Source of the DNA: a virus | Lineage: Duplodnaviria; Heunggongvirae; Uroviricota; Caudoviricetes | IMG/VR virus record: IMGVR_UViG_2698536477_000007 | DNA length: 35,574 bases | Direction: 5' to 3' (one strand) | Part shown: positions 1 to 35,574 of the stretch, piece by piece | Layout of the letters: every line of letters begins with the position of its first letter | Numbering within the stretch: the first letter of the stretch is position 1 | Made by a program: the position numbers and the translations under genes | Notes under the pieces: model-generated | Seen by the model: the letters and a program-made list of their open reading frames with translations, nothing else | What the model was told of the DNA's origin: nothing | The model's database searches: none

Positions 1-993
1 CTAATCGATGGACAGTTTATGGACACTTTCAGCCAGCGGATTAAAGCTGATTGCATCCTGTAAAAAGTCCGGCGAAAAATGCGCATACGTCATCGTTTGT
101 TGAATCGTGGCATGGCCCAGGATTCGTTGTAGCGTAACGATATTTCCGCCATTCATCATGAAATGTGTAGCGAATGTATGACGCATGACATGGGTGGCCT
201 GCCCTTTCGGTAAGTCCGGCTTCACCTCCTGAAGGATCTCCCGAAATCTGAGGTAATCAGCCTGGTACAACAATCCGGTTCTGCGGGTTTTAATTAACGC
301 AAGTACCGCATCAGAAACGGGAACGGCGCGAGATTTTCCGTTCTTGGTGTTAAAGAACATCACGCGGTTACCTACAATATGTTCCCCACGTAAACCAGCT
401 GCTTCACCCCACCTTGCCCCCGTGGAAAGACACAGAATGGCAACACGCCGCGCATCTCCATCGAGTCGTTCAAGCAGTCGTTCAATCTCCTCATCTGAAA
501 GAAAAGCCATCTCTGTGTTCCTGACTTTCAGCTTACGTATTCCCCGAACCGGGTTTTCGTTATGGAACACCTCACCCTCAATCAGCGAGCTGAACATTGC
601 AGACAAGGCACACAAATCGCGGTTAATGCTGGAAGGCATTAACCCGGCCTGTAATTTGTCGGACCGGTACCCGAGCATAAATTTTCGCGTCATCTGACTG
701 GCACGAGGATCACCCATCTCACGGTTTATCTTTTCCAGTCTGACCCTGTAGGTATCCCCGTAATCTTGGTTACGACCATCAAGCAACCACCAGGCCTCTA
801 TCAGTTCGGATAACCGACGCTGATCTGCTGGCTTAGCCTGCCATGGCTTATCATGAAAATTCTGCAAAACATACTTTTCAAACTCCTGCGCCTTTGACTT
901 CAGGGTAAAAATCTTACGAATCCGCTTTCCTTCCGTCCCTTGTGGCCTTACATCAACCTTATAACGTCCGTCTTTGAGTTGCTTAATCGACAT
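1..993 (-). CDS. int: Tyrosine integrase, P2 Int-like
   Basis: Translation MSIKQLKDGRYKVDVRP...ILCLSTGARWGEA...HVMRHTFATHF...LGHATIQQTMTYAH aligns from recall to P2 Int along its length; GGAGGGG ribosome-binding site 8 nt upstream of ATG at 993 (the 1008 start in the ORF track is a longer in-frame alternative). Confidence 0.9.
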   Translation of the reverse strand: MSIKQLKDGRYKVDVRPQGTEGKRIRKIFTLKSKAQEFEKYVLQNFHDKPWQAKPADQRRLSELIEAWWLLDGRNQDYGDTYRVRLEKINREMGDPRASQMTRKFMLGYRSDKLQAGLMPSSINRDLCALSAMFSSLIEGEVFHNENPVRGIRKLKVRNTEMAFLSDEEIERLLERLDGDARRVAILCLSTGARWGEAAGLRGEHIVGNRVMFFNTKNGKSRAVPVSDAVLALIKTRRTGLLYQADYLRFREILQEVKPDLPKGQATHVMRHTFATHFMMNGGNIVTLQRILGHATIQQTMTYAHFSPDFLQDAISFNPLAESVHKLSID

Positions 994-1062
994 GATTAGC
1001 CCCTCCAACGGATAAATTAACCAAACACTCCCTGCGGGATGAAACCCGCTCGATGTGTAACG

Positions 1063-1404
1063 TCAGCCAGCATTGCGGCCTGATCGGGATGATTTTTGGG
1101 TAACGTCGATTGAAGCCTGATCGCCCTCCGACTGAGAAGATCCATCAAGAGAGAGAGCCGGGGCAATTTGCCCGGCGGCAGGTAGCGTCTTATCCTTTAA
1201 CAGCCAAAACATATACTTTTCAAATCGATCTGCCTGAAGAACCGACTCCACGATTTTAGCTCTGGCGCTCTTTTGCCCTGATTCATAATTCCTTACGGTG
1301 GCCAGAGATAACCCTGTAATTTCAGCAAATTGTTTTTGCGTTAAGCCCTCCGCCTTACGTATCTGGCGTAATTTTTCCGCGTAGTCTATTGACAAGATAA
1401 CCAT
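1063..1404 (-). CDS. C: Immunity repressor, P2 C-like helix-turn-helix protein
   Basis: 113 aa; N-terminal segment LTQKQFAEITGLSLATVRNYESG is a helix-turn-helix and ...GQIAPAL... recalls P2 C; sits between int and a divergent gene as in P2. Confidence 0.75.
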   Translation of the reverse strand: MVILSIDYAEKLRQIRKAEGLTQKQFAEITGLSLATVRNYESGQKSARAKIVESVLQADRFEKYMFWLLKDKTLPAAGQIAPALSLDGSSQSEGDQASIDVTQKSSRSGRNAG

Positions 1405-1448
1405 TTGAGTATTAACCTCTCGAAAAAGATAACCTTTCGGTTATCTTT
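1394..1448. promoter_or_regulatory. Candidate operator: three copies of AAGATAACC half-site, two forming a perfect 10-bp inverted repeat with 4-bp spacer
   Basis: AAGATAACC at 1394-1402 (overlapping the C start codon); AAAGATAACC at 1425-1434 and GGTTATCTTT at 1439-1448 seen directly in the C/cox-like intergenic region. Confidence 0.4.
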
Positions 1449-1507
1449 ACAAACCAAAACAAACCTTCATAAGGTGCAATAGGCGCACCTGTGCGAGAGG
1501 ATAACAA

Positions 1508-2032
1508 ATGCGGGACTTCATTGCCGATAAAGAGTTATCTGACACCGATCACACAACTGGAGCGGCGTACATCAACGCCGATACCAGTCAACAAGAAGCA
1601 ACAGATAACAACGACGAACAAAAGCCACAGCGCACATATAAAAAAGGGGCAACCCTGCGGCTGGATGGCCCAATAGCCGGGCTTTGCTCACTTGAAAAAG
1701 GGGCCGCCTACATCGGATTAACAAAAACAGCATTACGCGCAGCTCTCCAGCGTAACCAGATGCCAGGGCATAAAACCCGCTCAAACCCTGAAGATGAGAA
1801 TTCGGATGGTGTTTGGTGGTTTAACGTCAGAGAGTGGGACAAGCTGGCCGACGAACTCCCGGAATGCGAGCCACCAGAATGGCACAACTGGAAAAGCTAC
1901 TGGACATACGACCGCCAGAAAAGAAAGTTTACCCCGGCTGATAAGGAAGATTGCCAGACCGTCAATGGAAAACGGGTTTACAAAGGCAGAAAGTCAAAGC
2001 TGGAACAGAGCCAGGATGTAAACGAACGGTGA
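1508..2032 (+). CDS. Cox/Apl-position DNA-binding protein (putative excisionase or early regulator), 174 aa
   Basis: Divergent from C; GAGAGG ribosome-binding site; internal helix-turn-helix-like segment LTKTALRAALQRNQMPG; longer than P2 Cox so assignment is positional. Confidence 0.45.
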   Translation: MRDFIADKELSDTDHTTGAAYINADTSQQEATDNNDEQKPQRTYKKGATLRLDGPIAGLCSLEKGAAYIGLTKTALRAALQRNQMPGHKTRSNPEDENSDGVWWFNVREWDKLADELPECEPPEWHNWKSYWTYDRQKRKFTPADKEDCQTVNGKRVYKGRKSKLEQSQDVNER

Positions 2033-2038
2033 TGAACG

Positions 2039-2434
2039 ATGAGCGGCAAAAATAAATCAGAAAAAAACGCAACCGTCCTTAAGCAGTTAAGCCTCCTGAA
2101 AGAGGAACACAAGGACGCCACGATACTGATGCATCTGGAAGGCTCACCGAAAATAACAATCACAACAACCTATAGCGAGTTACACAAAGAGCTTGAAGGA
2201 TTAATTAACTTTTGTTCAAAGCTAAAAGCGAATGAAAACATTGATGACCTGATACTTAAACCAGAAGCAGAGTTCGGACACTTTTGCGAAAGTAGAGAAA
2301 ATGGATGCATCGGAATAATGCTATACGCAACCCGTGGAATAATGATTAATCTGCCCGTTGAGCAGGCTGTGGATATATTCGGAGAAATGGCACTTAATAA
2401 AACCACTATTTACAAAAGCAAAACGACGGAATAA
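2039..2434 (+). CDS. Hypothetical protein, 131 aa, in low-GC island
   Basis: ORF translationally coupled to upstream stop (2030-2032); markedly AT-rich codon composition versus flanking phage genes; no motif recognised. Confidence 0.6.
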   Translation: MSGKNKSEKNATVLKQLSLLKEEHKDATILMHLEGSPKITITTTYSELHKELEGLINFCSKLKANENIDDLILKPEAEFGHFCESRENGCIGIMLYATRGIMINLPVEQAVDIFGEMALNKTTIYKSKTTE

Positions 2435-2454
2435 CCCGGCACGAAGGAGGATAT

Positions 2455-2973
2455 ATGACGATTACACCAGAAGAAGAAGGTATGCATAAGAAATACAGCG
2501 AACACGGGAGTAAGGCTGGCGAAGTAATCGCCATTGATGAGGATTGCCTGATAACAGGAAACCCCTGGCTGGCAACAGAAAGGGATTTAGAAGGCAAAAC
2601 ATTTTTTGTCAGAGCAATAAAGCACAAAGATAGGGTTGTGGGTGGAATTATTTATTCAACCAGTACGATTATTCCTGATAATTATCTGGATATTTCTTTT
2701 AGACCTGTAAGCATTCAGGGGTGCGAGGCATACCTTAATTATGTTGCGGAGCTAAAGGAAATTAACATGGACTACATGTGGCCAATCGTACAACGCGAAA
2801 TAATGCGACGAAAATCAGAAGGCTTCAATGTGAAAATTGAGTTTTTATCGACGTTAATGGGATTTTTACAAAAACCATTGATTCTTTTCCCCTCCCTTGA
2901 CCGGAACCTGCCAGTCAAAGAAGGGGTGGAAAAATATATTGTTGAACAAGTCAGAGATCTGGTTTGTCTTTAG
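2455..2973 (+). CDS. Hypothetical protein, 172 aa, in low-GC island
   Basis: Strong AAGGAGG ribosome-binding site 7 nt upstream of ATG 2455; AT-rich; no motif recognised. Confidence 0.7.
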   Translation: MTITPEEEGMHKKYSEHGSKAGEVIAIDEDCLITGNPWLATERDLEGKTFFVRAIKHKDRVVGGIIYSTSTIIPDNYLDISFRPVSIQGCEAYLNYVAELKEINMDYMWPIVQREIMRRKSEGFNVKIEFLSTLMGFLQKPLILFPSLDRNLPVKEGVEKYIVEQVRDLVCL

Positions 2974-3273
2974 AGGCGCGAATAAAGCACGCAAGATGAT
3001 TAATACTATGAAAGCGTGTCCTTATATTCACGGCATAGGGAGCAAAGGCTTGTTGCCCCTCTATCTGACGCAAAATTTCTGACGCAGTTTTTATCAATGC
3101 ATCCCTTTTATCATCGGGAAGTTCGCTAATGAGGAGCGAAATAAGCAGATCGGACACCACTCCCACTGAGTCTCTTGGGTCGGTCAACTTATCAACAGGA
3201 GCCACAGCAAGATTAGTTGTGTAAATGCTAACCAGGTATTCAGTGATAGCGTCCTTAACGCTTTTATCAATCA
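2951..3273 (-). CDS. Hypothetical protein, about 107 aa, convergent with the 172-aa gene
   Basis: Minus-strand ORF; chosen start MIDKSVKDAITEYL at 3273 has an AAGGT ribosome-binding site; 3' end overlaps 2455..2973 by 23 nt. Confidence 0.45.
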
Positions 3274-3382
3274 TGTTAGTTACCTTTTTTCTGGTTGTGT
3301 GGAAACACCAGAATACCACGCGCCGGGCGTGGTTAAACATCCCGGCACTGATTTTCATTTAACTTAAACGGAGTTTTCCGAT

Positions 3383-3721
3383 ATGACACAGAGACGCAGC
3401 TTCCGCACTGGCACAGAACGCCACGCAGCCCGTTTCTCAACCAGCGCATCACGCAGCAACTCGCACTACAGCCTGCAGGAAACGCACGCCACACCTGACG
3501 GGCATCTGGTTAAACAAACCGGTAAACATACCTGGCTGATTAATGATGCCGGAATTGTCATTCACCGGGGCGCACGCAACCCGATTACCGGAAATACCTG
3601 TTACTCCCTGACTCGCGGAGATGAGCAGTTCGGGCAGGATTTCACCCTGCACGAAGCATTAAGAACGGCAGACCGGTTAATCAGCGGTCGCAGTTTTCAG
3701 CACCCGGAACATCGCCGCTGA
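3383..3721 (+). CDS. Hypothetical early protein, 112 aa
   Basis: ORF with ACGGAG ribosome-binding site; GC content returns to phage background. Confidence 0.55.
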   Translation: MTQRRSFRTGTERHAARFSTSASRSNSHYSLQETHATPDGHLVKQTGKHTWLINDAGIVIHRGARNPITGNTCYSLTRGDEQFGQDFTLHEALRTADRLISGRSFQHPEHRR

Positions 3722-3740
3722 TAAATAAAAGGATTCAGCC

Positions 3741-3983
3741 ATGATCGAAGCCTACAAAATACTTATTAATAATGCGTTGCAGCGTTATCACTTCGAACTC
3801 GCAAACCGGGGGGTAACCCGGGACGAAGGACTTCGTAACTCACTGCGGGGCGCAATTATGGGACTGTATAACTGCGCACTGGGCAGCGATGACCGCGAAG
3901 CACTGGAAGAATTAAAAGTTATTGTGGCCGAACTGTTTGAAGGTGAAATCGTTGAGCCTTATTTCACAGAGGTGGCAGCATGA
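3741..3983 (+). CDS. Hypothetical early protein, 80 aa
   Basis: ORF closely following previous stop; phage-typical composition. Confidence 0.55.
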   Translation: MIEAYKILINNALQRYHFELANRGVTRDEGLRNSLRGAIMGLYNCALGSDDREALEELKVIVAELFEGEIVEPYFTEVAA

Positions 3984-4105
3984 GCGTATTTCTTTCATGG
4001 GTGATTCTGATTATTTCCGTGCTTATGGCGATTGGCATTATGCGAATTATCGAAGCGCTGAAAAATATCGAATCTTTATTTACTGGCGAAGAGCGCCGTA
4101 AATAA
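3980..4105 (+). CDS. Small hydrophobic peptide, 41 aa (MSVFLSWVILIISVLMAIGIMRIIEALKNIESLFTGEERRK)
   Basis: ATG overlaps upstream stop (GCATGAG at 3978-3984); one predicted transmembrane helix then a charged tail; below the ORF-track size cutoff. Confidence 0.4.
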   Translation: MSVFLSWVILIISVLMAIGIMRIIEALKNIESLFTGEERRK

Positions 4106-4184
4106 ATAACCAACCGGACAGAAAACATTAAAACCATCCGCATCTGCGGAGGGCTTCACTCAATCCAGAAACGGAGAAACAGCT

Positions 4185-4463
4185 ATGAGCACCAATACAC
4201 CTACAGAAATAAACAAACTATTTACCGACCCGGCGCATATTGAATTGACGCAAAAAACGCTGACTGAAATAACCAATGTACTGGATGAAAGAATATCAGA
4301 AATAGATAAAGACAAGCATTTTGCCACCTACATGGCCCTGCAAATGCAAAGCATGGCAATGGTGACAGCAAAACAGACCATCAGTGAACTCTATATGAAA
4401 AACCTGCGCCTCGAGCGCGAACTGGCAGAACTCCGGGCACAGTCCGGCCAGTTTTCAGCGTGA
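4185..4463 (+). CDS. Hypothetical early protein, 92 aa
   Basis: ORF with GGAG ribosome-binding site. Confidence 0.55.
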   Translation: MSTNTPTEINKLFTDPAHIELTQKTLTEITNVLDERISEIDKDKHFATYMALQMQSMAMVTAKQTISELYMKNLRLERELAELRAQSGQFSA

Positions 4464-4474
4464 GGGGCAGAACG

Positions 4475-4726
4475 ATGAACAGCATATTTACCGCCACAAG
4501 ACGAACCCTGCTGACGCATTTCACCGATGCCGCGGGCCGCGAGTTCATGGTGGAAAGTTATTTAATCACAACGACCACGCCGTGCCCGTCAGATGCTGAT
4601 TATCTCTACATCCATCTGGCTGACGGCACACAAATCACCGCGATTGCCAGTACCGTTCGCGAAGTAACGGCCATCAGAGGGGCATGGAAATCAGAAACAC
4701 AAGCCCACGGAGAGCTGCGGCCATGA
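4475..4726 (+). CDS. Hypothetical early protein, about 83 aa
   Basis: ATG 4475 preceded by GAGGGG; in-frame part of ORF 4460..4726. Confidence 0.5.
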   Translation: MNSIFTATRRTLLTHFTDAAGREFMVESYLITTTTPCPSDADYLYIHLADGTQITAIASTVREVTAIRGAWKSETQAHGELRP

Positions 4727-4935
4727 TCAGCAAGTACACCACCAACGCACGTAAACCCGGTAAAGACGCACGCCACCACATCGCCGTACTCCGCAATCTG
4801 TTACTGGAGGAAATCGACGACTTCACGGCAACGCTGAGCGGTCCGGGCGCACCAGTAACACCGGGTGAGATCCACCGGGACCTTAAACGCCGTATTGAAA
4901 ACGCCATTGATTACATCCTGAACCCGACCGAATAA
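4723..4935 (+). CDS. Hypothetical early protein, 70 aa
   Basis: ATGA start/stop overlap at 4723-4726; in-frame with ORF 4684..4935. Confidence 0.5.
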   Translation: MISKYTTNARKPGKDARHHIAVLRNLLLEEIDDFTATLSGPGAPVTPGEIHRDLKRRIENAIDYILNPTE

Positions 4936-4961
4936 CCGGAACAGTAACGGAGGTTATCGCG

Positions 4962-5516
4962 ATGAGACTTACACCAATGGGAATACCGGGCAAAGCCCCG
5001 GCACATGTGAAGGCGTGGACACAGCAGGAAGATCGGTTACTCATCTCGCTTTATCAGGAACACAACACACATCAGATGGCTGAACGAATTCAGCGAACCC
5101 GTAAAGCAGTTATGCACCGGATTCGTTTTTTACGTAATCGTGGGCTGATTGGCCGCAAGAGAAAAGCACCACTGAGTACAGAAGCCATAGCCTTTCTTAT
5201 TAAAAACCGTCATGTAAAAACCGCACAGGAAATGGCTCTGGAAGTGGGATGCAGTGAGTGCACAGTGAGGTACACACTGCGTAAACGGGGTTACAACCTG
5301 AAAAAATGCGGTGAGAACCACCATTGCGCCAGATACAGCGATCATCTGGTTGAGCTGGTCACGGAGCTACGCGACATACACAACATGACGTTCTGCATGA
5401 TCGCTGAACACATCAACAGCACGATACAGATGCACATTAACGACGATGCGGCGTTTCATCTCTACCACCGCCGCACCGCAACTGACGCAGTGCTCTGTGA
5501 ACTGTTACCGGACTGA
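4962..5516 (+). CDS. Putative DNA-binding protein with two helix-turn-helix-like segments, 184 aa
   Basis: GGAGG ribosome-binding site; segments QMAERIQRTRKAVMHRIRFLRNRGL and AQEMALEVGCSECTVRYTLRKRGY look like helix-turn-helix units. Confidence 0.55.
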   Translation: MRLTPMGIPGKAPAHVKAWTQQEDRLLISLYQEHNTHQMAERIQRTRKAVMHRIRFLRNRGLIGRKRKAPLSTEAIAFLIKNRHVKTAQEMALEVGCSECTVRYTLRKRGYNLKKCGENHHCARYSDHLVELVTELRDIHNMTFCMIAEHINSTIQMHINDDAAFHLYHRRTATDAVLCELLPD

Positions 5517-5531
5517 GTGATCATCATGCAC

Positions 5532-5766
5532 ACACAAAAAAACCGCTTGCCAGCGTTCGCCTGGTCGGGTTACAGTTTTCCCGCACCTCATAAAACGGGT
5601 GCCGGGTTTCGCAGCCTGCTGACAACCAAAGCGCACAACCGCGCCAGCGGTTTTTTTGTGCGTACTGTATTGCCACGTTTTTTTCGCGTCAGAATTATGG
5701 CGGGGCGTACGGGGCCGACTTCGGTCGGGCCGGGTTCTTTGGTTGCCGGTACTGCGAACCCCGTAC
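5532..5766 (+). other. Structured GC-rich non-coding element (candidate RNA leader or terminator-promoter module)
   Basis: Perfect 15-bp inverted repeat CACAAAAAAACCGCT (5532-5546) / AGCGGTTTTTTTGTG (5645-5659); hairpin plus T7 run at 5636-5656; 9-bp perfect stem CGTACGGGG (5705-5713) / CCCCGTACG (5758-5766) enclosing a cUUCGg tetraloop hairpin (5714-5727); ORFs overlap in all frames here. Confidence 0.35.
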
Positions 5767-5836
5767 GTCTCGCCACCCACAGTTTCGCAGCTCTGGATGG
5801 TGAGTTTTCAAAACTTACAACCAAAGAGGCCACACC

Positions 5837-6064
5837 ATGGCAAACCGCAAGCAACAGCGCGCCCGCGCTGAGCGTCTTCACATCCGCACCGAAATCAACC
5901 GCAGACTCTGGCGCGCATCACGCGTCGCGCAAATCATGCATATCAACATGCTGCATGAGCGCACGCACGCGCTATCAAACCGTTACTGCGCTGCTGTCTT
6001 CAGCTATCTCGCCGAAGATATGGCAGAACTGCAAAGCCTCATCAACCAGCAACACCACCACTAA
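5837..6064 (+). CDS. Hypothetical small basic protein, 75 aa
   Basis: AAAGAGG ribosome-binding site 8 nt upstream. Confidence 0.5.
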   Translation: MANRKQQRARAERLHIRTEINRRLWRASRVAQIMHINMLHERTHALSNRYCAAVFSYLAEDMAELQSLINQQHHH

Positions 6065-6131
6065 ACAACATCCTGAAGCCATCCCGCCCCGTGCGCGGGA
6101 GGCTTCCGCACGTCTGTTACCGGAGGTTCTC

Positions 6132-6548
6132 ATGAAGAGCGTTAAGGGACTTTCAGATATTCAGGACTTTTTTAACTGGATGTGGGCAGTGGATCCCCGG
6201 CTGGCTTCCCGCCTGAACGACTGGCACGACTATTACCGCCGCGCCTGTAAACGGGCCGCCAGACGCGTCACCACATACGGGGATTTCTCCTTCACCGTTG
6301 ACGACCGTTACCGCGTGGACGTGAAAGGTGATGGTGATGGTTTTGGTTTATTTCACATCAACGGAACCGACAGCACCGCCATCAGCTGGTCGTCGTCAGA
6401 GATGACGCTTGTTCTGGAAATGACAAACCACAGCGTGGCCGTGAAAGGTATATACACCGCAGAAGACTTTATCGGTGAATACCAGCGCCTTCTCGTGCTG
6501 TACCGGGCAGCGTTTCAGGCGGCAACTGCCGGGGAGTGCGACGCATGA
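6132..6548 (+). CDS. Hypothetical protein, 139 aa, immediately upstream of A
   Basis: GGAGG ribosome-binding site 7 nt upstream of ATG 6132; stop overlaps A start (ATGA at 6545-6548); the 5' part of the 343-aa track ORF is judged non-coding. Confidence 0.6.
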   Translation: MKSVKGLSDIQDFFNWMWAVDPRLASRLNDWHDYYRRACKRAARRVTTYGDFSFTVDDRYRVDVKGDGDGFGLFHINGTDSTAISWSSSEMTLVLEMTNHSVAVKGIYTAEDFIGEYQRLLVLYRAAFQAATAGECDA

Positions 6549-9064
6549 GCGACCATAACGCACAACTGGCGTACCCGTGGAACGCCCCGCTGCCGGTTAT
6601 CGATCCTGAAACGTTCGGCAGAGCGCAACCAACCGCATTACGCCAGGCCATTCAGAGCTACATCAACGAAGACATTCGCACTGACGCCAGACTGGATGAA
6701 GAAACCGTCGCCTTCCTGACAACCACAGACGAAGGGAAGCGAATTAATTCGCATCTTCATCACGACGAAGAGCGTCGGATCAGACTGGAAAAACTGACGC
6801 GACACAAACGCGAAAATCCACCCACACTGGTATCTGAAGCCATGGCGGAGCTGCGCGCCCTGCCGCCGTTTCTTGCCGGTCCGCTCATCCGGGACCTGGC
6901 ACGCCTGAGCCGCAAACAGGAGAGCGCACGCCGGGAAGGGCTTAAGAACAACAGCGCATACGCGGCGGATAACTTCGTTCGTCACGGGCTGCGTGCCCGC
7001 CTGAAACGTATCGCCCGTGTGAATGAACGCTTTGCCACCCCGGCCTTTAAGGCCACCGCCGCGCGCGAACGGCTGGATGAACTGCTTATGCTGCCGCAGC
7101 TGAGCCGTGACGAAATCCAGCGCCTTGCCACCCTGACCGCCACCGCGTTTTCCACCGCACTGGAGCGCGCATGTGATGAGGTCATCGAAAAGACCGGCAG
7201 GGGTGACGATGACCTGCTCACCTGGTTACTGACCTACCAGCCACTGGCACACATGGCGTTAAAACTGGGTATCACGCCACCCTGCTGGCCGTCGCTGGAA
7301 ATCAGGCCCGACCGCCGCACCGCCCCCGACCCGGAACAGGTGCCGGGTGCGGTCATGCGCCTTTCCTGTGCGACATGGTGGAACAGTCAGTTAAGACACC
7401 TCCGGGACATCTGGCGTGAAGAACTGTTACGCGCCGCAGGTCTGGTGTCACGTAAGACATCGGTATATATCAGCCATGAAGCGTTACTGGACTGGCGCGA
7501 AAAACGCCAGCGCACCCGCGATTTTCTGAAGGCCTGGGACATCGAGAACGAAGAGGGAGAACGGTTCAGCCTTGAGGATATCTACTGGGCAGGTCTCTCT
7601 AATCCGCGTAACCGCCGTAACGAGATGATGGCCTGCGTCCGGGGGATGGAGCAGGTCGCCGAAGCACGCGGCGACGTGGCGTTTTTCGTCACCGTCACAG
7701 CCCCTTCCCGTTTTCACAGCGTGAACGATGACGGCAGTCTGAACCCGAAATACTGCGGGGCAACGGTACGTGATGCCAGTGATTATCTGGTTTACCGCTT
7801 TTTCGCCGCCGTCCGCAAGGCCATCAACAAGGCCGGGCTGGGCTGGTACGGCGTGCGCACCGTGGAGCCCCACCACGACGGTACACCGCACTGGCACATG
7901 CTGGTATTCACCAGCCCGGAAAACGAAGCCCGTATCACTGAAATCATGCGCAACGCCGCCATCAGGGAGGACCGCGCAGAGCTGGGTGATGATATATCCC
8001 CGCGTTTTAAATGCGAAAAAATCGACCCGGCAAAAGGCACACCGGCAAGCTATATCGCGACCTATATCGGTAAGAACCTGGACGCCAGCGCCTTCATGGG
8101 GAATGACCCGAAAACCGGCAAACCTTACGTCGATAAGGAATCAGGCAAAACCATGGCCGAAACCGTGGAGAACGCCATCGGCTGGGCGGCCCTTCACCGC
8201 ATCCGCCAGTTCCAGTTCTTCGGTATCCCGCCCCGCCAGGTATGGCGCGAACTCCGCCGCCTTGCCGGGCAGATGGCCCGTAACCCGACTGCCCCGCAGC
8301 GTCTGGACCATGACGACATTGACGCCATACTGGCCGCCGCCGACGTGGGATGTTTTGCCACCTATATCACCCGCCAGGGTGGTGTGCTCATTCCCCGCAA
8401 CACGTACCTGGTCCGCACCGCATACGAAACTGCCGAAGAGGCCAACGACTACGGCGAATTCCCGCAACGCATTTACGGCGTCCGCGCCCCGTCACTCGGG
8501 GAGCGCTACACCATATGCACCCACCCGGACACCTGGAAACTGGTCAGACGTAAGCCGGAAAACGAAGACCGCACGGACGAGGGTTTTGACGTTGAGTGCG
8601 GCTTTGCCGCACCTTGGACTCGTGGCAATAACTGTCCCCCTGACCAGAATCTGACCATAAACGACCCGCCAGAAAGGCAGCCGGACGGACGCAGGGAGCA
8701 GCGACTTACCCTGCCGGAAGGTGATTTGGGTGAATGGTTAAGGTCACTGACCCCTACAGAGCGAAAACAACTCACCAGGCAGCTGAAAAACCCGCCACCT
8801 GACACGGAAACCGTGAAAAACGGCGGCATCAGTGCGCCCGCTGGCGGCGTTCGCGTGAGTGTCGCACTGACCGCTGAGCCACACATCACCGCACAAATCA
8901 CCCGCGAGCTTGATGCGCTGGGCGTGCAGCTGCATGAAAGCGCCGTCGTTTCCGTCCGTCACGGTGCCCGCGTGCGCCTGGCTGACGGACGCACCGCGTA
9001 CTGGAATGACAGCACCCGCCGCATTGATATCACCCCCGCACCGAATACGGAGGCGCCACAATGA
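6545..9064 (+). CDS. A: Rolling-circle replication initiation endonuclease, P2 gpA / 186 RepA family
   Basis: 839 aa; contains ...GTPHWHMLVF... (HUH-type metal-binding motif of P2 A-like initiators); large early gene in the expected position. Confidence 0.88.
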   Translation: MSDHNAQLAYPWNAPLPVIDPETFGRAQPTALRQAIQSYINEDIRTDARLDEETVAFLTTTDEGKRINSHLHHDEERRIRLEKLTRHKRENPPTLVSEAMAELRALPPFLAGPLIRDLARLSRKQESARREGLKNNSAYAADNFVRHGLRARLKRIARVNERFATPAFKATAARERLDELLMLPQLSRDEIQRLATLTATAFSTALERACDEVIEKTGRGDDDLLTWLLTYQPLAHMALKLGITPPCWPSLEIRPDRRTAPDPEQVPGAVMRLSCATWWNSQLRHLRDIWREELLRAAGLVSRKTSVYISHEALLDWREKRQRTRDFLKAWDIENEEGERFSLEDIYWAGLSNPRNRRNEMMACVRGMEQVAEARGDVAFFVTVTAPSRFHSVNDDGSLNPKYCGATVRDASDYLVYRFFAAVRKAINKAGLGWYGVRTVEPHHDGTPHWHMLVFTSPENEARITEIMRNAAIREDRAELGDDISPRFKCEKIDPAKGTPASYIATYIGKNLDASAFMGNDPKTGKPYVDKESGKTMAETVENAIGWAALHRIRQFQFFGIPPRQVWRELRRLAGQMARNPTAPQRLDHDDIDAILAAADVGCFATYITRQGGVLIPRNTYLVRTAYETAEEANDYGEFPQRIYGVRAPSLGERYTICTHPDTWKLVRRKPENEDRTDEGFDVECGFAAPWTRGNNCPPDQNLTINDPPERQPDGRREQRLTLPEGDLGEWLRSLTPTERKQLTRQLKNPPPDTETVKNGGISAPAGGVRVSVALTAEPHITAQITRELDALGVQLHESAVVSVRHGARVRLADGRTAYWNDSTRRIDITPAPNTEAPQ

Positions 9065-9465
9065 CCCGCTTTTATTGCGCCATGCAGCGACAGCGTTTTG
9101 ACGAACTGATGCGCCAGCGCACGCCCTTACTGACCCTGAACAACATTGCCACGGGGCCACAACCTGGCGATGAGCTGGAAATCACGGTCGTCAGTCCCGA
9201 TCGCACCACCACGGCCATCATCACCGACATACTCAACGGACGACCGGACAGCACTAACCGCAGTTGGCTTGTCGCCGTTCGTCCGCGCCGTCCGCCCGGG
9301 GAGCCGGAGCCGCTCACGCCTGCCGGAAAAATCATGCGGCAGTACCACGAAGAGCAGGCACACAAACACAACGCAGAACTCACCAGAACACTGGCATCGA
9401 TTAACCGAAAAGCGGCAATTGCCCGCTATGTGCATTCGGCCGCCAACAGGCAATCACGCAGGTAA
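9061..9465 (+). CDS. Hypothetical protein, 134 aa
   Basis: ATGA overlap with A stop (9061-9064). Confidence 0.5.
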   Translation: MTRFYCAMQRQRFDELMRQRTPLLTLNNIATGPQPGDELEITVVSPDRTTTAIITDILNGRPDSTNRSWLVAVRPRRPPGEPEPLTPAGKIMRQYHEEQAHKHNAELTRTLASINRKAAIARYVHSAANRQSRR

Positions 9466-9512
9466 CAAAGACCATGAACATAACCAGAAACAGCAAACTG
9501 AAGGAGCACACC

Positions 9513-9668
9513 ATGAACGACATCAGGAGGATCAGCGACAAAGACCTGAAGAAAATGATTGAGTCGGCACAGCAGCTGCTTTCACGACAAAACCCGGTCG
9601 TGGAAGAAACGTGGTGGGAGAATTTACTTGCAGCACTGACCGAACTCCGGGAGCGCCGTCAGCAGTAA
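9513..9668 (+). CDS. Hypothetical small protein, about 51 aa
   Basis: AAGGAG ribosome-binding site 7 nt upstream of ATG 9513; in-frame part of ORF 9474..9668. Confidence 0.4.
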   Translation: MNDIRRISDKDLKKMIESAQQLLSRQNPVVEETWWENLLAALTELRERRQQ

Positions 9669-9741
9669 GGCTGCGCTGGCGCGCCTGATTTTTTCACCGC
9701 AACGCAATTTATTCGCCTGGCACACAAAGGAGAACACCACA

Positions 9742-9906
9742 ATGAACGAACTGTTTATCGCCGTTAAGGGCGCGCTGATTTTTACCATTGCATGGATTGC
9801 TTTAATGGCATTCCTGACGTGGGAAAACCCGTTTCGCCACTTCACAGCAGGCTTTATCGCCAGAATTTATGCGGCAACCGTTGCGGTTATCTGGTTGCTC
9901 TCGTGA
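9742..9906 (+). CDS. Small membrane protein, 54 aa (MNELFIAVKGALIFTIAWIALMAFLTWENPFRHFTAGFIARIYAATVAVIWLLS)
   Basis: AAGGAG ribosome-binding site; two hydrophobic helices; below ORF-track cutoff. Confidence 0.45.
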   Translation: MNELFIAVKGALIFTIAWIALMAFLTWENPFRHFTAGFIARIYAATVAVIWLLS

Positions 9907-10093
9907 CTGAAAGGAAAAAACGTGTGAAAAGAAGACAACTAAAAAAATACAACCCCATGAAATTGAGCAGCATAAAAAAGCGAACATTTAGTACAGACAG
10001 CACAAAAGTTATAAAGATCACTTTTATAGCTTTTGCTGTCTATATAGTAAATGAGATGTGGTAAAAGTTAGTCACTAACCACAAGGAAGAGAT

Positions 10094-10312
10094 ATGCCAA
10101 CACTTATTGGGAAAGTACTACGCCGATACACGGATGCGGTAGCATCACATGTTGATACAAATCTGGAGCAAACAGCAAAATACCGACTTACCGTTGATGC
10201 AAACGGTAATGCGACCCTGAACATTGACAACCCTGAAGTCAAAGCCGACATCATTCGGAAGATGAAATATCTCCAACAGATACATAACCGCACAAATAAG
10301 GATGTTGCTTAA
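10094..10312 (+). CDS. Hypothetical protein, 72 aa, in AT-rich segment
   Basis: AAGGAAG ribosome-binding site 7 nt upstream; preceded by about 190 bp of AT-rich promoter-like sequence. Confidence 0.5.
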   Translation: MPTLIGKVLRRYTDAVASHVDTNLEQTAKYRLTVDANGNATLNIDNPEVKADIIRKMKYLQQIHNRTNKDVA

Positions 10313-10371
10313 TGGCACCACTCATCATCATTTGCAAAGAAAAGCGCCAGCCGCATTCCGTTAAGAGAGCT

Positions 10372-10402
10372 GGTGAGTCGGGGCAAAAATTCTTTTTGCC
10401 CC
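10372..10402. other. Candidate cos site region with adjacent perfect 10-bp stem hairpin
   Basis: GGTGAGTCGGGGCAAAAAT (10372-10390) matches 13 of 19 positions of the P2 cohesive end as I recall it (GGCGAGGCGGGGAAAGCAC); hairpin GGGGCAAAAA-TTC-TTTTTGCCCC at 10380-10402; position downstream of Q-like gene fits P2. Confidence 0.4.
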
Positions 10403-10429
10403 GGCGAAGCAGCAGACAAGCGAAGCGCG

Positions 10430-10693
10430 TCAGGAACGCCGCGACAGAAGTTCAAGCGCATACCGGCGATCTTCCGGGCGCATGGCATCCACCAGGAACT
10501 TCACCATATTGCGACAGGAGCGGGCACCGGGGCTGAGGGTATGGGAAAAGGTCATCGTACAGACGAAGGTGTGCCCGCATTCGACATCACTGCATGCACA
10601 GTAAAGATCCGCAAGTTCAAGGGTTTTCCAGTCTGTCTTCCGGATGACAGCAGGTGCGCCACAGTCCGGACACCGGGCTTTAAAAATCCGCAT
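10430..10693 (-). CDS. ogr: Ogr/Delta-family zinc-finger late transcription activator, 87 aa
   Basis: MRIFKARCPDCGAPAVIRKTDWKTLELADLYCACSDVECGHTF gives C-x2-C-x22-C-x4-C spacing as in P2 Ogr; GGGAGGT ribosome-binding site before ATG 10693. Confidence 0.75.
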   Translation of the reverse strand: MRIFKARCPDCGAPAVIRKTDWKTLELADLYCACSDVECGHTFVCTMTFSHTLSPGARSCRNMVKFLVDAMRPEDRRYALELLSRRS

Positions 10694-10730
10694 CTTACCT
10701 CCCGATAACACGTATCCCGGGGAGGACATT

Positions 10731-11783
10731 TTACCCGACCGGCACCGCTTTTTCTTCCGCCACATGCCCGGCATCCACATCAAAACAAAGATAAAGGTGT
10801 TCCGGTATATCGGGATCGCTGTTCACGGCGTTCATGATTTTACGCTGAAGCGGTATCACCTCATCCTTGCGGTACGTTTCACGCGTCGTCTCCGGGTTAG
10901 GGATGGTGGCCCCGTTCGTGGGGATGATCCCCGCAAGACCGGCAGGAAAACGGTGTGCCGTAAACACATCCTGGGCACTGATCCCCTTGATGTTTGAAAA
11001 TTCATCCTTGGCGCTCACCTCACCAATCGGAATAATTTTCACCCCATCCGGCGAACCTTTGGGGATGTTGATGTACAGATTGCGGAAGTTTCCCAGCCCC
11101 TTAGACTCCGCCACCTTCTCGCGGATCTCATCCTCCATCTCCGTAGTGATCCCCGGGTCGTTCGTATACAGCAAAAACCCCATATGCGCCCCGTTGTTGT
11201 AGTAACGGCGACGAAAAAGGCTGGCCTCGCTGTTCAGCAGCGCCGAGTGAATGCCACCGATATAATCCGGCAGCCCGTAAATTTGCTGACGCGGATCATA
11301 CATCCGCAGAAAGATAATATCTTCCGGCGTATAGACCAGCGCGGGGCCTTCCTGAAGCACCACGAACTCACCGGTTTTGCGGCGCCGGAGATACAGCGAC
11401 GGAAGCGGCTCAAGTGCCACGACGTCGCCGAATACGTTACGCACCTTGAGCAGGGCGAGATCGCCGAACAACAGGTAGTCAAATACCGCCTGTTCCATCT
11501 GGTCCGTTGTGAGACCACCACCGGTATAGCCCCCCGCCACCATGTTACGGCGGGCATACAGCACCCCACCATGCTGGGCGTTAAGGTTCGGGAGCTGCGC
11601 CAGTGCCAGGCGGTTAATCGGCAGCTGCCAGTGGTTGTGTTCGTTGTCATACCAGATGTTATGGTAGTCCGTGCCGGTGGTCAGCACCGGTTCCGGCTGG
11701 CCAAAGGTGATTGTGCTGCCACGTGCGGGCGTGAATGCTTTTTTCGTCACGCGTGACGTTTTGTTTCTGCGTTTCTTGCTCAT
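10731..11783 (-). CDS. Q: Portal protein, P2 gpQ family
   Basis: MSKKRRNK... start; conserved ...LFRRRYYNNGAHMGF... and ...GVKIIPIGEVSAKDEFSNIKG... match P2 Q from recall; ATGA overlap with P stop. Confidence 0.9.
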   Translation of the reverse strand: MSKKRRNKTSRVTKKAFTPARGSTITFGQPEPVLTTGTDYHNIWYDNEHNHWQLPINRLALAQLPNLNAQHGGVLYARRNMVAGGYTGGGLTTDQMEQAVFDYLLFGDLALLKVRNVFGDVVALEPLPSLYLRRRKTGEFVVLQEGPALVYTPEDIIFLRMYDPRQQIYGLPDYIGGIHSALLNSEASLFRRRYYNNGAHMGFLLYTNDPGITTEMEDEIREKVAESKGLGNFRNLYINIPKGSPDGVKIIPIGEVSAKDEFSNIKGISAQDVFTAHRFPAGLAGIIPTNGATIPNPETTRETYRKDEVIPLQRKIMNAVNSDPDIPEHLYLCFDVDAGHVAEEKAVPVG

Positions 11784-13585
11784 GCGGCTTTCCCGAAGGC
11801 CCATGTGGACGGGCGTTCATAGTCATAATCTACAGGCTCATTAATCACGGCGTGCGAAATGGCAAAAAACACATCCGCATGCCCCGTAACATCCGACCGT
11901 TCCGCCACGAACGTCAGCGCGTTACCGCTTTTTGTGGTGGTGCGGCGTATGGACATGAACGACGCGGGGATCTCCGTGCGTTCACGGCTGGCCTCATCAA
12001 TGGCGTCTTTCGCCCACTCGATACGCTTATGGGCCACCACGTCTATCATTTTCATCACCAGGCGGTTTTTGCTCTCCACGCTGTAAAGAATGGCGTTAGC
12101 CTCACGTGGCGCAAAGCGACTGACGATATCAAACACCCCTTTCCCGATACCGGTGATATCTATGCCGATATAGGTAATGTTAAAGCGCTGCATCAGTTCG
12201 CGGATCTGATCGGCCTGCCAGGTGAAGTTAAACCCCTGCCACTGCCAGACGGCGAGCACACGGAACCGCTCGCCTTCATGGACAGGCGGAGCCACAATTA
12301 CAAACGTGGAATTATCCCCGGACCTTGACGGGTCAAAGCCCGCCCACACCTCACGATTGCCGAACGGACGTGCCGCCGTGGGATCGTAGTCACCCCACGT
12401 CTCCATCTCCACCTCGCACCTGACCAGTTCGGAGAACTTAAATACCGCATCCTTGCTGTCAACAAACTCGCAGCCGTACAGCATCGCATAGGTGGTCGGG
12501 TTGTAGAGGTTCCTGATACGTTCAATATCAACCCGTGCAGACAGGCCACCCGCCACCGCCTCTTCCAGCCGGATAATGTAGCGCCAGATCCCGTCAGGGC
12601 ATTCACAGCCCACACGCATCGCGCTTTCTTTCGGAAACTCAACAGCACGACGCGTCGGGTCATCCCCGCGCCAGTCGTCACCGTTCCAGACCAGATAAGC
12701 CTGGTGGGTTTTGGCGCTGGGTGTGGAAAAATACGTCGTGCGGTATTTGTCGTGGGTCGCCATTGCCGAGGCCACTTCATGCAGTCGCGTGAATTTTGGG
12801 ATCCAGAACACCTCATCGCCGTAAAGGTGGCCGTTAAATCCCTGGGCGGTACTGGCATTGGTGGACAGGAAGCGCAGCATTGCACCATTGCTCAGACGGA
12901 TATGCTTACCCGTGAGCGTGATCCCGAACTGCTGGGCGAAATCAATAATATATTCACGGAAGATTTCCGCCTGTACCCGTGACGCAGAAAAGAAAATCTG
13001 GTTATCACCGGTCACCACCGCATCTTCGAACGCCTCCCATGCAAAATACCAGGTCATGCCGATCTGGCGGCTCTTGAGGATGAAACGGCGCTCACGGTGC
13101 CGGTTCTCGCGGCAGTGCAGCTGGTAGGCATAAAGATTTTTACGCGCCCATTCATCCAGCATTTCAGCAGTCAGTCCGGAAACGTCGTTTTTCCGGTAGC
13201 GCCGCTTTTTCCCTTCTCCCCCGCCGCAGGTCCCCGCAGCCGCGCCGTCCTCATACCCTGCCGGACGCAGGGCGGAAATTTCCGCCATCCTTTCAGCGTG
13301 TTTGTTTTTCTGGGCGATGATCTTCACGTGCTGTGCGATAAGTTCACGCAGTTCGGCAAGTTCACACTCTGTCTTGCCCTCCCGTCCGGTCAGCACATCA
13401 ATACGCCGGGCGATCACGTCCTCAACGGATTCGGCGGGCAGCAGGGCGGCCCACTGCCCCACATCACACCAGTGGTAAACCGTGCGCGGCGGAATACCGA
13501 GTTCCGCCGCAATATCGCGGGGGTGCCACCGCTTCAGGTAAAGCGATCGCGCCGCCTCTTTGATTTCGTCAGAATATTTAGCCAT
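11780..13585 (-). CDS. P: Terminase large (ATPase) subunit, P2 gpP family
   Basis: About 601 aa, co-oriented with Q and divergent from O as in P2; start 13585 (MAKYSDE) or 13606 ambiguous. Confidence 0.88.
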   Translation of the reverse strand: MAKYSDEIKEAARSLYLKRWHPRDIAAELGIPPRTVYHWCDVGQWAALLPAESVEDVIARRIDVLTGREGKTECELAELRELIAQHVKIIAQKNKHAERMAEISALRPAGYEDGAAAGTCGGGEGKKRRYRKNDVSGLTAEMLDEWARKNLYAYQLHCRENRHRERRFILKSRQIGMTWYFAWEAFEDAVVTGDNQIFFSASRVQAEIFREYIIDFAQQFGITLTGKHIRLSNGAMLRFLSTNASTAQGFNGHLYGDEVFWIPKFTRLHEVASAMATHDKYRTTYFSTPSAKTHQAYLVWNGDDWRGDDPTRRAVEFPKESAMRVGCECPDGIWRYIIRLEEAVAGGLSARVDIERIRNLYNPTTYAMLYGCEFVDSKDAVFKFSELVRCEVEMETWGDYDPTAARPFGNREVWAGFDPSRSGDNSTFVIVAPPVHEGERFRVLAVWQWQGFNFTWQADQIRELMQRFNITYIGIDITGIGKGVFDIVSRFAPREANAILYSVESKNRLVMKMIDVVAHKRIEWAKDAIDEASRERTEIPASFMSIRRTTTKSGNALTFVAERSDVTGHADVFFAISHAVINEPVDYDYERPSTWAFGKAA

Positions 13586-13751
13586 GCGCCCATTATGGCG
13601 GCGCATCCGGCCCGCATTCAGGCAGAAAATTTCGGCTGTGTTCGGCTATCCCGCGTTATCCGAAGGCAGCCGAATTCAGCCAGTAGCCCCCCGCTGTAAA
13701 AATCCCGACACTCACCGGAGTTCTTCAGATTTTCACGTAAAAGAGGCCACG

Positions 13752-14801
13752 ATGCCGCAGCCAACGTTGATGACCGACTGGATATGTATCGCCACATCAG
13801 GACCGACCGTTGACGGCCGCGAAATTGATCCGCAGTGGCTGACTGATGCCGCTGAAACCTATTCCCGCAACACCTACACGGCGATGCTGTGGCCCTGGCA
13901 TGAGGAAGAAATCGGACACCGCCAGTACACCAGTAATCTGGGTGAAGTGGACTCACTGAAAGCGGAAACCGGCGAGGACGGTAAAACCCGCCTCTACGCA
14001 CGGCTGGTCCCTAACCAGTACCTGATTGAAGCCAACAGACTGGGGCAGAAGCTGTTCACATCCGCCGAGATAGTGGAGAACTTCGCCCGGAGCGGACGCG
14101 ACTATCTCCTGGGCGTGGCGGTGACGGATATCCCCGCCAGTCTGGGGACGGAAAAAATACGCTTCACCCTGAACAACGAGGAATACACGGCACAGCGGGC
14201 GAACTGCCAGACGTTCACGCTGGGCAGCCTGTCACCGGACACCTCCCCGGCCCCCCGTAAACCTGAATCATTCCTGAAACGCCTGTTCAGCGCAGGACAG
14301 ACCGACAACACCGACACCAGTAAGCCTGATACAGGCGAGGACGCAAAAATGGACGAAATTAAAGCACTGCTTGAAAAGCTGATCACCCTGGTGGAAGGCG
14401 GCAGCGCCGCTGCCACTGGCGAGGGCACAGCAGACACGCCGGAAGAAGCAAAAGCCGAAGTCGCGGAAATCGCCGCCGAAATCGCCGACGCCGCCGCAGA
14501 GGTGGCAGAGCTGGCAGAAGAAGTGAAAGCCGCCCCGGAAGACGAGGTTAAGGCCGAAGCCTTTACCGCTGCAAAAGCGAAGCTGGAAGACGCCATCAAA
14601 GCCTTCAGCACCATCACACCGGAAAAAGGCGAACGTTACCGCCGCTTTGCCGCCCGTCGCCGGGACGACACCGACAAAGAAGAAATCAAAGCCATTGCCG
14701 AAAAACTTAACGACCTGACCACGAAGCTGTCAGCCACCGGCATCACGCCACGCCCGGCTGGCACACCGGCAGAAAGCGAAAAACCGTTTGACTTTGTTTA
14801 A
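13752..14801 (+). CDS. O: Capsid scaffolding protein, P2 gpO family
   Basis: AAGAGG ribosome-binding site at ATG 13752; ...GVAVTDIPASLGTEKIRF... resembles P2 O ...GLAVTDDPASLGTEYLEF...; Ala/Glu-rich coiled-coil C-terminus. Confidence 0.85.
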   Translation: MPQPTLMTDWICIATSGPTVDGREIDPQWLTDAAETYSRNTYTAMLWPWHEEEIGHRQYTSNLGEVDSLKAETGEDGKTRLYARLVPNQYLIEANRLGQKLFTSAEIVENFARSGRDYLLGVAVTDIPASLGTEKIRFTLNNEEYTAQRANCQTFTLGSLSPDTSPAPRKPESFLKRLFSAGQTDNTDTSKPDTGEDAKMDEIKALLEKLITLVEGGSAAATGEGTADTPEEAKAEVAEIAAEIADAAAEVAELAEEVKAAPEDEVKAEAFTAAKAKLEDAIKAFSTITPEKGERYRRFAARRRDDTDKEEIKAIAEKLNDLTTKLSATGITPRPAGTPAESEKPFDFV

Positions 14802-14812
14802 GGACACGCAAC

Positions 14813-15832
14813 ATGCAACTGAACCAGAAAACCGAATCACTGCTTCGTAAGTACGCTGCCGGGCTGGGCGCGGCAAACGGGGTTGACGACGTCACACGCT
14901 ATTTTGCGCTGTCTGACCCGAAGGAGACCGCGCTGCGTGACGCCATCATGCACTCCGACGAGTTTTTATCAAAACTGCCGAACGTGCTGGATGTTGAACA
15001 GGTGACAGGCCAGGTGGTCACCACCGGCACGCCGGGCCTCCACACCGGACGTAAAAAGGACGGACGCTTCACCATTCAGCTGGGTGTTACCGGGAATGAA
15101 TACAAGCTGGCTGAAACCGATTCCGGCGCCCACCTCCTGTACACCACACTGGTCACCTGGGCGAACGCAGGAAGTGAAAACGAGTTCTTTAACCGCATTC
15201 AGAATTTTGTTAACAGACAGATCGCGCTGGATATCCTGCGCATCGCCTTTAACGGTACCAGCGTGGCCGAAAATACTGACCCGGTAACCAACAAAAACGG
15301 CGAGGACGTCAACACCGGCTGGCATGCCATCGTCAAAGCCCGAAGCGCAAAACAGATCGTGGAGGCTGGCCCGACGCTGGGCAAGGGTGGCGACTTTATC
15401 GGGCTGGATGCAGCCGTGGCAGATCTCGTGCACACCCTCATTGATGAGTCGTATCGTGGTCATCCGGATCTGGTGGTACTGGTAGCCCCCGATCTTGTGG
15501 CACAGGACAAGGTGACGCTGCTTAACGCCATCGACGCCCCCACCGAAAAAGTGGCCGCACAGCTTATCGGTCGCCAGATCGCCGGACTGACGGCATACAC
15601 CCCGCCGTTTATGCCGGAAGGCCGTCTGATTGTCACCACGCTGGCGAACCTTCACATCTACACGCAGCGCGGTACCCGTCAGCGCCGTGCAGAGTGGAAC
15701 GACGATCGCAAGCGTTTCGAAAACAACTATCTGCGCATGGAAGGTTACGCCGTGGAGCACGACGAAATTTACGCGGCCTACGACAAACTGACCATCAAGG
15801 GCGCAGAAGCCGTACCGGGCGTCGGCGGCTGA
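14813..15832 (+). CDS. N: Major capsid protein, P2 gpN family
   Basis: 339 aa; ...GKGGDFIGLDAAVADL...HPDLVVLVAPDLVAQDK... parallels P2 N ...GKGGDYASLDALVMDA...DPDLVVIVGRQLLADK... Confidence 0.9.
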   Translation: MQLNQKTESLLRKYAAGLGAANGVDDVTRYFALSDPKETALRDAIMHSDEFLSKLPNVLDVEQVTGQVVTTGTPGLHTGRKKDGRFTIQLGVTGNEYKLAETDSGAHLLYTTLVTWANAGSENEFFNRIQNFVNRQIALDILRIAFNGTSVAENTDPVTNKNGEDVNTGWHAIVKARSAKQIVEAGPTLGKGGDFIGLDAAVADLVHTLIDESYRGHPDLVVLVAPDLVAQDKVTLLNAIDAPTEKVAAQLIGRQIAGLTAYTPPFMPEGRLIVTTLANLHIYTQRGTRQRRAEWNDDRKRFENNYLRMEGYAVEHDEIYAAYDKLTIKGAEAVPGVGG

Positions 15833-15849
15833 GGACGGAGGGCGGCGCA

Positions 15850-16536
15850 ATGACACCCTGCCAGCGGCACCGGGCGAAAATCCGCACACAGGAGGCACTC
15901 GAACGCCGGGAGGCGCTAACGGCCTCCCCGGTCAGCTTCCACCTGTTACGCGCGGAGCTTGATCGCGATGTGGCACGGCTGCGCAGTCTTCCGGTCCGCG
16001 AAGAGCGGCTGGCGTTCAAGCGCGACATTCTCCTGCCGCGCTGGCTGCCCGTCGCGGAGCGCTATATCGCTGACGGAAAGCGCCACGCCTGCCCGGTACT
16101 GGTGTACTGCATCATCTGGCTGTTCGACACGGGCGACCTGAGTCGCGCCCTTGACTGGGCAGACATTGCCATCAGTGAAGGCCAGGCAACACCGGACAAC
16201 TTCCGCAGCACCCTGCCCGCCTTCGTGGCAGACACGGTGCTGCAGTGGGCCACCGACAACAGCGAGGCCGGACACAGCATAGAGCCGTATTTTTCGCGCA
16301 CCTTCAGGAACGTCACCACCTCGTGGCGGCTGCATGAGGAAATCCGCGCGAAGTGGTTCAGATTTGCCGGGCTGTATCTTCTGCGCGACGAGGCGGGCAA
16401 ACCGAGAGCCACCGCGATTAATGATACTGCCGTACTGGAAAAGGCAGACGCATACCTGGCACAGGCGGCAGCACTGAGCCGTACCGCTGGCGTAAAAAGT
16501 ATCAGGGCACGCATCAGCGCCCTTAATGCAGCGTAA
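15850..16536 (+). CDS. M: Terminase small/endonuclease subunit, P2 gpM family
   Basis: ATG 15850; ...LPRWLPVAERYIADGK...LFDTGDLSRALDWADIAI... parallels P2 M ...LPFWLPWVNGVLELGK...RLDTGDIAGALEIARYAL... Confidence 0.85.
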   Translation: MTPCQRHRAKIRTQEALERREALTASPVSFHLLRAELDRDVARLRSLPVREERLAFKRDILLPRWLPVAERYIADGKRHACPVLVYCIIWLFDTGDLSRALDWADIAISEGQATPDNFRSTLPAFVADTVLQWATDNSEAGHSIEPYFSRTFRNVTTSWRLHEEIRAKWFRFAGLYLLRDEAGKPRATAINDTAVLEKADAYLAQAAALSRTAGVKSIRARISALNAA

Positions 16537-16643
16537 ACGACTACCCGCAGGGCCGGGCGGGCGCGGGAGGAGGCATCAGTGACGGAAACTGTATGGCCGT
16601 GGAATCCCGGACAGCCCGCCTTTTTATTCATATGAGGCACGTC

Positions 16644-17117
16644 ATGAGCGAACCGAGCTTCAGCGTCAGCGGTAAACCGCTGAAATCCACACCGCAGACG
16701 GTGACAAACGGCGAGCCGTTCTGGCCGGACCTTGATCTGGCTGAGCTTCAGGGGTCACGCACGCTTCCGGCTGATTTACCCGACGACACGGCGGCCATGG
16801 CGCTGCTTGCCGCAGTGGCCGAGGTGAACACCACGCTGGCGCCGGTTGTGGCGCACTGGAAGGCGCAGGGGCATGAACGCGCCGCAGACGTACCGGGGGC
16901 CAGGCTGGGCGATGAAACCCAGCTGGTCGCACAGTACAAAAAGGCCGTTTATGCCCGTGCCAAGGCCGATCTTATGGGCGAGTTCGCCACCATTGGTCGC
17001 CGTGAAACCTATCCGGGGCAGGAAAGCGAGGACACACGCGCCACCTTACTGGCTGAAGCCTCGCTGGTCATGCGTAACATGCTGGGGCACAGACGCGCGG
17101 GAGTGCACATCATATGA
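16644..17117 (+). CDS. L: Head completion/stabilisation protein, P2 gpL-like
   Basis: Position after M and size match P2 L; start 16644 (GAGG 6 nt upstream) or 16632. Confidence 0.7.
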   Translation: MSEPSFSVSGKPLKSTPQTVTNGEPFWPDLDLAELQGSRTLPADLPDDTAAMALLAAVAEVNTTLAPVVAHWKAQGHERAADVPGARLGDETQLVAQYKKAVYARAKADLMGEFATIGRRETYPGQESEDTRATLLAEASLVMRNMLGHRRAGVHII

Positions 17118-17587
17118 ACCAGCTGGAAAGCCTGACCGCCTTCATTACCGAAAATCTGCCGTCTGACGCCATGCAGTTCTTCATGAGCAGTCAGGAAGAC
17201 GCGCAACTTATCCGAAGTCAGAAGGCACTGGGTAACGACCAGATCCGCATGGGCGTGATGACGTACACCGGCGTGATTGCATGGGATAACTTCCCGTTCC
17301 GCAAATACTCACCGGGGCTGGTTTACGCGCTGGTCATGGCCTGGCTGGAAGAGCACGCGGACCCGCTGAGGGAGGAATTCCGCCCGGAGGATGTGAACGT
17401 CGACCCGCAGTTTAACGATGAGGACTCGTGCCTTCTCGATATCACGGTGGGACTGGCTGACCCGCTGATCATCCGGGTGCAGAAGGACGGCCCCGTTCCG
17501 TACAGGGGGAAACGCTGGACACTGGTTAACCCTGAAATCTGGACGGCGGAAACCATGGATCTGTTTGTCAGCAGGAGCCGCGAATGA
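17114..17587 (+). CDS. Putative tail completion protein (gpR-like), 157 aa
   Basis: ATGA overlap with L stop; size and position; family assignment tentative. Confidence 0.5.
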   Translation: MNQLESLTAFITENLPSDAMQFFMSSQEDAQLIRSQKALGNDQIRMGVMTYTGVIAWDNFPFRKYSPGLVYALVMAWLEEHADPLREEFRPEDVNVDPQFNDEDSCLLDITVGLADPLIIRVQKDGPVPYRGKRWTLVNPEIWTAETMDLFVSRSRE

Positions 17588-18294
17588 TAAGCGGCCAGCT
17601 GAACCCGCAGCAGCTGGCAGAAGCGCAGGCGATGCTTCAGTCGCTGGATCTGCCCCCGAAAAAACGCCGTCGCCTGTTATGGCGTATTGCCCGGCACGGC
17701 ATTATCGCCGCAGCCAGACGCCATCAGCGCGATCAGACCGCGCCGGACGGCACAGCATGGGCACCCCGGAAACGCGGCAAGGGGAAAATGTTCAGAAAGC
17801 TGCCGCGTCTTCTGGCGGTCCGTGAGATGCCCGGACAGGATGCCGTAAAGGTTTATTTCCGTAACGGCAATCACACCAGTGGCAGGAGCCGCATCAGTGC
17901 CGGTGCCGTGGGCTGGGTTCACCACAACGGCGCAGAAATCCGGGTCAGTGCTGACAGCTTCAGCGGTCAGGACCAGAGCGGGCAGACCGCCACCCGCCGA
18001 CAGGCAAAACGACTGCGGGAGCTGGGCTTTAAGGTACGTCAGAAGGGGCGCTGGCGGAAAGCATCCATGAAATACCTGTTAACGCTTTCGCGGGCGCAGG
18101 CCGGGTTGCTGATCACCGTTATGGAGGATCAGATTATCGCCGGACCACGTCAGCAGAAGGCCAGGACATGGACCATTACCCTTCCGTCGCGCGTCTTTCT
18201 GGGGGTAACAAACGAAGAGTTTTCACACATCCTGGCACGCCAGATGAACGCAATGGGCTACGGCCTGGACGTTGACGCACAGGATATCAGATAA
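17584..18294 (+). CDS. Putative virion morphogenesis / tail completion protein (gpS-like), 236 aa
   Basis: AGGAG ribosome-binding site; overlaps previous stop; basic protein in the tail-completion position. Confidence 0.5.
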   Translation: MISGQLNPQQLAEAQAMLQSLDLPPKKRRRLLWRIARHGIIAAARRHQRDQTAPDGTAWAPRKRGKGKMFRKLPRLLAVREMPGQDAVKVYFRNGNHTSGRSRISAGAVGWVHHNGAEIRVSADSFSGQDQSGQTATRRQAKRLRELGFKVRQKGRWRKASMKYLLTLSRAQAGLLITVMEDQIIAGPRQQKARTWTITLPSRVFLGVTNEEFSHILARQMNAMGYGLDVDAQDIR

Positions 18295-18305
18295 GGAGTC
18301 ACACC

Positions 18306-19451
18306 GTGAGCTGGCCGAATGTAACCGTAAGCCATCAGAACCGTTTCAACGGTGCCACCCGTGAAGTGGAGCGCACGCTGCTTTTTGTGGGCTATGGCAA
18401 AAAGAACACAGGTAACACCCTTTCCGTCTCCCCTGAGACCGACCTGGACGACGTGCTGGGACCGGATGAAAGCCTGCTTAAATCCACGCTTACCGCCGCA
18501 ATCGCCAACGGTGGCCAAAACTGGTTTGCCTATGTTCACGTTCTGTCTGAACCCAAACCCCCGACACCGGAGGGCGGCGACGCTAACGCCGCATGGGTGG
18601 ACGCGGTGAAAAAAGCGCAGACCATTGCTTCTGCCGAAGGCGTGGTGATTGCCATTGACATCACGGCTAAAGATGCCGTTAACCGCGCCACCGAAACCCG
18701 CGCCCTGCTTCAGTCCGCTTATGGCCGTTTTGTCTGGTTCATGCTGTGCGTGGCCGGACCGGGCAGGGATGAGGCATGGGCGGCATACGTCACCCGCATC
18801 AGTGCCATACAGGACGGCGTGGCAGCACCTGGCGTGATGGTGGTTCCCCGCTTATGGGGAAATGAGCCCGGCGTACTGGCGGGCCGTCTCTGTAATCCTT
18901 CTGTCACCGTTGCGGACAGCCCGGCACGCGTGGCAACCGGTGCTCTGGTGGCGATGGGTAACGATGAGATCCCGCAGGACGGCAAGAAACAGCCCCTTGA
19001 GCTGGCCACGCTACGCTCGCTGGAAGGCAAACGCTTCAGCGTGCCCATGTGGTATCACGATTTCGACGGGCTCTACTGGTCAGACGGACGCACCCTTGAT
19101 GTGGAGGGGGGCGATTACCAGGTCATCGAAAACGTGCGCGTGGTGGATAAGGTCTCCCGCCGTGTACGTCTGCGTGCCATTGCCCGCCTTGCGGATCGCG
19201 CGCTCAACAGCACACCGGGCAGCATTGCCGCCAGCCAGACATATTTCAGCCGCACGCTGCGTGAAATGGCGCTCGCCACAGAGATTAACGGCGTACCGTT
19301 CCCCGGCGAGGTTAAACCGCCACAGGACGGGGATATCACCATCGTCTGGACCAGCAGTACACACGTGCAGATTTACATTGTGGTACGCCCCTACGAGAGC
19401 GCAAAAGCCATTGGCGTAAGTATTGAACTCGACACAGCACTGGAGATCTGA
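18306..19451 (+). CDS. Tail sheath protein (non-P2-FI type), 381 aa
   Basis: GTG start with AAGGAG 8 nt upstream; large protein immediately preceding a tube-sized gene. Confidence 0.65.
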   Translation: MSWPNVTVSHQNRFNGATREVERTLLFVGYGKKNTGNTLSVSPETDLDDVLGPDESLLKSTLTAAIANGGQNWFAYVHVLSEPKPPTPEGGDANAAWVDAVKKAQTIASAEGVVIAIDITAKDAVNRATETRALLQSAYGRFVWFMLCVAGPGRDEAWAAYVTRISAIQDGVAAPGVMVVPRLWGNEPGVLAGRLCNPSVTVADSPARVATGALVAMGNDEIPQDGKKQPLELATLRSLEGKRFSVPMWYHDFDGLYWSDGRTLDVEGGDYQVIENVRVVDKVSRRVRLRAIARLADRALNSTPGSIAASQTYFSRTLREMALATEINGVPFPGEVKPPQDGDITIVWTSSTHVQIYIVVRPYESAKAIGVSIELDTALEI

Positions 19452-19452
19452 C

Positions 19453-19914
19453 ATGGCCGGAAATGAACGTATCAGCGGCGGCGCGTTTGATATCAACTAC
19501 GACGGGATCATGATCCACGTGGAAAGCGCCACCGTCACCATCACCGACAACAGCGCCGTGGCACAGACGCGCGGTGTGCCGAACGGCTACACCCGTGGTT
19601 CTGTTTCTGCCGATGTGGAGGTGGAAGTCGACGCGCAGAACTTTAAAAAGTTTGGTGCTGTGGCCCGCTCTGCGGGGTCGTGGCGTGCCATTCCTGAAAA
19701 GGATTTTCTCTTTTATGCCAACAACGGCAGCGAGGAGGAAAAAATCGAGGTATTCGGCTGCGTCCCCATGTTGTCGGACGTGGTGAACATCAGCGCAGGC
19801 GAAGCCGGAAAGACCACGAAAAAAATCAAGTTCATGGTCACAAGCCCGGACTTTATCAACATTGACGGCGTGCCCTACCTGTCAGCCCGTGACACCCGCG
19901 ATCTGAAGGGGTGA
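19453..19914 (+). CDS. Tail tube protein, 153 aa
   Basis: ATG 19453 two nt after sheath stop; size and position typical of a contractile-tail tube protein. Confidence 0.6.
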   Translation: MAGNERISGGAFDINYDGIMIHVESATVTITDNSAVAQTRGVPNGYTRGSVSADVEVEVDAQNFKKFGAVARSAGSWRAIPEKDFLFYANNGSEEEKIEVFGCVPMLSDVVNISAGEAGKTTKKIKFMVTSPDFINIDGVPYLSARDTRDLKG

Positions 19915-19918
19915 TGCC

Positions 19919-20224
19919 ATGCCGGACGGTCAGACTTCACTCCTGGCAAAACTGATTATCATCGGTGCTGCCATCGGGCTGGGGCGTCTCATGGTGAGCC
20001 GCGATCGCATCACAGCCCGTCTGCTTATCGGGCGAATGATTATGGGCTCTGCCGTGGCACCGGTTGCCGCCATTCCGCTGTTTAAATTTCCGGACATGCC
20101 GGAGCTGGTTGTGGTCGGTCTGGCGTGCGCGCTGGGCATTATGGGCAGCGCCTTTATTGAAGAATGCTTTTGCCGTCTGGCAGACCGCTACCTGAAGCAG
20201 AAGGAACGCAGAAATGACCCATAA
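19919..20224 (+). CDS. Putative holin, three transmembrane helices, 101 aa
   Basis: Three hydrophobic segments and a charged C-terminus (RLADRYLKQKERRNDP); in same operon as endolysin and spanins. Confidence 0.5.
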   Translation: MPDGQTSLLAKLIIIGAAIGLGRLMVSRDRITARLLIGRMIMGSAVAPVAAIPLFKFPDMPELVVVGLACALGIMGSAFIEECFCRLADRYLKQKERRNDP

Positions 20225-20966
20225 GCCTTACATTTCGCCTTCCCTGAGCCTGTATCACGCGCAGGCGCATGACGTTCTGCGGATGCTGCCGGAAAACAGT
20301 GTGGACGCGCTCATCACAGACCCGCCATACAGTTCAGGTGCCACACACAAGGCGGGGCGGACATGCCAGGGCAGCCACGCCAAATACATCAACGATGAAG
20401 ATCTTCACCGCTTTGAAGGCTTCGAAGGCGAGAACATGGACGCCCGTTCATGGGAATACTGGACGCATCTGTGGATGACACAGGCATGGCGCACGGTACG
20501 ACCCGGTGGTTACGCCCTGGTCTTCACCGACTGGCGGCAGTTGCCCGCGCTGACGGACGCATTCCAGGCCGCCGGCTTTACCTGGCGGGGGATCGTGGCA
20601 TGGAACAAGGGACGGGCCTCAAGAACACCGCATACCGGTTATTTTCGTCACCAGTGCGAATATGTGGTCTGGGGCAGTAAAGGCGCGCTGGGCAAATCCC
20701 CTTCCGGGCCGTTCGACGGCTGCACCACGCACCACACACGCCCACAGGAGAAACAGCACCCGACAGGTAAACCGGAATCGTTGATGGATGAGCTTGTGCG
20801 CGTGTGTGAACCCGGAGGGCTGATCCTCGATCCGTTTATGGGGTCCGGCACCACGGGCGTGGCCGCCCTTCGCCGGGGCTGCCGTTTTACGGGTATTGAA
20901 CTGAACGCCCACTATTTCAGCGTGGCACAGGCGCGCCTTACGGGGACGGAACAGAGGAGTGACTGA
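20214..20966 (+). CDS. Orphan beta-class DNA amino-methyltransferase (N6-adenine or N4-cytosine)
   Basis: Motif IV DPPY (ALITDPPYSSG) near the N-terminus and motif I LILDPFMGSGTTGVAA near the C-terminus, the beta-class order; no restriction endonuclease gene adjacent. Confidence 0.85.
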   Translation: MTHKPYISPSLSLYHAQAHDVLRMLPENSVDALITDPPYSSGATHKAGRTCQGSHAKYINDEDLHRFEGFEGENMDARSWEYWTHLWMTQAWRTVRPGGYALVFTDWRQLPALTDAFQAAGFTWRGIVAWNKGRASRTPHTGYFRHQCEYVVWGSKGALGKSPSGPFDGCTTHHTRPQEKQHPTGKPESLMDELVRVCEPGGLILDPFMGSGTTGVAALRRGCRFTGIELNAHYFSVAQARLTGTEQRSD

Positions 20967-21304
20967 TGAAACTGAGCGAAAAACAACAGCTGTTTGCCGT
21001 CATGATTGCCGACCTTATTCACTGGGCGCAGGAGCACGGCTATCGCCTGACCTTCGGTGAGGCATACCGCACGCCGGAGCAGGCAGCACTAAATGCGAAA
21101 ACCGGAAAAGGCATCCGCAACAGCCTTCACACCCTGCGCCTCGCGGTGGACTTCAACCTGTTTATTAACGGCGAATACCAGACCGACACCGACGCCTACA
21201 GGCCGCTGGGGGAATACTGGGAATCCATCGGCGGCACATGGGGCGGGCGCTTCAGTCGGGCGGACGGCAATCATTTCAGCCTTGAGCACAACGGGATGAA
21301 ATGA
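20966..21304 (+). CDS. Endolysin, peptidase M15 (Zn-dependent peptidoglycan peptidase) family
   Basis: 112 aa; H-x6-D motif (SLHTLRLAVDF) and downstream DGNHFSLEH histidines as in M15 peptidases; ATGA overlap with methyltransferase stop. Confidence 0.8.
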   Translation: MKLSEKQQLFAVMIADLIHWAQEHGYRLTFGEAYRTPEQAALNAKTGKGIRNSLHTLRLAVDFNLFINGEYQTDTDAYRPLGEYWESIGGTWGGRFSRADGNHFSLEHNGMK

Positions 21305-21687
21305 TGAAACAGCTGGCGGGCTGCCTGGTGCTCCTCTTTGCCGCCATGTGGGCGGGCTGGCTGGCCCATGACTGGCATGACGCCAGGGTGGCGCTTGCCG
21401 AACAGGAAGCCATGGAAGCCACGCGACGTGCGGTGACAGAAGCCGGGCAGCAGTCCGCCCGCATACTGGAAAAACGGCTGGAGGCGTTAAAGGGCAATGA
21501 AATTCACACTGAACGCGTTATTCACACGGAAACCGTCCGCCCGGTATTCCGCAATGTGTGCGCTACTGATGATTACGTCCGGCTGTTCAACGCCCGTGCT
21601 GAAGCCGCTGAGCGTACCCTGGCAGGAAAACCAGCTGACGGAATGCCCGAAGACACTGCCGAGACTGGCAGGCCCGACGGGCGCTGA
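21301..21687 (+). CDS. i-spanin (Rz-like)
   Basis: N-terminal transmembrane helix (LAGCLVLLFAAMWAGWLA) followed by charged coiled-coil-like region; directly downstream of endolysin. Confidence 0.7.
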   Translation: MMKQLAGCLVLLFAAMWAGWLAHDWHDARVALAEQEAMEATRRAVTEAGQQSARILEKRLEALKGNEIHTERVIHTETVRPVFRNVCATDDYVRLFNARAEAAERTLAGKPADGMPEDTAETGRPDGR

Positions 21688-21790
21688 TTTTGATGCGGCA
21701 CTGCGAACCCTCACGAGCCGCTACACCGAATGTGCCGCCAGGCATAACAGCCTGGTGGAAACCATACGAAACACGGAGAAACTGCAATGA
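21497..21790 (+). CDS. o-spanin (Rz1-like outer-membrane lipoprotein), +1 frame overlapping i-spanin
   Basis: Lipobox MITSGC followed by Pro-rich mature region; overlaps 3' end of i-spanin and extends past it; start 21497 or internal 21554. Confidence 0.65.
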   Translation: MKFTLNALFTRKPSARYSAMCALLMITSGCSTPVLKPLSVPWQENQLTECPKTLPRLAGPTGADFDAALRTLTSRYTECAARHNSLVETIRNTEKLQ

Positions 21791-22062
21791 CCACGAAGAA
21801 CACCGGCACCATCATCCTGTCCGTTGCGGGCGTAACCCTGAGCTTTGAACCGAACAAAACGGCATTTAACAACCTCATCAACGAAATCACGATGACCAAC
21901 AAGGTGGCGCCGATGAGCACCTATCTTAACCGCATCGTGACGCCTGCCAGCCGCGACGCACTGGCTGACCTGATTGCGCGTTATCCGGGCTGTGAGATGC
22001 AGATCGTCGAGAAGATTAACGAGGTTTACTCCCCGAAACTGGAGATTGAGTTAAAAAACTGA
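21787..22062 (+). CDS. Tail assembly chaperone (short product, P2 E-like role)
   Basis: 91-aa ORF immediately upstream of tape measure gene, ends at slippery heptamer. Confidence 0.7.
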   Translation: MTTKNTGTIILSVAGVTLSFEPNKTAFNNLINEITMTNKVAPMSTYLNRIVTPASRDALADLIARYPGCEMQIVEKINEVYSPKLEIELKN

Positions 22063-22250
22063 CCGCGCGGGTCGAAAGCATCCGCCGCAATCCCCTTGAG
22101 CAGTATCTGGCATTGCGGCGTCACTACCTCCCCGGAGAGCCGGACGACGAAGAGAGCATCGCCCGGGCCATCTGGCTGGATGAATATTTTGCCCGTACCC
22201 GCGCCAACAAGACCGCTGAAGGTATAGCGATCGCATTTAACGGAAGGTGA
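21787..22250 (+). other. Tail assembly chaperone long form made by programmed -1 ribosomal frameshift at A AAA AAC (22053-22059)
   Basis: Zero-frame codons tta-aaa-aac-tga; -1 frame is open from the slip site for 63 codons to TGA 22248-22250, has no start codon and is closed just upstream by TGA 22047-22049; ends 1 nt before tape measure ATG. Confidence 0.65.
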
Positions 22251-22251
22251 C

Positions 22252-24438
22252 ATGGCCAGCCAGCTGGATTTCATTATCAATCTGACAGACCAGCTTACCC
22301 GCCCGCTGCGGCAGGTTCAGGAATCCGTGACGGGATTCGCCGAACGCTCGCAGGGCGCGTTCGCGCGTATCGGTGTGGGTGTGGCCGGACTGTGGGGTGT
22401 GGCTGAAGGTATCCGCGCCGCAATGGATCCGGCGTGGGAGATGCAGAAGGCGCTGAGCGAGCTTGAGGCCAAAGGCGTCGGAGCGCAGGCGCTGACCGCC
22501 CTCACCACGCAGGCCATGAAACTGGGGACCGCATTCGGTCAGTCTTCCACGGAGATCATCCGTTCCGCATGGCATATTCGCGGCGCACTGGACGGGCTGA
22601 GCGACGGGGATTTACCCCGTGTGACGGCAGCAACCAGTACCCTGGCCGTGGCTGCCCGCGTCAGCAGTGAAGAGGCGAGTACTTACCTTGCCGCCATGGG
22701 TGCCCGTTTCCGCAGTGAGTTTTCTGCCATGGGTGCCGTGGGTTTTGCTGAAGATCTGGCTGGTAAAACCGCGTGGATGGTTCAGCAGTTCGGCGTGGAA
22801 ATGAGCACCATGCAGGAGCTTATTGAGGGCACCAAAAACGCTGGCGCGGATTTTGGCGTCAGCATGGCAGAGCAGTTTGCCATACTGGGCACCCTGTCAC
22901 GGACCATGGGCACCGAGGCATCAGGCATCTATGAGGAGTTCCTGCGCAGTGCCCCCGCTGCCGCACAAAAAATGGGGATGAGTTTCGTCGATGCCACCGG
23001 GAAGATTTTACCCATGGGTGACATCCTCGACCGTCTGCAGGCGAGGTTCGGCAGGAACATTGAGGGTAACGTGGCGGCACAACAGGCGCTGGATGACGCC
23101 TTCGGCAGTGGCGCGGACGTGATTAAAAAACTCTGGGGACAGCAGGAAATGCTTAACCGGAGCATATCAGCGCTGGGGCGTAATGACGGCATGAAGCGTG
23201 CCACGGAAATGGCGGAAGCCATGACCGACCCGTGGGACCGCCTTGTGGCCTCCTTCTACAACATCCGGGCCGCCATCGGTAACGCCCTCTACCCCATTCT
23301 CGCACCACTGGCTGGCCGTTTTGCCGATATCGGCGCGACGTTCGTGCGCTGGCTGAACATGTTCCCGAACATCGCCCGCTGGCTGGGTTACATCACGCTG
23401 ACCATGCTGGCGCTGGGCGCAGCCGGTGCGGTCACGAACATCGTGCTGGGTGTGTTCAGCTTCATCATGGAAGGCCATAAGGCCATCATAAAGGGCGCCA
23501 GGGCCGCCTGGAGTCTGTACACGCTTGCACTCACAAAAGTACGCAGCGTCATCATTGCCACCAGTCTTGCCGCGCGTCTGGCGGGCGTGTCGTTTCTGAC
23601 CATGAGCGCCCCGGTCCTCCTGGTTGCCGCCGCCATCGCCGCTCTGGTGGTGGTGGCCATTAAGTTCTGGCAGCCCGTCAAAGCCTTTATTCGCGGCTTT
23701 ATTGATGGTTTTACCGGCGCACTGGACGCCATGAGCCCGGTGACTGCCGCGTTCGGCGACATTGCCCGTGCGCTGACCCCGGTATGGCAGGGCATAAAAA
23801 CCCTGTTCGGTGCCTTCTCCGATCTGTTTGCACCGGTACAGCTGACCACGGGACAGATGAACAGCGTCACCCGTGCCGGAGAAACATGCGGTCGCGTGGT
23901 GGCCGCAGCGGTAAGCCTGATATCCCCCGCGCTGGAGGTGGTTATCAGCGTGATCAGAACCCTGGTCGACATCTTCGCCATCGTCATCAGAGGGTGGCAG
24001 GACGTGGTGGCTGCATTTGACCCGACTGCCCCGGTCGAATCCTTCCGGAAAATGGCGGGGATCATCGGTAACGTCTTCGGGGACTTATGGAACGTCATTA
24101 AAAACTCGTTTAACCGGACGTGGAACTGGCTTGCGGAAAAGCTGAACAAAATCCCTGGTATCAGTATCGACATGAAGCCCACGGAGCAGGTGAACACCAT
24201 GACGCGGGGCGCAACAGGCAGCACCGTACCTCCGCAGATTGCAGAAACCGCCGTCCCGACACTGGCAGGCAACCGCATCAGCGCAGAGCTGCCACCCGGA
24301 GGCATACGCAACCAGATACGCACGGACACCTCAACCCGTATCGACAACAGCCGGACGTTCGGCAATCTGACAATCAACACGCAGAACCCGATGACGCCGG
24401 GGCAACTGGATGAATGGACGGAGCTTTACGCGGGATGA
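22252..24438 (+). CDS. Tail tape measure protein
   Basis: 728 aa, Ala/Gly-rich with hydrophobic central segment; follows the frameshifted chaperone pair. Confidence 0.85.
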   Translation: MASQLDFIINLTDQLTRPLRQVQESVTGFAERSQGAFARIGVGVAGLWGVAEGIRAAMDPAWEMQKALSELEAKGVGAQALTALTTQAMKLGTAFGQSSTEIIRSAWHIRGALDGLSDGDLPRVTAATSTLAVAARVSSEEASTYLAAMGARFRSEFSAMGAVGFAEDLAGKTAWMVQQFGVEMSTMQELIEGTKNAGADFGVSMAEQFAILGTLSRTMGTEASGIYEEFLRSAPAAAQKMGMSFVDATGKILPMGDILDRLQARFGRNIEGNVAAQQALDDAFGSGADVIKKLWGQQEMLNRSISALGRNDGMKRATEMAEAMTDPWDRLVASFYNIRAAIGNALYPILAPLAGRFADIGATFVRWLNMFPNIARWLGYITLTMLALGAAGAVTNIVLGVFSFIMEGHKAIIKGARAAWSLYTLALTKVRSVIIATSLAARLAGVSFLTMSAPVLLVAAAIAALVVVAIKFWQPVKAFIRGFIDGFTGALDAMSPVTAAFGDIARALTPVWQGIKTLFGAFSDLFAPVQLTTGQMNSVTRAGETCGRVVAAAVSLISPALEVVISVIRTLVDIFAIVIRGWQDVVAAFDPTAPVESFRKMAGIIGNVFGDLWNVIKNSFNRTWNWLAEKLNKIPGISIDMKPTEQVNTMTRGATGSTVPPQIAETAVPTLAGNRISAELPPGGIRNQIRTDTSTRIDNSRTFGNLTINTQNPMTPGQLDEWTELYAG

Positions 24439-24785
24439 ACACGCCATCGCTTTACATCGACCTGCTTATCACTGACGGCAGTTTTACGCTGAACAGCGGC
24501 AACGAGCCACAGCGATGTGATAACCGGGTCAGCATCGGCCAGGACGTGGTGCACAGCATTATCGAAAGCGGGATCGCCGCCCTGCTTATCGGCGAACGCA
24601 GCCCGACTCTGCGCAGCGACATCATTACCCGGCTTATCCTCCTGGTTGAGGATGATGAACGGCTGGTTCCGGGGACGGTGTTCATTAACGAAGAGGCACC
24701 GGGCAGGCTGCATGTGACGGCAGAGACACAGGATTTTGGACGCATAAACACCAGGGTGAACTATGAAAGGGAAACCGGACGTTGA
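24435..24785 (+). CDS. Baseplate wedge protein, gpW/gp25-like
   Basis: About 116 aa; ATGA overlap with tape measure stop; ...SIIESGIAALLIGERSPTLRSDI... resembles the gp25-like GER motif. Confidence 0.55.
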   Translation: MNTPSLYIDLLITDGSFTLNSGNEPQRCDNRVSIGQDVVHSIIESGIAALLIGERSPTLRSDIITRLILLVEDDERLVPGTVFINEEAPGRLHVTAETQDFGRINTRVNYERETGR

Positions 24786-25947
24786 TTTTAATCAGGTATT
24801 CCGTGAAAGCGGTATGCCGGAAACAGAAGAAGAGATCGCCACCCTCTTTCATGAGGATGTACAGAAAACCGGACTCATCACCAACACCTCGCCCATGAGT
24901 CCCTTCTGGCGGCTCATTCTGACCATTGTCATACGACCCGTTCAGTGGCTGCGTGATGCACTGGTTGACGTTGTGCTGCCCGGTATGTTTGTCGCCACGG
25001 CTGACCGGTCACTTCTTCTGCTTCATGCGCACGACGTCAACATCACCCCAAAACCGGCCAGTAAGGCCCGTGGCGTGATCTGGTTTGCCAAAACCAGGGC
25101 AAATGATGACGTCCTCATCCCCGAAGGGACCATCGTCCAGACCGCCAGAATCAACGGCGTGATACACAGCATGGCCGTCACGGAGGAAACGCTTATCAGC
25201 AGCGGTAAAAGCGGCGCATCCGTTCCCGTGGAAGCCACCACCGAAGGCAGCGGGCACAACCTCGCGCCGGGGTACTTCCGTATCCTTCCCGTTGCCATTC
25301 CCGGCATTGCATCCGTGGTGAACCGGGAGGACTGGCTGACCGTACCGGGTGCCGATGAGGAAAGCGACGACGAACTGCGCGACAGAATACGCAACCAGTT
25401 TAACCTCGTGAGCAGTTACCACACGGACGCCGTCTACCGGGGACTTATTGCCAGCGTGGCGGGCCTGAGCATCGACCGGATCTACTTTCAGCACGACGCC
25501 CCGAGAGGACCGGGAACGGCCAACGCCTACCTGTTACTGGACAGCGGCGAGGCCTCTGCCCCTTTCATTGAAGCAGTCAACCGCTACATCAACGAAGAGG
25601 GGCACCACGGACACGGGGATGATTTGCAGTGTTTCGCCATGCCGGAGACGCGTCACCGTCTGGAGGTCACCGTATACATCAGAAGTTCAACCACCCTGCC
25701 ACCGGACGGCGCGGAAGGGCTGAAACAGGATATCGACGACCTGATACGCTGCGCTTTCAGGGAGAACGCCCGCTTTAACGTGAAAAAAGTCTGGCCCTAT
25801 TCGCGCTTTTCGTTTTCCACGCTGGGCAAGGAAATTCATCAGACCTTCCCGATGGTGGCTTCGGTTCAGTTTTCACTGGAAGACATCATCAGCGATCTGG
25901 CCGTGCCACGGCTCGAATCCCTGACAGTGGAGGTGGTCATTGAATAA
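24763..25947 (+). CDS. Baseplate J-family protein
   Basis: 394 aa in wedge position upstream of I-like and fibre genes. Confidence 0.75.
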   Translation: MKGKPDVDFNQVFRESGMPETEEEIATLFHEDVQKTGLITNTSPMSPFWRLILTIVIRPVQWLRDALVDVVLPGMFVATADRSLLLLHAHDVNITPKPASKARGVIWFAKTRANDDVLIPEGTIVQTARINGVIHSMAVTEETLISSGKSGASVPVEATTEGSGHNLAPGYFRILPVAIPGIASVVNREDWLTVPGADEESDDELRDRIRNQFNLVSSYHTDAVYRGLIASVAGLSIDRIYFQHDAPRGPGTANAYLLLDSGEASAPFIEAVNRYINEEGHHGHGDDLQCFAMPETRHRLEVTVYIRSSTTLPPDGAEGLKQDIDDLIRCAFRENARFNVKKVWPYSRFSFSTLGKEIHQTFPMVASVQFSLEDIISDLAVPRLESLTVEVVIE

Positions 25948-26488
25948 CTTTTTGCAGCGGCTTCGCTCGCTGAAACTGCCCTCCTGGATGGACAGGGGGG
26001 AACCCGACAAACTGCTGCGGGCCGCGCAGGCTTTCTGGTCCCGCGTATGGGAATGGATCACCTGGCCCGTGCGCCAGTTTGACCCCATGACATGTGCAGA
26101 GCCTGTACTTGATTTGCTGGCATGGGAGCGGGACATCACCCGCTTTAAAGGGGAACCCACGGAGATCTACCGCCGCCGCATCAGTTACGCCTTCATCAAT
26201 GCACAGGAGGCTGGCGAGGTGGCGGGCTTTATCGCCATTTTTGAACGGCTGGGCATCGGCTACGTGGAGTTACTCGAGCGCCAGCCCGGCGTGGACTGGG
26301 ATGTGATCCTGGTGCGGGTGACAGACAGCCAGATAGCCGACAACAGCGATCTTCTTCTGGAGATCATCCGCAAATATGGCAGGACATGCCGCCGTTACCG
26401 TTTTGAGGTGGAAACCCTTAACCCCTTCATCATCCATTATGGCGCATACGAAGGGGAGTATATCTGCTGGACGGCCAGGGCAGAGTGA
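25940..26488 (+). CDS. Tail protein I-like (baseplate), probable TTG start
   Basis: 182-aa ORF; GGAGG 6 nt upstream of TTG 25940; alternative ATG at 25988. Confidence 0.65.
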   Translation: MNNFLQRLRSLKLPSWMDRGEPDKLLRAAQAFWSRVWEWITWPVRQFDPMTCAEPVLDLLAWERDITRFKGEPTEIYRRRISYAFINAQEAGEVAGFIAIFERLGIGYVELLERQPGVDWDVILVRVTDSQIADNSDLLLEIIRKYGRTCRRYRFEVETLNPFIIHYGAYEGEYICWTARAE

Positions 26489-26510
26489 ATGACTGAAGGA
26501 GTATGACTTT

Positions 26511-28571
26511 ATGGCGAAATCTGTAATTACCAGCGCCTTTATCCGGCTCAAGGCACAGCAGGCGGTGGAAGGCACCCCCGTTGTGCTGGATGAGTTTATT
26601 TTTGCAAACGTCCCGGACCTCAACCCGGAAACGCCGGTATCCCCCGACGAAATCCTGCCGCCTGAAGATCAGATTGTTCACCGCCAGGCCGTTGGTAAAA
26701 CCGGCGTGGTGAATGAGAATGCCGTGGTTTATTCGGTCACCCTGGGGGCAGAGCTGGGTGATTTTGAATTTAACTGGGTGGGACTGGTCAGCAAAGCAAC
26801 CAGCACGCTGGCCATGATTGTTCATGCACCCACACAGAAAAAAATCAGAACCCACAACGGTAACGAAGGTAATGTGCTGGTTCGTTCCATGCTCATGGAG
26901 TACAGCGGTGCGAAAGAAGCCACTGGTATCACCACCCCGGCGCAGACCTGGCAGATAGACTTCACGGCACGCCTGGCATCCATGGACGAACGCCAGCGCC
27001 GCGAAAACGTCGATATCTACGGGAAGGCAACTTTTTTTGATGACGGGTGGCTGGTTAAGAAAGGCGAAACCTGGACAGTCAACAAAGGGGTGGGTTACGT
27101 GGAGGGGCTACGCGCAGAGCTGACCGAAGACACACCAATGGTCACGCCCACCTCCCCGTCCCGTATCTGGCTGAATGTGTGGTGGACCGGCACGCTCACC
27201 AGTGAATGGGCGACAGAGCACGAAATCATAACAGCCGACCCGGACGTTACGGAAGAGCGTTTACGGAAAACGTATCCGAGGGACGGCATTCAGCAATATT
27301 TTTGTGCCATCGCTGAAATTGATGAAGACGGCAACGTGACTGACCTCCGCCCCAGAGGAACCCCGGAAGAGCGCCGCAGTCTGGACGCCCTGAAAAAACA
27401 CGAGAGATCACGTAATCACCCGGACGCAACGCTGAAAGAAAAGGGCTTCACACAGTTAAGCAGCGCCACCACCAGTACATCAGAAACACAGGCAGCCACG
27501 CCAAAAGCGATAAAGATCGCCATGGACAACGCCGATGGTCGGCTTGCGAAAAACCGCAATGGTGAGGACATCCCCAACAAGGAATTGTTTATTATCAACA
27601 TCGGTGCTCCCCGGGTTTATGATGCTGACGGATACGTGGGTAAAGCAGGGCAACGCTGGACAACAGAACAGTTCGTGGAATGGCTGAATGAGCGCGGTGC
27701 ATTCAGAACGGGGAGCTGGGTATTAAGGGCCAATATTTCACTGTCACAGCACAGCGTGCTTACTGACACGGGGTATGGCGATATCTGCCTGGGTGGCTGC
27801 CTGATTGAAGTGTTTGGCGAACTCATCGGTGGAATAGTCAGGATCACCACAGGTCTGGAAGATTCAGATCCGGCCACAAAAGAACACCGGGCACAATTTA
27901 CCGGGGTGATACTGGATCGGGGAAGAAAAACCACCTGGTACCGCACTTACACGGATAAAAACAAACCCACACCACAGGACATCGGCGCACTGCCTGCAAC
28001 TGAGGCATTACCGGCTGGTATTCCTTTTCCGTGGCCGTCAGACACCCCGCCTGACGGTTACGCCATCATGGTGGGGCAGACATTCGATAAAGCGCAATAC
28101 CCCCTGCTGGCAAAAGCCTGTCCGGACGGTCGCATCCCGGATATGCGCGGCTGGACAATCAAGGGGAAACCCGCCAGCGGTCGTGCGGTATTGTCACAGG
28201 AGCAGGACGGTATCAAATCCCACACCCACGGGGGGAGCGTCTCAAACACTAACCTTGGCACGAAAACGACCTCATCCTTCAATTACGGCACAAAAACAAC
28301 AGGAAGCGCGGGTTCAGGCTCTGCAAGCATAGCACTGAGAACCGCCACCGCGTCACCGGAAGGCAGCGGTGACTGGACCGCATACGGGCCGGGTTCAGGG
28401 GCAAGCCTGACGGTTAACTTTCCGGCACACACGCACCCTGTAGGCATTGGCGAACACGCCCACACGATCGCACTGGGTTCACATGGTCACGGCCTGACCA
28501 TTAACCCCACCGGTAATGCCGAAAACACCGTTAAAAACATCGCATTTAACTACATCGTGAGGCTTGCATAA
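26511..28571 (+). CDS. H: Tail fibre protein, P2 gpH family N-terminus with His-rich C-terminal tip
   Basis: ...[35 protein letters not shown]... nearly matches the conserved P2 H segment ([35 protein letters not shown]); C-terminal [23 protein letters not shown]. Confidence 0.88.
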
Positions 28572-29167
28572 TGACCTTTAAAATGAGCGAACACCCGCAG
28601 ACAATTAAAATCTACAACCTGTCAGCCGGAACAAATGAATTTATCGGCGAAGGCGATGCATGGATCCCTCCGCATACCGGACTGCCTGCGCACTCAACGG
28701 ACATTGCCCCGCCTGACATTCCTGAAGGACACGTGGCTATCTTTGATGAGGATGAAAACACCTGGCACCTCATGGAAGATCACCGGGGTAAAACCGTCTG
28801 GCGTCTGGAGTCGGGAAGCGCCTTACTGATTACTGAGCCGGGCCCGTTACCGGAAAACGTGACCATAATAAAACCGGACGGGGAGTTCTGCCGGTGGGAT
28901 GGTTCATCATGGGTTAAGGATGAAGCAGCAGAACAGGCTTACCGGGTGAGCGAGGCGGAGAACAAAAAACGGGAATTAATACAGGAAGCAACAAATACAA
29001 TAAACATCCTCCAGGATGCCGTGGATTTAAATATGGCGACCGACGATGAAAGCGCCCTGCTTCCCCTGTGGAAAAAATACCGGGTATTACTGAACCGGAC
29101 AGACACGGGCAACGCGCCGGATATTGTCTGGCCTGAATCTCCTTCGCCGGATCATCACGCAGGCTGA
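28571..29167 (+). CDS. Tail fibre assembly protein (Tfa/gpG-like)
   Basis: Start overlaps fibre stop; C-terminal ...[27 protein letters not shown]... is typical of fibre assembly chaperones. Confidence 0.75.
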
Positions 29168-29178
29168 CCGGAGGCACC

Positions 29179-29904
29179 ATGACGTGGACAAGAAAAACAA
29201 TCAGCGTCAGCGCTGACATGCCCCCGCTGAGCTGTTCCGTCATCCCCGTCACACCGTGGACTTACGGGCTGGGACGATATGAAGAATCGGGGGTATATTT
29301 AAGCCCTCCGAACGCCATAAACTGGCTGGCCGGGAAAATGGCCGGAAGCCGTGCATCCGGCGACGTGACCATTATCATGATTGCCGAAAACACCCACGAT
29401 CTTTTTATACAGTCAATGGCGGCACTGACCGCCGTTCTGCCCGTGCCGGTATTCACGCAGGCACAGCGCATGGCACAGGCTGCCGCCAGTCTGAGCACTG
29501 ACAAAATGCAAATCCCGATCACCACCGACACCCTGCCCGCACCTGTGCATCTTTCCGTTGCCACAATGCGCAACGCAGTCAGCGCCGCCCGTGCAGCACA
29601 GGCCAGGCAGCTGGCAGCACAACGCCCGGATGCCGCAGGGCTTCGCCGCCAGATAAGCCGCTTTATCAGCAGACGGGCTGGCGCACTTGCCGGACTGGAA
29701 GAGGGGATCAGAACACTGGCAGAACAGAAGGCGCAGGCCTGGGTATTTCAGTACCGGGGGTATCACCGCGCCGCAGCGGCGGCCATGGTGAAGGATATCC
29801 CGGCACCGACCGCCGTACATACTGTGGCCGCACTCCTGGCGGCAGACTCATTAACTGAACTGGGGAAAATGATCCATGAGCCAGACCGCACTGCTCGCCC
29901 TTGA
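29179..29904 (+). CDS. Hypothetical protein, 241 aa (tail-associated or cargo)
   Basis: GGAGG ribosome-binding site; no motif recognised. Confidence 0.5.
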   Translation: MTWTRKTISVSADMPPLSCSVIPVTPWTYGLGRYEESGVYLSPPNAINWLAGKMAGSRASGDVTIIMIAENTHDLFIQSMAALTAVLPVPVFTQAQRMAQAAASLSTDKMQIPITTDTLPAPVHLSVATMRNAVSAARAAQARQLAAQRPDAAGLRRQISRFISRRAGALAGLEEGIRTLAEQKAQAWVFQYRGYHRAAAAAMVKDIPAPTAVHTVAALLAADSLTELGKMIHEPDRTARP

Positions 29905-30418
29905 TGGTGAGGGTATTTTCATGCAGAACATGGTTATTTCGCCCTCGATGCAGTTCCAGGAAAAGGACCAGTCCGGTCAGACATCGAGCACCGCGAACGC
30001 CGAGCAGGGCATCAAGGCCAAAGAGCTTCGCGTAACCGGGATGATCACCTTTGACAATGAGCGGGCCCTTCAGCGCATTTTCCAGCTGGCCTCTGCCACC
30101 ACCGGGGACGGTGCCCTGAAAGTTTACCGTATCGCAAACGCCACCGCTGCCGCCATTAACTTTCGTGAAGGGACATTCTCCGGGCAGATAGACGCACAGC
30201 AGCAGACCGACCGCCTCGCCTGGCAGGTCAGCTTCACATTACGCGAAAGACGAAGCGTACCGGAAAAACGCCAGGCACGCGCCACCCCCGGCAGCAGCCG
30301 TAAACAGACACCGCAGACGCCCGGCGCAAAAGGCGGGACCGTGGCCGACGAAACACCGGAGAAAATGACCTGGTTCGAAGAAAAGGTCCTCAAACCCGTC
30401 AATGATGCGCTGGAGTAA
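29876..30418 (+). CDS. Hypothetical protein, 180 aa (tail-associated or cargo)
   Basis: ORF overlapping previous by 29 nt; no motif recognised. Confidence 0.5.
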   Translation: MSQTALLALDGEGIFMQNMVISPSMQFQEKDQSGQTSSTANAEQGIKAKELRVTGMITFDNERALQRIFQLASATTGDGALKVYRIANATAAAINFREGTFSGQIDAQQQTDRLAWQVSFTLRERRSVPEKRQARATPGSSRKQTPQTPGAKGGTVADETPEKMTWFEEKVLKPVNDALE

Positions 30419-30420
30419 CC

Positions 30421-32094
30421 ATGAACCCCACTAAACGTCTGTTACTGGGTAACGACACCATTCAGCTGGTCAGTTGTTCCGTCATGCTTGAGCTGAACGC
30501 GTGCGGACGCGGATTTATCACGGCCAGAACAGAGCAGAACTACACCGGGCGCCCCGTTCGTCTCGATATCGGATACGGAAACGACCTGGTGCGCTGGTTT
30601 ACCGGATACGTTGAACGCAGCCAGCCCGCTGAAAACGGCTCGGTGCGGCTTCTGATTCGTGAAATGGCGGGGATCCTTGATCACCCCTTCCCCTGTTCAT
30701 TTCAGCACCCGACAATGCGCACGGTCACACAGTGGCTGAGTGAGGCCAGCGGGCTGGAAATCATCCTGCCGGACAACGCGGCTTACACTGACAGACCCGT
30801 TCCGCATTTCACACACAGCGGCACGGGCTACGAACTGCTGGCCAGTCTGGGGCGTATTTTCTCCGTACCGGATTACATCTGGCATCCGTTACCGGACGGC
30901 GGCATTATGGCCGCTGCTGCCGCGCAGGGGATGTTTTCCGGTCGCCCCGTCACCATCCCGCACGAGTTCAGCCAGGCATCAACGGGCGGGCACAGTATGA
31001 CCCTCCCGATGATTCAGACGCTGCGACCGGGTGTGGAGGTGAACGGTCAGCGCCTGACGATGGTCATGCTGGAAGATGACAACATGACCATCACGTGGAC
31101 ACCGCGCAATAAAGCCACCGGCGCTCCCCTCCAGAAGTCCCCTTTCCGTCGCCAGGCTGAAAAGGCCTTCCCTGAGCTGGCATCAGGGCTTCACCTGCCC
31201 AAACTGGCACGTGTTGAGGCACCGACCGAAGCCGTCAGCGCGGGCAATATTGCCGACCCGTTCAGACCCCGCTACGCGGTGAATCTCCAGCTGCTTGACG
31301 AGAACGGCAACCCGGCAGCAGATACGCCCGTCTATAACGCCGTTCCCCTCCCCGTTCCCATGGCGGGCAGTGAGTCCGGCATGTTCCAGTTCCCGCCACC
31401 CGGAACCCTGGTGGAAGTGGGATTTGTGGAAGGCCGGGCGGATAAGCCCTTCATCCGCCAGATAATGGCAGAGGGCCACAATCTGCCCGACGTGAAGCCG
31501 GGCGAGCAGTTGCAGCAACAGCGCGACGGCGTATCGCAGCGCGTGACGGTCGCCGGAGACTGGGAGCGCCAGACAGACCAGCGGATACAGGAGACATCAC
31601 GCGAGCGCGTGGTGAGTGCAGACGAGGAAAAGCGGAGCCTGACCAGCCGGGAGACCACCATACAGGCAACCGACACAACCACCGTCCTGGGCGTATCCAC
31701 GCTTCAGGCTGGCGCGGTCACCCATATCACTGAAGAGAACTACAGCATCAGCACGGGCGGGCACATGATGGTGGTTGCCGGTACCTGTGAGCGCGACGTG
31801 GAAGGCGACACCCAGGACACCGTGGGCGGCAGCCTTACCGAAAAGATTAAGGGCGTCCGTCACAGTATTGCGCTGGCGCAGAAGCTGGTTGGCGATACGG
31901 TGAAGCTGGGAAACGAGGGCATTAATGTACTGACCATGCTGACGGACCTTGCCGATGTGGTGGAAGAGCTGGCCGATATTACAGCATCACATACCCACCC
32001 AAAAACGGGCACGTCTCCGCAGGCCGCACAGTTCAGCCAGGTCGCTCAGGAGTGCCGCCAGCTTAAAAATAAATATTCACCAATAATCGAATAA
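30421..32094 (+). CDS. Baseplate hub/spike protein (gpD-like N-terminus with gp5/VgrG-type fold segment)
   Basis: 557 aa; ...FPPPGTLVEVGFVEGRADKPFI... resembles the conserved gpV/VgrG spike motif; last gene of tail operon. Confidence 0.6.
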   Translation: MNPTKRLLLGNDTIQLVSCSVMLELNACGRGFITARTEQNYTGRPVRLDIGYGNDLVRWFTGYVERSQPAENGSVRLLIREMAGILDHPFPCSFQHPTMRTVTQWLSEASGLEIILPDNAAYTDRPVPHFTHSGTGYELLASLGRIFSVPDYIWHPLPDGGIMAAAAAQGMFSGRPVTIPHEFSQASTGGHSMTLPMIQTLRPGVEVNGQRLTMVMLEDDNMTITWTPRNKATGAPLQKSPFRRQAEKAFPELASGLHLPKLARVEAPTEAVSAGNIADPFRPRYAVNLQLLDENGNPAADTPVYNAVPLPVPMAGSESGMFQFPPPGTLVEVGFVEGRADKPFIRQIMAEGHNLPDVKPGEQLQQQRDGVSQRVTVAGDWERQTDQRIQETSRERVVSADEEKRSLTSRETTIQATDTTTVLGVSTLQAGAVTHITEENYSISTGGHMMVVAGTCERDVEGDTQDTVGGSLTEKIKGVRHSIALAQKLVGDTVKLGNEGINVLTMLTDLADVVEELADITASHTHPKTGTSPQAAQFSQVAQECRQLKNKYSPIIE

Positions 32095-32108
32095 TCATTC
32101 ACTTTAAC

Positions 32109-32133
32109 AGGCCGCGCAATGTGGCCTTTTTTA
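32109..32133 (+). terminator. Rho-independent terminator of the late tail operon
   Basis: Stem GGCCGC (32110-32115) / GTGGCC (32121-32126) with 5-nt loop, followed by TTTTTT (32127-32132). Confidence 0.55.
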
Positions 32134-32219
32134 TTCCCGGACGATAAAAAATATTCATCAACGGACATCACCCACCACGAAAAACCGTCCGCAGCAGAAA
32201 AAAAGATGGACGAAACGCC

Positions 32220-32790
32220 CCACGTAATCCCCGCGTAAAACGTCACGTAACGCCACGTAACGAAGAGATAACCCCGCCGGCCCGATTCGATCCCCTGACA
32301 TCAGAAAACGATTTCTGCGCCCCAGAATCGCCGCAAATGGCCGGAAATTTTCGGGGGCGACGTAACGCGTAAAGTGACGTAATCGGCGCTACCCCGCACA
32401 CGCCTCCGGTATTTGTGTACGATAAATTTTGCAAATCGAAATGGGTGCAAAACACCCCGCCAGGGCGCGCCATTACTGAGGTTTTCCCTTCTGAATGGTT
32501 TTGCACTTTGTGCAAGGTTTTGCAAAAGTGTGCAAAAACTCCGGCTTTCTGAGGATCCCGAAAAAATTTAATGCACTGAATAACAAGAGATTTTTAAAAT
32601 TACGTCACGATCGAAGATCTGAAAAAGGATCCGACGACGAAAACGAAAAAATCAGGAAAGCCAGAACTGGCGCGGCCTGGCGGGGAGTGGCAGCAAAAAT
32701 CACTTTTGCACACTTTTGCACAACTGCTCCGAAAAAGGATGGCGAAGGGGAAGGAAAAACAGCCACGTCATCCGTTGCACGTAACGGACG
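32220..32790. repeat. Non-coding region dense in short repeated motifs (CACGTAACG-type and TTTTGCAC/GTGCAAAA-type)
   Basis: ACGTAA at 32222, 32245, 32255, 32360, 32377, 32780 plus inverted TTACGT at 32600; TTTTGCA/TGCAAAA clusters at 32427-32450, 32498-32540, 32701-32723; no credible ORF. Confidence 0.5.
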
Positions 32791-32955
32791 TAAAAGGTAA
32801 ATTACGCGCGGGTGCCTTTCGGCTGACGGCTGGAAGGAATACCTGAAGGCCGGATGTGAAAAGGCCCCGAGTCAACTAACGTTAACCCGAGGCCCTGACA
32901 CTTCCTACCTGACAAGTGGAAGGTTAGCGCCTCCCTGTAAAAGGAGTCAAGCGCT

Positions 32956-33096
32956 ATGCCGCAAAAAACGATCATAGTGAGCATTTTATGCATAACTATT
33001 TTGATGATTGTCTGGATGATACACACGTCACCGTGTGAGTTCAGGCTTAACATCATGTGGTCAGAATTTGCGGCGTTCTTGCAGTGTAAACAGTAA
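32956..33096 (+). CDS. hok: Hok-family type I toxin peptide, copy 1 (46 aa)
   Basis: MPQKTIIVSILCITILMIVWMIHTSPCEFRLNIMWSEFAAFLQCKQ: single transmembrane helix, conserved LCIT, C-E and E-x-AAF spacing of Hok/Gef; AAGGAG ribosome-binding site 10 nt upstream. Confidence 0.75.
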   Translation: MPQKTIIVSILCITILMIVWMIHTSPCEFRLNIMWSEFAAFLQCKQ

Positions 33097-33185
33097 GAAA
33101 CCGCAGCGGGGGTGAAAGCCCCCGCTATCCGGTTGCCGGGTTCGGCTGATATGGCACCCTTTTGGGTTAGCGTACTGACTTCATT

Positions 33186-33210
33186 GCCCGCAATATGCGG
33201 GCTTTTTTTT
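33186..33210 (+). terminator. Rho-independent terminator at end of hok unit 1
   Basis: GCCCGCA-ATA-TGCGGGC followed by T8. Confidence 0.6.
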
Positions 33211-33427
33211 GCCGTCTCCCCTCAACAGCTTCAATACTGAGCATTGCGCACACAAAGGGAAATCAGTAAATTACATGCGGGTGCCTTTCGGCTGACGACT
33301 GGAAGGAATACCTGAAGGCCGGATGTGGAAAGGCCCCGGAGTCAACTTTAATGTTAACCCGAGGCCCTGACCATCTACCCTAAGCAAGTGGAAGGTTAGC
33401 GCCTCCCTGTAAAAGGAGTCAAGCGCT

Positions 33428-33568
33428 ATGCCGCAAAAAACGATCATAGTGAGCATTTTATGCATAACTATTTTGATGATTGTCTGGATGATACACAACT
33501 CACCGTGTGAGTTCAGGCTTAACATCATGTGGTCAGAATTTGCGGCGTTCTTGCAGTGTAAACAGTAA
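33428..33568 (+). CDS. hok: Hok-family type I toxin peptide, copy 2 (46 aa)
   Basis: Identical to copy 1 except T24N (MIHNSPCEF). Confidence 0.75.
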   Translation: MPQKTIIVSILCITILMIVWMIHNSPCEFRLNIMWSEFAAFLQCKQ

Positions 33569-33658
33569 GAAACCGCAGCGGGGGTGAAAGCCCCCCGCTA
33601 TCCGGTTGCCGGGTTCGGCTGATATGGCACCCTTTTGGGTTAGCGTACTGACTTCATT

Positions 33659-33683
33659 GCCCGCAATATGCGGGCTTTTTTTT
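33659..33683 (+). terminator. Rho-independent terminator at end of hok unit 2
   Basis: Same hairpin and T8 run as unit 1. Confidence 0.6.
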
Positions 33684-33900
33684 GCCGTCTCCCCTCAACA
33701 GCTTCAATACTGAGCATTGCGCACACAAAGGGAAATCAGTAAATTACATGCGGGTGCCTTTCGGCTGACGGCTGGAAGGAATACCTGAAGGCCGGATGTG
33801 GAAAGGCCCCGAGTAAAACATTTGTTTAACCCGAGGCCTAACCCTTCCTACCCTAGACAAGTGGAAGGTTAGCGCCTCCCTGTAAAAGGAGTCAAGCGCT

Positions 33901-34041
33901 ATGCCGCAAAAAACGATCATCGTGAGCATTTTATGCTTAACCATGTTGTTGACCGTCTGGATGATACACCGTTCTCCGTGTGAGTTCAGACTTAACATCA
34001 TGTGGTCAGAATTTGCGGCGTTCTTGCAGTGTAAACCGTAA
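33901..34041 (+). CDS. hok: Hok-family type I toxin peptide, copy 3 (46 aa, diverged)
   Basis: MPQKTIIVSILCLTMLLTVWMIHRSPCEFRLNIMWSEFAAFLQCKP; several substitutions relative to copies 1 and 2. Confidence 0.7.
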   Translation: MPQKTIIVSILCLTMLLTVWMIHRSPCEFRLNIMWSEFAAFLQCKP

Positions 34042-34132
34042 GAAACCGCAGCGGGGGTGAAAGCCCCCGCTATCCGGTTGCCAAAGGTTCGGTCGAAAGT
34101 CGCACCCTCACACAAAAGTCACAAAGAAAAAC

Positions 34133-34170
34133 AAAGCCCGCGGCGTAAAAAAACTGCGGGCTTTTTGTTT
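34133..34170. terminator. Bidirectional rho-independent terminator (serS on minus strand, hok unit 3 on plus strand)
   Basis: AAGCCCGC...GCGGGCTT stem with A/T runs on both sides, about 110 nt past serS stop. Confidence 0.6.
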
Positions 34171-34281
34171 CAAAGATGGACGTTATCTGGACACATGAAA
34201 ATAAAAAATCTTTATTTTCAATATGTTAATCTCCCACTAAAACCACCCGCAGGCGCTTTTTAGATTCAGAAAAATTGGGTA

Positions 34282-35574
<1,293 letters not shown>

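Follow-up and report, generated by a model that had tools for sequence, protein, structure and literature searches.

Three tandem hok toxin loci lie where a prophage adjoins the host gene serS, and the question they raise is whether the phage brought them in or whether they belong to the host DNA into which it inserted. We addressed this in a window of 35,574 nucleotides, the whole stretch of DNA analysed, to which all coordinates refer. The first-pass annotation had placed an integrase exactly at the window edge and a hok array and serS at the far end, and both ends read as described: bases 1–3 are CTA, the TAG stop codon of a tyrosine integrase on the minus strand (1–993), and three tandem hok units are followed by serS (34282–35574, minus strand). 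It had left the origin of the array ambiguous, although acquisition with the element was its preferred reading.

Judged from its sequence, window 1–34253 together with 96 bp to the left is a single complete temperate prophage of E. coli belonging to the P2 family (Peduoviridae), an assignment based on the RefSeq annotation of a 99.95%-identical record and on DNA similarity to P88-type and SI7-type Peduoviridae. The hallmarks of the family are present: a divergent Q-P / O-N-M-L head module, a P2-family capsid, a gpA replication endonuclease, a C/Cox switch and an Ogr/Delta activator. The integrase (330 aa; Pfam Int_N 1.2e-28, Phage_integrase 4.8e-20) is followed by the immunity switch (1063–2032), in which a C-like helix-turn-helix repressor (1063–1404, minus strand) faces Cox (1508–2032, plus strand), both annotated from the same RefSeq record. 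On the plus strand there follow a block (5583–6064) comprising an isrK-like RNA (5583–5657), a C4-type antisense RNA (5693–5780) and the 75-aa ORF of a 'derepression protein' (5837–6064), and then the gpA-like replication endonuclease (6536–9064). The Ogr/Delta-like zinc-finger late activator (10430–10693), portal (10731–11804) and large terminase (11780–13606) are on the minus strand, and the late operon (13560–32094) is on the plus strand. Its first part encodes scaffold, P2-family major capsid, small terminase, head completion, sheath (DUF2586), tube and holin; a DNA methyltransferase (20214–20966), an M15 endolysin, the tape measure (22252–24438), baseplate genes, the tail fibre (26511–28571) and fibre assembly follow, and the last late gene (30421–32094, 557 aa) has a weak Phage_base_V match. 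As in phage P2, one end of the prophage carries a tyrosine integrase, the Q-P / O-N-M-L head genes are divergent, there is a C/Cox switch, and accessory genes are concentrated in few slots, but here ogr adjoins the portal gene rather than the right end, and the tail module differs in order, with sheath and tube ahead of the lysis genes. The early region resembles phage P88 and is ~80–82% identical to P88-type phages, and the late region is only ~72% related to any phage record, and that across only 17% of the first 25 kb; the late genes are distant kin of Salmonella phages SI7, SW3 and SW5.

The right junction of the prophage was mapped against K-12, whose serS-dmsA site is empty and whose 238-bp spacer there contains no hok locus, in agreement with the first-pass annotation. 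The attR core, CCCGCAGG, lies at 34246–34253, within the serS terminator hairpin at a distance of 28 nt from the stop codon of serS, and the identical 8 bases form attL 89–96 bp to the left of window base 1, outside the window as had been supposed, with its position taken from the 99.95%-identical record. The empty site reads ...AAAAAAAGCGCCCGCAGGCGCTTTTTAGATTCAG..., attL of the 99.95%-identical record reads ...AAAGCGCCCGCAGG|AGGTTTAACG and attR of the window reads ...CTAAAACCACCCGCAGG|CGCTTTTTAGATTCAG; CCCGCAGG is thus present at both junctions and once in the empty site, and K-12 is colinear with the flanks on either side. The 8-bp repeat is not significant by itself (4 copies in the window, at 1031, 16544, 18971 and 34246, against 1.87 expected), and the junctions are defined by the empty-site comparison and not by the repeat. 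The junction had been expected between 32135 and about 34130, but it lies beyond the array, and the target gene thought possibly to lie outside the window gives way to an intergenic terminator hairpin between serS and dmsA; host DNA (34254–35574) begins with the leftover half of the serS terminator, followed by serS on the minus strand. Since attR is at 34246–34253, the whole hok array (32797–34175) lies inside the att-bounded element; the ambiguity is resolved in favour of cargo, the possibility that the array lay outside the prophage falls away with attR downstream of it, and the toxin loci are the phage's. An internal att site, after the last tail gene but ahead of the array, was considered and rejected given the positions of CCCGCAGG, as were a loosely similar string, AAAAACCGTCCGCAGCAG (~32183–32200), which shows no junction behaviour in any comparison, and a tRNA gene as target, the window being without tRNA genes.

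The K-12 serS-dmsA terminator folds into a hairpin of 10 bp with a U-run behind it (-16.7 kcal/mol, z = -2.6). We suggest that the integrase recombines a hairpin in attP (AAACCACC-CGCA-GGAGGTTT) with this bidirectional terminator hairpin (AGCGCC-CGCA-GGCGCT), strand exchange taking place inside the common CCCGCAGG; the match between attP core and attB is only 8 bp, short for a P2-type core. The phage arm of attR, which is the left arm of attP, is AT-rich (34176–34245), and excision is predicted to join window 34200–34253 to AGGTTTAACGCT..., followed by int. A literature search for serS/dmsA as an integration site found nothing specific, and these junctions provide a clean attL/attR annotation for a site used by ~6% of complete E. 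coli genomes: a related int adjoins dmsA in 345 of 5426. Hok adjoins serS in about 50 of the 5426, of which 24 were assessed for prophage presence by coordinates and 4 more by inspection. The 24 are the genomes with both int at dmsA and hok at serS, and 23 of them have 32–39 kb between the junctions, the 24th being rearranged; at all four inspected loci, P2-like tail/D/ogr genes lie upstream of hok or of the slot that it occupies. Prophage-free strains with the same hok array at serS, which the first-pass annotation had named as the case that would make it host DNA, were not seen among these 24 genomes and four loci.

The element is also found elsewhere. In strain OkiPb01677 a prophage between rraA and zapB aligns with window 1–34261 in one block at 99.48% identity, including all three hok units; the phage arm of attR is identical, the phage sequence stops at the same CCCGCAGG, and there too the prophage sits in a terminator hairpin. 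This second-site copy with the same phage ends implies recent mobility of the 34.3-kb prophage, probably as a unit. Relatives of the lineage adjoining prpB and ytfP carry two hok and one hok at their ends, respectively, with different att arms. Between the last late gene and the array is a spacer of 700 bp (32095–32796) with arrays of TTTTGCAC/GTGCAAAA and ACGTAA motifs, in which RefSeq calls a hypothetical protein of 96 aa without a Pfam match. It is specific to this phage lineage, being present in only 12 of the 5426 E. coli genomes and always with the lineage; it has no match in the phage collection, and its sole match in the plasmid collection is a 1.2-Mb record resembling a chromosome.

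Taken as a whole, the explanation that this is one prophage, with the hok array as its cargo and not host DNA, is very probably correct. It is highly improbable that the array was host (island) DNA already beside serS, with the prophage inserted upstream of it and attR consequently between 32135 and ~32800. The array does come after the terminator (32109–32127) that follows the last tail gene, and GC falls to a host-like 49–50% from 32001 on, but the empty-site breakpoint is at 34246–34253, no CCCGCAGG occurs in the window between 18978 and that position, hok is missing from serS in K-12 and in the great majority of the 5426 genomes, the array goes with the phage to rraA/zapB, prpB and ytfP, and hok is found in the same slot of phage genome records. 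We also consider it improbable, if somewhat less so, that the array and attP arm stem from the right end of another, older P2-like element that became fused to this one, either through tandem integration with deletion or through recombination, and are thus a hitch-hiking remnant rather than selected cargo. Such an origin would fit the spacer being unique to this lineage, the hok units and att arm (32797 or 33260 to 34253) being ~93–95% common to otherwise different ogr-ending P2-type prophages, and the swapping of int/att modules among lineage members that retained hok. However, it amounts to ordinary modular mosaicism. The present element has a single att pair, and its 34.3 kb appears to move together. 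The three units are moreover intact with conserved regulatory elements, and the slot holds hok in phage records and, in a related prophage of strain C311, a YafO-family toxin (annotated as type II toxin-antitoxin) in its place, as expected of a maintained cargo slot.

If the array is cargo, its units may still be inert, decaying duplicates with no toxin-antitoxin activity, a reading that we regard as unlikely. Chromosomal hok loci of K-12 are mostly inactivated, in strain LH50-c the start codon of a related hok unit is replaced by ATA, and a promoter consensus scan of 32000–34400 returned no site at threshold; the hok and Sok promoters that we propose were read by eye and are weaker than that threshold. 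The window nevertheless contains three plus-strand units with a period of 472/473 bp, namely unit 1 (32797–33265; hok ORF 32956–33096, terminator 33186–33202), unit 2 (33266–33738; ORF 33428–33568, terminator 33659–33675) and unit 3 (33739–34175; ORF 33901–34041), whose 3' end is its own and whose terminator is a hairpin at ~34136–34170. None of the three ORFs is truncated, and each is preceded at 8 nt by a strong AAGGAG Shine-Dalgarno sequence. Their 46-aa translations, which read MPQKTIIVSILCITILMIVWMIH.SPCEFRLNIMWSEFAAFLQCKQ, have an N-terminal hydrophobic helix and the C-E-x-R ... A-A-F motif and match Pfam PF01848 HOK_GEF, for which the cut-off is 22 bits, with scores of 28.4, 29.4 and 27.8 (profile positions 7–42 of 42). 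The units are 90–94% identical to one another and so not freshly duplicated, yet none is disrupted, and the leader, Shine-Dalgarno region, 3' fold-back element and terminators are 95–100% conserved, with variation confined to the antisense tail and loop.

These observations suggest that every unit forms a type I toxin-antitoxin locus complete in itself, in which a weak plus-strand promoter would drive a structured hok mRNA encoding the 46-aa membrane toxin, and a minus-strand promoter would drive a Sok-like hairpin RNA of ~60 nt, whose single-stranded 5' tail would pair with the hok leader. Predicted antisense RNAs lie on the minus strand at ~32857–32914, ~33326–33386 and ~33799–33859 in units 1, 2 and 3; a minus-strand TTGACT-18 nt-TAACCT is conserved across the units, its -10 element being poor, and is followed by a predicted RNA of 58–61 nt with a hairpin and U-run. 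The hairpin is more stable on the minus strand (-26.5 to -28.2 kcal/mol) than on the plus strand (-12 to -18), and two stem positions are G.U wobbles on the former and mismatches on the latter. The Rfam sok model matches at the same place in each unit with 35.8–51.3 bits (E 6e-10 to 7e-6), on the plus strand and below the gathering score of 59. In the minimum-free-energy fold of unit 3 the 5' end folds back onto the 3' end (33750–33768 with 34089–34109); in units 1 and 2 the complementary GGGTGCC/GGCACCC are present, but the minimum-free-energy folds pair the 5' end locally. Only 8–13 of 24 bases are shared among the predicted Sok 5' tails, between flanks that are 95–100% invariant, and since the tails have diverged the three modules would be largely independent. 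From sequence features of this kind we infer Sok expression, the independence of the modules and their biological role. The triplication may have arisen by unequal recombination, with divergence of the Sok tails afterwards, and the array could serve to stabilise the lysogen, by killing cells from which the prophage is lost, to exclude other phages abortively, or to do both.

A known system close to these loci is hok/mok/sok of plasmid R1, a type I toxin-antitoxin system of post-segregational killing, with which they share a Hok/Gef-family toxin and would share an mRNA structured by 5'–3' fold-back complementarity (here predicted in the minimum-free-energy fold of unit 3) and a ~60-nt antisense hairpin RNA with a single-stranded 5' tail, here predicted opposite the leader. 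The R1 locus is plasmid-borne rather than phage-borne and has a mok frame that is absent here: in none of the units does a plus-strand ORF of 25 aa or more run into hok, and an in-frame TAA lies 18 nt upstream of each hok ATG. The predicted antisense target is 30–40 nt upstream of the hok Shine-Dalgarno sequence, whereas in R1 it is over the mok start, and because a mok-like overlapping ORF is lacking, regulation may differ from the R1 paradigm. The closest sequence relatives (78–87% nucleotide identity over ~390 bp of leader and ORF) are hokW-type loci of Stx-converting lambdoid phages (933W L0129, Stx2 phage 86 and others), likewise prophage-borne type I toxin loci, but single-copy, internal rather than att-adjacent, and carried by phages outside the P2 family. 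The E. coli chromosome has tandem type I toxin-antitoxin arrays whose antisense RNAs discriminate between units (ibs/sib, ldr/rdl). There, as here, whole toxin/antisense units are repeated and the variable patches coincide with the antisense recognition region, but the toxin family is another one and the arrays are chromosomal rather than phage cargo; discrimination between the units of the present array is a prediction.

The hok units occupy a cargo slot running from the last late gene to attP, placing them last before attR in the lysogen and directly upstream of attP and int in the circular phage. PMC13586616 and PMC9122126 describe accessory-gene hotspots at A-Q, int-att, int-A and the tail genes; the passages of PMC13586616 found by term search do not name the stretch from the last late gene to att as one of them. 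It is possible, although we hold this only tentatively and think it doubtful, that this slot is a previously unlisted toxin-antitoxin hotspot of P2-like phages that target terminator hairpins, filled by zero to three hok units or a YafO-family toxin, and here by three independently acting hok/sok modules. If so, the array would be a triple, non-cross-neutralising addiction or abortive-infection device and the last DNA out on excision. The overall interest is modest, and nothing here would surprise a specialist, but the array adds an example of type I toxin-antitoxin cargo beside attP in P2-like phages, where the units number 0 to 3 and the antisense tails have diverged, and could serve the study of how tandem hok/sok units avoid cross-talk.

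The nearest parallels in position are the P2-like Escherichia phages P88 (Xuanwuvirus, NC_026014) and Chuche (PP925824), which have the P2-family gene set seen here and carry a hok unit ('MokW-like host killing'), ~73–75% identical to unit 3, between the last late gene (D/ogr) and attP-int. In the circular P88 record hok is at 34928–35068 and int at 108–1103, and the gene order in Chuche is D, ogr, hok, com/methyltransferase, int. They differ from the present phage in having one hok unit rather than three and another attP and integration site; no specific description of hok in P88 or in P2-like phages came up in a literature search. The attP of P88 also targets an intergenic terminator hairpin. 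P88 was expected to share the serS site, as UMNK88 has int next to dmsA, but this was rejected: its attP matches the ytfP-side junction seen in JNEC-KY202.

By its sequence the window belongs to an E. coli chromosome, and strain JNEC-KY172 (NZ_AP045168.1) matches it end to end in alignment (99.95%; two small indels, 18 bp in all). The element it carries is a P2-family prophage. A tyrosine integrase on the minus strand (1–993), whose stop codon occupies bases 1–3 (CTA), is followed by a C-like repressor and Cox, an early region including a gpA-type replication endonuclease, an Ogr/Delta zinc-finger gene with the portal and large terminase (minus strand), and a long plus-strand late operon whose last gene encodes 557 aa (30421–32094); serS lies at 34282–35574 (minus strand), and there are no tRNA genes in the window. 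The early region shows ~80–82% DNA similarity to P88-type Peduoviridae and part of the late region ~72% to Salmonella phages SI7, SW3 and SW5; coverage of the first 25 kb by any one phage record is at most 17%. In P2 an Ogr-type gene lies at the right end by attP, whereas here the Ogr/Delta-like gene (10430–10693, minus strand) adjoins the portal and the right-end gene is the 557 aa gene, which has a weak Phage_base_V match.

The prophage junctions were located by comparison with the empty 238 bp serS-dmsA spacer of K-12, which in the window orientation reads ...GGGAGACAAAAAAAGCGCCCGCAGGCGCTTTTTAGATTCAGAAAAATTGGGTATTAGCC. Coming from dmsA, the lysogen matches K-12 as far as ...AAAGCGCCCGCAGG, where AGGTTTAACGCT... 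takes over, 89 bp ahead of the integrase stop codon; toward serS the window runs ...TCTCCCACTAAAACCACCCGCAGG before returning to the K-12 sequence CGCTTTTTAGATTCAG.... The shared core CCCGCAGG lies at 34246–34253, 28 nt from the serS stop codon. Because this 8-base repeat would not be significant by itself (4 found vs 1.87 expected), the junction calls depend on the comparison with the empty site. Relative to K-12, the whole stretch from the integrase through 34253, hok array included, is inserted, and thus the first-pass annotation erred in placing the right junction between 32135 and about 34130; attR very probably corresponds to 34246–34253, with the array inside the prophage. The phage inserted into a terminator hairpin, AGCGCC-CGCA-GGCGCT with a U-run (-16.7 kcal/mol, z = -2.6), its target being the hairpin's loop and 3' half; on the serS side, integration leaves only a weakened hairpin and U4 (z = -0.9). 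A literature search found no report of phage attachment at the serS/dmsA terminator.

Together with these boundaries, a copy at a second site, lineage relatives, phage records and a genome census make it highly likely that the array is phage cargo, in agreement with the earlier proposal that the hok loci were acquired with the element. OkiPb01677 carries this prophage between rraA and zapB: window positions 1–34261 align there as a single block (99.48%) with all three hok units, the phage beginning with the same AGGTTTAACGCT and ending with the same CCCGCAGG; the K-12 sequence at this site is another terminator hairpin, AAAGGCACC-GCAA-GGTGCCTTTTTT. Two more lineage members, identified by the 32095–32796 spacer and the 557 aa gene, lie beside prpB (JNEC-KY171, two hok) and beside ytfP (JNEC-KY202, one hok). 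Their att arms differ wholly or partly from those of the window, the ytfP-type arm matching the attP region of phage P88, and hok therefore accompanies the late genes even where the int/att module is another; the modules are exchanged within the lineage and hok is retained. This phage lineage is integrated at four positions in the chromosome (serS/dmsA, rraA/zapB, next to prpB, next to ytfP), and terminator-like hairpins form the target at three or more of them.

Among 5426 complete E. coli genomes, a related integrase adjoins dmsA in 345 and hok adjoins serS in ~50; the two junctions are 32–39 kb apart in 23 of the 24 genomes found among the matches listed for both. A prophage-free genome with the array beside serS, in which it would be host DNA, was not found among these 24 genomes by coordinates or in the four loci inspected directly, all of which have P2-like tail, D and ogr genes upstream. 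In the 24th genome, STEC2018-607 (NZ_CP075697.1), 3.5 Mb separate the junctions (int-dmsA at 4.39 Mb, hok-serS at 0.89 Mb), suggesting that the chromosome has been rearranged on a large scale, with a breakpoint in or at the prophage.

Two genome records of P2-like phages hold one homologous hok unit in the same slot as the window: P88 (circular record; hok 34928–35068, int 108–1103) and Chuche (gene order D, ogr, hok, com/methyltransferase, int). A related P2-like prophage at the same serS site in C311 (NZ_CP062204.1) carries, in place of hok, a toxin of the YafO family whose annotation is type II toxin-antitoxin (excerpt 2638–3921), and the position is therefore a variable cargo slot; attR of C311 restores the entire serS terminator, AGCGCCCGCAGGCGCT. 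In LH50-c (NZ_CP100500.1), whose arrangement is common to ~25 genomes, the second hok unit by serS has ATA for a start codon and is unannotated (excerpt ~3988–4340), an instance in which one unit of a related array has decayed. Prophage homologues of hok are already familiar, for example the hokW-type loci of Stx phages (78–87% identical to the window's units), and P2-family prophages, hok/sok cargo and tandem type I arrays are all known kinds, so that nothing here is conceptually new. Passages of recent surveys matched by term searches place P2-like cargo hotspots at A-Q, int-att, int-A and tail-gene positions, and mention neither type I toxins nor a slot lying between att and the last late gene (PMC9122126; PMC13586616).

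The features described in the first-pass annotation are real, and it was right to see hok loci arrayed between the tail genes and serS. The array consists of three head-to-tail units (32797–33265, 33266–33738 and 33739–34175, plus strand; period 472/473 bp), each with an intact 46 aa hok ORF (32956–33096, 33428–33568 and 33901–34041) exceeding the Pfam HOK_GEF cut-off, a sub-threshold Rfam match to sok, the antisense RNA antitoxin, at the equivalent place, and its own terminator. An ORF scan of the units detected no mok, the overlapping frame of the plasmid R1 locus, and the AAGGAG Shine-Dalgarno sequence belongs to hok itself. Minus-strand ORFs of 84–123 aa antisense to the units (32802–33056, 33271–33528, 33744–34115) repeat with the array, and are almost certainly mirror-image artefacts rather than genes.

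Alignment of the three units with 11 from related prophages and phages revealed near-invariant blocks (5' end CGGGTGCCTTTCGGCTGA; stem GGCCCC.../...GAGGCC; segment AGGTTAGCGCCTC...AAAGGAG-CAAGCGCTATG; ORF ends; 3' hairpin) separated by two hypervariable patches. Read on the minus strand, the conserved segment comprises TTGACT, 18 nt and TAACCT, and an RNA starting just past it is predicted to comprise 58–61 nt, with a single-stranded 5' tail, a long hairpin and then a U-run. The predicted hairpin reaches -26.5 to -28.2 kcal/mol; folded as the plus strand, these bases give -12 to -18. At two positions in the stem the minus strand has G.U wobbles where the plus strand has mismatches. The hypervariable patches coincide exactly with this RNA's tail and loop; from unit to unit the tails agree at only 8–13 of 24 bases, whereas the 60 flanking columns do not vary among the three. 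This anatomy is that expected of Sok-type antitoxins with diverged specificity, and with moderate confidence we predict both the Sok RNAs and the independence of the three modules. The minimum-free-energy fold of unit 3 has hok-mRNA-like 5'–3' fold-back pairing; units 1 and 2 contain the complementary bases but fold locally. By analogy with hok/sok of plasmid R1, the array may serve lysogen stabilisation, phage exclusion, or both.

A 700 bp spacer (32095–32796) separates the last tail gene from unit 1, and contains ~8 copies of TTTTGCAC/GTGCAAAA in both orientations and ~10 ACGTAA motifs. It has no match among phage records, its annotated 96 aa ORF has no Pfam match, and it is present in 12 of the 5426 genomes, each time with the window's phage lineage. 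Elsewhere in the prophage, a DNA methyltransferase gene (20214–20966, plus strand) lies within the lysis cassette, between the holin (19919–20224) and M15 endolysin (20966–21304). Within 5583–6064 (plus strand), Rfam matches above the gathering thresholds identify isrK (65.9 bits) and C4 antisense RNA (87.1 bits), which RefSeq overlays with an 'ash family' pseudogene; a 75 aa 'derepression protein' ORF (5837–6064) lies directly downstream. We take this layout to resemble the cI RNA-epsilon part of the left operon of satellite P4, here within a P2-like phage.

Follow-up and report, generated by a model that had tools for sequence, protein, structure and literature searches.

The run of three small genes that separates a cox-like regulator from the next early gene in this stretch of DNA (35,574 nucleotides, hereafter the window) raises the question of whether such a run constitutes a single system, as the initial annotation proposed, and what role genes of this kind could play beside the lysis-lysogeny switch of a temperate phage.

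The locus and its setting

The genes belong to a P2-like prophage of E. coli, which has dmsA and serS as its chromosomal neighbors. The features of the locus, in window coordinates, are as follows.

1-1008, minus strand: integrase, upstream of the cassette
1063-1404, minus strand: HTH repressor, upstream of the cassette
1508..2032, plus strand: Cox-family regulator, left anchor (Pfam Phage_Cox, PHROGs, RefSeq)
2039..2434, plus strand: orfA, 131-aa orphan protein (ORF list)
2442..3285: exchangeable orfB/orfC module, 844 bp (alignment against L002)
2444..2450, plus strand: Shine-Dalgarno sequence AAGGAGG, separated by 4 nt from the orfB ATG at 2455
2455..2973, plus strand: orfB, 172-aa orphan protein (homologues, AF2 model)
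2951..2973: overlap of the orfB and orfC 3' ends, 23 bp (ORF and RefSeq coordinates)
2951..3274, minus strand: orfC, 107-aa orphan protein, convergent with orfB (RefSeq CDS)
3286..3382: conserved intergenic stretch ahead of DUF4761 (99% identity retained in relatives whose cargo differs)
3316-3332: dyad CCACGCGCCGGGCGTGG, present in 11 fetched loci
3383..3721, plus strand: DUF4761 early gene, right anchor (Pfam PF15958, E 5e-48)

With the integrase, repressor, and cox genes upstream and DUF4761, DUF4754, and further genes as far as the replication endonuclease gpA (6536-9064) downstream, the cassette lies within a P2-type early operon, which in P2 and 186 spans cox/apl to A according to their annotations. 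Its position inside the early operon and beside a cox-like gene, between cox (1508-2032) and the DUF4761 gene (3383-3721), is therefore as the initial annotation described it. The Cox product is an unusually long form of 174 aa, of which residues 59-130 match Pfam Phage_Cox; it also matches the transcriptional regulator phrog_23196 (E 3e-95), and RefSeq names the product of 1508-2032 “Cox family DNA-binding protein.” The gpA-gpQ interval of this window contains small ORFs only.

The three ORFs are found where they were first placed (2039-2434 and 2455-2973 on the plus strand, encoding 131 and 172 aa, and a convergent minus-strand ORF encoding 107 aa with a start at 3274), and the perfect AAGGAGG ribosome-binding site before the second gene can be read at 2444-2450. 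The minus-strand ORF itself extends over 2951-3358, with the RefSeq start at 3274 in an identical E. coli record; this start is supported by a distant homologue that aligns from residue 7 and by the fact that the sequence upstream of 3286 is common to loci with a non-homologous reverse gene. The reported AT-rich island was recovered in a sliding 1,252-bp GC scan, where 2039-3290 has a GC fraction of 0.411 versus 0.555 for the whole window and is its lowest-GC stretch of that length (scan minimum at 2041; mean 0.557, standard deviation 0.048). By gene, the values are 0.396 for orfA, 0.403 for orfB, and 0.435 for orfC versus 0.505 for cox and 0.560 for DUF4761, a departure from the surrounding phage genome of the sort that characterizes accessory cargo.

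No promoter-like site was found on the plus strand upstream of orfA or orfB, and the interval 2000-3400 yielded no terminator-like site. For orfC, the sole cassette gene on the strand opposite to the early operon, no convincing sigma-70 promoter was found, and a candidate -10 is not kept in L004 or L010. We rejected a mobile-element insertion (no flanking direct repeats of note) and an RNA gene within the cassette (no Rfam match in 2039-3290). The three proteins are computed to be small, soluble, and mildly acidic, and no membrane segment is predicted in any of them, which argues against a block of phage entry at the membrane.

Three orphan gene families

The initial annotation had found no assignable motif in these proteins, and profile searches of all three in Pfam, NCBIfam, PHROGs, and PADLOC likewise came back empty. 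The PDB yielded no match to the orfB profile, orfA, or orfC; tblastn of orfA, orfB, orfC, and the distant OrfB homologue P0011 against 50,697 phage records yielded none; and profile searches with orfB and orfC of genome, viral, and metagenome contigs recovered nothing. A word-indexed search of 5.8 billion proteins returned close E. coli relatives only. In PADLOC-DB v2.0 there was no match for orfA or orfB, and the one hit to orfC, GajB (E 0.017, 11.8 bits), is noise. Even well-studied coliphage types thus carry orphan gene families for which 1.8 billion representative proteins offer hardly any relatives. All three ORFs are real genes, as shown by the dN/dS of orfA and orfB, which stays below 1, and by distant homologues of orfB and orfC.

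For orfA, the comparison with an 85%-identical allele gave a dN/dS of 0.19, with a dS of 0.37 versus 0.057 for the adjacent cox; the gene is truncated in some relatives, and its AF2 model (pLDDT 39.7) is unusable. Kinship between orfA and orfB was rejected, since the two share an NLPVxxx motif but reach an hhalign probability of only 1.9%. For orfB, dN/dS is 0.3-0.7, the close homologues are P0001-P0004, and an exhaustive HMMER search with the orfB profile added a single genuine distant homologue (P0011), the further two matches being repetitive proteins that were discarded as spurious. The N-terminal half of OrfB (about residues 10-105) is conserved and predicted to be beta-rich, and the C-terminal half is variable and consists of four helices (AF2 pLDDT 64 overall, with helices 90-169 confident). 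OrfC is small and probably helical, with the conserved core motif VSDxLISLLISEL.

Two modules at a variable site

The window and L002 are 99% identical over 1400-2441 and 3286-3800 and share nothing between, with sharp identity breaks at 2441/2442 and 3285/3286. In close relatives, 211 bp carrying an unrelated 64-aa reverse gene replace 2442-3285, and cox-orfA and the DUF4761 gene are kept at 99%; a relationship of this reverse gene to orfC was rejected. The full 844-bp orfB/orfC module occurs in 3 of 5,426 complete E. coli genomes, and orfB is absent from L002, L003, L004, and L005, all of which share the neighboring early genes. At least eight cargo arrangements, the window's own included, were found between cox and the next early gene:

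orfA + orfB + orfC
orfA + 64-aa reverse gene
truncated orfA + 64-aa reverse gene
136-aa reverse gene + 77-aa gene
64-aa forward gene
orfB' + 99-aa gene
fusion gene
77-aa gene + distant orfB and orfC

The initial annotation had asked whether the genes are variably present at a conserved insertion point; they are, at a fixed cox-DUF4761 site at which at least seven other arrangements occur. Nor do the relatives share one gene set with known early roles throughout, the finding named at the outset as counting against the initial reading. To be present in some near-identical relatives and replaced in others, at one position between conserved genes, is the pattern of moron-type cargo, and the absence of the cassette from close relatives suggests that it is dispensable for lytic growth and lysogeny. 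The alternative cargos have a GC of 0.38-0.43 in all five measured, and Pfam and PHROGs gave no function-assigning family match for the alternative cargos. Low GC is therefore general to cargo at the cox site and does not date the arrival of these genes, so the recent horizontal acquisition originally proposed does not follow from it.

The same comparisons divide the three genes. In L002 and L015-L018, orfA is present without orfB/orfC, and orfB homologues also occur without orfA; together with the identity breaks, this makes it very likely that the region is an accessory mosaic of two modules, orfA and orfB/orfC. The orfA gene stands by itself as a module and accompanies the 174/175-aa Cox type. 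The single compact three-gene cassette of the initial annotation is not upheld, as orfA and orfB/orfC exchange separately and it is orfB/orfC alone that reappear as a set in a distant element; what is read as a “cassette” from sequence alone may prove, as here, to be two independent modules.

This separability bears directly on the initial proposal that the three genes form one prophage-expressed system for anti-phage defense or superinfection exclusion. In its favor are the AT-richness of the region, its variable presence, its carriage by a prophage, and its place in the integrase-to-gpA interval, which is reported to hold 8% of the defense systems in P2-like prophages (PMC13586616). We nonetheless consider such a system very unlikely: besides the independence of orfA, both orfA and orfB belong to the repressed early operon, lack promoter-like sites, and so should be silent in a lysogen, and the three proteins have no PADLOC match, no membrane segment, and no enzymatic, ATPase, or nuclease domain.

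Variable presence also weighs against a diverged core early function for orfB, as a counterpart of P2 gpB (166 aa, a replication helper) or 186 CII (169 aa, lysogeny establishment). The size and early-operon place of orfB are similar to those of gpB and CII, and its homologues directly follow four different cox types, but its absence from close relatives whose surrounding sequence otherwise agrees at 99% means that it is not essential for this phage type. The OrfB model lacks an N-terminal HTH, there is no PHROG match, and hhalign gave a probability of 0.4% against gpB and 0.2% against CII; with these values and the lack of conservation across the lineage, we rejected both identifications and regard a core role as extremely improbable.

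The right edge of the exchanged region adjoins segment 3286-3382, a candidate regulatory element, whose dyad stem shows one compensatory C-G to T-A change. In L010, a diverged version of the element around the dyad can be read at the corresponding position. We rejected a sigma-70 promoter around the dyad, since a candidate -35 (TTTAAC) is conserved and the -10 is not.

Evidence for a probable orfB/orfC pair

The very distant element L010 encodes, without orfA, an orfB homologue (hhalign probability 95.6, 19% identity) and an orfC homologue (32% identity over 90 aa, E 2e-7) that are likewise convergent, with 3' ends overlapping by 38 bp; its flanking genes differ (an 89-aa Cox and a Toprim primase). 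A second kind of evidence comes from the lineage of P0003 (OrfB'), where the downstream partner is an unrelated 99-aa gene in place of orfC. OrfB and P0003 are identical at 75 of 96 positions in the N-terminal half (78%) and at 18 of 67 in the C-terminal half (27%), and the exchange involved the C-terminal half and the downstream partner together. A relationship of the 99-aa partner to orfA, orfC, or orfB was rejected. The C-terminal domains of all orfB homologues share an LDxxLPxxE motif, by which the C-terminal variants are to be read as diverged alleles and not as different domains. The mid-gene break in orfB could merely mark where homology permitted crossover. Exchange within orfB takes another form in L011, where only codons 36-105 differ and identity is about 99% in cox, orfA, and orfC. 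In L009, orfB' has been deleted and the partner gene survives without orfB as a fusion, and orfB without a partner gene was not seen at any locus examined. In several assemblies, orfA, orfB, and orfC carry consecutive accession numbers.

Taken together, these patterns, drawn from just two independent lineages plus one variant lineage, make it reasonably likely that orfB and orfC form a functional pair. A simpler reading is that the three genes are independent orphan morons, that the permissive post-cox site gathers small AT-rich genes, and that the adjacency of orfB and orfC is hitch-hiking. This would suit the many unrelated small cargos at the site, none with a function-assigning family match, the fairly high dN/dS of orfB (0.3-0.7), the truncation of orfA in some relatives, and the deletion of orfB' in L009. 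However, hitch-hiking alone hardly accounts for an orfB/orfC arrangement and 3' overlap kept at 19-32% protein identity amid different flanking genes, and dN/dS below 1 indicates selection on the orfA and orfB proteins; we consider this reading somewhat unlikely.

A tentative model

The explanation that we favor overall, at slightly less than an even chance, is that the region is cox-proximal accessory cargo in the early operon (Pe), comprising orfA and a conserved, probably antagonistic orfB/orfC module. Since neither gene has a promoter-like site of its own, production of OrfA and OrfB would depend wholly on the early transcript, upon infection or induction, and orfC would be transcribed against it, most plausibly in the lysogen. 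The absence of a terminator between orfB and orfC would make their transcripts mutually antisense. OrfB may be an early effector acting on the host or a competitor, with OrfC binding or counteracting it via the OrfB C-terminal domain, and the two genes would then serve phage-host or phage-phage conflict and not core phage development. An effector/antidote mechanism of this kind is in itself doubtful; convergent gene orientation is atypical of known toxin-antidote pairs.

The fullest form of this model is speculative, and we think it unlikely as a whole: orfB/orfC would be an undescribed, antisense-coupled two-gene phage conflict module in which lysogen-expressed OrfC and early-lytic OrfB are matched via the variable OrfB C-terminal domain and act as effector/antidote or sensor/effector in superinfection or host takeover, and the cox site, marked by the dyad, would be an unrecognized hotspot of miniature conflict genes in this P2-like lineage.

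A different role for the forward genes should be weighed against the antagonistic-module reading, namely that orfA and orfB encode early counter-defense or host-takeover proteins (such as 186 Fil/Dhr, anti-restriction, or anti-CRISPR proteins), with orfC a regulator or an unrelated lysogenic-conversion gene. They are the leading genes behind cox on the early transcript, the ribosome-binding site of orfB is strong, and the cassette proteins are small, soluble, and mildly acidic; turnover is rapid, with one orfB segment replaced, and the nonessential fil and dhr are similarly placed in the 186 early operon. There is, however, no similarity to known anti-defense proteins or to 186/P2 early proteins and no aca-like HTH gene in the cassette, and the retention of orfC with orfB is left unexplained, such that this alternative appears quite unlikely.

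The practical importance of the cassette is currently modest. If orfB and orfC prove to work as a pair, a very small, domain-less module with an unusual convergent, overlapping layout would join the catalogue of phage conflict genes, and the cox-proximal site would be worth mining beyond the gpA-gpQ and tail-gene hotspots of P2-like prophages.

Comparison with known systems

The morons of P2-like phages (old/tin in the A-Q interval, Z/fun in the G-FI interval, and neaT in the CFT073 prophage) are nonessential, variably present, AT-rich genes, often oriented against the flanking genes, at fixed permissive sites (PMC9122126, PMC3573123; P2 annotation). The opposite-strand, variable pattern of orfC and the 64-aa reverse gene fits this description. 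The cassette differs in its site, immediately behind cox within the early operon and not at gpA-gpQ or G-FI. Two of its three genes run with that operon, and its proteins are much smaller, without recognizable domains, and match none of those genes. In 186, fil and dhr are small, nonessential, lytic-only, host-directed genes, promoter-proximal in the early operon after apl and cII (186 annotation), and orfA and orfB hold a similar position; the cassette proteins have no PHROG match, however, and unlike orfB, fil and dhr have no opposite-strand partner.

With the defense hotspots of P2-like and P4-like elements (Rousset et al. 2022; NAR 2026 gkag898), the cox site shares a fixed locus between core genes and rapid cargo turnover. 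The main hotspot described is gpA-gpQ, and cargo at the cox site matches no known defense family (PADLOC for this window; Pfam and PHROGs for the others).

With toxin-antidote and polymorphic effector-immunity cassettes, orfB/orfC share a conserved N-terminal and a variable C-terminal part, a small linked partner exchanged along with the latter, a partner gene that can persist alone, and a larger gene, here orfB, that is not seen alone. They differ in that orfB and orfC are convergent genes and not co-transcribed ones, the C-terminal variants keep their homology to one another, and neither protein has a secretion-related or toxin domain. The adjacent, co-transcribed gene order of type II toxin-antitoxin systems is replaced here by convergent genes with a 23-bp 3' overlap, and the cassette proteins show no homology to toxin or antitoxin families in Pfam, NCBIfam, or PADLOC. 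The orfA, orfB, and orfC gene families are new; phage accessory cargo is, as a kind, already known.

Results

The window covers part of an E. coli chromosome, including a complete P2-like (Peduoviridae-type) prophage. An identical stretch occurs in E. coli JNEC-KY172, with dmsA on the left side of the integrase.

Gene layout of the window
1-1008, minus strand: integrase
1063-1404, minus strand: HTH immunity repressor
1508-2032, plus strand: Cox-family protein
2039-2434, plus strand: orfA, 131 aa
2455-2973, plus strand: orfB, 172 aa
2951-3274, minus strand: orfC, 107 aa (RefSeq start at 3274; minus-strand ORF end at 2951)
6536-9064: gpA replication endonuclease, preceded by a run of small early genes after cox
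10731-13606, minus strand: portal and terminase, then structural genes
34282-35574, minus strand: host gene serS, at the right end of the window

This layout agrees with the initial annotation, which had placed three open reading frames in the early operon directly after cox, the second behind a perfect ribosome-binding site and the third convergent with its 3′ end: the orfB Shine-Dalgarno sequence (AAGGAGG) is at 2444-2450 with the ATG 4 nt further on, and the 3′ ends of orfB and orfC share 23 bp. We accepted the orfC start at 3274 because the alignment to its distant homologue begins at residue 7 and because the DNA upstream of 3286 is common to loci with an unrelated reverse gene. The AT richness noted earlier was also borne out by a GC scan, in which the cassette (2039-3290) has a GC content of 0.411 versus 0.555 for the whole window and is the minimum among all 1,252-bp windows (mean, 0.557; standard deviation, 0.048); the neighboring cox and DUF4761 genes have values of 0.505 and 0.560, respectively.

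The prophage has several further features. Cox is 174 aa long here, about twice the size of P2 Cox (276-bp gene), and Pfam Phage_Cox spans only residues 59-130, flanked by an acidic N-terminal and a basic C-terminal extension. Apart from an Ogr/Delta-like zinc-finger ORF (10430-10783, minus strand), the canonical P2 defense hotspot between gpA and portal (9064-10731) contains only small ORFs, of 134, 64, 54, and 72 aa, and no recognizable defense system was found in this interval. In the early region, tandem matches at the Rfam gathering level to the Hfq-binding sRNA isrK (5583-5657, plus strand; 65.9 bits) and to C4 antisense RNA (5693-5780, plus strand; 87.1 bits) both fall within a spurious 343-aa ORF (5517-6548), and a RefSeq “ash family” pseudogene and a “derepression protein” gene overlap them or sit just downstream; this stretch resembles a P1 c4/P4-type module for control by RNA, set inside a P2-like early operon. 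From the right end of the prophage to serS, a 473-bp unit is tandemly repeated (32797-34082; 2.7 copies, 94% match), with an ORF of ~85 aa starting MMLSLNSHG in each copy.

Judged from their sequences, orfA, orfB, and orfC are genes. Compared with an 85%-identical allele, orfA has a dN/dS of 0.19, and orfB homologues at 88%, 58%, and 54% identity give values of 0.3 to 0.7. A remote orfC homologue has 32% identity across 90 residues (E value, 2e-7), with the core VSDxLISLLISEL invariant between the two. An exhaustive HMMER search of 1.84 billion representative proteins with an orfB profile recovered a sole credible new relative, P0011 (19% identity; hhalign probability, 95.6). All three proteins are predicted to be soluble and mildly acidic (pI 5.3 to 5.8), with no hydrophobic segment predicted to be long enough to span a membrane. 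The initial annotation could assign them no motif, and we likewise found no family match for any of them in Pfam, NCBIfam, PHROGs, or PADLOC and no relative among PDB sequences; tblastn against 50,697 deposited phage genomes returned zero matches, and pattern-based scans of species-representative genomes, IMG/VR, and JGI metagenomes recovered neither orfB nor orfC. In cluster look-ups, all copies were E. coli “hypothetical protein” entries from public assemblies, where they occupy a few hundred contigs. The orfA structure model was unusable (pLDDT 39.7). That orfB is a core gene, such as a strongly diverged gpB or CII, is extremely improbable, given hhalign probabilities below 1% against both and the absence of orfB from near-identical relatives.

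A short motif is common to orfA residues 100-114 (GIMINLPVEQAVDIF) and orfB residues 147-161 (SLDRNLPVKEGVEKY) and is found in P0011 as well (LLDRTLPVEEALAKW); kinship of orfA and orfB through this motif was rejected as not statistically significant (hhalign probability, 1.9%).

Among 5,426 complete E. coli genomes, 23 have a DUF4761/DUF4754-type early region and 3 have orfB/orfC. Variable presence at a conserved insertion point, which the initial annotation had proposed to look for, is seen in strain 2013C-3033 (L002), which is 99% identical to the window across 1400-2441 and 3286-3800 and between these flanks has 211 bp with an unrelated 64-aa reverse gene, versus 844 bp (orfB and orfC) in the window. 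Since orfA is kept in this swap, it is a separate module. Wherever seen, orfA stands behind a long Cox of 174/175 aa; in one relative (L015) its allele is far more diverged than the neighboring cox (dS of 0.37 versus 0.057), a further sign of mosaicism. Other cargo occupies the same junction elsewhere, as follows.

Alternative cargo at the cox-proximal junction
Truncated orfA and the 64-aa reverse gene
136-aa reverse gene and a 77-aa gene
One 64-aa forward gene

No family match assigned a function to these cargos, and all those measured are AT-rich (GC, 0.38 to 0.43). No direct repeats that would suggest a transposable element flank the cassette. We are highly confident in an accessory anatomy of two modules, orfA and orfB/orfC. 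The initial interpretation as variable accessory cargo thus holds, but not that of one compact three-gene unit, with orfA kept in L002 without orfB/orfC and missing in L010.

This last locus, a 5,954-bp contig from an unrelated sample (Logan SRR24146886), is the most telling evidence on the orfB/orfC pair. Its order is Cox (89 aa), a 77-aa gene, P0011, an opposite-strand remote orfC homologue that overlaps the 3′ end of the orfB homologue by 38 bp, and a Toprim primase; orfA is not retained. The convergent overlapping layout has therefore outlived divergence to 19 to 32% protein identity and the replacement of every flanking gene. That orfA, orfB, and orfC are independent morons merely sharing a permissive site is possible though rather improbable: the variety of cargo fits, whereas the convergent pair kept in L010 does not. 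We consider orfB and orfC to be probably a functional pair, on the basis of very few independent lineages.

The L010 element, possibly a P2-like/P4-like hybrid, has a P2-type repressor/Cox switch, the distant orfB/orfC pair, a reverse Ogr/Delta gene, and, instead of gpA, the primase (897 aa); its likeness to known E. coli phages is confined to the integrase/repressor end (92% to ESSI2_ev239).

Two further P2-like prophages, which occupy other attachment sites (next to ppa and prpC) and differ in integrase and in Cox (141 and 93 aa), have orfB homologues (P0003 and P0004) immediately behind cox, with neither orfA nor orfC present. The first 105 residues of these homologues are 73 to 78% identical to OrfB (84 to 90% at the DNA level) versus only 24 to 27% for the C-terminal 67 residues, and the next gene downstream, which is co-directional and 99 aa long, has no relation to orfA, orfB, or orfC; thus, a change in the 3′ half of orfB is accompanied by a change of neighbor. 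The opposite patch differs in L011, with 19.5 nonsynonymous and 8.5 synonymous differences in codons 36-105 of orfB against ~99% identity for cox, orfA, and orfC. orfB is a mosaic at the level of domains. In E. coli JNEC-KY171 (L009, 2999-3322), a natural in-frame deletion has fused the first 21 codons of a P0003-type orfB to the 99-aa gene from codon 14, with the junction in a short similar stretch (GSKAG/SGKSG, then VVV). Nearly all of orfB is lost there, and the partner gene can persist without it; among the loci compared, orfB was always accompanied by a partner gene.

The early gene that comes next, DUF4761 or, in L010, the primase, is closely preceded by a conserved dyad (CCAYGCGCCGGGCRTGG) with flanking blocks GCCGGG and TTAAA. 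The dyad is at 3316-3332 in the window (within 3286-3382), at 3032-3048 in L004, and at about 2040-2075 in L010. Its stem has one compensatory change, C-G to T-A. The element is retained in L010 although the neighboring proteins are only 19 to 32% identical, and it is absent from loci with forward cargo only (L005 and L006). On the plus strand, the dyad is not followed by a T-run. Candidate roles are an operator, an RNA hairpin, or a recombination linker.

Discussion

The early operon of P2 and 186 is a single transcript from a promoter next to cox/apl through A and is repressed in the lysogen. No promoter-like site was found for orfA or orfB, whose products would therefore be expected only upon infection or induction. 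Their expected silence in the lysogen, the separability of orfA, and the lack of a PADLOC match and of membrane segments make the single three-gene defense or exclusion system first envisaged very unlikely. Transcription of orfC must run against the early operon, which makes the repressed state of that operon the most plausible time for it; no convincing promoter for orfC and no terminator-like site separating it from orfB were found, and the two transcripts would be mutually antisense. This predicted combination of early-only orfB, opposite-strand orfC, and antisense transcripts leads us to suggest, tentatively, that OrfB may be an early effector and OrfC its antagonist or partner, matched via the variable helical domain of OrfB, and that the role of the pair would be in conflict with host or competing phages rather than in phage development. 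Early counter-defense or host-takeover genes, like fil and dhr of 186, would fit the position and turnover, but this reading finds no homology and leaves the persistence of orfC unexplained, and we regard it as unlikely.

The classical accessory positions of P2-like phages lie between gpA and gpQ (old, tin, and many defense systems) and between G and FI (Z/fun and neaT) (PMC9122126, PMC3573123). A 2026 survey placed 8% of the defense systems in P2-like prophages in the integrase-gpA interval (PMC13586616), and cargo there is therefore not unprecedented; neither the cox-proximal site nor OrfA, OrfB, or OrfC was described in the literature that we searched. In its variable presence and deviant composition the cassette behaves like moron or accessory cargo, but it belongs to none of the named protein families or defense systems with which it was compared. 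We therefore assign these genes to new orphan families within an ordinary kind of phage variable locus, of interest for the small convergent orfB/orfC module and for the swapping of orfB domains together with their partner.

Follow-up and report, generated by a model that had tools for sequence, protein, structure and literature searches.

Immunity switches involving RNAs of the IsrK and C4 families are already known from P4, P1/P7 and Gifsy-1, and neither the two RNA families nor this type of mechanism is new. In P1 and P4, the C4 and CI RNAs are matured by RNase P, and untranslated RNA is terminated by Rho. According to one report, C4 blocks translation at the ribosome-binding site of ant/icd (PMC12197685); according to another, the CI RNA of P4 base-pairs with seqA and with seqC, leading to premature termination (PMC4825925). 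An IsrK-like sequence is required for P4 lysogeny, and the name "IsrK-C4 immunity system" has been given to this arrangement (PMC3632133). In Gifsy-1, short IsrK in trans switches on translation of the downstream antirepressor and induces the prophage, and Hfq binding of IsrK, together with trans-activation of the downstream gene, is known only for this prophage (PMC4825925).

The locus described here lies in a 35,574-nt stretch of viral DNA, the whole of which is referred to as the window. The element at positions 5520-5836 is assigned, with a probability of about 0.85, to an IsrK-C4 RNA immunity module composed of two known phage small-RNA genes. The module has seqA-CI-seqC of P4 and a1b1-c4-a2b2 of P1/P7 as homologues; here it forms part of the early operon in a P88-like (P2-family) Escherichia coli prophage. 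What is new is the presence of the module in the P88-like, P2-family lineage, for which no published description was found. Searching the literature for isrK or C4 in combination with P2-like phages or Peduoviridae gave nothing on such a context, and a 2026 survey of P2-like phages makes no mention of derepression, antisense RNA or satellites.

Identity and genomic setting of the module

The window is a P2-type prophage carrying genes for an integrase, a C-type repressor, Cox, gpA, an Ogr-like protein, portal and terminase, arranged in the order int, C, Cox, small accessory ORFs, RNA module, 75-aa ORF, 138-aa ORF, gene A, Ogr-like, portal and terminase (Table 1). An E. coli chromosome matches window positions 5400-5900 at 100%, and 1,243 of 5,426 complete E. 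coli genomes contain some match to this 501-nt query, a count that includes matches of only about 34 nt. A search of the whole 35.6-kb window against Rfam at curated thresholds returned exactly two matches, isrK and C4, both on the + strand, both inside 5520-5836 and both covering the full length of their models. The initial annotation, which was made from the sequence by itself, had described one structured leader in this region; it consists instead of two RNA genes of known families. A tRNA gene, considered as a source of the acceptor-like stem, is ruled out by a tRNA/tmRNA scan of the window, which returned none. All features of the initial annotation were recovered, with positions shifted by about 1 nt. 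The label "GC-rich" proved inaccurate for the region, which at 55.5% G+C equals the window mean, the C4 part alone reaching 66%. On the other hand, the observation of ORFs in every frame without a convincing gene holds, and third-codon-position bias was found in no frame across 5520-5836. The earlier interpretation can therefore be retained as far as the non-coding character, the terminator and a small RNA controlling the module that leads to the replication gene are concerned, and it changes in three details.

Homologous loci were collected by BLAST against phage records, which returned 142-153 records. The closest relatives among these are P88-like P2-family phages (genus Xuanwuvirus) with 81-95% identity, the nearest set being P88, vB_EcoM-569R5, P884B11 and Citrobacter Shae_phiSM. 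Farther relatives, at about 70% identity, include many lambdoid/Stx phages, Salmonella ST64B and one Klebsiella phage. An isrK sequence followed by C4 at a distance of 21-35 nt is present in all 15 fetched phage loci. In one of the GenBank records, that of Stx2 phage F004 (LC710661), the two are already listed as "isrK Hfq binding RNA" and "C4 antisense RNA". In the lambdoid relatives, the module has cII/Roi on one side and an antirepressor gene with replication gene O on the other.

The 75-aa ORF that follows the module shows 34% identity over 50 aa to P4 epsilon (BLASTP, E = 2e-8), a protein annotated in the P4 record as "helper derepression protein". Its variable sites display a third-position bias (43/76, versus 23-25/76 at the other positions). 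An antirepressor role for the 75-aa protein is suggested by this identity over 50 residues and by a Pfam score just above the threshold. The 138-aa ORF showed no similarity to P4 ORF151 in BLASTP. The initial annotation had the element control the replication module; what C4 is predicted to act on directly is the epsilon-like ORF at 5837, at its ribosome-binding site, and not the replication gene itself. This ORF is predicted to be the first one under C4 control, and the 138-aa ORF and gene A are predicted to be affected through polarity.

Table 1. Positions of the IsrK-C4 module, its sub-elements and the relevant prophage genes in the window.
Feature	Position	Strand	Basis or remark
C-type repressor	1063-1404	-	
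Cox	1508-2032		
Non-coding interval	5517-5836		between 184-aa DNA-binding-type ORF (4962-5516) and 75-aa ORF (5837-6064); ORF listing of 4800-6600
Inverted repeat, left arm CACAAAAAAACCGCT	5533-5547	+	A7 tract + CCGCT; abuts -35 of IsrK promoter
IsrK promoter (predicted)	5547-5576	+	-35 TTGCCA 5547-5552, 18-bp spacer, -10 TACAGT 5571-5576; promoter scan
IsrK RNA	5583-5657	+	Rfam RF01394, 65.9 bits (cut-off 50), full length
IsrK hairpin 1	about 5583-5602	+	consensus fold
IsrK hairpin 2, a1 in loop	about 5603-5618	+	consensus fold
a1 TTCGCAG	5608-5614	+	IsrK hairpin 2 loop; complementary to a'
b1 CAACCAAAG	5623-5631	+	9/9 complementary to b'
IsrK intrinsic terminator	stem 5637-5652, T7/U7 run 5651-5657	+	terminator scan
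Inverted repeat, right arm AGCGGTTTTTTTGTG	5646-5660	+	3' half of IsrK terminator plus U-tract
C4 antisense RNA (P4 CI RNA equivalent)	5693-5780	+	Rfam RF01695, 87.1 bits (cut-off 45), E = 4.5e-16
Mature C4, 77 nt (predicted)	5699-5775	+	alignment with annotated P1 C4
C4 outer helix	5698-5714 / 5759-5775	+	
C4 UUCG hairpin	5715-5728	+	
C4 second hairpin, b' in loop	5729-5750	+	
b' core TCTTTGGTTG	5736-5745	+	within 12-nt loop of C4 second hairpin
a' CTGCGAA	5752-5758	+	single-stranded
a2 TTCGCAG	5784-5790	+	leader; complementary to a'; repeat search
b2 CAACCAAAGA	5818-5827	+	10/10 complementary to b' loop; repeat search
Shine-Dalgarno AAGAGG	5824-5829	+	of ORF starting 5837; overlapped by b2
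Epsilon-like 75-aa ORF	5837-6064	+	Pfam PF25738 "Derepression protein family", 29.5 bits (cut-off 27)
138-aa ORF	6132-6548	+	phrog_3237; overlaps start of gene A
Replication gene A	6536-9064	+	Phage_GPA, 359 bits; HUH motif

Structure of C4 and IsrK

The C4 match spans model positions 1-87 of 87, and the corresponding 88-nt segment (5693-5780) folds with -49.8 kcal/mol (z = -3.9), an energy that 1 of 200 shuffles equalled. The long hairpin with a cUUCGg loop noticed in the initial annotation is real and belongs to this larger fold, in which it corresponds to the C4 outer helix plus the first inner hairpin. The folding and covariation check proposed at that stage was run across homologous loci, and the C4 helices covary strongly. 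All 27 consensus pairs form in 16 of 16 sequences (432/432 cells), and compensatory changes occur in 13 of the 27 pairs. The covariation score is 0.487, compared with 0.06-0.08 when the partners are slid by 1-3 columns, and none of 500 shuffles reaches it. G-U pairs are frequent in C4, and because of these pairs, including one (columns 37/58) that is G-U in 16/16 sequences, the RNA strand is identified as the + strand. The 5' junction AAUUAU/GG and the 3' end ...GCCACC of C4 are identical to those of P1, and the sequence is consistent with a C4 RNA that has no promoter of its own and may be matured by RNase P to about 77 nt. Furthermore, by analogy, the context fits a C4 that would repress an antirepressor/lytic-replication operon, as an epsilon homologue and then gene A follow it.

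IsrK is the equivalent of P4 seqA and of the a1b1 region of P1. The consensus fold recovers its three hairpins, with four compensated pairs. The c4-a1b1 model (RF03163), which overlaps the first two of these hairpins, remained below its cut-off here (23.6 bits versus 46.7, E = 8e-4). Within IsrK, the C4 target sites are copied as a1 and b1, both of which co-vary with C4.

Co-variation of the target sites

Co-variation of the target sites was measured in 16 loci including P4, and eight further P88-like E. coli prophages were assessed by inspection. In the whole-module MAFFT alignment (A1), a2 and b2 are out of register between the phage groups; this alignment was left out of the pair counts for the sites, which rely on anchored positions and longest-complement searches. 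In every locus, both IsrK and the leader contain, at constant positions, sequences complementary to C4, namely an a core of 7 nt and a b core of 8-10 nt. The loops are hypervariable, with 9 distinct a sequences, 14 distinct b sequences and 16 distinct combinations in the 16 loci, and the own targets are the best ones for C4 in 16/16 loci, with one tie (Stx2_112808, L015). The eight additional P88-type prophages provide further compensated specificities, with a and b types recombined within one lineage. The a specificity of the present locus, TTCGCAG, recurs in ASU11 and Stx1 phages. Many distinct and fully compensated specificities are thereby found within a single P88-like lineage. This co-variation of a' and b' with two remote sites is the signature of a trans-acting antisense RNA. 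As expected for a member of the C4 family, a' and b' are complementary in sequence to a2 and b2, and b2 is located at the ribosome-binding site of the first ORF.

Duplex energies calculated for the single sequence gave a divided result. The b'/b2 duplex has -20.9 kcal/mol, a value reached by 0 of 500 shuffles, whereas b'/b1 and a'/a2 were not above shuffles (132/500 and 134/500, respectively), and two of the four interactions beat the shuffles. Because the other two are no better than shuffles, the case for pairing rests on the cross-locus comparison.

Promoter, terminator and inverted repeat

The isrK model match begins 7 nt downstream of the end of the IsrK promoter, and the start predicted for this promoter lies near 5583. 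In alignment A1, T1, A2, A4 and T6 of the -10 do not vary among the 15 loci, and the TTG of the -35 is present in every locus read by eye. Judged from the sequence, the real sigma-70 promoter is the one at 5547-5576, upstream of IsrK. The hairpin followed by a T7 run, which had been reported about 1 nt away, was recovered by the terminator scan at 5637-5657 and is the IsrK terminator. IsrK is thus predicted to have its own promoter and a Rho-independent terminator, which would together give an RNA of ~75 nt.

As initially described, about 100 bp are flanked by a perfect 15-bp inverted repeat, except that its arms are at 5533-5547/5646-5660 and not at 5532-5546/5645-5659. It extends to 21 nt at 90% complementarity. 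The repeat occurs in 12/12 P88-like loci (with 10 bp in two) and in 0/13 loci from lambdoid phages, P4 and P1. No compensated change was seen among the P88-like loci: the right arm does not vary, and the one change in the left arm, a shortening from A7 to A5 in two loci, is uncompensated. When 5518-5665 is folded, the arms of the repeat pair with each other and the terminator hairpin is lost. The left arm is possibly an UP element of the IsrK promoter or, as this fold suggests, possibly the anti-terminator half for transcripts arriving from upstream. Because pairing of the arms removes the terminator hairpin, a transcript from the early promoter could read through, whereas one starting at 5583, which does not contain the left arm, would terminate. 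The anti-terminator idea is attractive for a phage without N-type antitermination, and the A-tract fits a UP element equally well.

Alternative explanations

It is improbable that the region encodes a protein, either an "Ash family protein" (PF10554) or an orf45-like peptide starting from the conserved AUG in AAUUAUGG at 5697, although several features agree with such a product. The frame of this AUG and of 5583 (frame 0) is stop-free across IsrK, C4 and the leader in 20/23 loci, and it is open up to the start of the next ORF in 12/12 P88-like loci. Translated in frame 0, 5517-5836 gives a score of 29 bits with Pfam PF10554 (Phage_ASH, cut-off 26), and RefSeq labels 5526-5786 as a partial "ash family protein", the PGAP call being a pseudogene. 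In addition, orf45 of Gifsy-1, which starts from the equivalent AUG, has been reported to be translated (PMC4825925). Membership in the Ash protein family was nevertheless rejected: the score exceeds the cut-off, but the coding signature is absent. Variation within C4 is even over the codon positions (0.214, 0.212 and 0.239), the synonymous fraction is 0.32 in frame 0 versus 0.30-0.40 in the other frames, and no codon-position bias was found in IsrK, the spacer, C4 or the leader, whereas the adjacent epsilon-like gene shows such a bias. No NCBIfam model matched the region. The predicted frame-0 peptides differ freely where helices or loops co-vary, and the changes seen are explained by RNA pairing. 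A conserved coding frame had been named at the outset as evidence that would count against an RNA element; an open frame is in fact conserved, but it bears no coding signature, and the helices show abundant covariation. The PF10554 profile spans exactly the IsrK promoter to b2, and this family is best regarded, at least here, as the conceptual translation of RNA genes. The conservation of the open frame itself is unexplained by the module model.

The terminator-promoter junction of the initial annotation, in which a promoter at 5670-5698 makes an mRNA with a cis-acting structured leader (attenuator- or riboswitch-like) on the replication module, has become very improbable. A promoter-like match is present there (TTGCCA at 5670-5675, a 17-bp spacer and AATTAT at 5693-5698; 9/12 consensus matches), and the hairpin is very stable. 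Moreover, C4 and IsrK sequences pair in cis in the long-transcript fold, and a cis-inactive conformation has been shown for Gifsy-1 (PMC4825925). However, with two promoter-like sites in 1.3 kb versus 0.7 +/- 0.8 in shuffles, such matches are not beyond chance, and neither the -35 nor the spacer of this one is conserved. In P88, Shae_phiSM and several P88-like E. coli prophages, the -35 reads TCGCCA; in the lambdoid loci, the spacer after IsrK differs and is shorter (21-24 nt), and no TTG occurs at that distance. The putative -10, AATTAT, is the conserved 5' flank of C4, which in P1 directly precedes the annotated 5' end of mature C4, and a start 7 nt downstream would fall inside, and cut, the 17-bp helix with 8 compensated pairs. 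The co-variation of the C4 loops with two remote sites likewise points to an antisense RNA acting in trans. As the second promoter is unsupported, C4 must be supplied either by transcripts that pass the IsrK terminator or by ones arriving from upstream; C4-type RNA has these sources in Gifsy-1 and P4 (PMC4825925). It is hardly credible that the inverted repeats act in DNA, as a protein-binding site, a cruciform or an origin-related element for the replication gene. The perfect 15-bp repeat flanking about 100 bp and the nearness of gene A would suit such a function, but G-U pairs are numerous in the helices, one position being G-U in all 16 sequences, and they would be A-C mismatches on the other strand or in DNA. 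The covariance models, which are strand-specific, match the + strand only, and the module adjoins unrelated replication systems in different phages (lambda O, P4 alpha and P1 repL). The IsrK-C4 module is the reading preferred here; its family membership, the helix covariation, the three-way co-variation of the sites, the conservation of promoter and terminator, and the gene context are demonstrated by computation.

Proposed mechanism

A possible mechanism for the IsrK-C4 module was proposed in which the homologues serve as the model for RNA processing, the block on translation, polarity through Rho and the decoy function of IsrK. The sigma-70 promoter at 5547-5576 would start an RNA at about 5583, and most transcripts would stop at the 5637-5657 terminator to give the ~75-nt IsrK. 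Transcripts that read through would carry C4, which, by homology, may be cut out at AAUUAU/GG by RNase P and trimmed to a 77-nt three-helix RNA. Its a' and b' segments could then pair with a2 (5784-5790) and b2 (5818-5827), hiding the Shine-Dalgarno sequence and blocking translation of the epsilon-like ORF. The untranslated RNA would be expected to undergo Rho termination, which could keep the 138-aa ORF and gene A silent from the IsrK promoter in the lysogen; the polarity onto gene A is assumed by analogy. IsrK, as a decoy carrying a1 and b1, may bind C4 in cis or in trans and relieve the block. A rise of IsrK relative to C4 would then release the epsilon-like protein, which is expected to act on the C repressor. 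Lytic transcripts from the upstream early promoter pose a problem for this model, as they must pass the IsrK terminator and escape C4.

From the module one would predict that P88-like phages control lysogeny at a second level, by RNA, with a possible induction route via IsrK and the epsilon-like protein. It gives a function to a stretch now annotated as an "ash family protein" pseudogene or a hypothetical CDS, and P2-family prophages would share their RNA immunity logic with P4, P1 and lambdoid phages. It further prompts one to ask whether helper phages and P4-like satellites engage in cross-talk. A speculative and rather unlikely extension is that a helper-type P2-family phage took over a P4-type RNA immunity cassette including epsilon to control its own antirepressor gene and gene A, that the arm at 5533-5547 was added so that only transcripts from the early promoter read through while those from the IsrK promoter terminate, and that the a and b loops can be exchanged among phage families so that cross-repression with P4-like satellites is possible. 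If this were true, P88-like prophages could cross-repress, or be cross-repressed by, P4-like satellites of the same specificity.

Comparison with known systems

The immunity region of P4 is matched by the same Rfam families (isrK 60.8 bits, C4 74.9 bits). Its layout is PLE-seqA-CI RNA-seqC-...-epsilon-alpha with the same a1/b1 and a2/b2 positions, and b2 abuts GGAGG in P4. The order IsrK-C4-epsilon-like ORF-replication gene of the present locus mirrors seqA-CI-seqC-...-epsilon-ORFs-alpha. In contrast, P4 is a satellite with the alpha primase, whereas the present element resides in a complete P2-type phage with the HUH endonuclease gpA. P4-like satellites are characterised by the alpha primase and sid/psu/delta and lack structural genes; the window is not a P4-like satellite, with int, C, Cox, gpA, Ogr-like, portal and terminase genes all present. 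The epsilon-like ORF is the first one after C4 here (57 nt), whereas another reading frame precedes epsilon in P4. IsrK and C4 are separated by 107 nt in P4 as against 35 nt in the present locus, the a and b sequences are not the same in the two elements, and P4 is without the 15-bp inverted repeat.

In the immI region of P1/P7 (P51-a1 b1-c4-a2 b2-icd-ant), the order and spacing of the sites, as annotated in NC_005856, correspond closely to those found here. The distance from the transcription start to a1 is 25 nt both in P1, where the start is implied by the P51b -10, and here. That from C4 to a2 is 4 nt in both, and b2 stops 10 nt short of icd in P1 and 9 nt short of the epsilon-like ORF here. 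The first ORF after b2 is short in both (75 aa here, 73 aa for icd in P1). However, the downstream Icd and Ant of P1 are unrelated by name to the epsilon-like and 138-aa proteins, and P1 has a second, C1-controlled promoter. The Rfam scores are also distributed differently: in P1, C4 (68.8 bits) and c4-a1b1 (51 bits) pass and isrK (35.1 bits) is below its cut-off of 50, whereas the reverse applies here, isrK passing and c4-a1b1 failing.

The isrK-orf45 (STnc1160)-anrP region of Gifsy-1 in Salmonella contains an IsrK of the same family with its own promoter and a leaky terminator, followed by a processed stable RNA complementary to IsrK and then an antirepressor-type gene (PMC4825925). In the long transcript of the present locus, the middle of IsrK is likewise predicted by folding to pair with the downstream RNA. 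In the Gifsy-1 work, the downstream element is treated as a translated orf45 coupled to anrP, and IsrK as an activator (PMC4825925). Although orf45 starts at the same AUG as frame 0 here, the frame of this AUG is out of phase with the epsilon-like start in the present locus and has no stop until 6548. Gifsy-1 is, moreover, a lambdoid prophage, whereas the present one is P2-like. The lambdoid/Stx phages with isrK plus C4 (mEp460, ST64B, cdtI and Stx2a) possess the same two RNAs, the same promoter and the same arrangement of targets, with early regulators on one side and antirepressor plus replication genes on the other. They differ from the present locus in their nucleotide sequence (identity about 70%), in a spacer of 21-24 nt versus 35 nt, in a downstream gene for a Rha/Ant-type antirepressor and in having no upstream inverted-repeat arm.

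Protein annotations over the RNA genes

The profile of the Pfam family Phage_ASH (PF10554) is matched by the frame-0 translation of window positions 5571-5829, which extend from the -10 hexamer of the small RNA gene isrK through b2, a target site of the antisense RNA C4, and it is also matched by the "cI gene product" CDS of P4 and by the over-extended antirepressor CDS of mEp460/Stx2a_1447. The Phage_ASH protein family appears to be what results from translating the RNA genes for IsrK and C4. The frame of position 5583, with the conserved AUG of AAUUAUGG (5697), is free of stop codons through IsrK, C4 and the leader in 20 of the 23 loci, and in P88-like phages it stays open through the epsilon-like gene up to the start codon of the following ORF (window 5517-6548). 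A coding signature is absent from this frame.

RefSeq/PGAP labels window 5526-5786 as a partial "ash family protein" pseudogene. In public phage records, CDSs named antirepressor/Rha or hypothetical are drawn straight across isrK and C4; the true start codons of the four such CDSs in the table lie about 57 nt downstream of C4. In phage P13374, positions 2523-2606 of the fetched locus (L013) match the Rfam family sRNA-Xcc1 (79.6 bits, cut-off 53), adjoining antB2 approximately 0.9 kb downstream of C4.

CDSs crossing isrK and C4 in related phage loci (L-numbers, own coordinates) and ORFs in the extra accessory sequence
Feature	Sequence	Coordinates	Strand	Source
CDS running through isrK and C4	L004	2655-3806		public phage record
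CDS running through isrK and C4	L005	2655-3806		public phage record
CDS running through isrK and C4	L008	1273-2295		public phage record
CDS running through isrK and C4	L002	4002-4619		public phage record
ORF	window	2455-2973	+	
ORF	window	2951-3358	-	

Neighboring sequence and possible alternative RNA structures

On the Cox side, positions in an E. coli genome with 100% identity across 5400-5900 are offset by 633 bp from those in the window, which therefore has about 0.6 kb of additional accessory sequence (about 2435-3380) missing from that strain. A hairpin located after the epsilon-like ORF and before the 138-aa ORF contains GCCCCGTGCGC (6086-6096), which shows 91% complementarity across 11 nt to the 5' strand of C4 (5705-5715), probably by chance.

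The 15-bp inverted repeat (5533-5547 / 5646-5660) is lineage-specific, occurring in all 12 P88-like loci versus none of the 13 others. Folding of 5518-5665 predicts competition between it and the IsrK terminator hairpin; the repeat may promote read-through by early-operon transcripts or act as an UP element.

Instead of closing the C4 outer helix, its 3' strand (5769-5775) can pair further downstream with a second copy of the 5' strand sequence, TGGTGAG (5798-5804). The resulting structure cannot coexist with the C4 fold; it displays the target site a2 within or close to its loop, and a short U-run, UUUUC (5805-5809), comes next. The pairing co-varies in P4, Klebsiella NAR688 and the Stx2 phage F004, and has the appearance of an attenuator or alternative conformation.

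Follow-up and report, generated by a model that had tools for sequence, protein, structure and literature searches.

Within the window, i.e., the whole stretch of 35,574 nucleotides analysed here, the slot between replication gene A and cos/gpQ of a P2-like Escherichia coli prophage holds four small plus-strand ORFs. This interval probably comprises the far end of the rightward early/replication operon and, next to cos, a swap slot; it is not one single module. In this arrangement, three of the genes ride on the replication operon, the fourth is a decayed cassette remnant, and only the cos-proximal third (from ORF54 onward, carried by 7-10 genomes) behaves as cargo. The variable hotspot is confirmed, and the sole module-like element found there has decayed; the interpretation given in a preliminary description of this DNA is partly supported. 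The features of the interval are as follows.

6536..9064, plus strand: replication gene A (gpA), left flank (Pfam Phage_GPA, E 2.1e-107; phrog_91, E 1e-237)
9061-9465, plus strand: ORF134, 134 aa, lineage-core gene (phrog_14984, E 5e-67, function unassigned)
9513..9668, plus strand: ORF51, predicted small soluble protein (phrog_14672, E 8e-31)
9742..9906, plus strand: ORF54, predicted 54-aa small membrane protein (hydrophobicity profile; no family)
9924..9986, plus strand: pseudogene remnant, 5' stub of a displaced 187-aa gene (homology to L003)
9987..10093, plus strand: leader/regulatory region of a two-gene cassette (homology to L013, conserved blocks, hairpin)
10094..10312, plus strand: ORF72, 72 aa, small first gene of the cassette, orphaned here (phrog_32583, E 1e-42)
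10312..10330, plus strand: six-codon stub (MAPLII) of the deleted partner gene (deletion junction 10330/10331)
10369..10413, no strand: cos-proximal inverted repeat, right slot boundary (21-nt arms; dG -30 kcal/mol, z -5.95)
10430..10693, minus strand: Ogr/Delta-type zinc-finger late activator, right flank (Pfam Ogr_Delta, E 3.5e-15; RefSeq annotation)
10731..11804, minus strand: portal protein gpQ, outer right flank (RefSeq annotation in the identical prophage; Pfam Phage_portal in identical loci)

Organization of the gpA-cos interval

The four small genes had been proposed from the letters alone, and they are confirmed here: RefSeq/PGAP annotates four CDSs at matching coordinates in NZ_CP067426, an E. 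coli prophage of 100% identity, a Shine-Dalgarno (SD) motif lies ahead of each ORF, and dN/dS against relatives is below 1 for all four, i.e., they are under purifying selection. The flanks were also described correctly. Gene A, called replication endonuclease by RefSeq in the identical prophage (GC 60.2%), is recognised by its Phage_GPA match, and cos by a core-like 19-mer at 10372-10390 that is identical to P2 cosL at 13/19 positions. Positions 10367-10435 show 92-94% identity to the cos region of P88-type phages, which there adjoins the portal gene; in the window, the order to the right of the cos core is Ogr/Delta, then portal and terminase.

In P2-like phages of E. coli, the gpA-gpQ/cos interval has been described as a hyper-variable hotspot for accessory and defence genes (PMC9122126; PMC13586616), and comparison of sister prophages revealed at least 7 different gene arrangements between near-identical A and Ogr flanks, so that the earlier view of this locus as a variable defence-gene hotspot holds. 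Carriage differs along the slot: among 5,426 complete genomes, the A lineage of the window was found in 62, ORF134 in 67, ORF51 in 38, ORF54 in 7, and the cassette in 10. GC content follows a gradient from 60% in A through 59%, 52%, and 48.5% to 34%/32% in the scar and 43% thereafter.

No PADLOC match was obtained for any of the four ORFs, and none matched a known toxin, exclusion, defence or RNA family. In tblastn searches against 50,697 phage records (P2 included), ORF134, ORF72, and ORF51 gave no match, and an exhaustive phmmer search with ORF54 (1.84 billion representatives) returned only its own 2 clusters, in agreement with the earlier remark that none of the genes resembles Old or Tin. 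No characterised homologue was found for any protein of the interval, and searches for Rfam families and antisense RNA gave no match within it.

ORF134 and ORF51 as companions of the replication gene

The ATG of ORF134 overlaps the stop codon of gene A (ATGA), by which its translation would be coupled to that of A, and its GC content (59.3%) is A-like. The family comprises 36 protein clusters, E. coli throughout, with identity down to ~52% and 28 invariant columns nevertheless, and dN/dS against relatives is 0.09-0.41. Among the matches listed, ORF134 abuts a replication endonuclease wherever the match reaches the first base of the ORF. With a carriage about equal to that of the A lineage (67 vs 62), ORF134 is a core gene of this lineage, in the place that orf91 occupies in P2, and it probably belongs to the A lineage of the window as orf91 belongs to P2 A. 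The preliminary description, which had placed all four genes in a cargo region, had named conservation in all relatives as evidence against that view; on this comparison ORF134 falls on the side of the core, and the assignment to cargo stands from ORF54 onward, where the content is variable. The protein (pI 10.7) begins with a beta domain and ends in a long basic helix; the weakly ASCH-like character of the beta domain, together with the helix, suggests a nucleic-acid-binding accessory of the replication module.

For the second gene, there are two candidate starts, 9474 (64 aa) and 9513 (51 aa), and PGAP sometimes picks the longer form. The true start is 9513 and 51 aa is the better call, as had been estimated earlier, because an AAGGAG SD precedes the ATG at 9513 and none precedes 9474, the phrog_14672 alignment begins at residue 14 of the 64-aa form, and the L050-type allele of a relative is devoid of 9450-9488, upstream ATG included. 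ORF51 is semi-conserved (38 genomes), with dN/dS of 0.08-0.54 against relatives. Judged by inspection of the sequence it is helical, and it is predicted to be a small soluble protein; in other relatives, an overlapping MarR/Ren-like gene comes after it.

ORF54

ORF54 contains two hydrophobic segments (residues ~3-28 and 34-54; Kyte-Doolittle above 1.6), which agrees with the two-helix membrane peptide proposed earlier and points to a small inner-membrane protein, and it is preceded by a strong SD (AAAGGAGAA). No Pfam, PHROG, NCBIfam or PADLOC family was found for it, a weak sub-threshold match to DUF6404 being the only signal; it is an ORFan that occurs in E. coli prophages only. Its companions vary, comprising the 187-aa gene in allele L003 and other genes in L005. 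Comparison with L003 showed 0 nonsynonymous and 3 synonymous changes, and the exact sequence is present on 728 contigs; a protein so abundant and invariant across alleles clearly does something.

ORF51 and ORF54 have their own ribosome-binding sites, and since they lie on the same strand with no promoter or terminator detectable between, they are most likely made together with A upon infection or induction, and not in the lysogen. This co-transcription rests on a crude scan that showed no consensus promoters or terminators, and an internal promoter may be active in the lysogen.

A different role for ORF54, that of a cargo gene in its own right encoding an inner-membrane superinfection-exclusion or membrane-perturbing peptide, by analogy with Sie/Imm proteins or type I toxins, seems unlikely. 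Such a peptide could well have 54 residues, two hydrophobic segments, a strong SD, and no amino-acid changes among alleles; the confinement of ORF54 to the variable part of the hotspot (7/5,426 genomes) is consistent with this role, and so is its ORFan status, shared with many phage exclusion peptides. However, it matches no family, the Pfam models of Hok/Gef and other type I toxins included, neither an antisense promoter nor an Rfam sRNA was detected, and its position close behind the early operon, in the same orientation, suggests lytic-phase and not lysogenic expression.

The AT-rich segment and the two-gene cassette

The AT-rich segment noticed earlier is real: positions 9907-10093 have 32-34% GC (33.8% at 9907-9986), against 55.5% for the window. 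It is largely scar, made up of a gene stub and a cassette leader. Homology to L003 (NZ_CP148318) ends at 9986 and restarts at 10368, and the intact 187-aa CDS of L003 begins at the equivalent of 9924; in the stub of the window, GTG replaces the ATG start, and a 1-nt indel follows codon 10. The 187-aa gene was overwritten, with its first ~20 codons left behind.

Homology to L013 that is specific to the cassette begins at 9987, the backbone of L013 being a different one. The replacement was a mobile cassette of two genes with a leader of its own, encoding a 72-aa protein and an overlapping ~268-aa protein. The leader contains an imperfect palindrome with arms within ~9992-10044 (hairpin 9985-10055: dG -26.2 kcal/mol, z -6.35) and the blocks CACTTTT and TTGTCTA, which are kept in the E. 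coli, Citrobacter, and Chania copies of the cassette. A promoter-like region had been ascribed to the AT-rich segment; no consensus sigma-70 promoter was detected in 9987-10093, the only site returned by the scan of the interval lying inside ORF72 at chance level, and the two conserved blocks are nevertheless present.

ORF72, which the preliminary description had treated as a self-contained tiny gene, is the half of this cassette that remains after deletion of the large membrane-protein gene. Among 5.8 billion proteins, ORF72 forms only 9 clusters, with members in E. coli and Citrobacter (dN/dS 0.20-0.32 against relatives). In relatives, a gene of 258-272 aa invariably comes next and overlaps or abuts it, with a TAATG overlap in E. 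coli and Citrobacter P2-like copies and a gap of ~3-13 nt elsewhere. Homology extends to the small proteins of distant cassettes, which have the motif D-x2-G-x4-N-x2-N-x2-V in common. The conserved pair resides in the P2-like hotspots found in E. coli, Citrobacter, and Chania; lambdoid prophages also carry it, with either DinI/NinG or Hok/Gef plus a Lit-like peptidase as neighbours, as does the Pantoea chromosome. The partner (~268 aa) is a membrane protein with 3-4 predicted transmembrane helices and a cytoplasmic Sm/WYL-like C-terminal barrel, an architecture matched by none of the PADLOC models; the cassette likewise shows no homology to toxin-antitoxin (TA) or abortive-infection (Abi) families.

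In relatives, the partner begins MAPLIITVILVCGF..., of which the window retains six codons. Window positions 8900-10330 align with 3815-5237 of L036, and 10330-10800 with 6120-6590; therefore, 882 bp are missing from the window. An intact sister allele (72 + 268 aa) exists on the same backbone, and the exact ORF72 of the window was without the partner in 8/8 distinct places inspected. A second, independent deletion allele has different junctions, a changed ORF72 C-terminus (5 aa -> 8), and no leader palindrome. Several truncated partner genes are also present in the cluster lists. The intact cassette may act in the manner of the toxin-antidote or abortive-infection "morons" of prophages; the small upstream protein would then regulate the membrane effector or be its antidote. 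The effector is absent from the window, and the cassette therefore cannot work as a module there. ORF72 is most likely a remnant that is neutral or residually expressed. Both deletions spared the small ORF and left it open, and it may keep a selected role of its own.

Selection of the orphan ORF72 as a stand-alone antidote against the membrane effector of other prophages (anti-addiction or anti-defence) is quite improbable. In type II TA operons, the antitoxin gene usually comes first, small and overlapping the larger toxin gene behind it, and the cassette has this order. The independent deletions took the large gene and spared the small ORF and its SD, and lambdoid prophages of E. coli commonly carry related cassettes in intact form (one variant of the partner on 466 contigs). 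However, a small gene at a deletion edge survives by chance fairly easily, and if the large gene is toxic, viable deletions spare the antidote first, so that retention needs no present function; moreover, the second allele altered the C-terminus and removed the palindrome. Orphan alleles are found on more contigs (223 with the exact ORF72 of the window, 151 with the second deletion allele) than the intact sister (80), but these counts reflect clone sampling, and none of the 3 complete genomes with the window-type orphan allele holds a second cassette copy.

It is very improbable that ORF54 and the AT-rich ORF72 form a minimal active exclusion/toxin module with its own promoter, expressed in the lysogen. 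The location in a documented defence hotspot, the two-segment membrane peptide under strong purifying selection, the leader of ORF72 with its conserved blocks, and the adjacency of ORF54 to the ORF72 gene in three backbone alleles would fit such a module. The two genes are unlinked, however, each occurring without the other, as seen for homologues of ORF72, which lie in P88-like, Citrobacter, Chania, lambdoid, and chromosomal contexts that lack ORF54; the gene that constantly accompanies ORF72 is the ~268-aa one, deleted in the window; and no toxin or defence family, antisense RNA, Rfam match or consensus promoter in the AT-rich segment supports it. The broader proposal that all four genes make up one minimal toxin or exclusion module fails as well, in view of their differing carriage, the deleted partner, and the lack of family matches. 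Finally, it is extremely improbable that the ORFs are filler with no function, whether chance ORFs or pseudogenes decaying within junk DNA: scars are present at 9924-9986 and 10312-10330 and no function is assigned to any of the four ORFs, but all have SD motifs, dN/dS below 1, and strong PHROG or cluster conservation, and ORF134 keeps its invariant columns at ~52% identity.

Comparison with known systems

ORF54 resembles type I toxins (Hok/Gef, Ldr, Ibs, TisB) and Sie/Imm proteins in its size (<60 aa), the dominance of hydrophobic helices, and its location in a prophage accessory region. It differs from them in having two hydrophobic segments instead of one, a strong SD, and an operon setting, with no antisense RNA or promoter detected and no Pfam family match.

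The intact cassette is similar to type II TA or two-gene Abi "morons" in that a small upstream gene overlaps or abuts a larger downstream gene, the pair moves as a unit among unrelated prophage types and chromosomal sites, its neighbours in one lambdoid setting are Hok/Gef and a Lit-like peptidase, and the large gene has been lost repeatedly, with the small one retained. In contrast to these systems, it shows no family homology, and its putative effector combines a multi-pass membrane part with an Sm/WYL-like barrel; in the window, the effector is absent.

P2 Orf91 is a DUF3850/ASCH-like protein with a PUA-like fold (PHROG label "RNA-binding protein"). ORF134 shows no sequence or profile similarity to it (hhalign probability 0.1). 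None of 20 members of the ORF134 family (0/20) matched Pfam DUF3850 or ASCH, ORF134 has an extra 47-residue basic C-terminal helix, and the likeness in fold is below the level establishing homology. The two genes are alike in their 4-nt overlap with the stop codon of A.

In P2, the cos-proximal gpA-gpQ hotspot is the site of orf91, tin, and old (Rousset et al., 2022, PMC9122126; Moura de Sousa et al., 2026, PMC13586616). As in P2, the slot of the window lies between replication gene A and cos/portal, with many gene sets between near-identical flanks. It differs in that no defence system was recognised by PADLOC, Ogr lies between cos and Q, and all its genes run in the direction of A. In P2, by comparison, tin and old are encoded on the other strand and have a mapped promoter of their own. 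According to Moura de Sousa et al. (2026, PMC13586616), most pseudogenes are intergenic remnants of very small size, and <1% (P4) to ~2% (P2) of the pseudogenes resemble known defence genes; unlike the slot of P2 itself, that of the window holds a visibly decayed cassette.

Genomic context of the interval between gene A and cos

The window represents a P2-family (Peduoviridae) prophage of E. coli whose nearest relatives are P88-type phages (Xuanwuvirus); its early region and cos block show matches of 78-94% to P88, vB_EcoM-569R5, and similar phages. Copies 100% identical to the segment 9000-10450 occur in 3 of the 5,426 complete E. coli genomes. The PGAP annotation of one such genome, NZ_CP067426, has four hypothetical CDSs whose coordinates are exactly those of the preliminary description, flanked on the left by a gene named "replication endonuclease" and on the right by an Ogr/Delta zinc-finger gene followed by portal and terminase genes. 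The features of the interval and its flanks are as follows.

6536-9064, replication gene A (gpA; Pfam Phage_GPA, E 2e-107)
9061-9465, plus strand, ORF134 (134 aa)
9513-9668, plus strand, ORF51 (51 aa)
9742-9906, plus strand, ORF54 (54 aa)
9924-9986, stub of a 187-aa gene (WP_062857809), intact as a CDS in NZ_CP148318 from the equivalent of 9924
from 9987, leader of the cassette to which ORF72 belongs, with a palindrome and two short conserved blocks
10094-10312, plus strand, ORF72 (72 aa)
directly after ORF72, six-codon stub (MAPLII) of the partner gene of that cassette
10372-10390, cos-like core 19-mer, 13/19 identical to P2 cosL
10430-10693, minus strand, Ogr/Delta late activator (Pfam match, E 3.5e-15)

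In the window, gpA is followed by the cos-like core and then by the Ogr, portal, and terminase genes, the last three on the minus strand. The cos-like 19-mer sits within a strong inverted repeat, and its block, found by blastn in about 1,160 of the 5,426 complete genomes, is the sole part of the interval common to P88-type phages. The likeness to cosL, the inverted repeat, and the shared block therefore confirm the earlier placement of the interval between gene A and cos, with gpA on its left and the cos-like core on its right. The Ogr/Delta gene occupies the space from cos to the portal gene; it is on the strand of Q and downstream of it. In the annotated P2 record, no gene separates cosL from Q. 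Directly upstream of A are a "derepression protein" gene (5837-6064; weak match to Pfam Derepression) and a 138-aa hypothetical gene (6133-6549); a mechanically called 343-aa ORF (5517-6548) differs from the annotators' calls at that place. The head and tail genes (14975-22271) share ~72% identity with Salmonella phages SI7, SW3, and SW5, in contrast to the E. coli P88-type likeness of the early region, so the genome is mosaic.

Coding status of the four ORFs

That the interval holds four small genes, as proposed earlier, is borne out by the PGAP coordinates, by a Shine-Dalgarno motif ahead of each ORF, and by purifying selection acting on all four: dN/dS against relatives is 0.09-0.41 for ORF134, 0.08-0.54 for ORF51, and 0.20-0.32 for ORF72, and ORF54 shows 0 nonsynonymous versus 3 synonymous changes. 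Three of the four have strong matches to PHROGs of unknown function; beyond these, searches of Pfam, PHROGs, NCBIfam, and PADLOC with all four returned just sub-threshold noise (WAV3_C, DUF6404, and Mop), and none of them belongs to a Pfam or NCBIfam family. A tblastn search with ORF134, ORF72, and ORF51 against 50,697 phage genomes, P2 among them, gave zero matches, so these three are absent from isolated phages. For ORF54, exhaustive phmmer against 1.84 billion representatives returned only its own two clusters and spurious large hydrophobic proteins.

For the second gene, a 64-aa form starting at ATG 9474 was dropped for the 51-aa form: the former start has no Shine-Dalgarno motif, AAGGAG precedes ATG 9513, and the PHROG alignment begins at residue 14 of the 64-aa form, which favors the shorter product. 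A related allele lacks 9450-9488 entirely, and ORF51 thus overlaps the ORF134 stop codon there. A 90-aa ORF (9792-10064) likewise does not count as a gene: its reading frame is that of the 187-aa gene stub and continues into the cassette leader, and the ORF lacks conservation in L036, a sister prophage with the intact cassette.

Conservation gradient and alternative gene arrangements

Occupancy declines in a nested manner toward cos, from 67 to 7-10 genomes, and variability of the interval is concentrated in its cos-proximal third. GC content follows a gradient: 60% in A, then 59%, 52%, and 48.5%, down to 32-34% across the AT-rich segment; ORF72 has 43%. Homology breakpoints fall at 9658, 9986/9987, 10330, and 10350-10368.

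Table. Occupancy among 5,426 complete E. coli genomes (blastn; the A lineage is counted at >= 80% of the gene)
Segment: genomes
A lineage: 62
ORF134: 67
ORF51: 38
ORF54: 7
ORF72 segment: 10

Table. Gene arrangements found between the A and Ogr flanks (numbers are product lengths in aa)
1: 134-51-54-72 (the window)
2: 134-51-54-72-268
3: 134-51-54-75
4: 134-51-54-187
5: 134-51'-MarR/Ren-like
6: 143-55-75-DUF7446-...
7: 134-69-MarR-SSB-...

With at least seven gene arrangements between near-identical A and Ogr flanks, the interval acts like the published gpA-gpQ hotspot (PMC9122126; PMC13586616), and the preliminary view of it as a variable hotspot holds. In P88-type phages, the slot contains instead ParM/StbA-like and StbB-like plasmid partition genes (5379-6654 in P88 itself, L001; 2007-3282 in the P88-like L013), which hints at plasmid maintenance of some integrating phages or at another use of these genes.

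ORF134 is a lineage-core gene coupled to A

ORF134 is a lineage-core gene and not cargo. Its start codon (ATG, 9061) and the stop codon of A (TGA, 9062-9064) overlap as ATGA, and it adjoins the replication endonuclease gene in all listed rows whose match reaches its first base. The family comprises 36 clusters, exclusively from E. coli, and retains 28 invariant columns despite divergence down to ~52% identity. The AF2 model (pLDDT 71) predicts a small beta-rich N-terminal domain followed by a 47-residue basic C-terminal helix, and the protein may act with the replication module as a nucleic-acid-binding accessory.

In P2, the same place is taken by orf91, encoding a DUF3850 (ASCH-like) protein, and the 4-nt overlap on A is common to both phages (P2 A ends at 30319, orf91 starts at 30316). 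Homology of ORF134 to Orf91, or to a 106-aa Citrobacter gene in the same position, was rejected by hhalign and BLASTP; the hhalign probability against Orf91 was 0.1, the ASCH/DUF3850 Pfam models matched none of the 20 ORF134 family members scanned, and searching PDB sequences with a profile gave no match. Given the shared position and overlap and the negative sequence tests, we name ORF134 the positional counterpart of orf91 and, possibly, a distant structural one.

ORF51 and ORF54

ORF51, semi-conserved, is a small soluble protein whose sequence suggests a helical make-up. Elsewhere among the relatives, a MarR/Ren-like gene overlaps its end. In sister prophages (L004, 3682-4008; L006, 4525-4863), the gene after ORF51 encodes a MarR-family protein of 108-112 aa that matches a PHROG annotated as "Ren-like exclusion protein" (E 6e-29).

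ORF54 was found on 728 contigs, and its protein sequence is invariant across alleles. With 54 aa and two hydrophobic segments, it has the size (< ~60 aa) and hydrophobicity of type I toxin peptides. These systems also comprise a cognate antisense/overlapping sRNA and belong to a known toxin family, whereas neither was found for ORF54: Rfam (8500-11000, E up to 1) gave chance sub-gathering matches only (the cos hairpin to gyrA RNA, the palindrome to mir-458), a scan of 8900-10800 found no minus-strand promoter-like site, and Pfam toxin families did not match; scans of this kind can miss a novel sRNA.

Between A and ORF51/ORF54, neither a consensus promoter nor a terminator or Rfam RNA was detected, and both proteins would be made together with A in lytic development. 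A candidate terminator after ORF51 was discarded, as the hairpin at 9660-9705 is no better than shuffled sequences (z +1.05).

The AT-rich segment and the loss of the ORF72 partner

It is this part of the preliminary description that needs the largest revision. Two relatives delimit the layers of the AT-rich segment. Homology to NZ_CP148318 (L003), in which the 187-aa gene is intact, ends at 9986 and restarts at 10368, and homology to L013, which has a different backbone, is restricted to 9987-10330. Of the 187-aa gene, the window retains ~20 codons, in which GTG replaces the ATG start and a 1-nt indel follows. The cassette leader begins at 9987. Its imperfect palindrome (9992-10044; dG -26.2 kcal/mol, z -6.35), just 5' of ORF72, is kept where the cassette occurs in E. 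coli and not in the copies from Citrobacter or Chania; the two short leader blocks are conserved in copies from all three. The palindrome could be an operator, an insulator/terminator, or a recombination scar. Its sequence was inspected for a LexA box and for an Ogr-type TGT-N12-ACA site, and both were rejected.

All relatives examined have a gene of 258-272 aa directly downstream of the ORF72 homolog, either overlapping or abutting it. L036, on the same backbone, carries an ORF72 97% identical to that of the window and the full 268-aa partner gene; compared with it, the window has a clean 882-bp deletion (junction 10330|10331). Where the exact window ORF72 occurs, the partner is missing in 8/8 distinct places inspected. 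A second deletion allele on the same backbone (L048-L052, e.g., L050, 3940-4350) lost the partner via other junctions, encodes a 75-aa product with the C-terminus NKEIPADR, and has an extra upstream deletion of ~100 bp that removed the leader palindrome; the regions of the window used in this comparison are 9936-10041 and 10300-10331. The exact window ORF72 was found on 223 contigs, the second deletion allele on 151, and the intact sister on 80. Truncated partner variants occur in the cluster lists, and none of the complete genomes having the window-type orphan allele contains another copy of the cassette. Recurrent loss of the large gene beside a retained small one, together with these truncated variants, is indirect evidence for a candidate toxic or anti-phage large protein that the small one may counteract or regulate. 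Here, the cassette has decayed and is inactive as a module, and ORF72 is its orphaned half. The large gene may be costly, such that only antidote-sparing deletions would survive; alternatively, the small gene may keep a residual role.

The intact cassette in relatives

The intact pair corresponds to phrog_32583 and phrog_3630. The small proteins are homologous even between distant copies and share an invariant D-x2-G-x4-N-x2-N-x2-V motif; the partner family (phrog_3630, of unknown function) comprises 122 clusters across Enterobacterales and has no match in Pfam or PADLOC. The pair was found in P2-like A-Q hotspots of E. coli, Citrobacter, and Chania, in a Pantoea chromosome, and in lambdoid prophages, where it adjoins Hok/Gef and Lit-like peptidase genes or DinI/NinG genes. 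In one E. coli lambdoid prophage (L046, 2481-5010), intact genes of 72 and 263 aa lie beside Hok/Gef toxin and Peptidase_U49 (Lit-like) genes, forming a small cluster of toxin and abortive-infection type.

Judged from this distribution, the two genes are conserved as a pair and move together, and the cassette behaves as a mobile prophage "moron", a candidate of the toxin-antidote or abortive-infection kind. We think it rather improbable that the pair of 72 and ~268 aa is an undescribed prophage-borne abortive-infection/addiction system, with ORF72 kept after two independent effector losses as a stand-alone antidote that disarms that system in rival lambdoid prophages or new hosts; if so, an anti-defence gene would have been born from the decay of a defence cassette. 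The most useful lead lies outside the window, in the intact 72 + 268 aa pair of sister prophages, a compact mobile candidate system across Enterobacterales.

Comparison with known systems

The suggestion that the small genes might constitute a minimal exclusion or toxin-type module was not supported. They comprise one lineage-core gene, one semi-conserved gene, one membrane ORFan, and one orphaned cassette half, and do not form one unit; as regards an active module of this type in the window, the result is mostly deflationary. PADLOC-DB v2 (E up to 1) gave no defence-system match for the four ORFs or the cassette partner. The earlier statement that none resembles P2 Old or Tin agrees with the negative tblastn of ORF134, ORF72, and ORF51 and with the empty PADLOC and Pfam results for all four; Tin (253 aa) and Old (586 aa) are also far larger.

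The gpA-gpQ accessory hotspot of P2-like phages has been defined as the locus between A and cos/Q (PMC9122126); among the rows listed in the supplementary tables of that study, none of the accessions looked for was found. The interval offers a worked example of turnover at this hotspot, with an A-coupled core gene and conservation falling toward cos, and its layered scars (gene stub, cassette leader, orphan small gene, and six-codon stub) record two successive replacement/deletion events. A recent survey, which favors a swap model, reports that P2 hotspots rarely contain recognizable pseudogenes of defence systems (PMC13586616). Here, an uncharacterized cassette decayed twice independently and its decayed forms are widespread; cassettes of unknown function may therefore hide more decay than those annotated as defence.

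Follow-up and report, generated by a model that had tools for sequence, protein, structure and literature searches.

The late-transcription activator gene of phage P2, ogr, lies between gene D and attP. It is the last gene of the F operon, at whose terminator it ends, and it also has a promoter of its own. The DNA analyzed here, called the window throughout, is the whole stretch of 35,574 nucleotides in IMG/VR record IMGVR_UViG_2698536477_000007; it is a P2-like prophage of E. coli located between dmsA and serS, and its segment 9400-11400 is 100% identical to three complete genomes. In the window, a gene of the Ogr/Delta type is found directly downstream of the portal gene, followed by a hairpin and a sequence that resembles the P2 cohesive end. 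A preliminary description, which rightly noted that P2 has ogr at the other end of its genome, next to the attachment site, took this arrangement for a rearranged late-control architecture with the activator beside a possible cohesive-end site (cos). The question is therefore whether the activator has been moved, and whether the sequence next to it is the packaging site of this phage. We conclude, with a probability of roughly 0.75, that a K139-type late activator stands here in the position normal for its lineage, beside a relic of P88 type, and that the native cos lies at 32389-32404.

The zinc-finger gene and its product

The gene occupies 10430-10693 on the minus strand, with its ATG at 10693 and its stop codon at 10430-10432, and its translated product has 87 aa (MRIFKARCPDCGAPAVIRKTDWKTLELADLYCACSDVECGHTFVCTMTFSHTLSPGARSCRNMVKFLVDAMRPEDRRYALELLSRRS). 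The ATG is 37 bp past the stop codon of the portal gene, on the same strand, and a GGGAGG ribosome-binding site lies inside this gap. Four cysteines, C8, C11, C34 and C39, give the spacing C-x2-C-x22-C-x4-C, the motif by which the Ogr/Delta family has been defined (PMC3931495). The protein matched Pfam PF04606 (Ogr_Delta) over profile positions 1-47 of 47 with 56.1 bits (cut-off 26.3, E 3.5e-15) and PHROG 603, 'transcriptional regulator', with E 3e-28, and RefSeq annotates it as an ogr/Delta-like zinc finger family protein (WP_047084234.1). When it was aligned with K139 orf13, phiO18P gp19, SI7 gp38, ESSI-2 gp32, P2 Ogr, P88 Ogr and both halves of P4 Delta, the four Cys were the sole residues invariant among the 9 family members. 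The length, cysteine spacing, position and strand given in the preliminary description were thus all recovered, and the alignment with Ogr/Delta proteins that it had recommended confirmed the zinc-finger homology and the family assignment.

Within the family, identity was 44-59% with the K139 group but fell to 18-28% with P2 Ogr, P88 Ogr and Delta (19% with P2 Ogr in the alignment). The NCBIfam equivalog model for P2 Ogr, NF007241, gave 17.7 bits, far under its cut-off of 116. Because of this low identity to Ogr and Delta and the equivalog score under the cut-off, we place the protein in a separate subfamily. It has the K139-type signature CGHTFV...FSHTLSP together with close similarity to the K139 proteins; judged by its sequence, it is an Ogr/Delta-family C4 zinc finger of the K139-orf13 subfamily. 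By analogy with the characterized members, we presume that it is a late-transcription activator. Tyr42 of P2 Ogr, which is linked to the contact with the RNA polymerase alpha subunit, aligns with Thr46 of the 87-aa protein.

Gene order around the portal gene in related phages

On the minus strand of the window, the terminase large-subunit gene (gpP-like, 11780-13585; Pfam Terminase_6N, Terminase_6C and Terminase_5) is followed by the portal gene (gpQ-like, 10731-11783; Pfam Phage_portal), whose product is 78% identical to that of SI7 and 31% to that of P88. Homologues of the 87-aa protein were found by tblastn in 129 phage records, the K139-type ones with E values from 7e-33 to 2e-16. The annotated order of terL, portal and zinc-finger gene, with a convergent rep side, is shared by K139, SI7, ESSI-2 and phiO18P. 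The window has the same synteny as K139 orf13: its terL, portal and zinc-finger genes share a strand and point toward the rep region. In a scan of species-representative genomes for the same terminase lineage, we obtained 53 loci from Enterobacterales, Vibrionaceae and others, 49 of which had both terL and portal; in 34 of these 49 the zinc-finger gene was less than 400 bp downstream of the portal gene on the same strand, and in the remaining loci it was mostly a few kb further downstream.

The position of ogr in P2, after gene D and adjoining attP, is thus not that of the window gene, which follows the portal gene, across the late region from there. Judged from gene order in the relatives, the portal-side activator is the normal state of the HP1/K139/phiO18P/SI7 branch of P2-like phages, and the idea of a rearranged late-control architecture finds no support: the layout is the standard one of this branch. 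A portal-side Ogr-like gene, unlike the arrangement in P2, has also been described for K139 and Smhb1 (PMC8537503). The gene family, its function and its portal-side position are therefore already annotated and published, and since both the kind of gene and its annotation are known, the activator by itself is a finding of low interest.

Transcription of the activator gene

We found a -10-like hexamer, TAAAAT, at 10728-10733 on the minus strand, about 30 nt upstream of the ATG of the Ogr-like gene and overlapping the stop codon of the portal gene. The sequence (C/G)TAAAAT was present at an equal distance upstream of the Ogr-like start in all relatives inspected (Enterobacter, Erwinia, Hafnia, Photorhabdus, Xenorhabdus, Providencia, Pragia and Yersinia), the -10 elements being assigned by eye, and in the K139 record the annotators' predicted promoter P13 is at the corresponding position. 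A consensus promoter scan of the region of the window that holds TAAAAT gave no match. No terminator was found between the portal gene and the Ogr-like gene in the window, while past the Ogr-like stop a hairpin with a T-run was present within 90 nt in 28 of the 34 relatives and obvious ones with longer loops in 3 more. Since no terminator follows the portal gene, read-through from the terL promoter into the activator gene is expected; the earlier suggestion that the activator may be co-transcribed with the packaging genes is consistent with this and with the place of the relatives' terminators. The conserved hexamer suggests that the gene would have its own promoter in addition to read-through from the packaging operon. 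A last gene of a late operon with a promoter of its own is common to the P2 and K139-type designs.

A candidate operator between terL and gpO

P2 has four late promoters, and its Ogr binding site is centered at -55. The late-promoter element of P2 is TGT-N12-ACA (PMC3931495), and the preliminary description had proposed to look for it upstream of the late operons of the window. This search did not succeed: TGT-N12-ACA occurs 8 times in the window against 7.3 expected and is not enriched, and no copy lies in the terL/gpO intergenic region or in the other promoter gaps. With a count at chance level and no copy in the promoter gaps, we rejected TGT-N12-ACA as the operator of the window. The exact element was not found in the P/O region of P88 either, and we therefore do not argue that motif and subfamily covary.

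What the divergent terL/gpO promoter region does contain is a nested inverted repeat at 13631-13674, which is a candidate activator site. Its inner dyad, TTCGGCTATCCCGCGTTATCCGAA at 13641-13664, has the form TTCGG-N14-CCGAA, and outer half-sites TTCGG and CCGAA begin at 13631 and 13670; there is no second such cluster in the window. Relative to the inferred gpO start the dyad is centered at about -57, and relative to the terL ATG at about -67; a conserved CATAAT stands six bases upstream of that ATG, and the spacing from the dyad to the -10-like element is conserved among relatives. Strict dyads of the form TTCGG-N12-15-CCGAA were present upstream of terL, 70-110 bp away, in 16 of 45 related loci, and the non-strict loci among the 45 had degenerate copies at the same place. 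The density of strict dyads was 1.77 per kb upstream of terL versus 0.0066 per kb in the rest of the loci, an enrichment of about 270-fold. K139, ESSI-2 and phiO18P likewise have the TTCGG dyad in their P/O regions, and HP1 has part of it.

From this distribution, TTCGG-N14-CCGAA is likely to be the activator binding site, where the assignment of dyad to protein is inferred from co-occurrence and position. It offers a concrete candidate operator for the uncharacterised K139-type Ogr subfamily. With a single dyad in the window, any further late promoters may depend on a different element, or all genes of the long rightward cluster may be transcribed together.

Hybrid composition of the window

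By blastn, 3399-10435 and three hok repeats at 32798-34171 match P88, and 10529-32537 is collinear with Salmonella phage SI7; the similarity to P88 stops at 10435 and that to SI7 begins at 10529. The terminase follows the second group: its large subunit is 76% identical to SI7, 49% to phiO18P, 47% to HP1 and 36% to P88, and its small subunit 67%, 42%, 40% and 29%, respectively. An ogr gene at the P2 position, as in P88, gave no tblastn match in the window, and none was seen on reading 32095-32560. Judged by these matches, the window is a hybrid in which a P88-like early region and hok end are joined to an HP1/SI7-like late region. It is a clear record of an exchange of modules between P88-like and HP1-like phages, and the left junction is a conserved 70-bp element that lies beside the activator gene. 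About 13 E. coli prophages are of this hybrid type, and all of them keep the element.

A candidate native cos after the tail genes

We next consider the far end of the late region. The last late gene (gpD-like) is at 30421-32094 and is followed by a terminator. At 32389-32404 on the plus strand, 294 bp downstream of this gene, stands CTACCCCGCACACGCC, a candidate cohesive-end site of the HP1/phiO18P type. It agrees column-for-column at 11/16 positions with the annotated 16-nt cos of phiO18P, CTCATCCGCTCCCGCC. The ESSI-2 record has the 15-nt repeat CTACACCGCACCCGC at both ends, and CTACCCCGCACACGCC matches it at 14/16 over 16 nt; the break point of the SW5 record is at the homologous position. 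The whole region past the gpD-like gene aligns with phiO18P, ESSI-2 and SW5, and the blastn collinearity with SI7 extends through 32396-32537.

The surroundings also agree with those of known sites. Just upstream, at 32216-32386 on the plus strand, there are two clusters of CGTAA/ACGTAA direct repeats; of 16 plus-strand copies of ACGTAA in the window, 5 fall within 160 bp here. CACGGAA/ACGTAA repeats likewise precede the cos of HP1, phiO18P and SW5, and we regard those of the window as probably terminase-binding repeats. A stretch rich in TTTTGCAAA lies downstream of CTACCCCGCACACGCC. The annotated cos of HP1 and phiO18P are about 200 bp past the last late gene and next to attP, as noted for HP1/HP2 by Lavigne et al. 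(PMC2771037), and many linear records of the HP1-like lineage end 165-300 bp past the gpD-like gene. The gap of 294 bp in the window, longer than the roughly 175-220 bp of HP1, HP2, phiO18P and ESSI-2, is due to its extra repeat cluster. Both the position and the sequence homology expected of an HP1/phiO18P-type cos were thus found at 32389-32404, and this site is very probably the native cos of the window phage.

The hairpin and the 70-bp island beside the activator gene

The element at the left junction, the 70-bp island at 10367-10438 (plus strand), consists of a hairpin, then GGCGAAGCAGCAGACAAGC at 10403-10421, then GAAGCGCGTCAGGA. The hairpin, at 10380-10402, reads GGGGCAAAAA-TTC-TTTTTGCCCC and has a perfect 10-bp stem, as previously described; the RNA fold of its context on the plus strand had a z-score of -3.8. 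In 16 P88-like phage records a sequence 92-94% identical to the island stands directly past the portal stop codon, and its flanks are unalignable. Of 5426 complete E. coli genomes, 1151 (about 21%) contain the island. In some prophages an extra gene stands between island and portal, and the cargo to the left of the island varies by strain; the place adjoining cos, between gpA and gpQ, is a known hotspot with defence genes (PMC9122126).

The cos-like character of this region had been based on a match with the P2 cohesive end GGCGAGGCGGGGAAAGCAC. The match is real, 13/19 at 10372-10390 (GGTGAGTCGGGGCAAAAAT), but it carries no weight because 14 sites in the window, counting both strands, match at 13/19 or better. 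The layout offers a more structured likeness. In the cos core of P2 and P4 a hairpin lies immediately 5' of GGCGA and GCGCG lies 3' of the end, and the island parallels this. GGCGAAGCAGCAGACAAGC, directly 3' of the hairpin, matches the P2 cohesive end at 10/19 positions ungapped and at 14 with two gaps. P88 itself has the P2 gene order, with an ogr after gene D that is unannotated in its record, and a search for P2-type or HP1-type cos elsewhere in the P88 genome returned chance-level matches in coding regions only. Because of the P2/P4-like layout, the P2 gene order of P88 and the lack of another cos candidate there, we consider the island to be, somewhat probably, the cos core of P88-like phages.

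The strongest competing explanation is that the island plays no part in packaging in any phage, and acts as a transcription stop, an RNA-stability hairpin or a protein-binding boundary between the convergent early and late units; its conservation would then come from its use as an anchor in recombination among P2-like phages. It stands where the canonical terminator follows the Ogr-like gene in relatives, and exactly at the module junction adjoining the cargo hotspot. The P88-type copies of the hairpin read GGGGCATAAA-TTT-TTTATGCCCC and differ in the stem by a single compensatory double change, and in two island variants the inverted repeat is extended to 21 bp. No phage record or contig ends at the island, including the 16 matching records; the P88_4B11 record, which starts 338 nt upstream of the island, has no terminal repeat; and the literature and a full-text 13-mer search for the DNA ends of P88 or phiSM yielded nothing relevant. 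None of 120 sampled IMG/VR loci with the island was a P4-like satellite, a finding that would have demonstrated a cos role, and all adjoined a P2-like portal gene. Against a terminator, there is no T-run after the hairpin on either strand, the consensus scan and our own terminator scan were both negative, and on the strand of the Ogr-like gene the hairpin 10380-10402 does not qualify; with no T-run and both scans empty, a canonical intrinsic terminator was ruled out. Moreover, conservation runs about 35 bp past the hairpin, through GGCGAAGCAGCAGACAAGCGAAGCGCG, which a terminator would not need, and the gene order and the missing second cos of P88 speak for a packaging role. We consider a role outside packaging possible but unlikely, at a level clearly below that of a P88-type cos core.

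Whatever the island does in P88-like phages, the terminase of the window phage is not expected to use it. One could suppose that the hybrid has two working packaging signals that differ in specificity, a cos of HP1 type at 32389-32404 together with a P88-type cos core left intact at 10367-10438, which we regard as quite improbable. If it were true, a co-resident P88-like prophage could cut a full-size hybrid genome and package it into P88-type capsids, a form of cos piracy with no satellite involved, and the element would also be a recombination anchor that swaps late modules and cargo between distant P2-like branches. Strain 154 has three copies of the element, JNEC-KY172 and OkiPb01677 have one each, and about one E. 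coli genome in five carries prophages with the P88-type element.

Slightly less probable still is that the island is the functional cos of the window phage, as in P2, which is what the preliminary description had implied and is probably wrong. The island is at the P2 cos position, past the end of the Q operon and toward the cargo hotspot of the rep side, with the hairpin-then-GGCGA layout, and it is strongly conserved, also by the hybrid-type prophages. However, a P2-type cos would be paired with its cognate terminase, and the island belongs to phages whose terminase subunits are just 36% and 29% identical to those of the window. In relatives with the window-type terminase the island is absent and plain terminators are in its place; the ends of HP1, phiO18P, ESSI-2 and SW5 fall after the gpD-like gene, at a site that has its homologue in the window; and the 13/19 match is at chance level. 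A reading centered on P2 would therefore misplace cos in HP1-like E. coli prophages.

Least probable is that the zinc-finger protein is a repressor, an anti-satellite or a satellite-activating factor and that another protein controls the late genes: its low identity to P2 Ogr, P88 Ogr and Delta, the low equivalog score and the lack of the P2 operator motif in the late promoter region would allow this, but in Enterobacterales and Vibrionaceae alike it is the sole conserved regulator tied to the late module, the swapped-in late module brought the gene along whereas the P2-position ogr of P88 has no counterpart in the window, and all characterized members known to us (Ogr, B, Delta and Pag, summarised in PMC3931495) are late-gene activators.

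Proposed control of the late genes and origin of the locus

Under the preferred reading, a K139-type activator in its usual place beside a P88-type relic, late expression would proceed as follows. Transcription from the TAAAAT promoter would give a first burst of activator, by analogy with P2 Ogr. The zinc-bound protein would then bind TTCGG-N14-CCGAA, centered some 57 bp ahead of one divergent start and 67 bp ahead of the other, and would recruit RNA polymerase to late promoters that are poor in -35 elements. Transcripts from the terL promoter that run through the portal gene into the activator gene would provide positive feedback. As for the origin of the locus, the early region up to 10435 (int to rep, with cargo) and the hok end are P88-like, and the part from the Ogr-like gene to about 32540 is HP1/SI7-like. 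The hairpin and the element beginning GGCGAAGC... would have been kept at the recombination junction as a boundary element of P88 type, and would not be the phage's own packaging site.

Comparison with known systems

The closest counterparts of the 87-aa protein are K139 orf13, phiO18P gp19, SI7 gp38, ESSI-2 gp32 and the protein of vB_YenM_324, which have equal length and Cys spacing and 44-59% identity. The K139-group phages differ from the window in having a canonical terminator after the gene, where the window has the P88-type hairpin element, and K139 has a small orf14 between portal and zinc-finger gene which the window lacks. P2 Ogr, 186 B and P88 Ogr share with the window protein the Pfam Ogr_Delta domain, the C-x2-C-x22-C-x4-C spacing and a length of 70-90 aa, and the -55 site of P2 Ogr resembles the geometry of the window dyad; in P2 and P88, however, ogr is after gene D and next to attP, and the window gene is after the portal gene. 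Each half of P4 Delta aligns with the four Cys of the window protein, but Delta, a satellite protein, joins two Ogr-like domains covalently in tandem, whereas the window protein comes from a full phage and has one domain only.

With regard to packaging, the island shares with the 55-bp cos core of P2 and P4 its layout and its place, with the Q operon on one side and the rep-side hotspot on the other, but its sequence has diverged (10/19 ungapped) and it sits with a terminase of another lineage. The site at 32389-32404 shares with the cos of HP1, HP2, phiO18P and ESSI-2 the position after gpD, the direct repeats and the TTTTGCAAA-rich stretch. Since the phage's own cos would lie past the last tail gene, at 32389-32404, the ends occupied by cos and by the activator gene would be interchanged in comparison with P2.

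Ogr-like reading frames in HP1 and P88

An unannotated Ogr-like reading frame, which contains ...YYCACKNPLCGHRFVMNMEFSHT..., was found on the minus strand of HP1 (NC_001697) at 10435-10680, and because it lies directly downstream of the HP1 portal gene, HP1 is no exception to the portal-Ogr synteny. In the HP1 sequence of 1996 what looks like a frameshift, located past the first C-x2-C, breaks the frame in two. P88 (NC_026014) also has an unannotated Ogr gene, on the plus strand at 34476-34736 (86 aa, MFRCPLCGASARIRTSR...), and this one follows gene D, which is the position in P2.

Hairpin variants and cohesive ends

Among the 120 copies of the conserved island in the IMG/VR loci, two had a hairpin flanked on its left by GCTGCTTCGCC, a sequence exactly complementary to the GGCGAAGCAGC that flanks it on the right, so that the inverted repeat is lengthened to 21 bp in both; one of the two also had the stem variant GGGGTAAAAA, in which one pair is broken.

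On the minus strand (32386-32404) the candidate native cos reads, as its reverse complement, GGCGTGTGCGGGGTAGCGC, which matches the P2 cohesive end at 12 of 19 positions, a score that is not significant alone. This sequence starts with GGCG. Taken together, the match and the GGCG start point to a possible homology between the P2-type cos and the HP1-type cos, in which case the two would have opposite orientations with respect to the late genes. Nine nucleotides within the cohesive-end sequence (CTACACCGC) are present in SW5 and in ESSI-2 and are missing from the SI7 record (L009, about 20476-20490), of which the first base falls inside the portal gene; both the gap and the start of the SI7 record look like assembly artefacts at cos.

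Start of terL

The terL ATG has no Shine-Dalgarno sequence and is preceded, at a distance of six bases, by the hexamer CATAAT (13583-13597, minus strand). The hexamer is kept in most relatives. Its conservation and the lack of a Shine-Dalgarno sequence suggest a terminase mRNA that is leaderless or nearly so.

Comparison with related prophages and phages

The window and E. coli O22:H8 strain 154 are separated by small indels (18306-19451 and 13664-13752) and, beyond about 13.7 kb, by a further small coordinate offset, so the annotation coordinates of strain 154 are not directly transferable. The tail sheath gene is intact in the window, whereas it is annotated as frameshifted in strain 154. 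The AT-rich interval that separates rep from the conserved island (9061-10312) is the published cargo hotspot of P2-like prophages; here it holds four small ORFs, none with a Pfam family match and three matching PHROGs of unknown function, whereas strain 2013C-3033 has a MarR-family regulator in the corresponding slot. Between the candidate cos and serS, the Hok/Gef toxin locus is present in three tandem copies of about 470 bp (32798-34171), each sharing about 73-74% identity with the hok locus of P88, which has only one copy, at the same end. In the lysis cassette, a DNA methyltransferase gene (20214-20966) is located between the holin and endolysin genes, as it is in phiO18P.

Follow-up and report, generated by a model that had tools for sequence, protein, structure and literature searches.

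The DNA methyltransferase encoded in the lysis module of this Escherichia coli prophage is an ordinary phage accessory methylase and does not represent a new class of system. The window, that is, the whole stretch of 35,574 nucleotides that we analyzed, comprises a complete HP1-like prophage (family Peduoviridae) that is inserted in E. coli between dmsA and serS. Our best explanation, to which we would assign a probability of roughly 65%, is that the prophage carries the methyltransferase as an accessory gene of its late operon and that the enzyme methylates progeny DNA against restriction. Phage-borne orphan methylases are common, and they are a well-known counter to restriction; an anti-restriction benefit of the enzyme described here is plausible. 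We found no relevant literature on this methyltransferase, on HP1-like E. coli prophages, or on a holin-adjacent methyltransferase, and in the E. coli genomes that carry the gene its product is already annotated as "DNA-methyltransferase."

The late genes of the prophage are arranged as in HP1. Specifically, the window encodes a DUF2586 tail sheath (18306-19451; phrog_907), a tail tube protein of the HP1 Orf24 family at the upstream edge of the lysis module (19453..19914, plus strand; PF10772, E = 2e-51; phrog_1182), lysis genes between the tube and chaperone genes, and an HP1 ORF34 baseplate protein. The tail assembly chaperone (21787-22062, plus strand; Phage_TAC_10, PF10963, E = 9e-31) has a probable -1 frameshift extension (21787..22250), with the slippery sequence TTAAAAAAC at 22050-22058 and a -1 frame that stays open to 22250, for which E/E+E' of P2 provides the precedent. 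It is followed by the tape measure gene (22252-24438). The layout of P2 differs: Y, K, and lysABC lie between X and R, and FII directly precedes E. The sequence-only reading of this DNA described the position of the P2 lysis genes correctly. That reading took P2 as its reference and regarded the lysis cassette as inserted in the tail operon, an interpretation that we reject because the position between tube and chaperone is standard in HP1, Salmonella phage SI7, and all close relatives. The order of tube, holin, endolysin, spanin, and chaperone genes is common to HP1, SI7, and ~60 related prophages, and in the ancestral HP1-type order the lysis module comes after the gene for the tail tube and before that for the chaperone.

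HP1 itself (genus Hpunavirus) has the same succession of sheath, tube, holin, endolysin, Rz-like spanin, chaperone, and tape measure, with hol, lys, and orf25 lying between the orf24 tube gene and orf26/orf27. Its genome is collinear with the window through int, cI/cox, rep, the opposite-strand portal and terminase genes, and the ORF34/ORF35 baseplate genes. Yet the holin and endolysin of HP1 have no tblastn match to those of the window (E 1e-3), its methyltransferase (orf13) is a different protein whose gene closes the early operon, and its hol-lys junction is empty, whereas the same junction in the window holds the methyltransferase gene. The closest sequenced phages are Salmonella SI7, SW3, and SW5 (genus Irrigatiovirus, Peduoviridae), which have the same gene order as the window and encode proteins that are 66% (sheath), 85% (tube), 69% (holin), 86% (M15 endolysin), ~60% (spanins), and 73% (chaperone) identical to those of the window. 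Phages of this group, like related enterobacterial prophages of the same gene order, lack the methyltransferase, and a 14-nt overlap joins their holin gene to the endolysin gene.

The genes of the lysis module are those that had been recognized from the sequence alone, namely a holin, a methyltransferase, an M15 endolysin, and a pair of overlapping spanins, each now supported by matches to Pfam or phrog families and all on the plus strand. The holin (19919..20224, 101 aa; PF04550, E = 1e-19; phrog_175 holin, E = 6e-31) has, by inspection, three hydrophobic segments and a charged C terminus and is class I-like. The endolysin (20966..21304, 112 aa) is an M15-family metallopeptidase (PF13539, 40.7 bits, with the cutoff at 25; phrog_1768 and phrog_465). 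An Rz-like i-spanin with an N-terminal hydrophobic segment follows (21301..21687; phrog_1152, E = 3e-31), together with an Rz1/LysC-like o-spanin (21497..21790; phrog_2425, E = 8e-22; phrog_456), which is without annotation in RefSeq and scores below the cutoffs of curated LysC models. The o-spanin gene begins within the i-spanin gene in another frame and runs past its end, which is the overlapped architecture of P2 LysB/LysC. Coordinates, phrog families, and a lipobox-like sequence all agree with a two-component overlapped spanin pair; translation of the o-spanin likely starts at an internal codon (ATG, 21554), after which comes the lipobox-like LMITSGC.

Between holin and endolysin lies a 753-bp gene (20214..20966, plus strand; PF01555, phrog_67) for a predicted beta-class N6-adenine methyltransferase of 250 aa. 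Its match to PF01555 scored 97.9 bits, with a gathering threshold of 26.7, and covered residues 30-239. The class was tested by motif order, that is, motif IV (D/N/S-P-P-Y/F/W), a central target-recognition region, and then motif I (FxGxG). The protein has DPPY at residues 36-39, HPTGKP at 182-187, and DPFMGSGTT at 206-214, so that motif IV is N-terminal and motif I (FMGSG, 208-212) is C-terminal, an order that confirms the beta-class assignment already made from the sequence; an alignment with CcrM spans both motifs. The possibility that the catalytic motifs are degenerate, raised along with that assignment, is not borne out on alignment. Residues D36-P-P-Y39, H182..K186-P187, and D206-P-F-M-G-S211 are invariant in 22 homologs, and seven E. 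coli alleles of the gene, all 250 aa long and free of stop codons, have intact catalytic and S-adenosylmethionine (SAM)-binding motifs. Having DPPY rather than SPPY, the enzyme would probably modify adenine rather than cytosine, and its substrate is presumably DNA.

Structural comparison led to the same family. Sequence matches in the PDB were CcrM, M.BceJIV, and M1.HpyAVI, and the top 38 PDB matches of an AlphaFold model (pLDDT, 81) were all beta-class methyltransferases, the best in Foldseek being CcrM, M.BceJIV, bdelloid N4CMT, M1.HpyAVI, MboIIA, RsrI, and PvuII. With CcrM, M.BceJIV, and M1.HpyAVI the protein shares its fold (Foldseek E = 1e-16 to 1e-18; TM about 0.7), motif order, DPPY, and FxGxG, but identity is only 22-26%, the C-terminal domain of CcrM is missing, and the specificity of these enzymes is not transferable to it.

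The methyltransferase gene is wedged between its neighbors in the way that was originally noted. Its ATG (20214) sits 11 nt within the holin gene, preceded by a Shine-Dalgarno-like AAGGA in the holin coding sequence 8 nt upstream (20201..20205, plus strand, by inspection), and its TGA stop (20964-20966) overlaps the endolysin ATG (20966) by one base, as TGATG. Inspection also places the Shine-Dalgarno sequence of the endolysin, AGGAG, within the 3' end of the methyltransferase gene (20955..20959, plus strand). Further downstream, the endolysin and i-spanin genes overlap by 4 nt, as do the o-spanin and chaperone genes. The gene has been fitted precisely between holin and endolysin, with translational coupling kept on both sides. 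In nearly all relatives, there is nothing between the two. Of 41 informative IMG/VR relatives, 39 have directly adjacent holin and endolysin genes, as do SI7 and prophages of Citrobacter, Buttiauxella, and Rahnella, and the holin abuts the endolysin, with the methyltransferase absent, in 18 E. coli genomes. Comparison with related phages, which the sequence-only reading had suggested as a check, therefore shows a lysis cassette in its normal position and one extra gene; the methyltransferase alone, and not the cassette, is the lineage-specific feature.

That extra gene had also been called a moron without a restriction partner. Under the Hendrix definition, a moron is a gene added between two that stand side by side in related phages, and the methyltransferase gene indeed separates two genes that relatives have next to each other. 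However, a consensus-based scan found neither a promoter nor a terminator belonging to the gene that would allow expression from a repressed prophage, and its base composition (GC, 0.604; GC3, 0.689) is no different from that of the flanking phage genes (GC, 0.52-0.615; GC3, 0.64-0.74). Its position alone makes it a moron. The second part of the description holds: no restriction enzyme gene was found among the open reading frames of the window with Pfam or PADLOC, nor among the genes that RefSeq annotates in the identical prophage and on either side of it, and across window, prophage, and flanks the methyltransferase is an orphan with no adjacent cognate restriction endonuclease gene.

The gene is also dispensable, as a natural deletion demonstrates. 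In variant L110 of the same prophage, only nt 1-52 of the methyltransferase gene are left and ~690 nt are lost, while the holin is 100% and the tube protein 99% identical to those of the window; the deletion is flanked by microhomology and keeps the AGGAG of the endolysin. The methyltransferase is thus an accessory gene that has been lost at least once. Furthermore, selection on it is weaker than on neighboring genes, given dN/dS values over the seven alleles of 0.43 (methyltransferase), 0.04 (tube), and 0.07 (endolysin). Together with the rarity of the arrangement, which was present in 12 of 5,426 complete E. coli genomes, these observations could be read to mean that the gene is a nearly neutral passenger, captured by illegitimate recombination, tolerated because endolysin coupling was kept, of no significant benefit, and slowly decaying. 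We regard this as unlikely. None of the seven alleles is truncated, each retains the complete set of catalytic and SAM-binding motifs, and dN/dS, high as it is beside that of the neighboring genes, is still below 1. In addition, the similarity of GC and GC3 to those of surrounding phage genes suggests long residence over recent arrival, and the family is widespread in phages, with matches in 1,595 phage records and to ~5,900 proteins at E < 1e-20.

The case for progeny-DNA methylation depends on when the enzyme is made. Consensus-based scans detected neither a sigma-70-like promoter nor a plus-strand terminator-like site between 19.9 and 21.8 kb, although scans of this kind may miss a weak internal promoter or low-level expression in lysogens. 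The genes from 16644 to 32094 are tightly packed, with gaps of no more than 22 nt; two larger gaps are occupied by the o-spanin gene and by the frameshift extension of the chaperone. Since the methyltransferase gene shows no promoter-like or terminator-like signal and its start and stop codons overlap both neighbors, we expect expression only late in lytic growth, and late expression, as had been proposed, is the best inference. Among the genes that RefSeq lists for the prophage is an Ogr/Delta-like late activator. P2-type late-promoter dyads (TGT-N12-ACA) were matched 8 times, with 7.3 matches expected by chance, a count that carries no information, and no perfect dyad was found in the 13.6-kb or 16.5-kb intergenic regions.

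These features suggest the following sequence of events. A beta-class methyltransferase gene entered the holin/endolysin junction in one HP1-type lineage, with its 3' end providing the ribosome-binding site of the endolysin, AGGAG. It would be transcribed only within the Ogr/Delta-type late operon and translated together with the holin, so that the enzyme would be present late in the lytic cycle, during phage DNA replication and packaging. There it would most probably methylate progeny genomes at some adenine-containing motif, and progeny DNA would thereby enter the next host already protected from restriction systems that share this specificity.

The closest homologs of the methyltransferase, 73-64% identical, belong to Com-methyltransferase modules of E. 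coli phage Chuche, a Yersinia kristensenii prophage, and a Salmonella prophage; a similar module in Stenotrophomonas phage Smp131 has a methyltransferase 48% identical to that of the window. Such modules occur in P2-like and HP1-like prophages and encode beta-class orphan methyltransferases like the one studied here, in a layout that resembles com-mom of Mu. The methyltransferase gene is located by the prophage end or the integrase gene, with an overlapping gene for a Zn-ribbon Com-like translational regulator upstream. In contrast, the window has no com gene and its methyltransferase is coupled to the holin instead: no Com open reading frame is annotated in the prophage, and the gene upstream of the methyltransferase is the holin gene. 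At its right end, the prophage has three hok/gef units where Com-methyltransferase prophages have hok-com-methyltransferase; an Rfam scan of this repeat region gave no match. Among 49 sampled IMG/VR homolog loci, a Com-like regulator was the commonest upstream neighbor, and the surrounding genes encoded Com, primase, terminase, portal, and sheath proteins, among others. Homologs are not always late, because that of Bordetella phage BPP-1 lies in an early cro-primase operon.

Expression timing bears on the second role that the sequence-only reading had proposed, in which the repressed prophage expresses the methyltransferase, the host chromosome is methylated, and host expression is changed, a form of lysogenic conversion. 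Effects of orphan phage methyltransferases on the host are documented, for example, for a Staphylococcus aureus prophage enzyme (bioRxiv 10.1101/2024.04.17.589803), and the gene is intact in the 12 E. coli genomes that carry it. Nevertheless, we consider this role very improbable and the less likely of the two. If expression is late only, a role in the lysogen is unlikely, and there is no promoter-like site upstream of or within the gene, which is embedded midway along a late operon of ~15 kb and overlaps each neighbor through its start or stop codon. Close homologs lie behind a Com-type translational regulator or at other late positions. Moreover, the analogous M.EcoGI and M.EcoGII of E. coli O104:H4, which are beta-class, prophage-encoded orphan adenine methyltransferases, are silent in lysogens (PMC5778455, PMC7544214), and the authors think it likely that induction switches M.EcoGII on (PMC5778455). 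These nonspecific enzymes are 349 aa long, compared with 250 aa for the protein of the window, and M.EcoGII is not supported as a close relative.

The lysis-cassette position of the gene has a counterpart elsewhere. In a Mu/BcepMu-like prophage of Salmonella enterica, a 60%-identical methyltransferase is wedged between holin and lysozyme genes with 4-nt overlaps on both sides; this cassette had no megablast match in the phage collection. The arrangement is an independent insertion, because the phage type (GemA, Mor, DUF1804), the holin family (PF04971), and the endolysin family (PF00959) all differ from those of the window. Dam methylation is known to tune pac cleavage in P1 and mom in Mu, and one might suppose that the enzyme methylates the phage's own DNA to tune packaging, replication, or late expression, or that the open reading frame sets the holin:endolysin ratio and lysis timing. 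Translational coupling to holin and endolysin and the recurrence of the family between unrelated lysis genes in Salmonella speak for such a phage-internal role, but we find it highly doubtful, since nearly all relatives do without the gene, the L110 deletion again places a ribosome-binding site directly before the endolysin start, and lysis families fall outside the 25 most frequent neighbor families of the 49 sampled loci, a result that also leads us to reject any general functional link between these methyltransferases and lysis. A further idea, which we hold to be a long shot, is that the position is adaptive and convergent, with coupling to the holin, in both stoichiometry and time, confining a potentially harmful or loosely specific methylase to the last minutes before lysis. 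If that were true, the holin gene would take the part played by the Com translational switch in the closest homologs, and two unrelated lineages, an HP1-like E. coli prophage and a Mu-like Salmonella prophage, would have converged.

Taken together, our results trace a clean natural history for the methyltransferase, from an ancestral holin/endolysin junction to a precise, coupled insertion and then to a later deletion flanked by microhomology. They also correct the frame of reference for this phage, which is of the HP1 type and not of the P2 type. As a candidate late methylase, the enzyme could account for any additional m6A motifs that induced lysogens of E. coli display. More generally, members of this methyltransferase family alternate between Com-controlled positions and positions in a lysis cassette, which offers a small hint about how phages time the production of a methylase.

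The methyltransferase gene, and not the lysis cassette around it, is the insertion in this prophage. Each cassette gene proposed in the sequence-only reading corresponds, at the position given there, to an open reading frame with family support: a holin (19919-20224; PF04550, phrog_175), the 250-aa methyltransferase (20214-20966; PF01555 at 97.9 bits, cutoff 26.7), an M15 endolysin (20966-21304; PF13539), an i-spanin (21301-21687; phrog_1152), and an o-spanin (21497-21790; phrog_2425, phrog_456) whose gene starts inside that of the i-spanin and ends beyond it. Tail sheath (DUF2586) and tube (HP1 Orf24 family) genes lie on the 5' side; the 3' side has a chaperone (Phage_TAC_10) and the tape measure. 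That reading described P2 correctly, where Y, K, and lysABC lie between X and R and FII immediately precedes E, but P2 was the wrong reference, since our phage and Haemophilus phage HP1 are collinear (HP1 record: orf23 sheath, orf24 tube, hol, lys, orf25 spanin, orf26, orf27). In the closest sequenced phage, Salmonella phage SI7 (Irrigatiovirus; homologous proteins 60-86% identical), sheath and tube are followed by holin, M15 endolysin, and spanin, then by chaperone and tape measure, and this order recurs in prophages of Citrobacter, Buttiauxella, and Rahnella genomes. Because all of these share one order, the cassette was not inserted into the tail operon, as had been claimed; lysis genes between tube and chaperone are the ancestral arrangement of the HP1/SI7 group. 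In SI7 and the three genome prophages, the holin gene adjoins or overlaps the endolysin gene directly. Nothing separates them either in 18 other E. coli genomes with an SI7-like prophage, and 39 of the 41 informative IMG/VR relatives retrieved by tube protein have a holin-endolysin gap of -4 to +17 nt without an intervening gene. Among the relatives compared, the 753-bp methyltransferase gene is restricted to the window's own lineage.

One member of that lineage, contig locus L110 (IMGVR_UViG_2579778804_000007; protein identity 99% for tube and 100% for holin and chaperone), has since lost the gene. There, the counterpart of window 20214-20966 (L110:4229-4330) keeps only methyltransferase nt 1-52 (window 20214-20265; codons 1-17), followed by AGGAG and the endolysin start. 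The deletion is ~690 nt long, with CAGG/GAGG microhomology at its ends. The stub aligns to the N-termini of family members, so L110 is a deletion derivative rather than an empty site. L110 is thus a natural knock-out, and the gene is dispensable.

Within the intact cassette, the methyltransferase ATG at 20214 lies 11 nt inside the holin gene and 8 nt downstream of AAGGA, a placement that would suit translational coupling to the holin. The endolysin ATG has one base in common with the methyltransferase TGA (20964-20966), and its ribosome-binding site (AGGAG, 20955-20959) lies within the methyltransferase gene. Two neighboring genes are annotated differently in RefSeq. The o-spanin, an Rz1/LysC-like lipoprotein with a lipobox-like LMITSGC, is unannotated in records of the identical prophage, which show a 99-nt "gap" in its place. 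The chaperone gene ends in GAG TTA AAA AAC TGA with the slippery site TTAAAAAAC, and the -1 frame is open over 22050-22250, stopping 1 nt short of the tape-measure ATG. By analogy with P2 E/E+E', 22113-22250 is more likely a frameshift extension of the chaperone than the separate 45-aa "DUF6890" gene of RefSeq.

The methyltransferase family comprises ~5,900 proteins at E<1e-20, with matches in 1,595 phage records. Its closest homologues (64-73% identity; contig loci L009:3856-4789, L014:1742-2702, and L002:5796-6738) have a Zn-ribbon Com-like gene upstream, which the methyltransferase gene overlaps in L009 and L002, a layout resembling com-mom of Mu. This suggests that an ordinary adenine methyltransferase is under translational control in P2-like and HP1-like prophages. 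In the P2-like phage Chuche, an HP1-like Yersinia prophage, and a Salmonella prophage (73-64%), the gene is found close to the integrase gene or the end of the prophage, preceded by an overlapping Zn-ribbon Com-like translational regulator, and that of Stenotrophomonas phage Smp131 (48%) likewise follows a translational regulator. Elsewhere, homologues are flanked by DUF1804 and the large terminase in an E. coli Mu-like prophage (56%), precede a Nu1-type small terminase in a Salmonella prophage whose terminase genes are lambda-type (56%), or belong to an early cro-primase operon in Bordetella phage BPP-1 (50%). A Salmonella Mu/BcepMu-like prophage provides a second, independent holin-methyltransferase-endolysin case: its homologue (60%) overlaps by 4 nt each of its neighbors, a holin (PF04971) and a lysozyme (PF00959), both unrelated to those of the window (L011:3807-5286, Salmonella enterica, GCA_015005415.1; likewise L012, L013, and L024). 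That cassette had no match in the phage collection. Across a sample of 49 IMG/VR homologues, the commonest upstream neighbor was the Com-like regulator, and the 25 most frequent neighbor families included neither a holin nor an endolysin family. As an accessory gene the family is promiscuous, and its location in a lysis cassette is a rarity, not a rule.

The window holds an entire prophage. Its left edge carries an integrase, and further Pfam matches are to a cI-like HTH repressor, a Cox-like protein, a GPA-type replication protein, and an HP1 ORF34-type baseplate protein; the minus strand has open reading frames of portal and terminase size, and host gene serS lies at the right edge. By megablast, the cassette occurs at 97-100% identity in 12 of 5,426 complete E. 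coli genomes, and in strain JNEC-KY172 the prophage sits between dmsA and serS. RefSeq annotates an Ogr/Delta-like zinc-finger late activator and already labels our gene "DNA-methyltransferase," an enzyme of known kind. Because neither RefSeq annotation of the identical prophage nor PADLOC models run on the window's uncharacterized open reading frames revealed a restriction enzyme, the methyltransferase is an orphan within this element, as first proposed. An "ash family protein" (5508-5768), an incomplete pseudogene per RefSeq in the identical prophage, is in the window part of a long GTG-initiated frame (5517-6548) with a weak Phage_ASH match. At the right end, a 473-bp tandem repeat (32797-34082; 2.7 copies, 94% matches) yielded no Rfam family at threshold and carries, per RefSeq, three Hok/Gef toxin genes, one per unit; the related Yersinia prophage L009 has hok, com, and methyltransferase at that place. 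Late and replication genes (5500-32000) are GC-rich (0.55-0.62), E. coli serS is at 0.53, and the early/immunity region (1-5000), a stretch at ~9.5-10.5 kb, and the hok repeat region (within 32000-35000) are at 0.41-0.50. A higher-GC host is the probable setting in which the phage backbone evolved.

Alignment gave no sign of degenerate catalytic motifs: DPPY (36-39), H182..KP187, and DPFMGS (206-211) are invariant over 22 homologues (50-72% identity) and unaltered in seven E. coli alleles, none of which is truncated. Sequence matches in the PDB are CcrM, M.BceJIV, and M1.HpyAVI, and the top 38 Foldseek matches of the AlphaFold model (pLDDT 81, pTM 0.81) are beta-class methyltransferases. Across the seven alleles, dN/dS is 0.43 versus 0.04 for the tube and 0.07 for the endolysin gene, a pattern of genuine but relaxed constraint that an accessory gene would be expected to show. 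Such relaxation, together with the natural deletion in L110, would suit a nearly neutral passenger, an explanation that we consider unlikely.

No sigma-70-like promoter or plus-strand terminator-like site was found within the cassette. Plus-strand genes over 16644-32094 are separated by no more than 22 nt, except for two wider gaps that the o-spanin gene and the putative chaperone extension fill. From these features we infer that the methyltransferase is cotranscribed with the late genes for structure and lysis, in line with the late expression originally proposed. The term "moron" holds for its position but not for autonomous expression or distinct composition: its GC (0.604) and GC3 (0.689) fall in the range of the flanking late genes, so by composition it is not a recent foreign acquisition. 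Its apparent coupling and the Salmonella holin-methyltransferase-lysozyme case could point to a function internal to the phage or an influence on when lysis occurs, which seems improbable. An epigenetic role in the lysogen is similarly doubtful, given late cotranscription and no promoter evidence. By analogy, late expression agrees with the precedent set by M.EcoGI and M.EcoGII, two beta-class enzymes encoded by prophages and silent in the lysogenic state (PMC5778455).

The reading that best fits the evidence, with a probability of about 0.65, is that this orphan N6-adenine methyltransferase would be expressed late in lytic growth and would methylate progeny DNA ahead of packaging, thereby shielding it from restriction. 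The literature yielded nothing on its target motif. What is worth keeping is the natural insertion/deletion series, along with the alternation of one enzyme family between Com-controlled and holin-coupled placement.

What the first reader, a model, noticed from the sequence alone, without database searches (positions are those of the whole stretch)
22043..22250. Programmed -1 frameshift producing a long-form tail assembly chaperone
The chaperone ORF ends with tta-aaa-aac-tga, containing the classic slippery heptamer A AAA AAC. The -1 frame is closed by a stop just upstream, has no start codon, and stays open for exactly 63 codons to a stop 1 nt before the tape measure start. This is the arrangement seen for lambda G/GT and P2 E/E+E' chaperones.
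Basis: partly seen in the sequence, partly recalled or inferred. Interest (0 to 1): 0.4.

Follow-up and report, generated by a model that had tools for sequence, protein, structure and literature searches.

The report
Tail chaperone frameshift in HP1-like prophage
An E. coli prophage almost certainly makes a short and a long tail-assembly chaperone from one gene by a programmed -1 frameshift, a well-known phage trick that databases have missed in this phage family, where they label the extension an unknown small protein.

Summary
The 91-codon chaperone gene (21787-22062, Pfam Phage_TAC_10) ends TTA-AAA-AAC-TGA. The in-phase heptamer A_AAA_AAC is at 22053-22059. The -1 frame is closed by TGA at 22047-49 and then runs 63 codons past the slip, to a TGA 1 nt before the tape-measure ATG (22252).

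Across 78 diverged HP1-like phages and prophages, and 70 further viral contigs, every locus has A_AAA_AAN at this position. All but one have the 0-frame stop immediately after it. The -1 peptide evolves like a protein, and no start codon is conserved in it. Synonymous sites within the heptamer are frozen.

No RNA stimulator is conserved, and the window's own downstream fold is not significant. No record I inspected annotates the slippage. RefSeq calls a truncated 45-aa "DUF6890 family protein" from a TTG, and Pfam and PHROGs list the extension as unknown function.

The pair works like lambda G/GT and P2 E/E+E' but shows no detectable sequence homology to P2 E/E' (compared directly) and matches no other Pfam family, lambda's included.

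Verdict: an ordinary, real feature and a new member of a known kind. The invariant adjacent stop is the only mildly unusual aspect. Interest is low to moderate.

The parts
21787..22062 (+). Short-form tail assembly chaperone gene ('G-like'), 91 aa, 10.1 kDa. Its ATG overlaps the stop of the upstream o-spanin-like ORF (ATGA).
   Evidence: ORF and translation. Pfam Phage_TAC_10 E = 9e-31; phrog_1214. Mass.
22047..22049 (+). TGA in the -1 frame. Together with the 0-frame stop it confines any frame change to the 10 nt 22050-22059 (GTTAAAAAAC).
22053..22059 (+). Slippery heptamer A_AAA_AAC in the X_XXY_YYZ phase; the proposed -1 shift site.
   Evidence: The heptamer A_AAA_AAN is invariant in 78/78 diverged loci and 70/70 viral contigs. 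The synonymous sites within it are frozen.
22060..22062 (+). 0-frame stop TGA immediately 3' of the heptamer. Its position is conserved but its identity is not (TAA, TGA or TAG in relatives).
   Evidence: The single exception is L067.
22059..22250 (+). -1-frame extension ('T-like' domain): 63 codons plus TGA at 22248-50, 7.3 kDa. Conserved motif L.LRR.YLP....D...LARAIWLD.
   Evidence: Pfam DUF6890 E = 4e-21; phrog_7050. Protein-like codon-position divergence.
21787..22250 (+). Predicted long form: join(21787..22059, 22059..22250), 154 aa, 17.4 kDa, junction ...LEIELKN|LTARVESIR.... The junction would read ...LKK|LTAR if the shift precedes Asn decoding or occurs in the mRNA.
   Evidence: tblastn of this fusion matches 67 phage records, each in two frames.
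22113..22250 (+). RefSeq/PGAP stand-alone call 'DUF6890 family protein' (45 aa, TTG start). Most likely a gene-calling artefact that truncates the extension.
   Evidence: There is no SD upstream of the TTG and no conserved start codon in relatives.
22252..24438 (+). Tail tape measure protein gene, 728 aa, starting 1 nt after the extension's stop.
   Evidence: Pfam PhageMin_Tail; annotation in relatives.
22041..22044 (+). GGAG, a Shine-Dalgarno-like 4-mer 8 nt upstream of the heptamer. A possible minor stimulator in this phage, but not conserved.
   Evidence: only 8 of 76 loci have any SD-like 4-mer in the 20 nt upstream.
22084..22119 (+). Predicted stem-loop 24 nt downstream of the heptamer. 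It is not significant and not conserved, so probably not a stimulator.
   Evidence: z = -1.05, 26 of 200 shuffles fold at least as well. (51% of cells paired, equal to the shuffled mean).
18306..19914 (+). Context: tail sheath (18306-19451, DUF2586) and tail tube (19453-19914, HP1 Orf24 family). The lysis cassette and a DNA methyltransferase (19919-21790) lie between the tube gene and the chaperone gene.

Best explanation
The window is an HP1-like (Peduoviridae) prophage of E. coli. Ribosomes translating the 91-codon tail assembly chaperone gene mostly terminate at TGA 22060-62 and release the short form.

A minority slip back one nucleotide on A_AAA_AAC (22053-22059). They then read CTG-ACC-GCG... 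in the -1 frame for 63 more codons, to TGA 22248-50. This gives a 154-aa long form that contains the whole short form plus a C-terminal 'T-like' domain, which is what Pfam calls DUF6890.

By analogy with lambda G/GT and P2 E/E+E', the shared N-terminal part would coat the tape measure protein. The extension would recruit the tail tube protein. The fixed low ratio of long to short form would be needed for tail assembly, and neither protein would end up in the virion.

Shown here: the anatomy, the coding status of the -1 frame, the absence of an independent start, and the nucleotide-level constraint on the heptamer and the adjacent stop.

Inferred: that the shift is ribosomal, its efficiency (probably a few per cent), and the functions of the two domains.
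For: (1) Identity and position. The gene matches Phage_TAC_10 at E = 9e-31 and sits directly upstream of the tape measure, in a sheath-tube-lysis-chaperone-tape measure module shared with HP1, K139, phiO18P and SI7.

(2) The -1 region codes for protein. Codon-position divergence across 12 phages is 0.41/0.34/0.64, the same pattern as the chaperone gene at 0.44/0.37/0.65. The other two frames hold 1-8 stops each. The region matches Pfam DUF6890 and phrog_7050.

(3) There is no independent start. Start-like codons fall at codons 4 to 39 in different phages. In two phages the first one lies after the most conserved motif, and conservation starts at the first codon after the slip.

(4) The slip site is conserved.
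- A_AAA_AAC or A_AAA_AAA followed by a stop is present in 12/12 phages and 65/65 genuine genome loci that have the adjacent stop.
- A_AAA_AAG sits at the homologous position in the one exception, L067.
- 70/70 viral contigs carry the heptamer and adjacent stop.
- The search pattern used to find these loci lies 17-26 codons downstream, so the sampling did not depend on the heptamer.

(5) Synonymous sites are frozen.
- The preceding codon always ends in A (GTA 54, ATA 14, CTA 8, TTA 1; 77/77). Elsewhere in the gene, 19% of third positions are A and ATA makes up 3% of Ile codons.
- Lys is always AAA (77/77, against 65% elsewhere).
- Asn is always AAC (71/71, against 54% elsewhere).

(6) In the window, stops in the two frames confine the shift to 10 nt that consist essentially of the heptamer.

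(7) No in-frame fusions exist, and all database homologues of the extension are 45-62-aa ORF calls. The arrangement is therefore always split across two frames.

(8) The literature establishes low-level G-T frameshifting as widely conserved in long-tailed phages, including P2 relatives, and records that A_AAA_AAC is far less shift-prone than A_AAA_AAG in E. coli. That fits a low ratio (PMC5009743).
Against: - No fusion protein, ribosome-profiling or reporter data exist for this phage or, as far as the held library shows, for any HP1-like phage.
- The window has no significant downstream RNA structure (z = -1.05) and no conserved one. Only a non-conserved GGAG lies upstream. Efficiency may therefore be low.
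- A_AAA_AAC is a weak site in E. coli (PMC5009743).
- An adjacent stop lowered -1 frameshifting in a bacterial test system (PMC4373837).
- The chaperone function of Phage_TAC_10 rests on synteny. The fold search did not hit a solved chaperone. Hits among viral models were weak, though enriched in proteins named 'tail assembly chaperone'.
Confidence: 0.82

Rival explanations
1. Transcriptional slippage. RNA polymerase adds one extra A in the A6 run. A fraction of mRNAs then carries the chaperone and the extension in one frame, and ordinary translation makes the same long form (junction ...LKK|LTAR).
For: The site is a homopolymer: A6 in the window and A7 in 6 of 77 loci. One inserted A would give the required frame. 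Sequence alone cannot exclude it. The frozen A at the wobble of the preceding codon would also fit selection for run length.
Against: - Efficient slippage by bacterial RNA polymerase is documented for runs of 9 A or T, matching the 9-10-bp hybrid (PMC5009743). In 147 loci the run never exceeds 7.
- Position 7 is constrained to C, A or G and is never T, and the stop is always adjacent. Neither matters for polymerase slippage.
- No upstream nascent-RNA hairpin is enriched (control window -60..0, mean z = -0.05).
- Downstream structure is enriched in many relatives, which is the usual ribosomal stimulator position.
Confidence: 0.08
2. Independent small gene. The -1 ORF is translated on its own, from TTG 22113 as RefSeq annotates or by reinitiation after the TGA, giving a free 45-aa DUF6890 protein and no fusion.
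For: PGAP and several GenBank records annotate a small stand-alone ORF here. Pfam and PHROGs built families from such calls.
Against: - No start codon is conserved. Positions range from codon 4 to codon 39, and in two phages the first candidate lies after the LRRHYLP motif.
- No SD precedes TTG 22113.
- The 17 codons upstream of that TTG are conserved as protein from the first codon after the slip.
- This model does not explain the frozen heptamer or the exact abutment of the two frames.
Confidence: 0.04
3. There is no functional long form. The heptamer simply reflects conserved C-terminal residues (V/L/I-K-N), and the downstream conserved ORF is used in some other way.
For: The C-terminal residues [VLI]-K-[NK] are conserved as amino acids, which by itself keeps part of the A-run.
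Against: Amino-acid conservation does not explain the synonymous choices: wobble A 77/77, AAA 77/77 and AAC 71/71. It also fails to explain the conserved -1 ORF without a start, or the exception L067, which keeps a heptamer (A_AAA_AAG) while changing the residue and moving the stop.
Confidence: 0.03

Closest known systems
Bacteriophage P2 E / E+E' (FETUD operon; Christie et al. 2002, cited in PMC5009743 and PMC3091744)
   Same: - Both belong to the virus family Peduoviridae, with contractile tails.
- The short form is 91 aa in both.
- A -1 extension of about 50-60 codons lacks its own start and ends at or overlapping the tape-measure start.
- In both, the Pfam model of the extension starts about 19 residues after the slip.
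   Different: - No sequence similarity is detectable. P2 E is Phage_TAC_7 and E' is Phage_P2_GpE, and hhalign gives a probability of about 0.1% against each half.
- P2 slips on T_TTT_TTG, 6 sense codons before the stop. Here the site is A_AAA_AAC with the stop immediately adjacent.
- In P2 the chaperone gene directly follows the tube gene. Here a lysis cassette and a methyltransferase intervene.
- P2's frameshift is demonstrated experimentally and annotated as a join. This one is neither.
Bacteriophage lambda G / GT (Levin et al. 1993; Xu et al. 2004, 2013, 2014, as summarised in PMC5009743)
   Same: Two products are made from one start through a low-level -1 shift near the end of the gene just upstream of the tape measure. 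No strong RNA stimulator is required. The expected roles are that the shared domain binds the tape measure and the extension binds the tube protein.
   Different: - Lambda is a siphovirus, and no Pfam family is shared.
- Lambda's heptamer G_GGA_AAG lies 5 sense codons before the G stop.
- Lambda's T extension is much longer (the annotated T CDS is 435 nt) than the 63 codons here.
Natural -1 frameshift sites with a stop codon directly after the heptamer (Rous sarcoma virus, barley yellow dwarf virus; PMC4373837)
   Same: The heptamer is followed immediately by the 0-frame stop, so termination and slippage can compete at the same ribosomal state.
   Different: Those are eukaryotic RNA viruses with strong downstream pseudoknots or long-range structures. 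Here the host is bacterial and no conserved structure exists. The role of the stop is untested here.
E. coli dnaX and IS-element A_AAA_AAG sites
   Same: An A-rich heptamer decoded by tRNA-Lys in the P site. The exception L067 uses exactly A_AAA_AAG.
   Different: dnaX has an upstream SD-like element and a downstream stem-loop and shifts at about 50%. The window has AAC as its last codon, which is much less shift-prone in E. coli (PMC5009743), and it has no conserved SD or stem-loop.

Membership tests
G/GT-type tail assembly chaperone frameshift pair (criteria of Xu et al. 2004, as described in PMC3091744 and PMC5009743) | Two ORFs lie between the major tail (tube) gene and the tape measure gene | tested here: met
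   The chaperone is at 21787-22062, the extension at 22059-22250 and the tape measure at 22252. The tube gene is at 19453-19914, with the lysis cassette in between, as in all HP1-like relatives.
G/GT-type tail assembly chaperone frameshift pair (criteria of Xu et al. 2004, as described in PMC3091744 and PMC5009743) | The second ORF overlaps the end of the first in another frame and lacks its own initiation site | tested here: met
   The second ORF is in the -1 frame. It has no ATG or GTG, only TTG at codon 18 with no SD. No start codon is conserved in 12 phages.
G/GT-type tail assembly chaperone frameshift pair (criteria of Xu et al. 2004, as described in PMC3091744 and PMC5009743) | An in-phase slippery sequence lies within the overlap and is conserved in relatives | tested here: met
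   A_AAA_AAC at 22053-59. The heptamer A_AAA_AAN is present in 78/78 loci plus 70/70 viral contigs, and the synonymous sites are frozen.
G/GT-type tail assembly chaperone frameshift pair (criteria of Xu et al. 2004, as described in PMC3091744 and PMC5009743) | A fusion protein sharing the N terminus of the short form is actually made, at a low fixed ratio | not testable with these tools
   This needs a western blot, mass spectrometry or a reporter assay. No such data were found in the library.
G/GT-type tail assembly chaperone frameshift pair (criteria of Xu et al. 2004, as described in PMC3091744 and PMC5009743) | Both forms are required for tail assembly and absent from virions | not testable with these tools
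   Genetic and biochemical experiments only.
Pfam Phage_TAC_10 (PF10963) | Score above the family's gathering threshold over the full model | tested here: met
   106.3 bits against a cut-off of 25.7; model positions 2-82 of 82.
Pfam DUF6890 (PF21830) / phrog_7050 | Score above threshold over the full model | tested here: met
   75 bits against a cut-off of 23.6; model positions 1-44 of 44, which start at residue 19 of the extension. phrog_7050 E = 4e-25, starting at residue 16.
P2 E / E+E' (Pfam Phage_TAC_7 + Phage_P2_GpE) | Sequence homology of either half | tested here: not met
   No Pfam hit even at E <= 10. hhalign probability is 0.1% for both halves. The pair is therefore analogous to P2 E/E+E', not a member of that family.
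P2 E / E+E' (Pfam Phage_TAC_7 + Phage_P2_GpE) | T_TTT_TTG slip site several codons before the stop | tested here: not met
   The window has A_AAA_AAC with the stop adjacent. In P2 the stop is 6 codons later.
Lambda G / T families | Sequence homology of either half | tested here: not met
   A Pfam scan of the fusion at E <= 10 returns only Phage_TAC_10 and DUF6890.
Tail assembly chaperone fold | Structural similarity to a solved or confidently annotated chaperone | tested here: inconclusive

The most novel reading that the evidence does not exclude
The HP1-type chaperones may define a distinct bacterial design of -1 frameshift signal.

- It would pair a weak heptamer (A_AAA_AAC or A_AAA_AAA) with an obligatorily adjacent stop codon of any identity.
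- The heptamer tRNAs would sit in the E and P sites with the stop in the A site, so that release-factor binding competes with late slippage.
- The long:short ratio would then be set by termination kinetics, and so tied to host release-factor activity or growth state, rather than by an RNA structure.
- The single exception, which combines the strong A_AAA_AAG heptamer with a stop 16 codons away, would be the alternative solution to the same problem.
Probability: 0.2. Interest if true: 0.5.

Novelty: new member of a known kind. Interest (0 to 1): 0.3.

Why it matters
Practically, it corrects annotation.

- In every record I inspected, the long chaperone form is missing. That covers one RefSeq E. 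coli prophage and eleven phage genomes, including HP1, K139, phiO18P, F108 and SI7.
- The extension is either left blank or called as a truncated 'hypothetical' or 'DUF6890 family' protein.
- Pfam DUF6890 and phrog_7050, both labelled 'unknown function', can be reinterpreted as the frameshift-encoded C-terminal domain of the HP1-type tail assembly chaperone.

Scientifically, it adds a well-sampled family to the conserved G/GT phenomenon. The family has an unusually rigid signal: the same heptamer and an adjacent stop from Pasteurellaceae to Vibrionaceae to Enterobacteriaceae. It also has one informative natural variant. That makes it a convenient system for asking whether a stop codon next to a -1 site tunes frameshift efficiency in bacteria. 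It does not change what is known about how phage tails are built.

Tried and rejected
- **Conserved downstream RNA stimulator.** RNAalifold on 12 sequences predicted zero consensus pairs. The window's 60-nt fold gave z = -1.05. The window's distal helix, tested on 71 sequences, was 51% paired, no better than shuffles. I rejected it for the window. I did keep the observation that clade-specific hairpins are enriched family-wide.
- **Upstream SD-like stimulator.** Present in the window (GGAG, 8 nt upstream) but in only 8 of 76 loci. Not a family feature.
- **Natural in-frame fusions.** None among the 50 closest proteins, and none among representatives of 1.84 billion proteins.
- **The 800-aa hit P0056.** It is a repetitive protein and probably a spurious match.
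- **Homology to P2 E/E' and lambda G/T.** Not detectable.
- **Solved-structure relatives by sequence.** Only E = 0.06 to 3FGX.
- **Structure of the full fusion.** The single-sequence AF2 model had pLDDT 52.9 and was unusable.
- **First attempt at a genome scan.** The scan with the chaperone alignment failed because no block was conserved enough. The alignment of the extension worked.
- **Literature.** Christie et al. 2002 is not held. Searches for DUF6890, PF10963, and HP1 or K139 plus frameshift found nothing. I could not verify whether HP1 was already listed in Xu et al. 2004 or Christie et al. 2002.
- **My own recollection.** I recalled that an adjacent stop stimulates -1 shifting in E. coli. 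The text of PMC4373837 says it decreased shifting, so I do not claim stimulation.
Full report
**1. What is in the sequence**

The + strand ORF 21787-22062 encodes 91 aa and ends tta-aaa-aac-tga. AAAAAAC occupies 22053-22059 in the phase A_AAA_AAC, and TGA follows at 22060-62.

In the -1 frame there is a TGA at 22047-49. The frame is then open over 22050-22247, which is 66 codons, or 63 counted from the codon CTG that re-uses C22059. It stops at TGA 22248-50, and the next gene's ATG is at 22252.

The two stops confine any change of frame to the 10 nt GTTAAAAAAC.

There is no ATG or GTG, but there is a TTG at 22113, 18 codons after the slip.

**2. What the genes are**

- The 91-aa protein matches Pfam Phage_TAC_10 ("phage tail assembly chaperone", 106 bits, E = 9e-31).
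- The 63-aa -1 peptide matches Pfam DUF6890 (75 bits, E = 4e-21).
- The next gene is a tape measure protein (PhageMin_Tail).
- Upstream lie a sheath (DUF2586), a tube (HP1 Orf24 family), a holin, a DNA methyltransferase, an M15 endolysin and an Rz/Rz1-like spanin pair.

The rest of the window is a nearly complete P2/HP1-like prophage. It has an integrase, repressor, Cox, gpA, portal, terminase, scaffold, P2-type capsid, gpL/R/S, baseplate J/I and tail fibre. Host serS lies at the right end.

The query stretch 21700-22400 is 100% identical to a prophage in E. coli O22:H8 strain 154 and present in 12 of 5,426 complete E. coli genomes. The nearest isolated phages are Salmonella SI7, SW3 and SW5 at about 75% nucleotide identity. 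More distant are Aeromonas phiO18P and Escherichia ESSI2_ev239 at about 66%.

**3. How it is annotated elsewhere**

RefSeq annotates the chaperone, and separately a 45-aa "DUF6890 family protein" that starts at the TTG. I looked at eleven phage records: SI7, phiO18P, ev239, HP1, YenM_324, K139, F108, PV94, SMHB1, Vibrio 1.202.O and ValB1MD-2. None carries a joined (slippage) feature. The ~190-nt interval is either blank or holds a short "hypothetical protein".

For contrast, the P2 record annotates E+E' as a join with a marked -1 site.

**4. Is the -1 region translated as a protein?**

Across the window and eleven phages, down to about 31% identity in the fused protein, the mean pairwise nucleotide difference by codon position in the -1 frame is 0.41/0.34/0.64. 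That is the same pattern as the chaperone gene itself (0.44/0.37/0.65). The other two frames carry 1-8 stops in every sequence.

The peptide aligns without gaps and has a strong motif, L.LRR.YLP....D...LARAIWLD. Conservation begins at the very first codon after the slip: L-T-x-R-V-x-x-I-E.

**5. Could it start on its own?**

No start codon is conserved. The first ATG, GTG or TTG in the -1 ORF lies at codon 4, 12, 15, 18, 37 or 39, depending on the phage. In Yersinia YenM_324 and Salinivibrio SMHB1 it lies after the LRRHYLP motif. The window's TTG has no Shine-Dalgarno sequence.

The Pfam and PHROG models of the extension begin at residues 19 and 16. All database homologues are ORF calls of 45-62 aa. 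This pattern is expected if gene callers truncate a frameshift extension at the first available start. The Pfam model for P2's E' has the same 19-residue offset.

**6. Conservation of the slip site**

A tblastn of the predicted 154-aa fusion hit 67 phage records. Every one matched in two pieces, in different frames, covering at least 80% of the query.

In all 12 sequences examined in detail, the chaperone ORF ends [A_AAA_AAC or A_AAA_AAA][stop].

I then scanned one genome per species, using a peptide pattern that lies 17-26 codons downstream of the slip, so the sampling did not depend on the heptamer. That scan gave 67 loci, from Enterobacteriaceae, Yersiniaceae, Morganellaceae, Aeromonadaceae, Pasteurellaceae, Vibrionaceae, Shewanella and others.

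- 63 loci have AAAAAAC and 2 have AAAAAAA, each followed at once by a stop.
- One locus (L079, Polyangia) is a spurious partial hit.
- One locus (L067, an Oceanospirillum MAG) has gtA_AAA_AAG at the homologous position, with the 0-frame stop 16 codons further on. Its -1 reading gives ...AVKK|AQQYADTCRRNGYDGLIALRRHYLP..., which is clearly homologous.

A further 70 distinct viral contigs all have AAAAAAC plus a stop. That set was not de-duplicated against the first set and is biased toward close relatives.

**7. Nucleotide-level constraint**

These counts are from 77 distinct loci.

- The codon before the Lys codon is GTA (54), ATA (14), CTA (8) or TTA (1). It encodes three different amino acids, but its third base is always A. 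Elsewhere in the same genes only 19% of third positions are A, GTA is 14% of Val codons and ATA is 3% of Ile codons.
- Lys is AAA in 77/77 (65% elsewhere).
- Asn is AAC in 71/71 (54% elsewhere). AAT never occurs, although it would be synonymous in both frames.
- The stop codon varies (TAA 34, TGA 26, TAG 17) while its position does not.

In the 77-column alignment around the site, 14 columns are invariant. Seven of those are the six A's and the T of the stop. This constraint acts on the RNA or DNA signal, not on the protein.

**8. Stimulatory elements**

No consensus structure is predicted downstream. The window's own 60 nt fold no better than shuffles (z = -1.05; 26 of 200 shuffles fold as well). 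Its distal helix (22084-91 paired with 22112-19) is not maintained in relatives (51% of cells paired, equal to the shuffled mean).

Family-wide, however, the 60 nt after the heptamer are more structured than three control windows. Mean z is -1.34, against +0.33, +0.18 and -0.05. The fraction with z <= -2 is 34%, against 3-5%. The Wilcoxon p-values of 1e-8 to 1e-10 are inflated by relatedness between the sequences.

The helices differ by clade:
- an 8-bp stem starting 8 nt after the heptamer in the ev239/Enterobacter clade;
- a 13-bp stem about 24 nt after it in Pasteurellaceae;
- stems 2-7 nt after it in the A_AAA_AAA Vibrio and Salinivibrio phages.

Some lineages therefore probably have their own stimulators, but the window's lineage shows none.

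A GGAG lies 8 nt upstream of the heptamer in the window. Only 8 of 76 loci have any such element.

**9. Mechanism**

The best-supported reading is ribosomal -1 slippage on A_AAA_AAC. Most ribosomes terminate at the adjacent TGA and make the 10.1-kDa short form. A minority continue in the -1 frame and make a 17.4-kDa long form.

The frozen first A of the heptamer is what a P-site (or E-site) tRNA-Lys needs in order to re-pair after moving back one base. This favours slippage of two tRNAs over slippage of tRNA-Asn alone.

A_AAA_AAC is much less shift-prone than A_AAA_AAG in E. coli (PMC5009743). That suits a low long:short ratio, such as lambda's ~1:30; the same review reports 2-3-fold higher efficiency for P2 and its relatives.

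The role of the adjacent stop is open.
- In a bacterial test system, placing a stop after the HIV heptamer lowered frameshifting, and RF2 over-expression abolished it. That shows the following codon can be in the A site before slippage.
- In Rous sarcoma virus the stop's identity did not matter (PMC4373837).

So the adjacency may tune the ratio through competition between termination and slippage. It may instead provide a pause, or it may only reflect that the short form must end at the domain boundary. L067 shows that adjacency is not obligatory.

**10. Rivals**

*Transcriptional slippage* cannot be excluded from sequence. It is disfavoured for four reasons: the run is only 6-7 A, whereas efficient slippage by bacterial RNA polymerase is documented for 9 (PMC5009743); the run never lengthens in 147 loci; position 7 and the stop are constrained; and no upstream hairpin is enriched.

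*Independent initiation* is contradicted by sections 4 and 5.

*A purely protein-level explanation of the A-run* is contradicted by section 7.

**11. Comparison with known systems**

The differences are as follows.

| System | Slip site | Sense codons between heptamer and 0-frame stop | Source |
|---|---|---|---|
| Lambda G/GT | G_GGA_AAG | 5 | |
| P2 E/E+E' | T_TTT_TTG | 6 | |
| This family | A_AAA_AAC or A_AAA_AAA | 0 | |

- Neither half shows detectable sequence similarity to P2 E (Phage_TAC_7) or E' (Phage_P2_GpE), or matches any Pfam family other than Phage_TAC_10 and DUF6890, lambda's included.
- A lysis cassette separates the tube gene from the chaperone gene.

**12. Novelty and verdict**

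Frameshift-coupled tail chaperones are textbook. The review literature says the arrangement is conserved in P2 relatives. I could not read Christie 2002 or Xu 2004, so I could not check whether HP1 itself was listed.

This report adds four things:
- a firm comparative demonstration for the HP1-type family and for this prophage;
- the reinterpretation of DUF6890 and phrog_7050 as the frameshift extension;
- the finding that the heptamer-plus-adjacent-stop signal is essentially invariant across the family;
- one natural A_AAA_AAG variant that lacks the adjacent stop.

It is a real and ordinary feature: a new member of a known kind, of modest interest.

Noticed in passing
window 32797-34082: A ~473-nt unit is repeated in tandem about three times (94-97% identity), between the right end of the prophage and host serS. 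In the RefSeq copy each unit carries a 'Hok/Gef family protein' gene, so these are three tandem type I toxin loci.
   Followed up: partly
L067 1183-1237 (Oceanospirillum MAG JAKZRG010000019.1): This is the only genuine homologue without an adjacent stop. It has gtA_AAA_AAG at the homologous position, and the 0 frame continues for 16 more codons. This suggests a trade-off between heptamer strength and stop adjacency, but it rests on one locus.
   Followed up: partly
window 22059 (position 7 of the heptamer) and homologous positions in 77 loci: Position 7 is C (71 loci) or A (6), and G in L067. It is never T, although AAT/TTG would be synonymous in both frames. I have no explanation.
   Followed up: no
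L004, L008, L009, L010, L012 and relatives, the 60 nt after the heptamer: Clade-specific stable hairpins (z from -2 to -4.8) lie downstream of the slip site at different offsets. They are enriched family-wide against control windows but absent from the window's own clade.
   Followed up: partly
Pfam PF21830 (DUF6890), phrog_7050 and Pfam PF06528 (Phage_P2_GpE): All three database models of frameshift extensions begin 16-19 residues after the slip site. They appear to have been built from ORF calls truncated at the first internal start codon.
   Followed up: partly
window 18306-19451 versus L001 608-1752: RefSeq flags the sheath gene of strain 154 as a frameshifted pseudogene (1145 nt). An ungapped comparison of L001 with the window loses register upstream of the matched stretch, which points to an indel there. 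The window's copy is an intact 381-codon ORF with a GTG start and an AAGGAG Shine-Dalgarno sequence.
   Followed up: partly
window 20214-20966: A DNA methyltransferase gene sits inside the lysis cassette, between the holin and the endolysin. Aeromonas phiO18P has the same arrangement. Salmonella SI7, HP1 and K139 do not.
   Followed up: no
window 21497-21790 and 21787: An Rz1/LysC-like ORF (weak Pfam hit, E = 9.5e-4) starts inside the Rz-like gene (21301-21687) in another frame and runs past its end. Its stop overlaps the chaperone ATG (ATGA), which suggests translational coupling of the lysis and tail genes.
   Followed up: no
P0056 (800 aa, representative library): A long repetitive protein matched the 63-aa extension in three stretches (E = 1.9e-5). 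It is probably a compositional or repeat artefact, not a relative.
   Followed up: partly
window 344-697 (+): This ORF has an in-phase A_AAT_TTT 3 codons before its stop and a 39-codon -1 ORF. It lies antisense within the integrase gene (1-1008, - strand) and has no Pfam hit, so I regard it as chance.
   Followed up: partly
window 30421-32094: A 557-aa ORF follows the HP1_ORF34 baseplate gene. Its only hit is a weak one to the Phage_base_V OB domain (E = 0.0024). It is possibly the spike or central hub, and is annotated as hypothetical in RefSeq.
   Followed up: no
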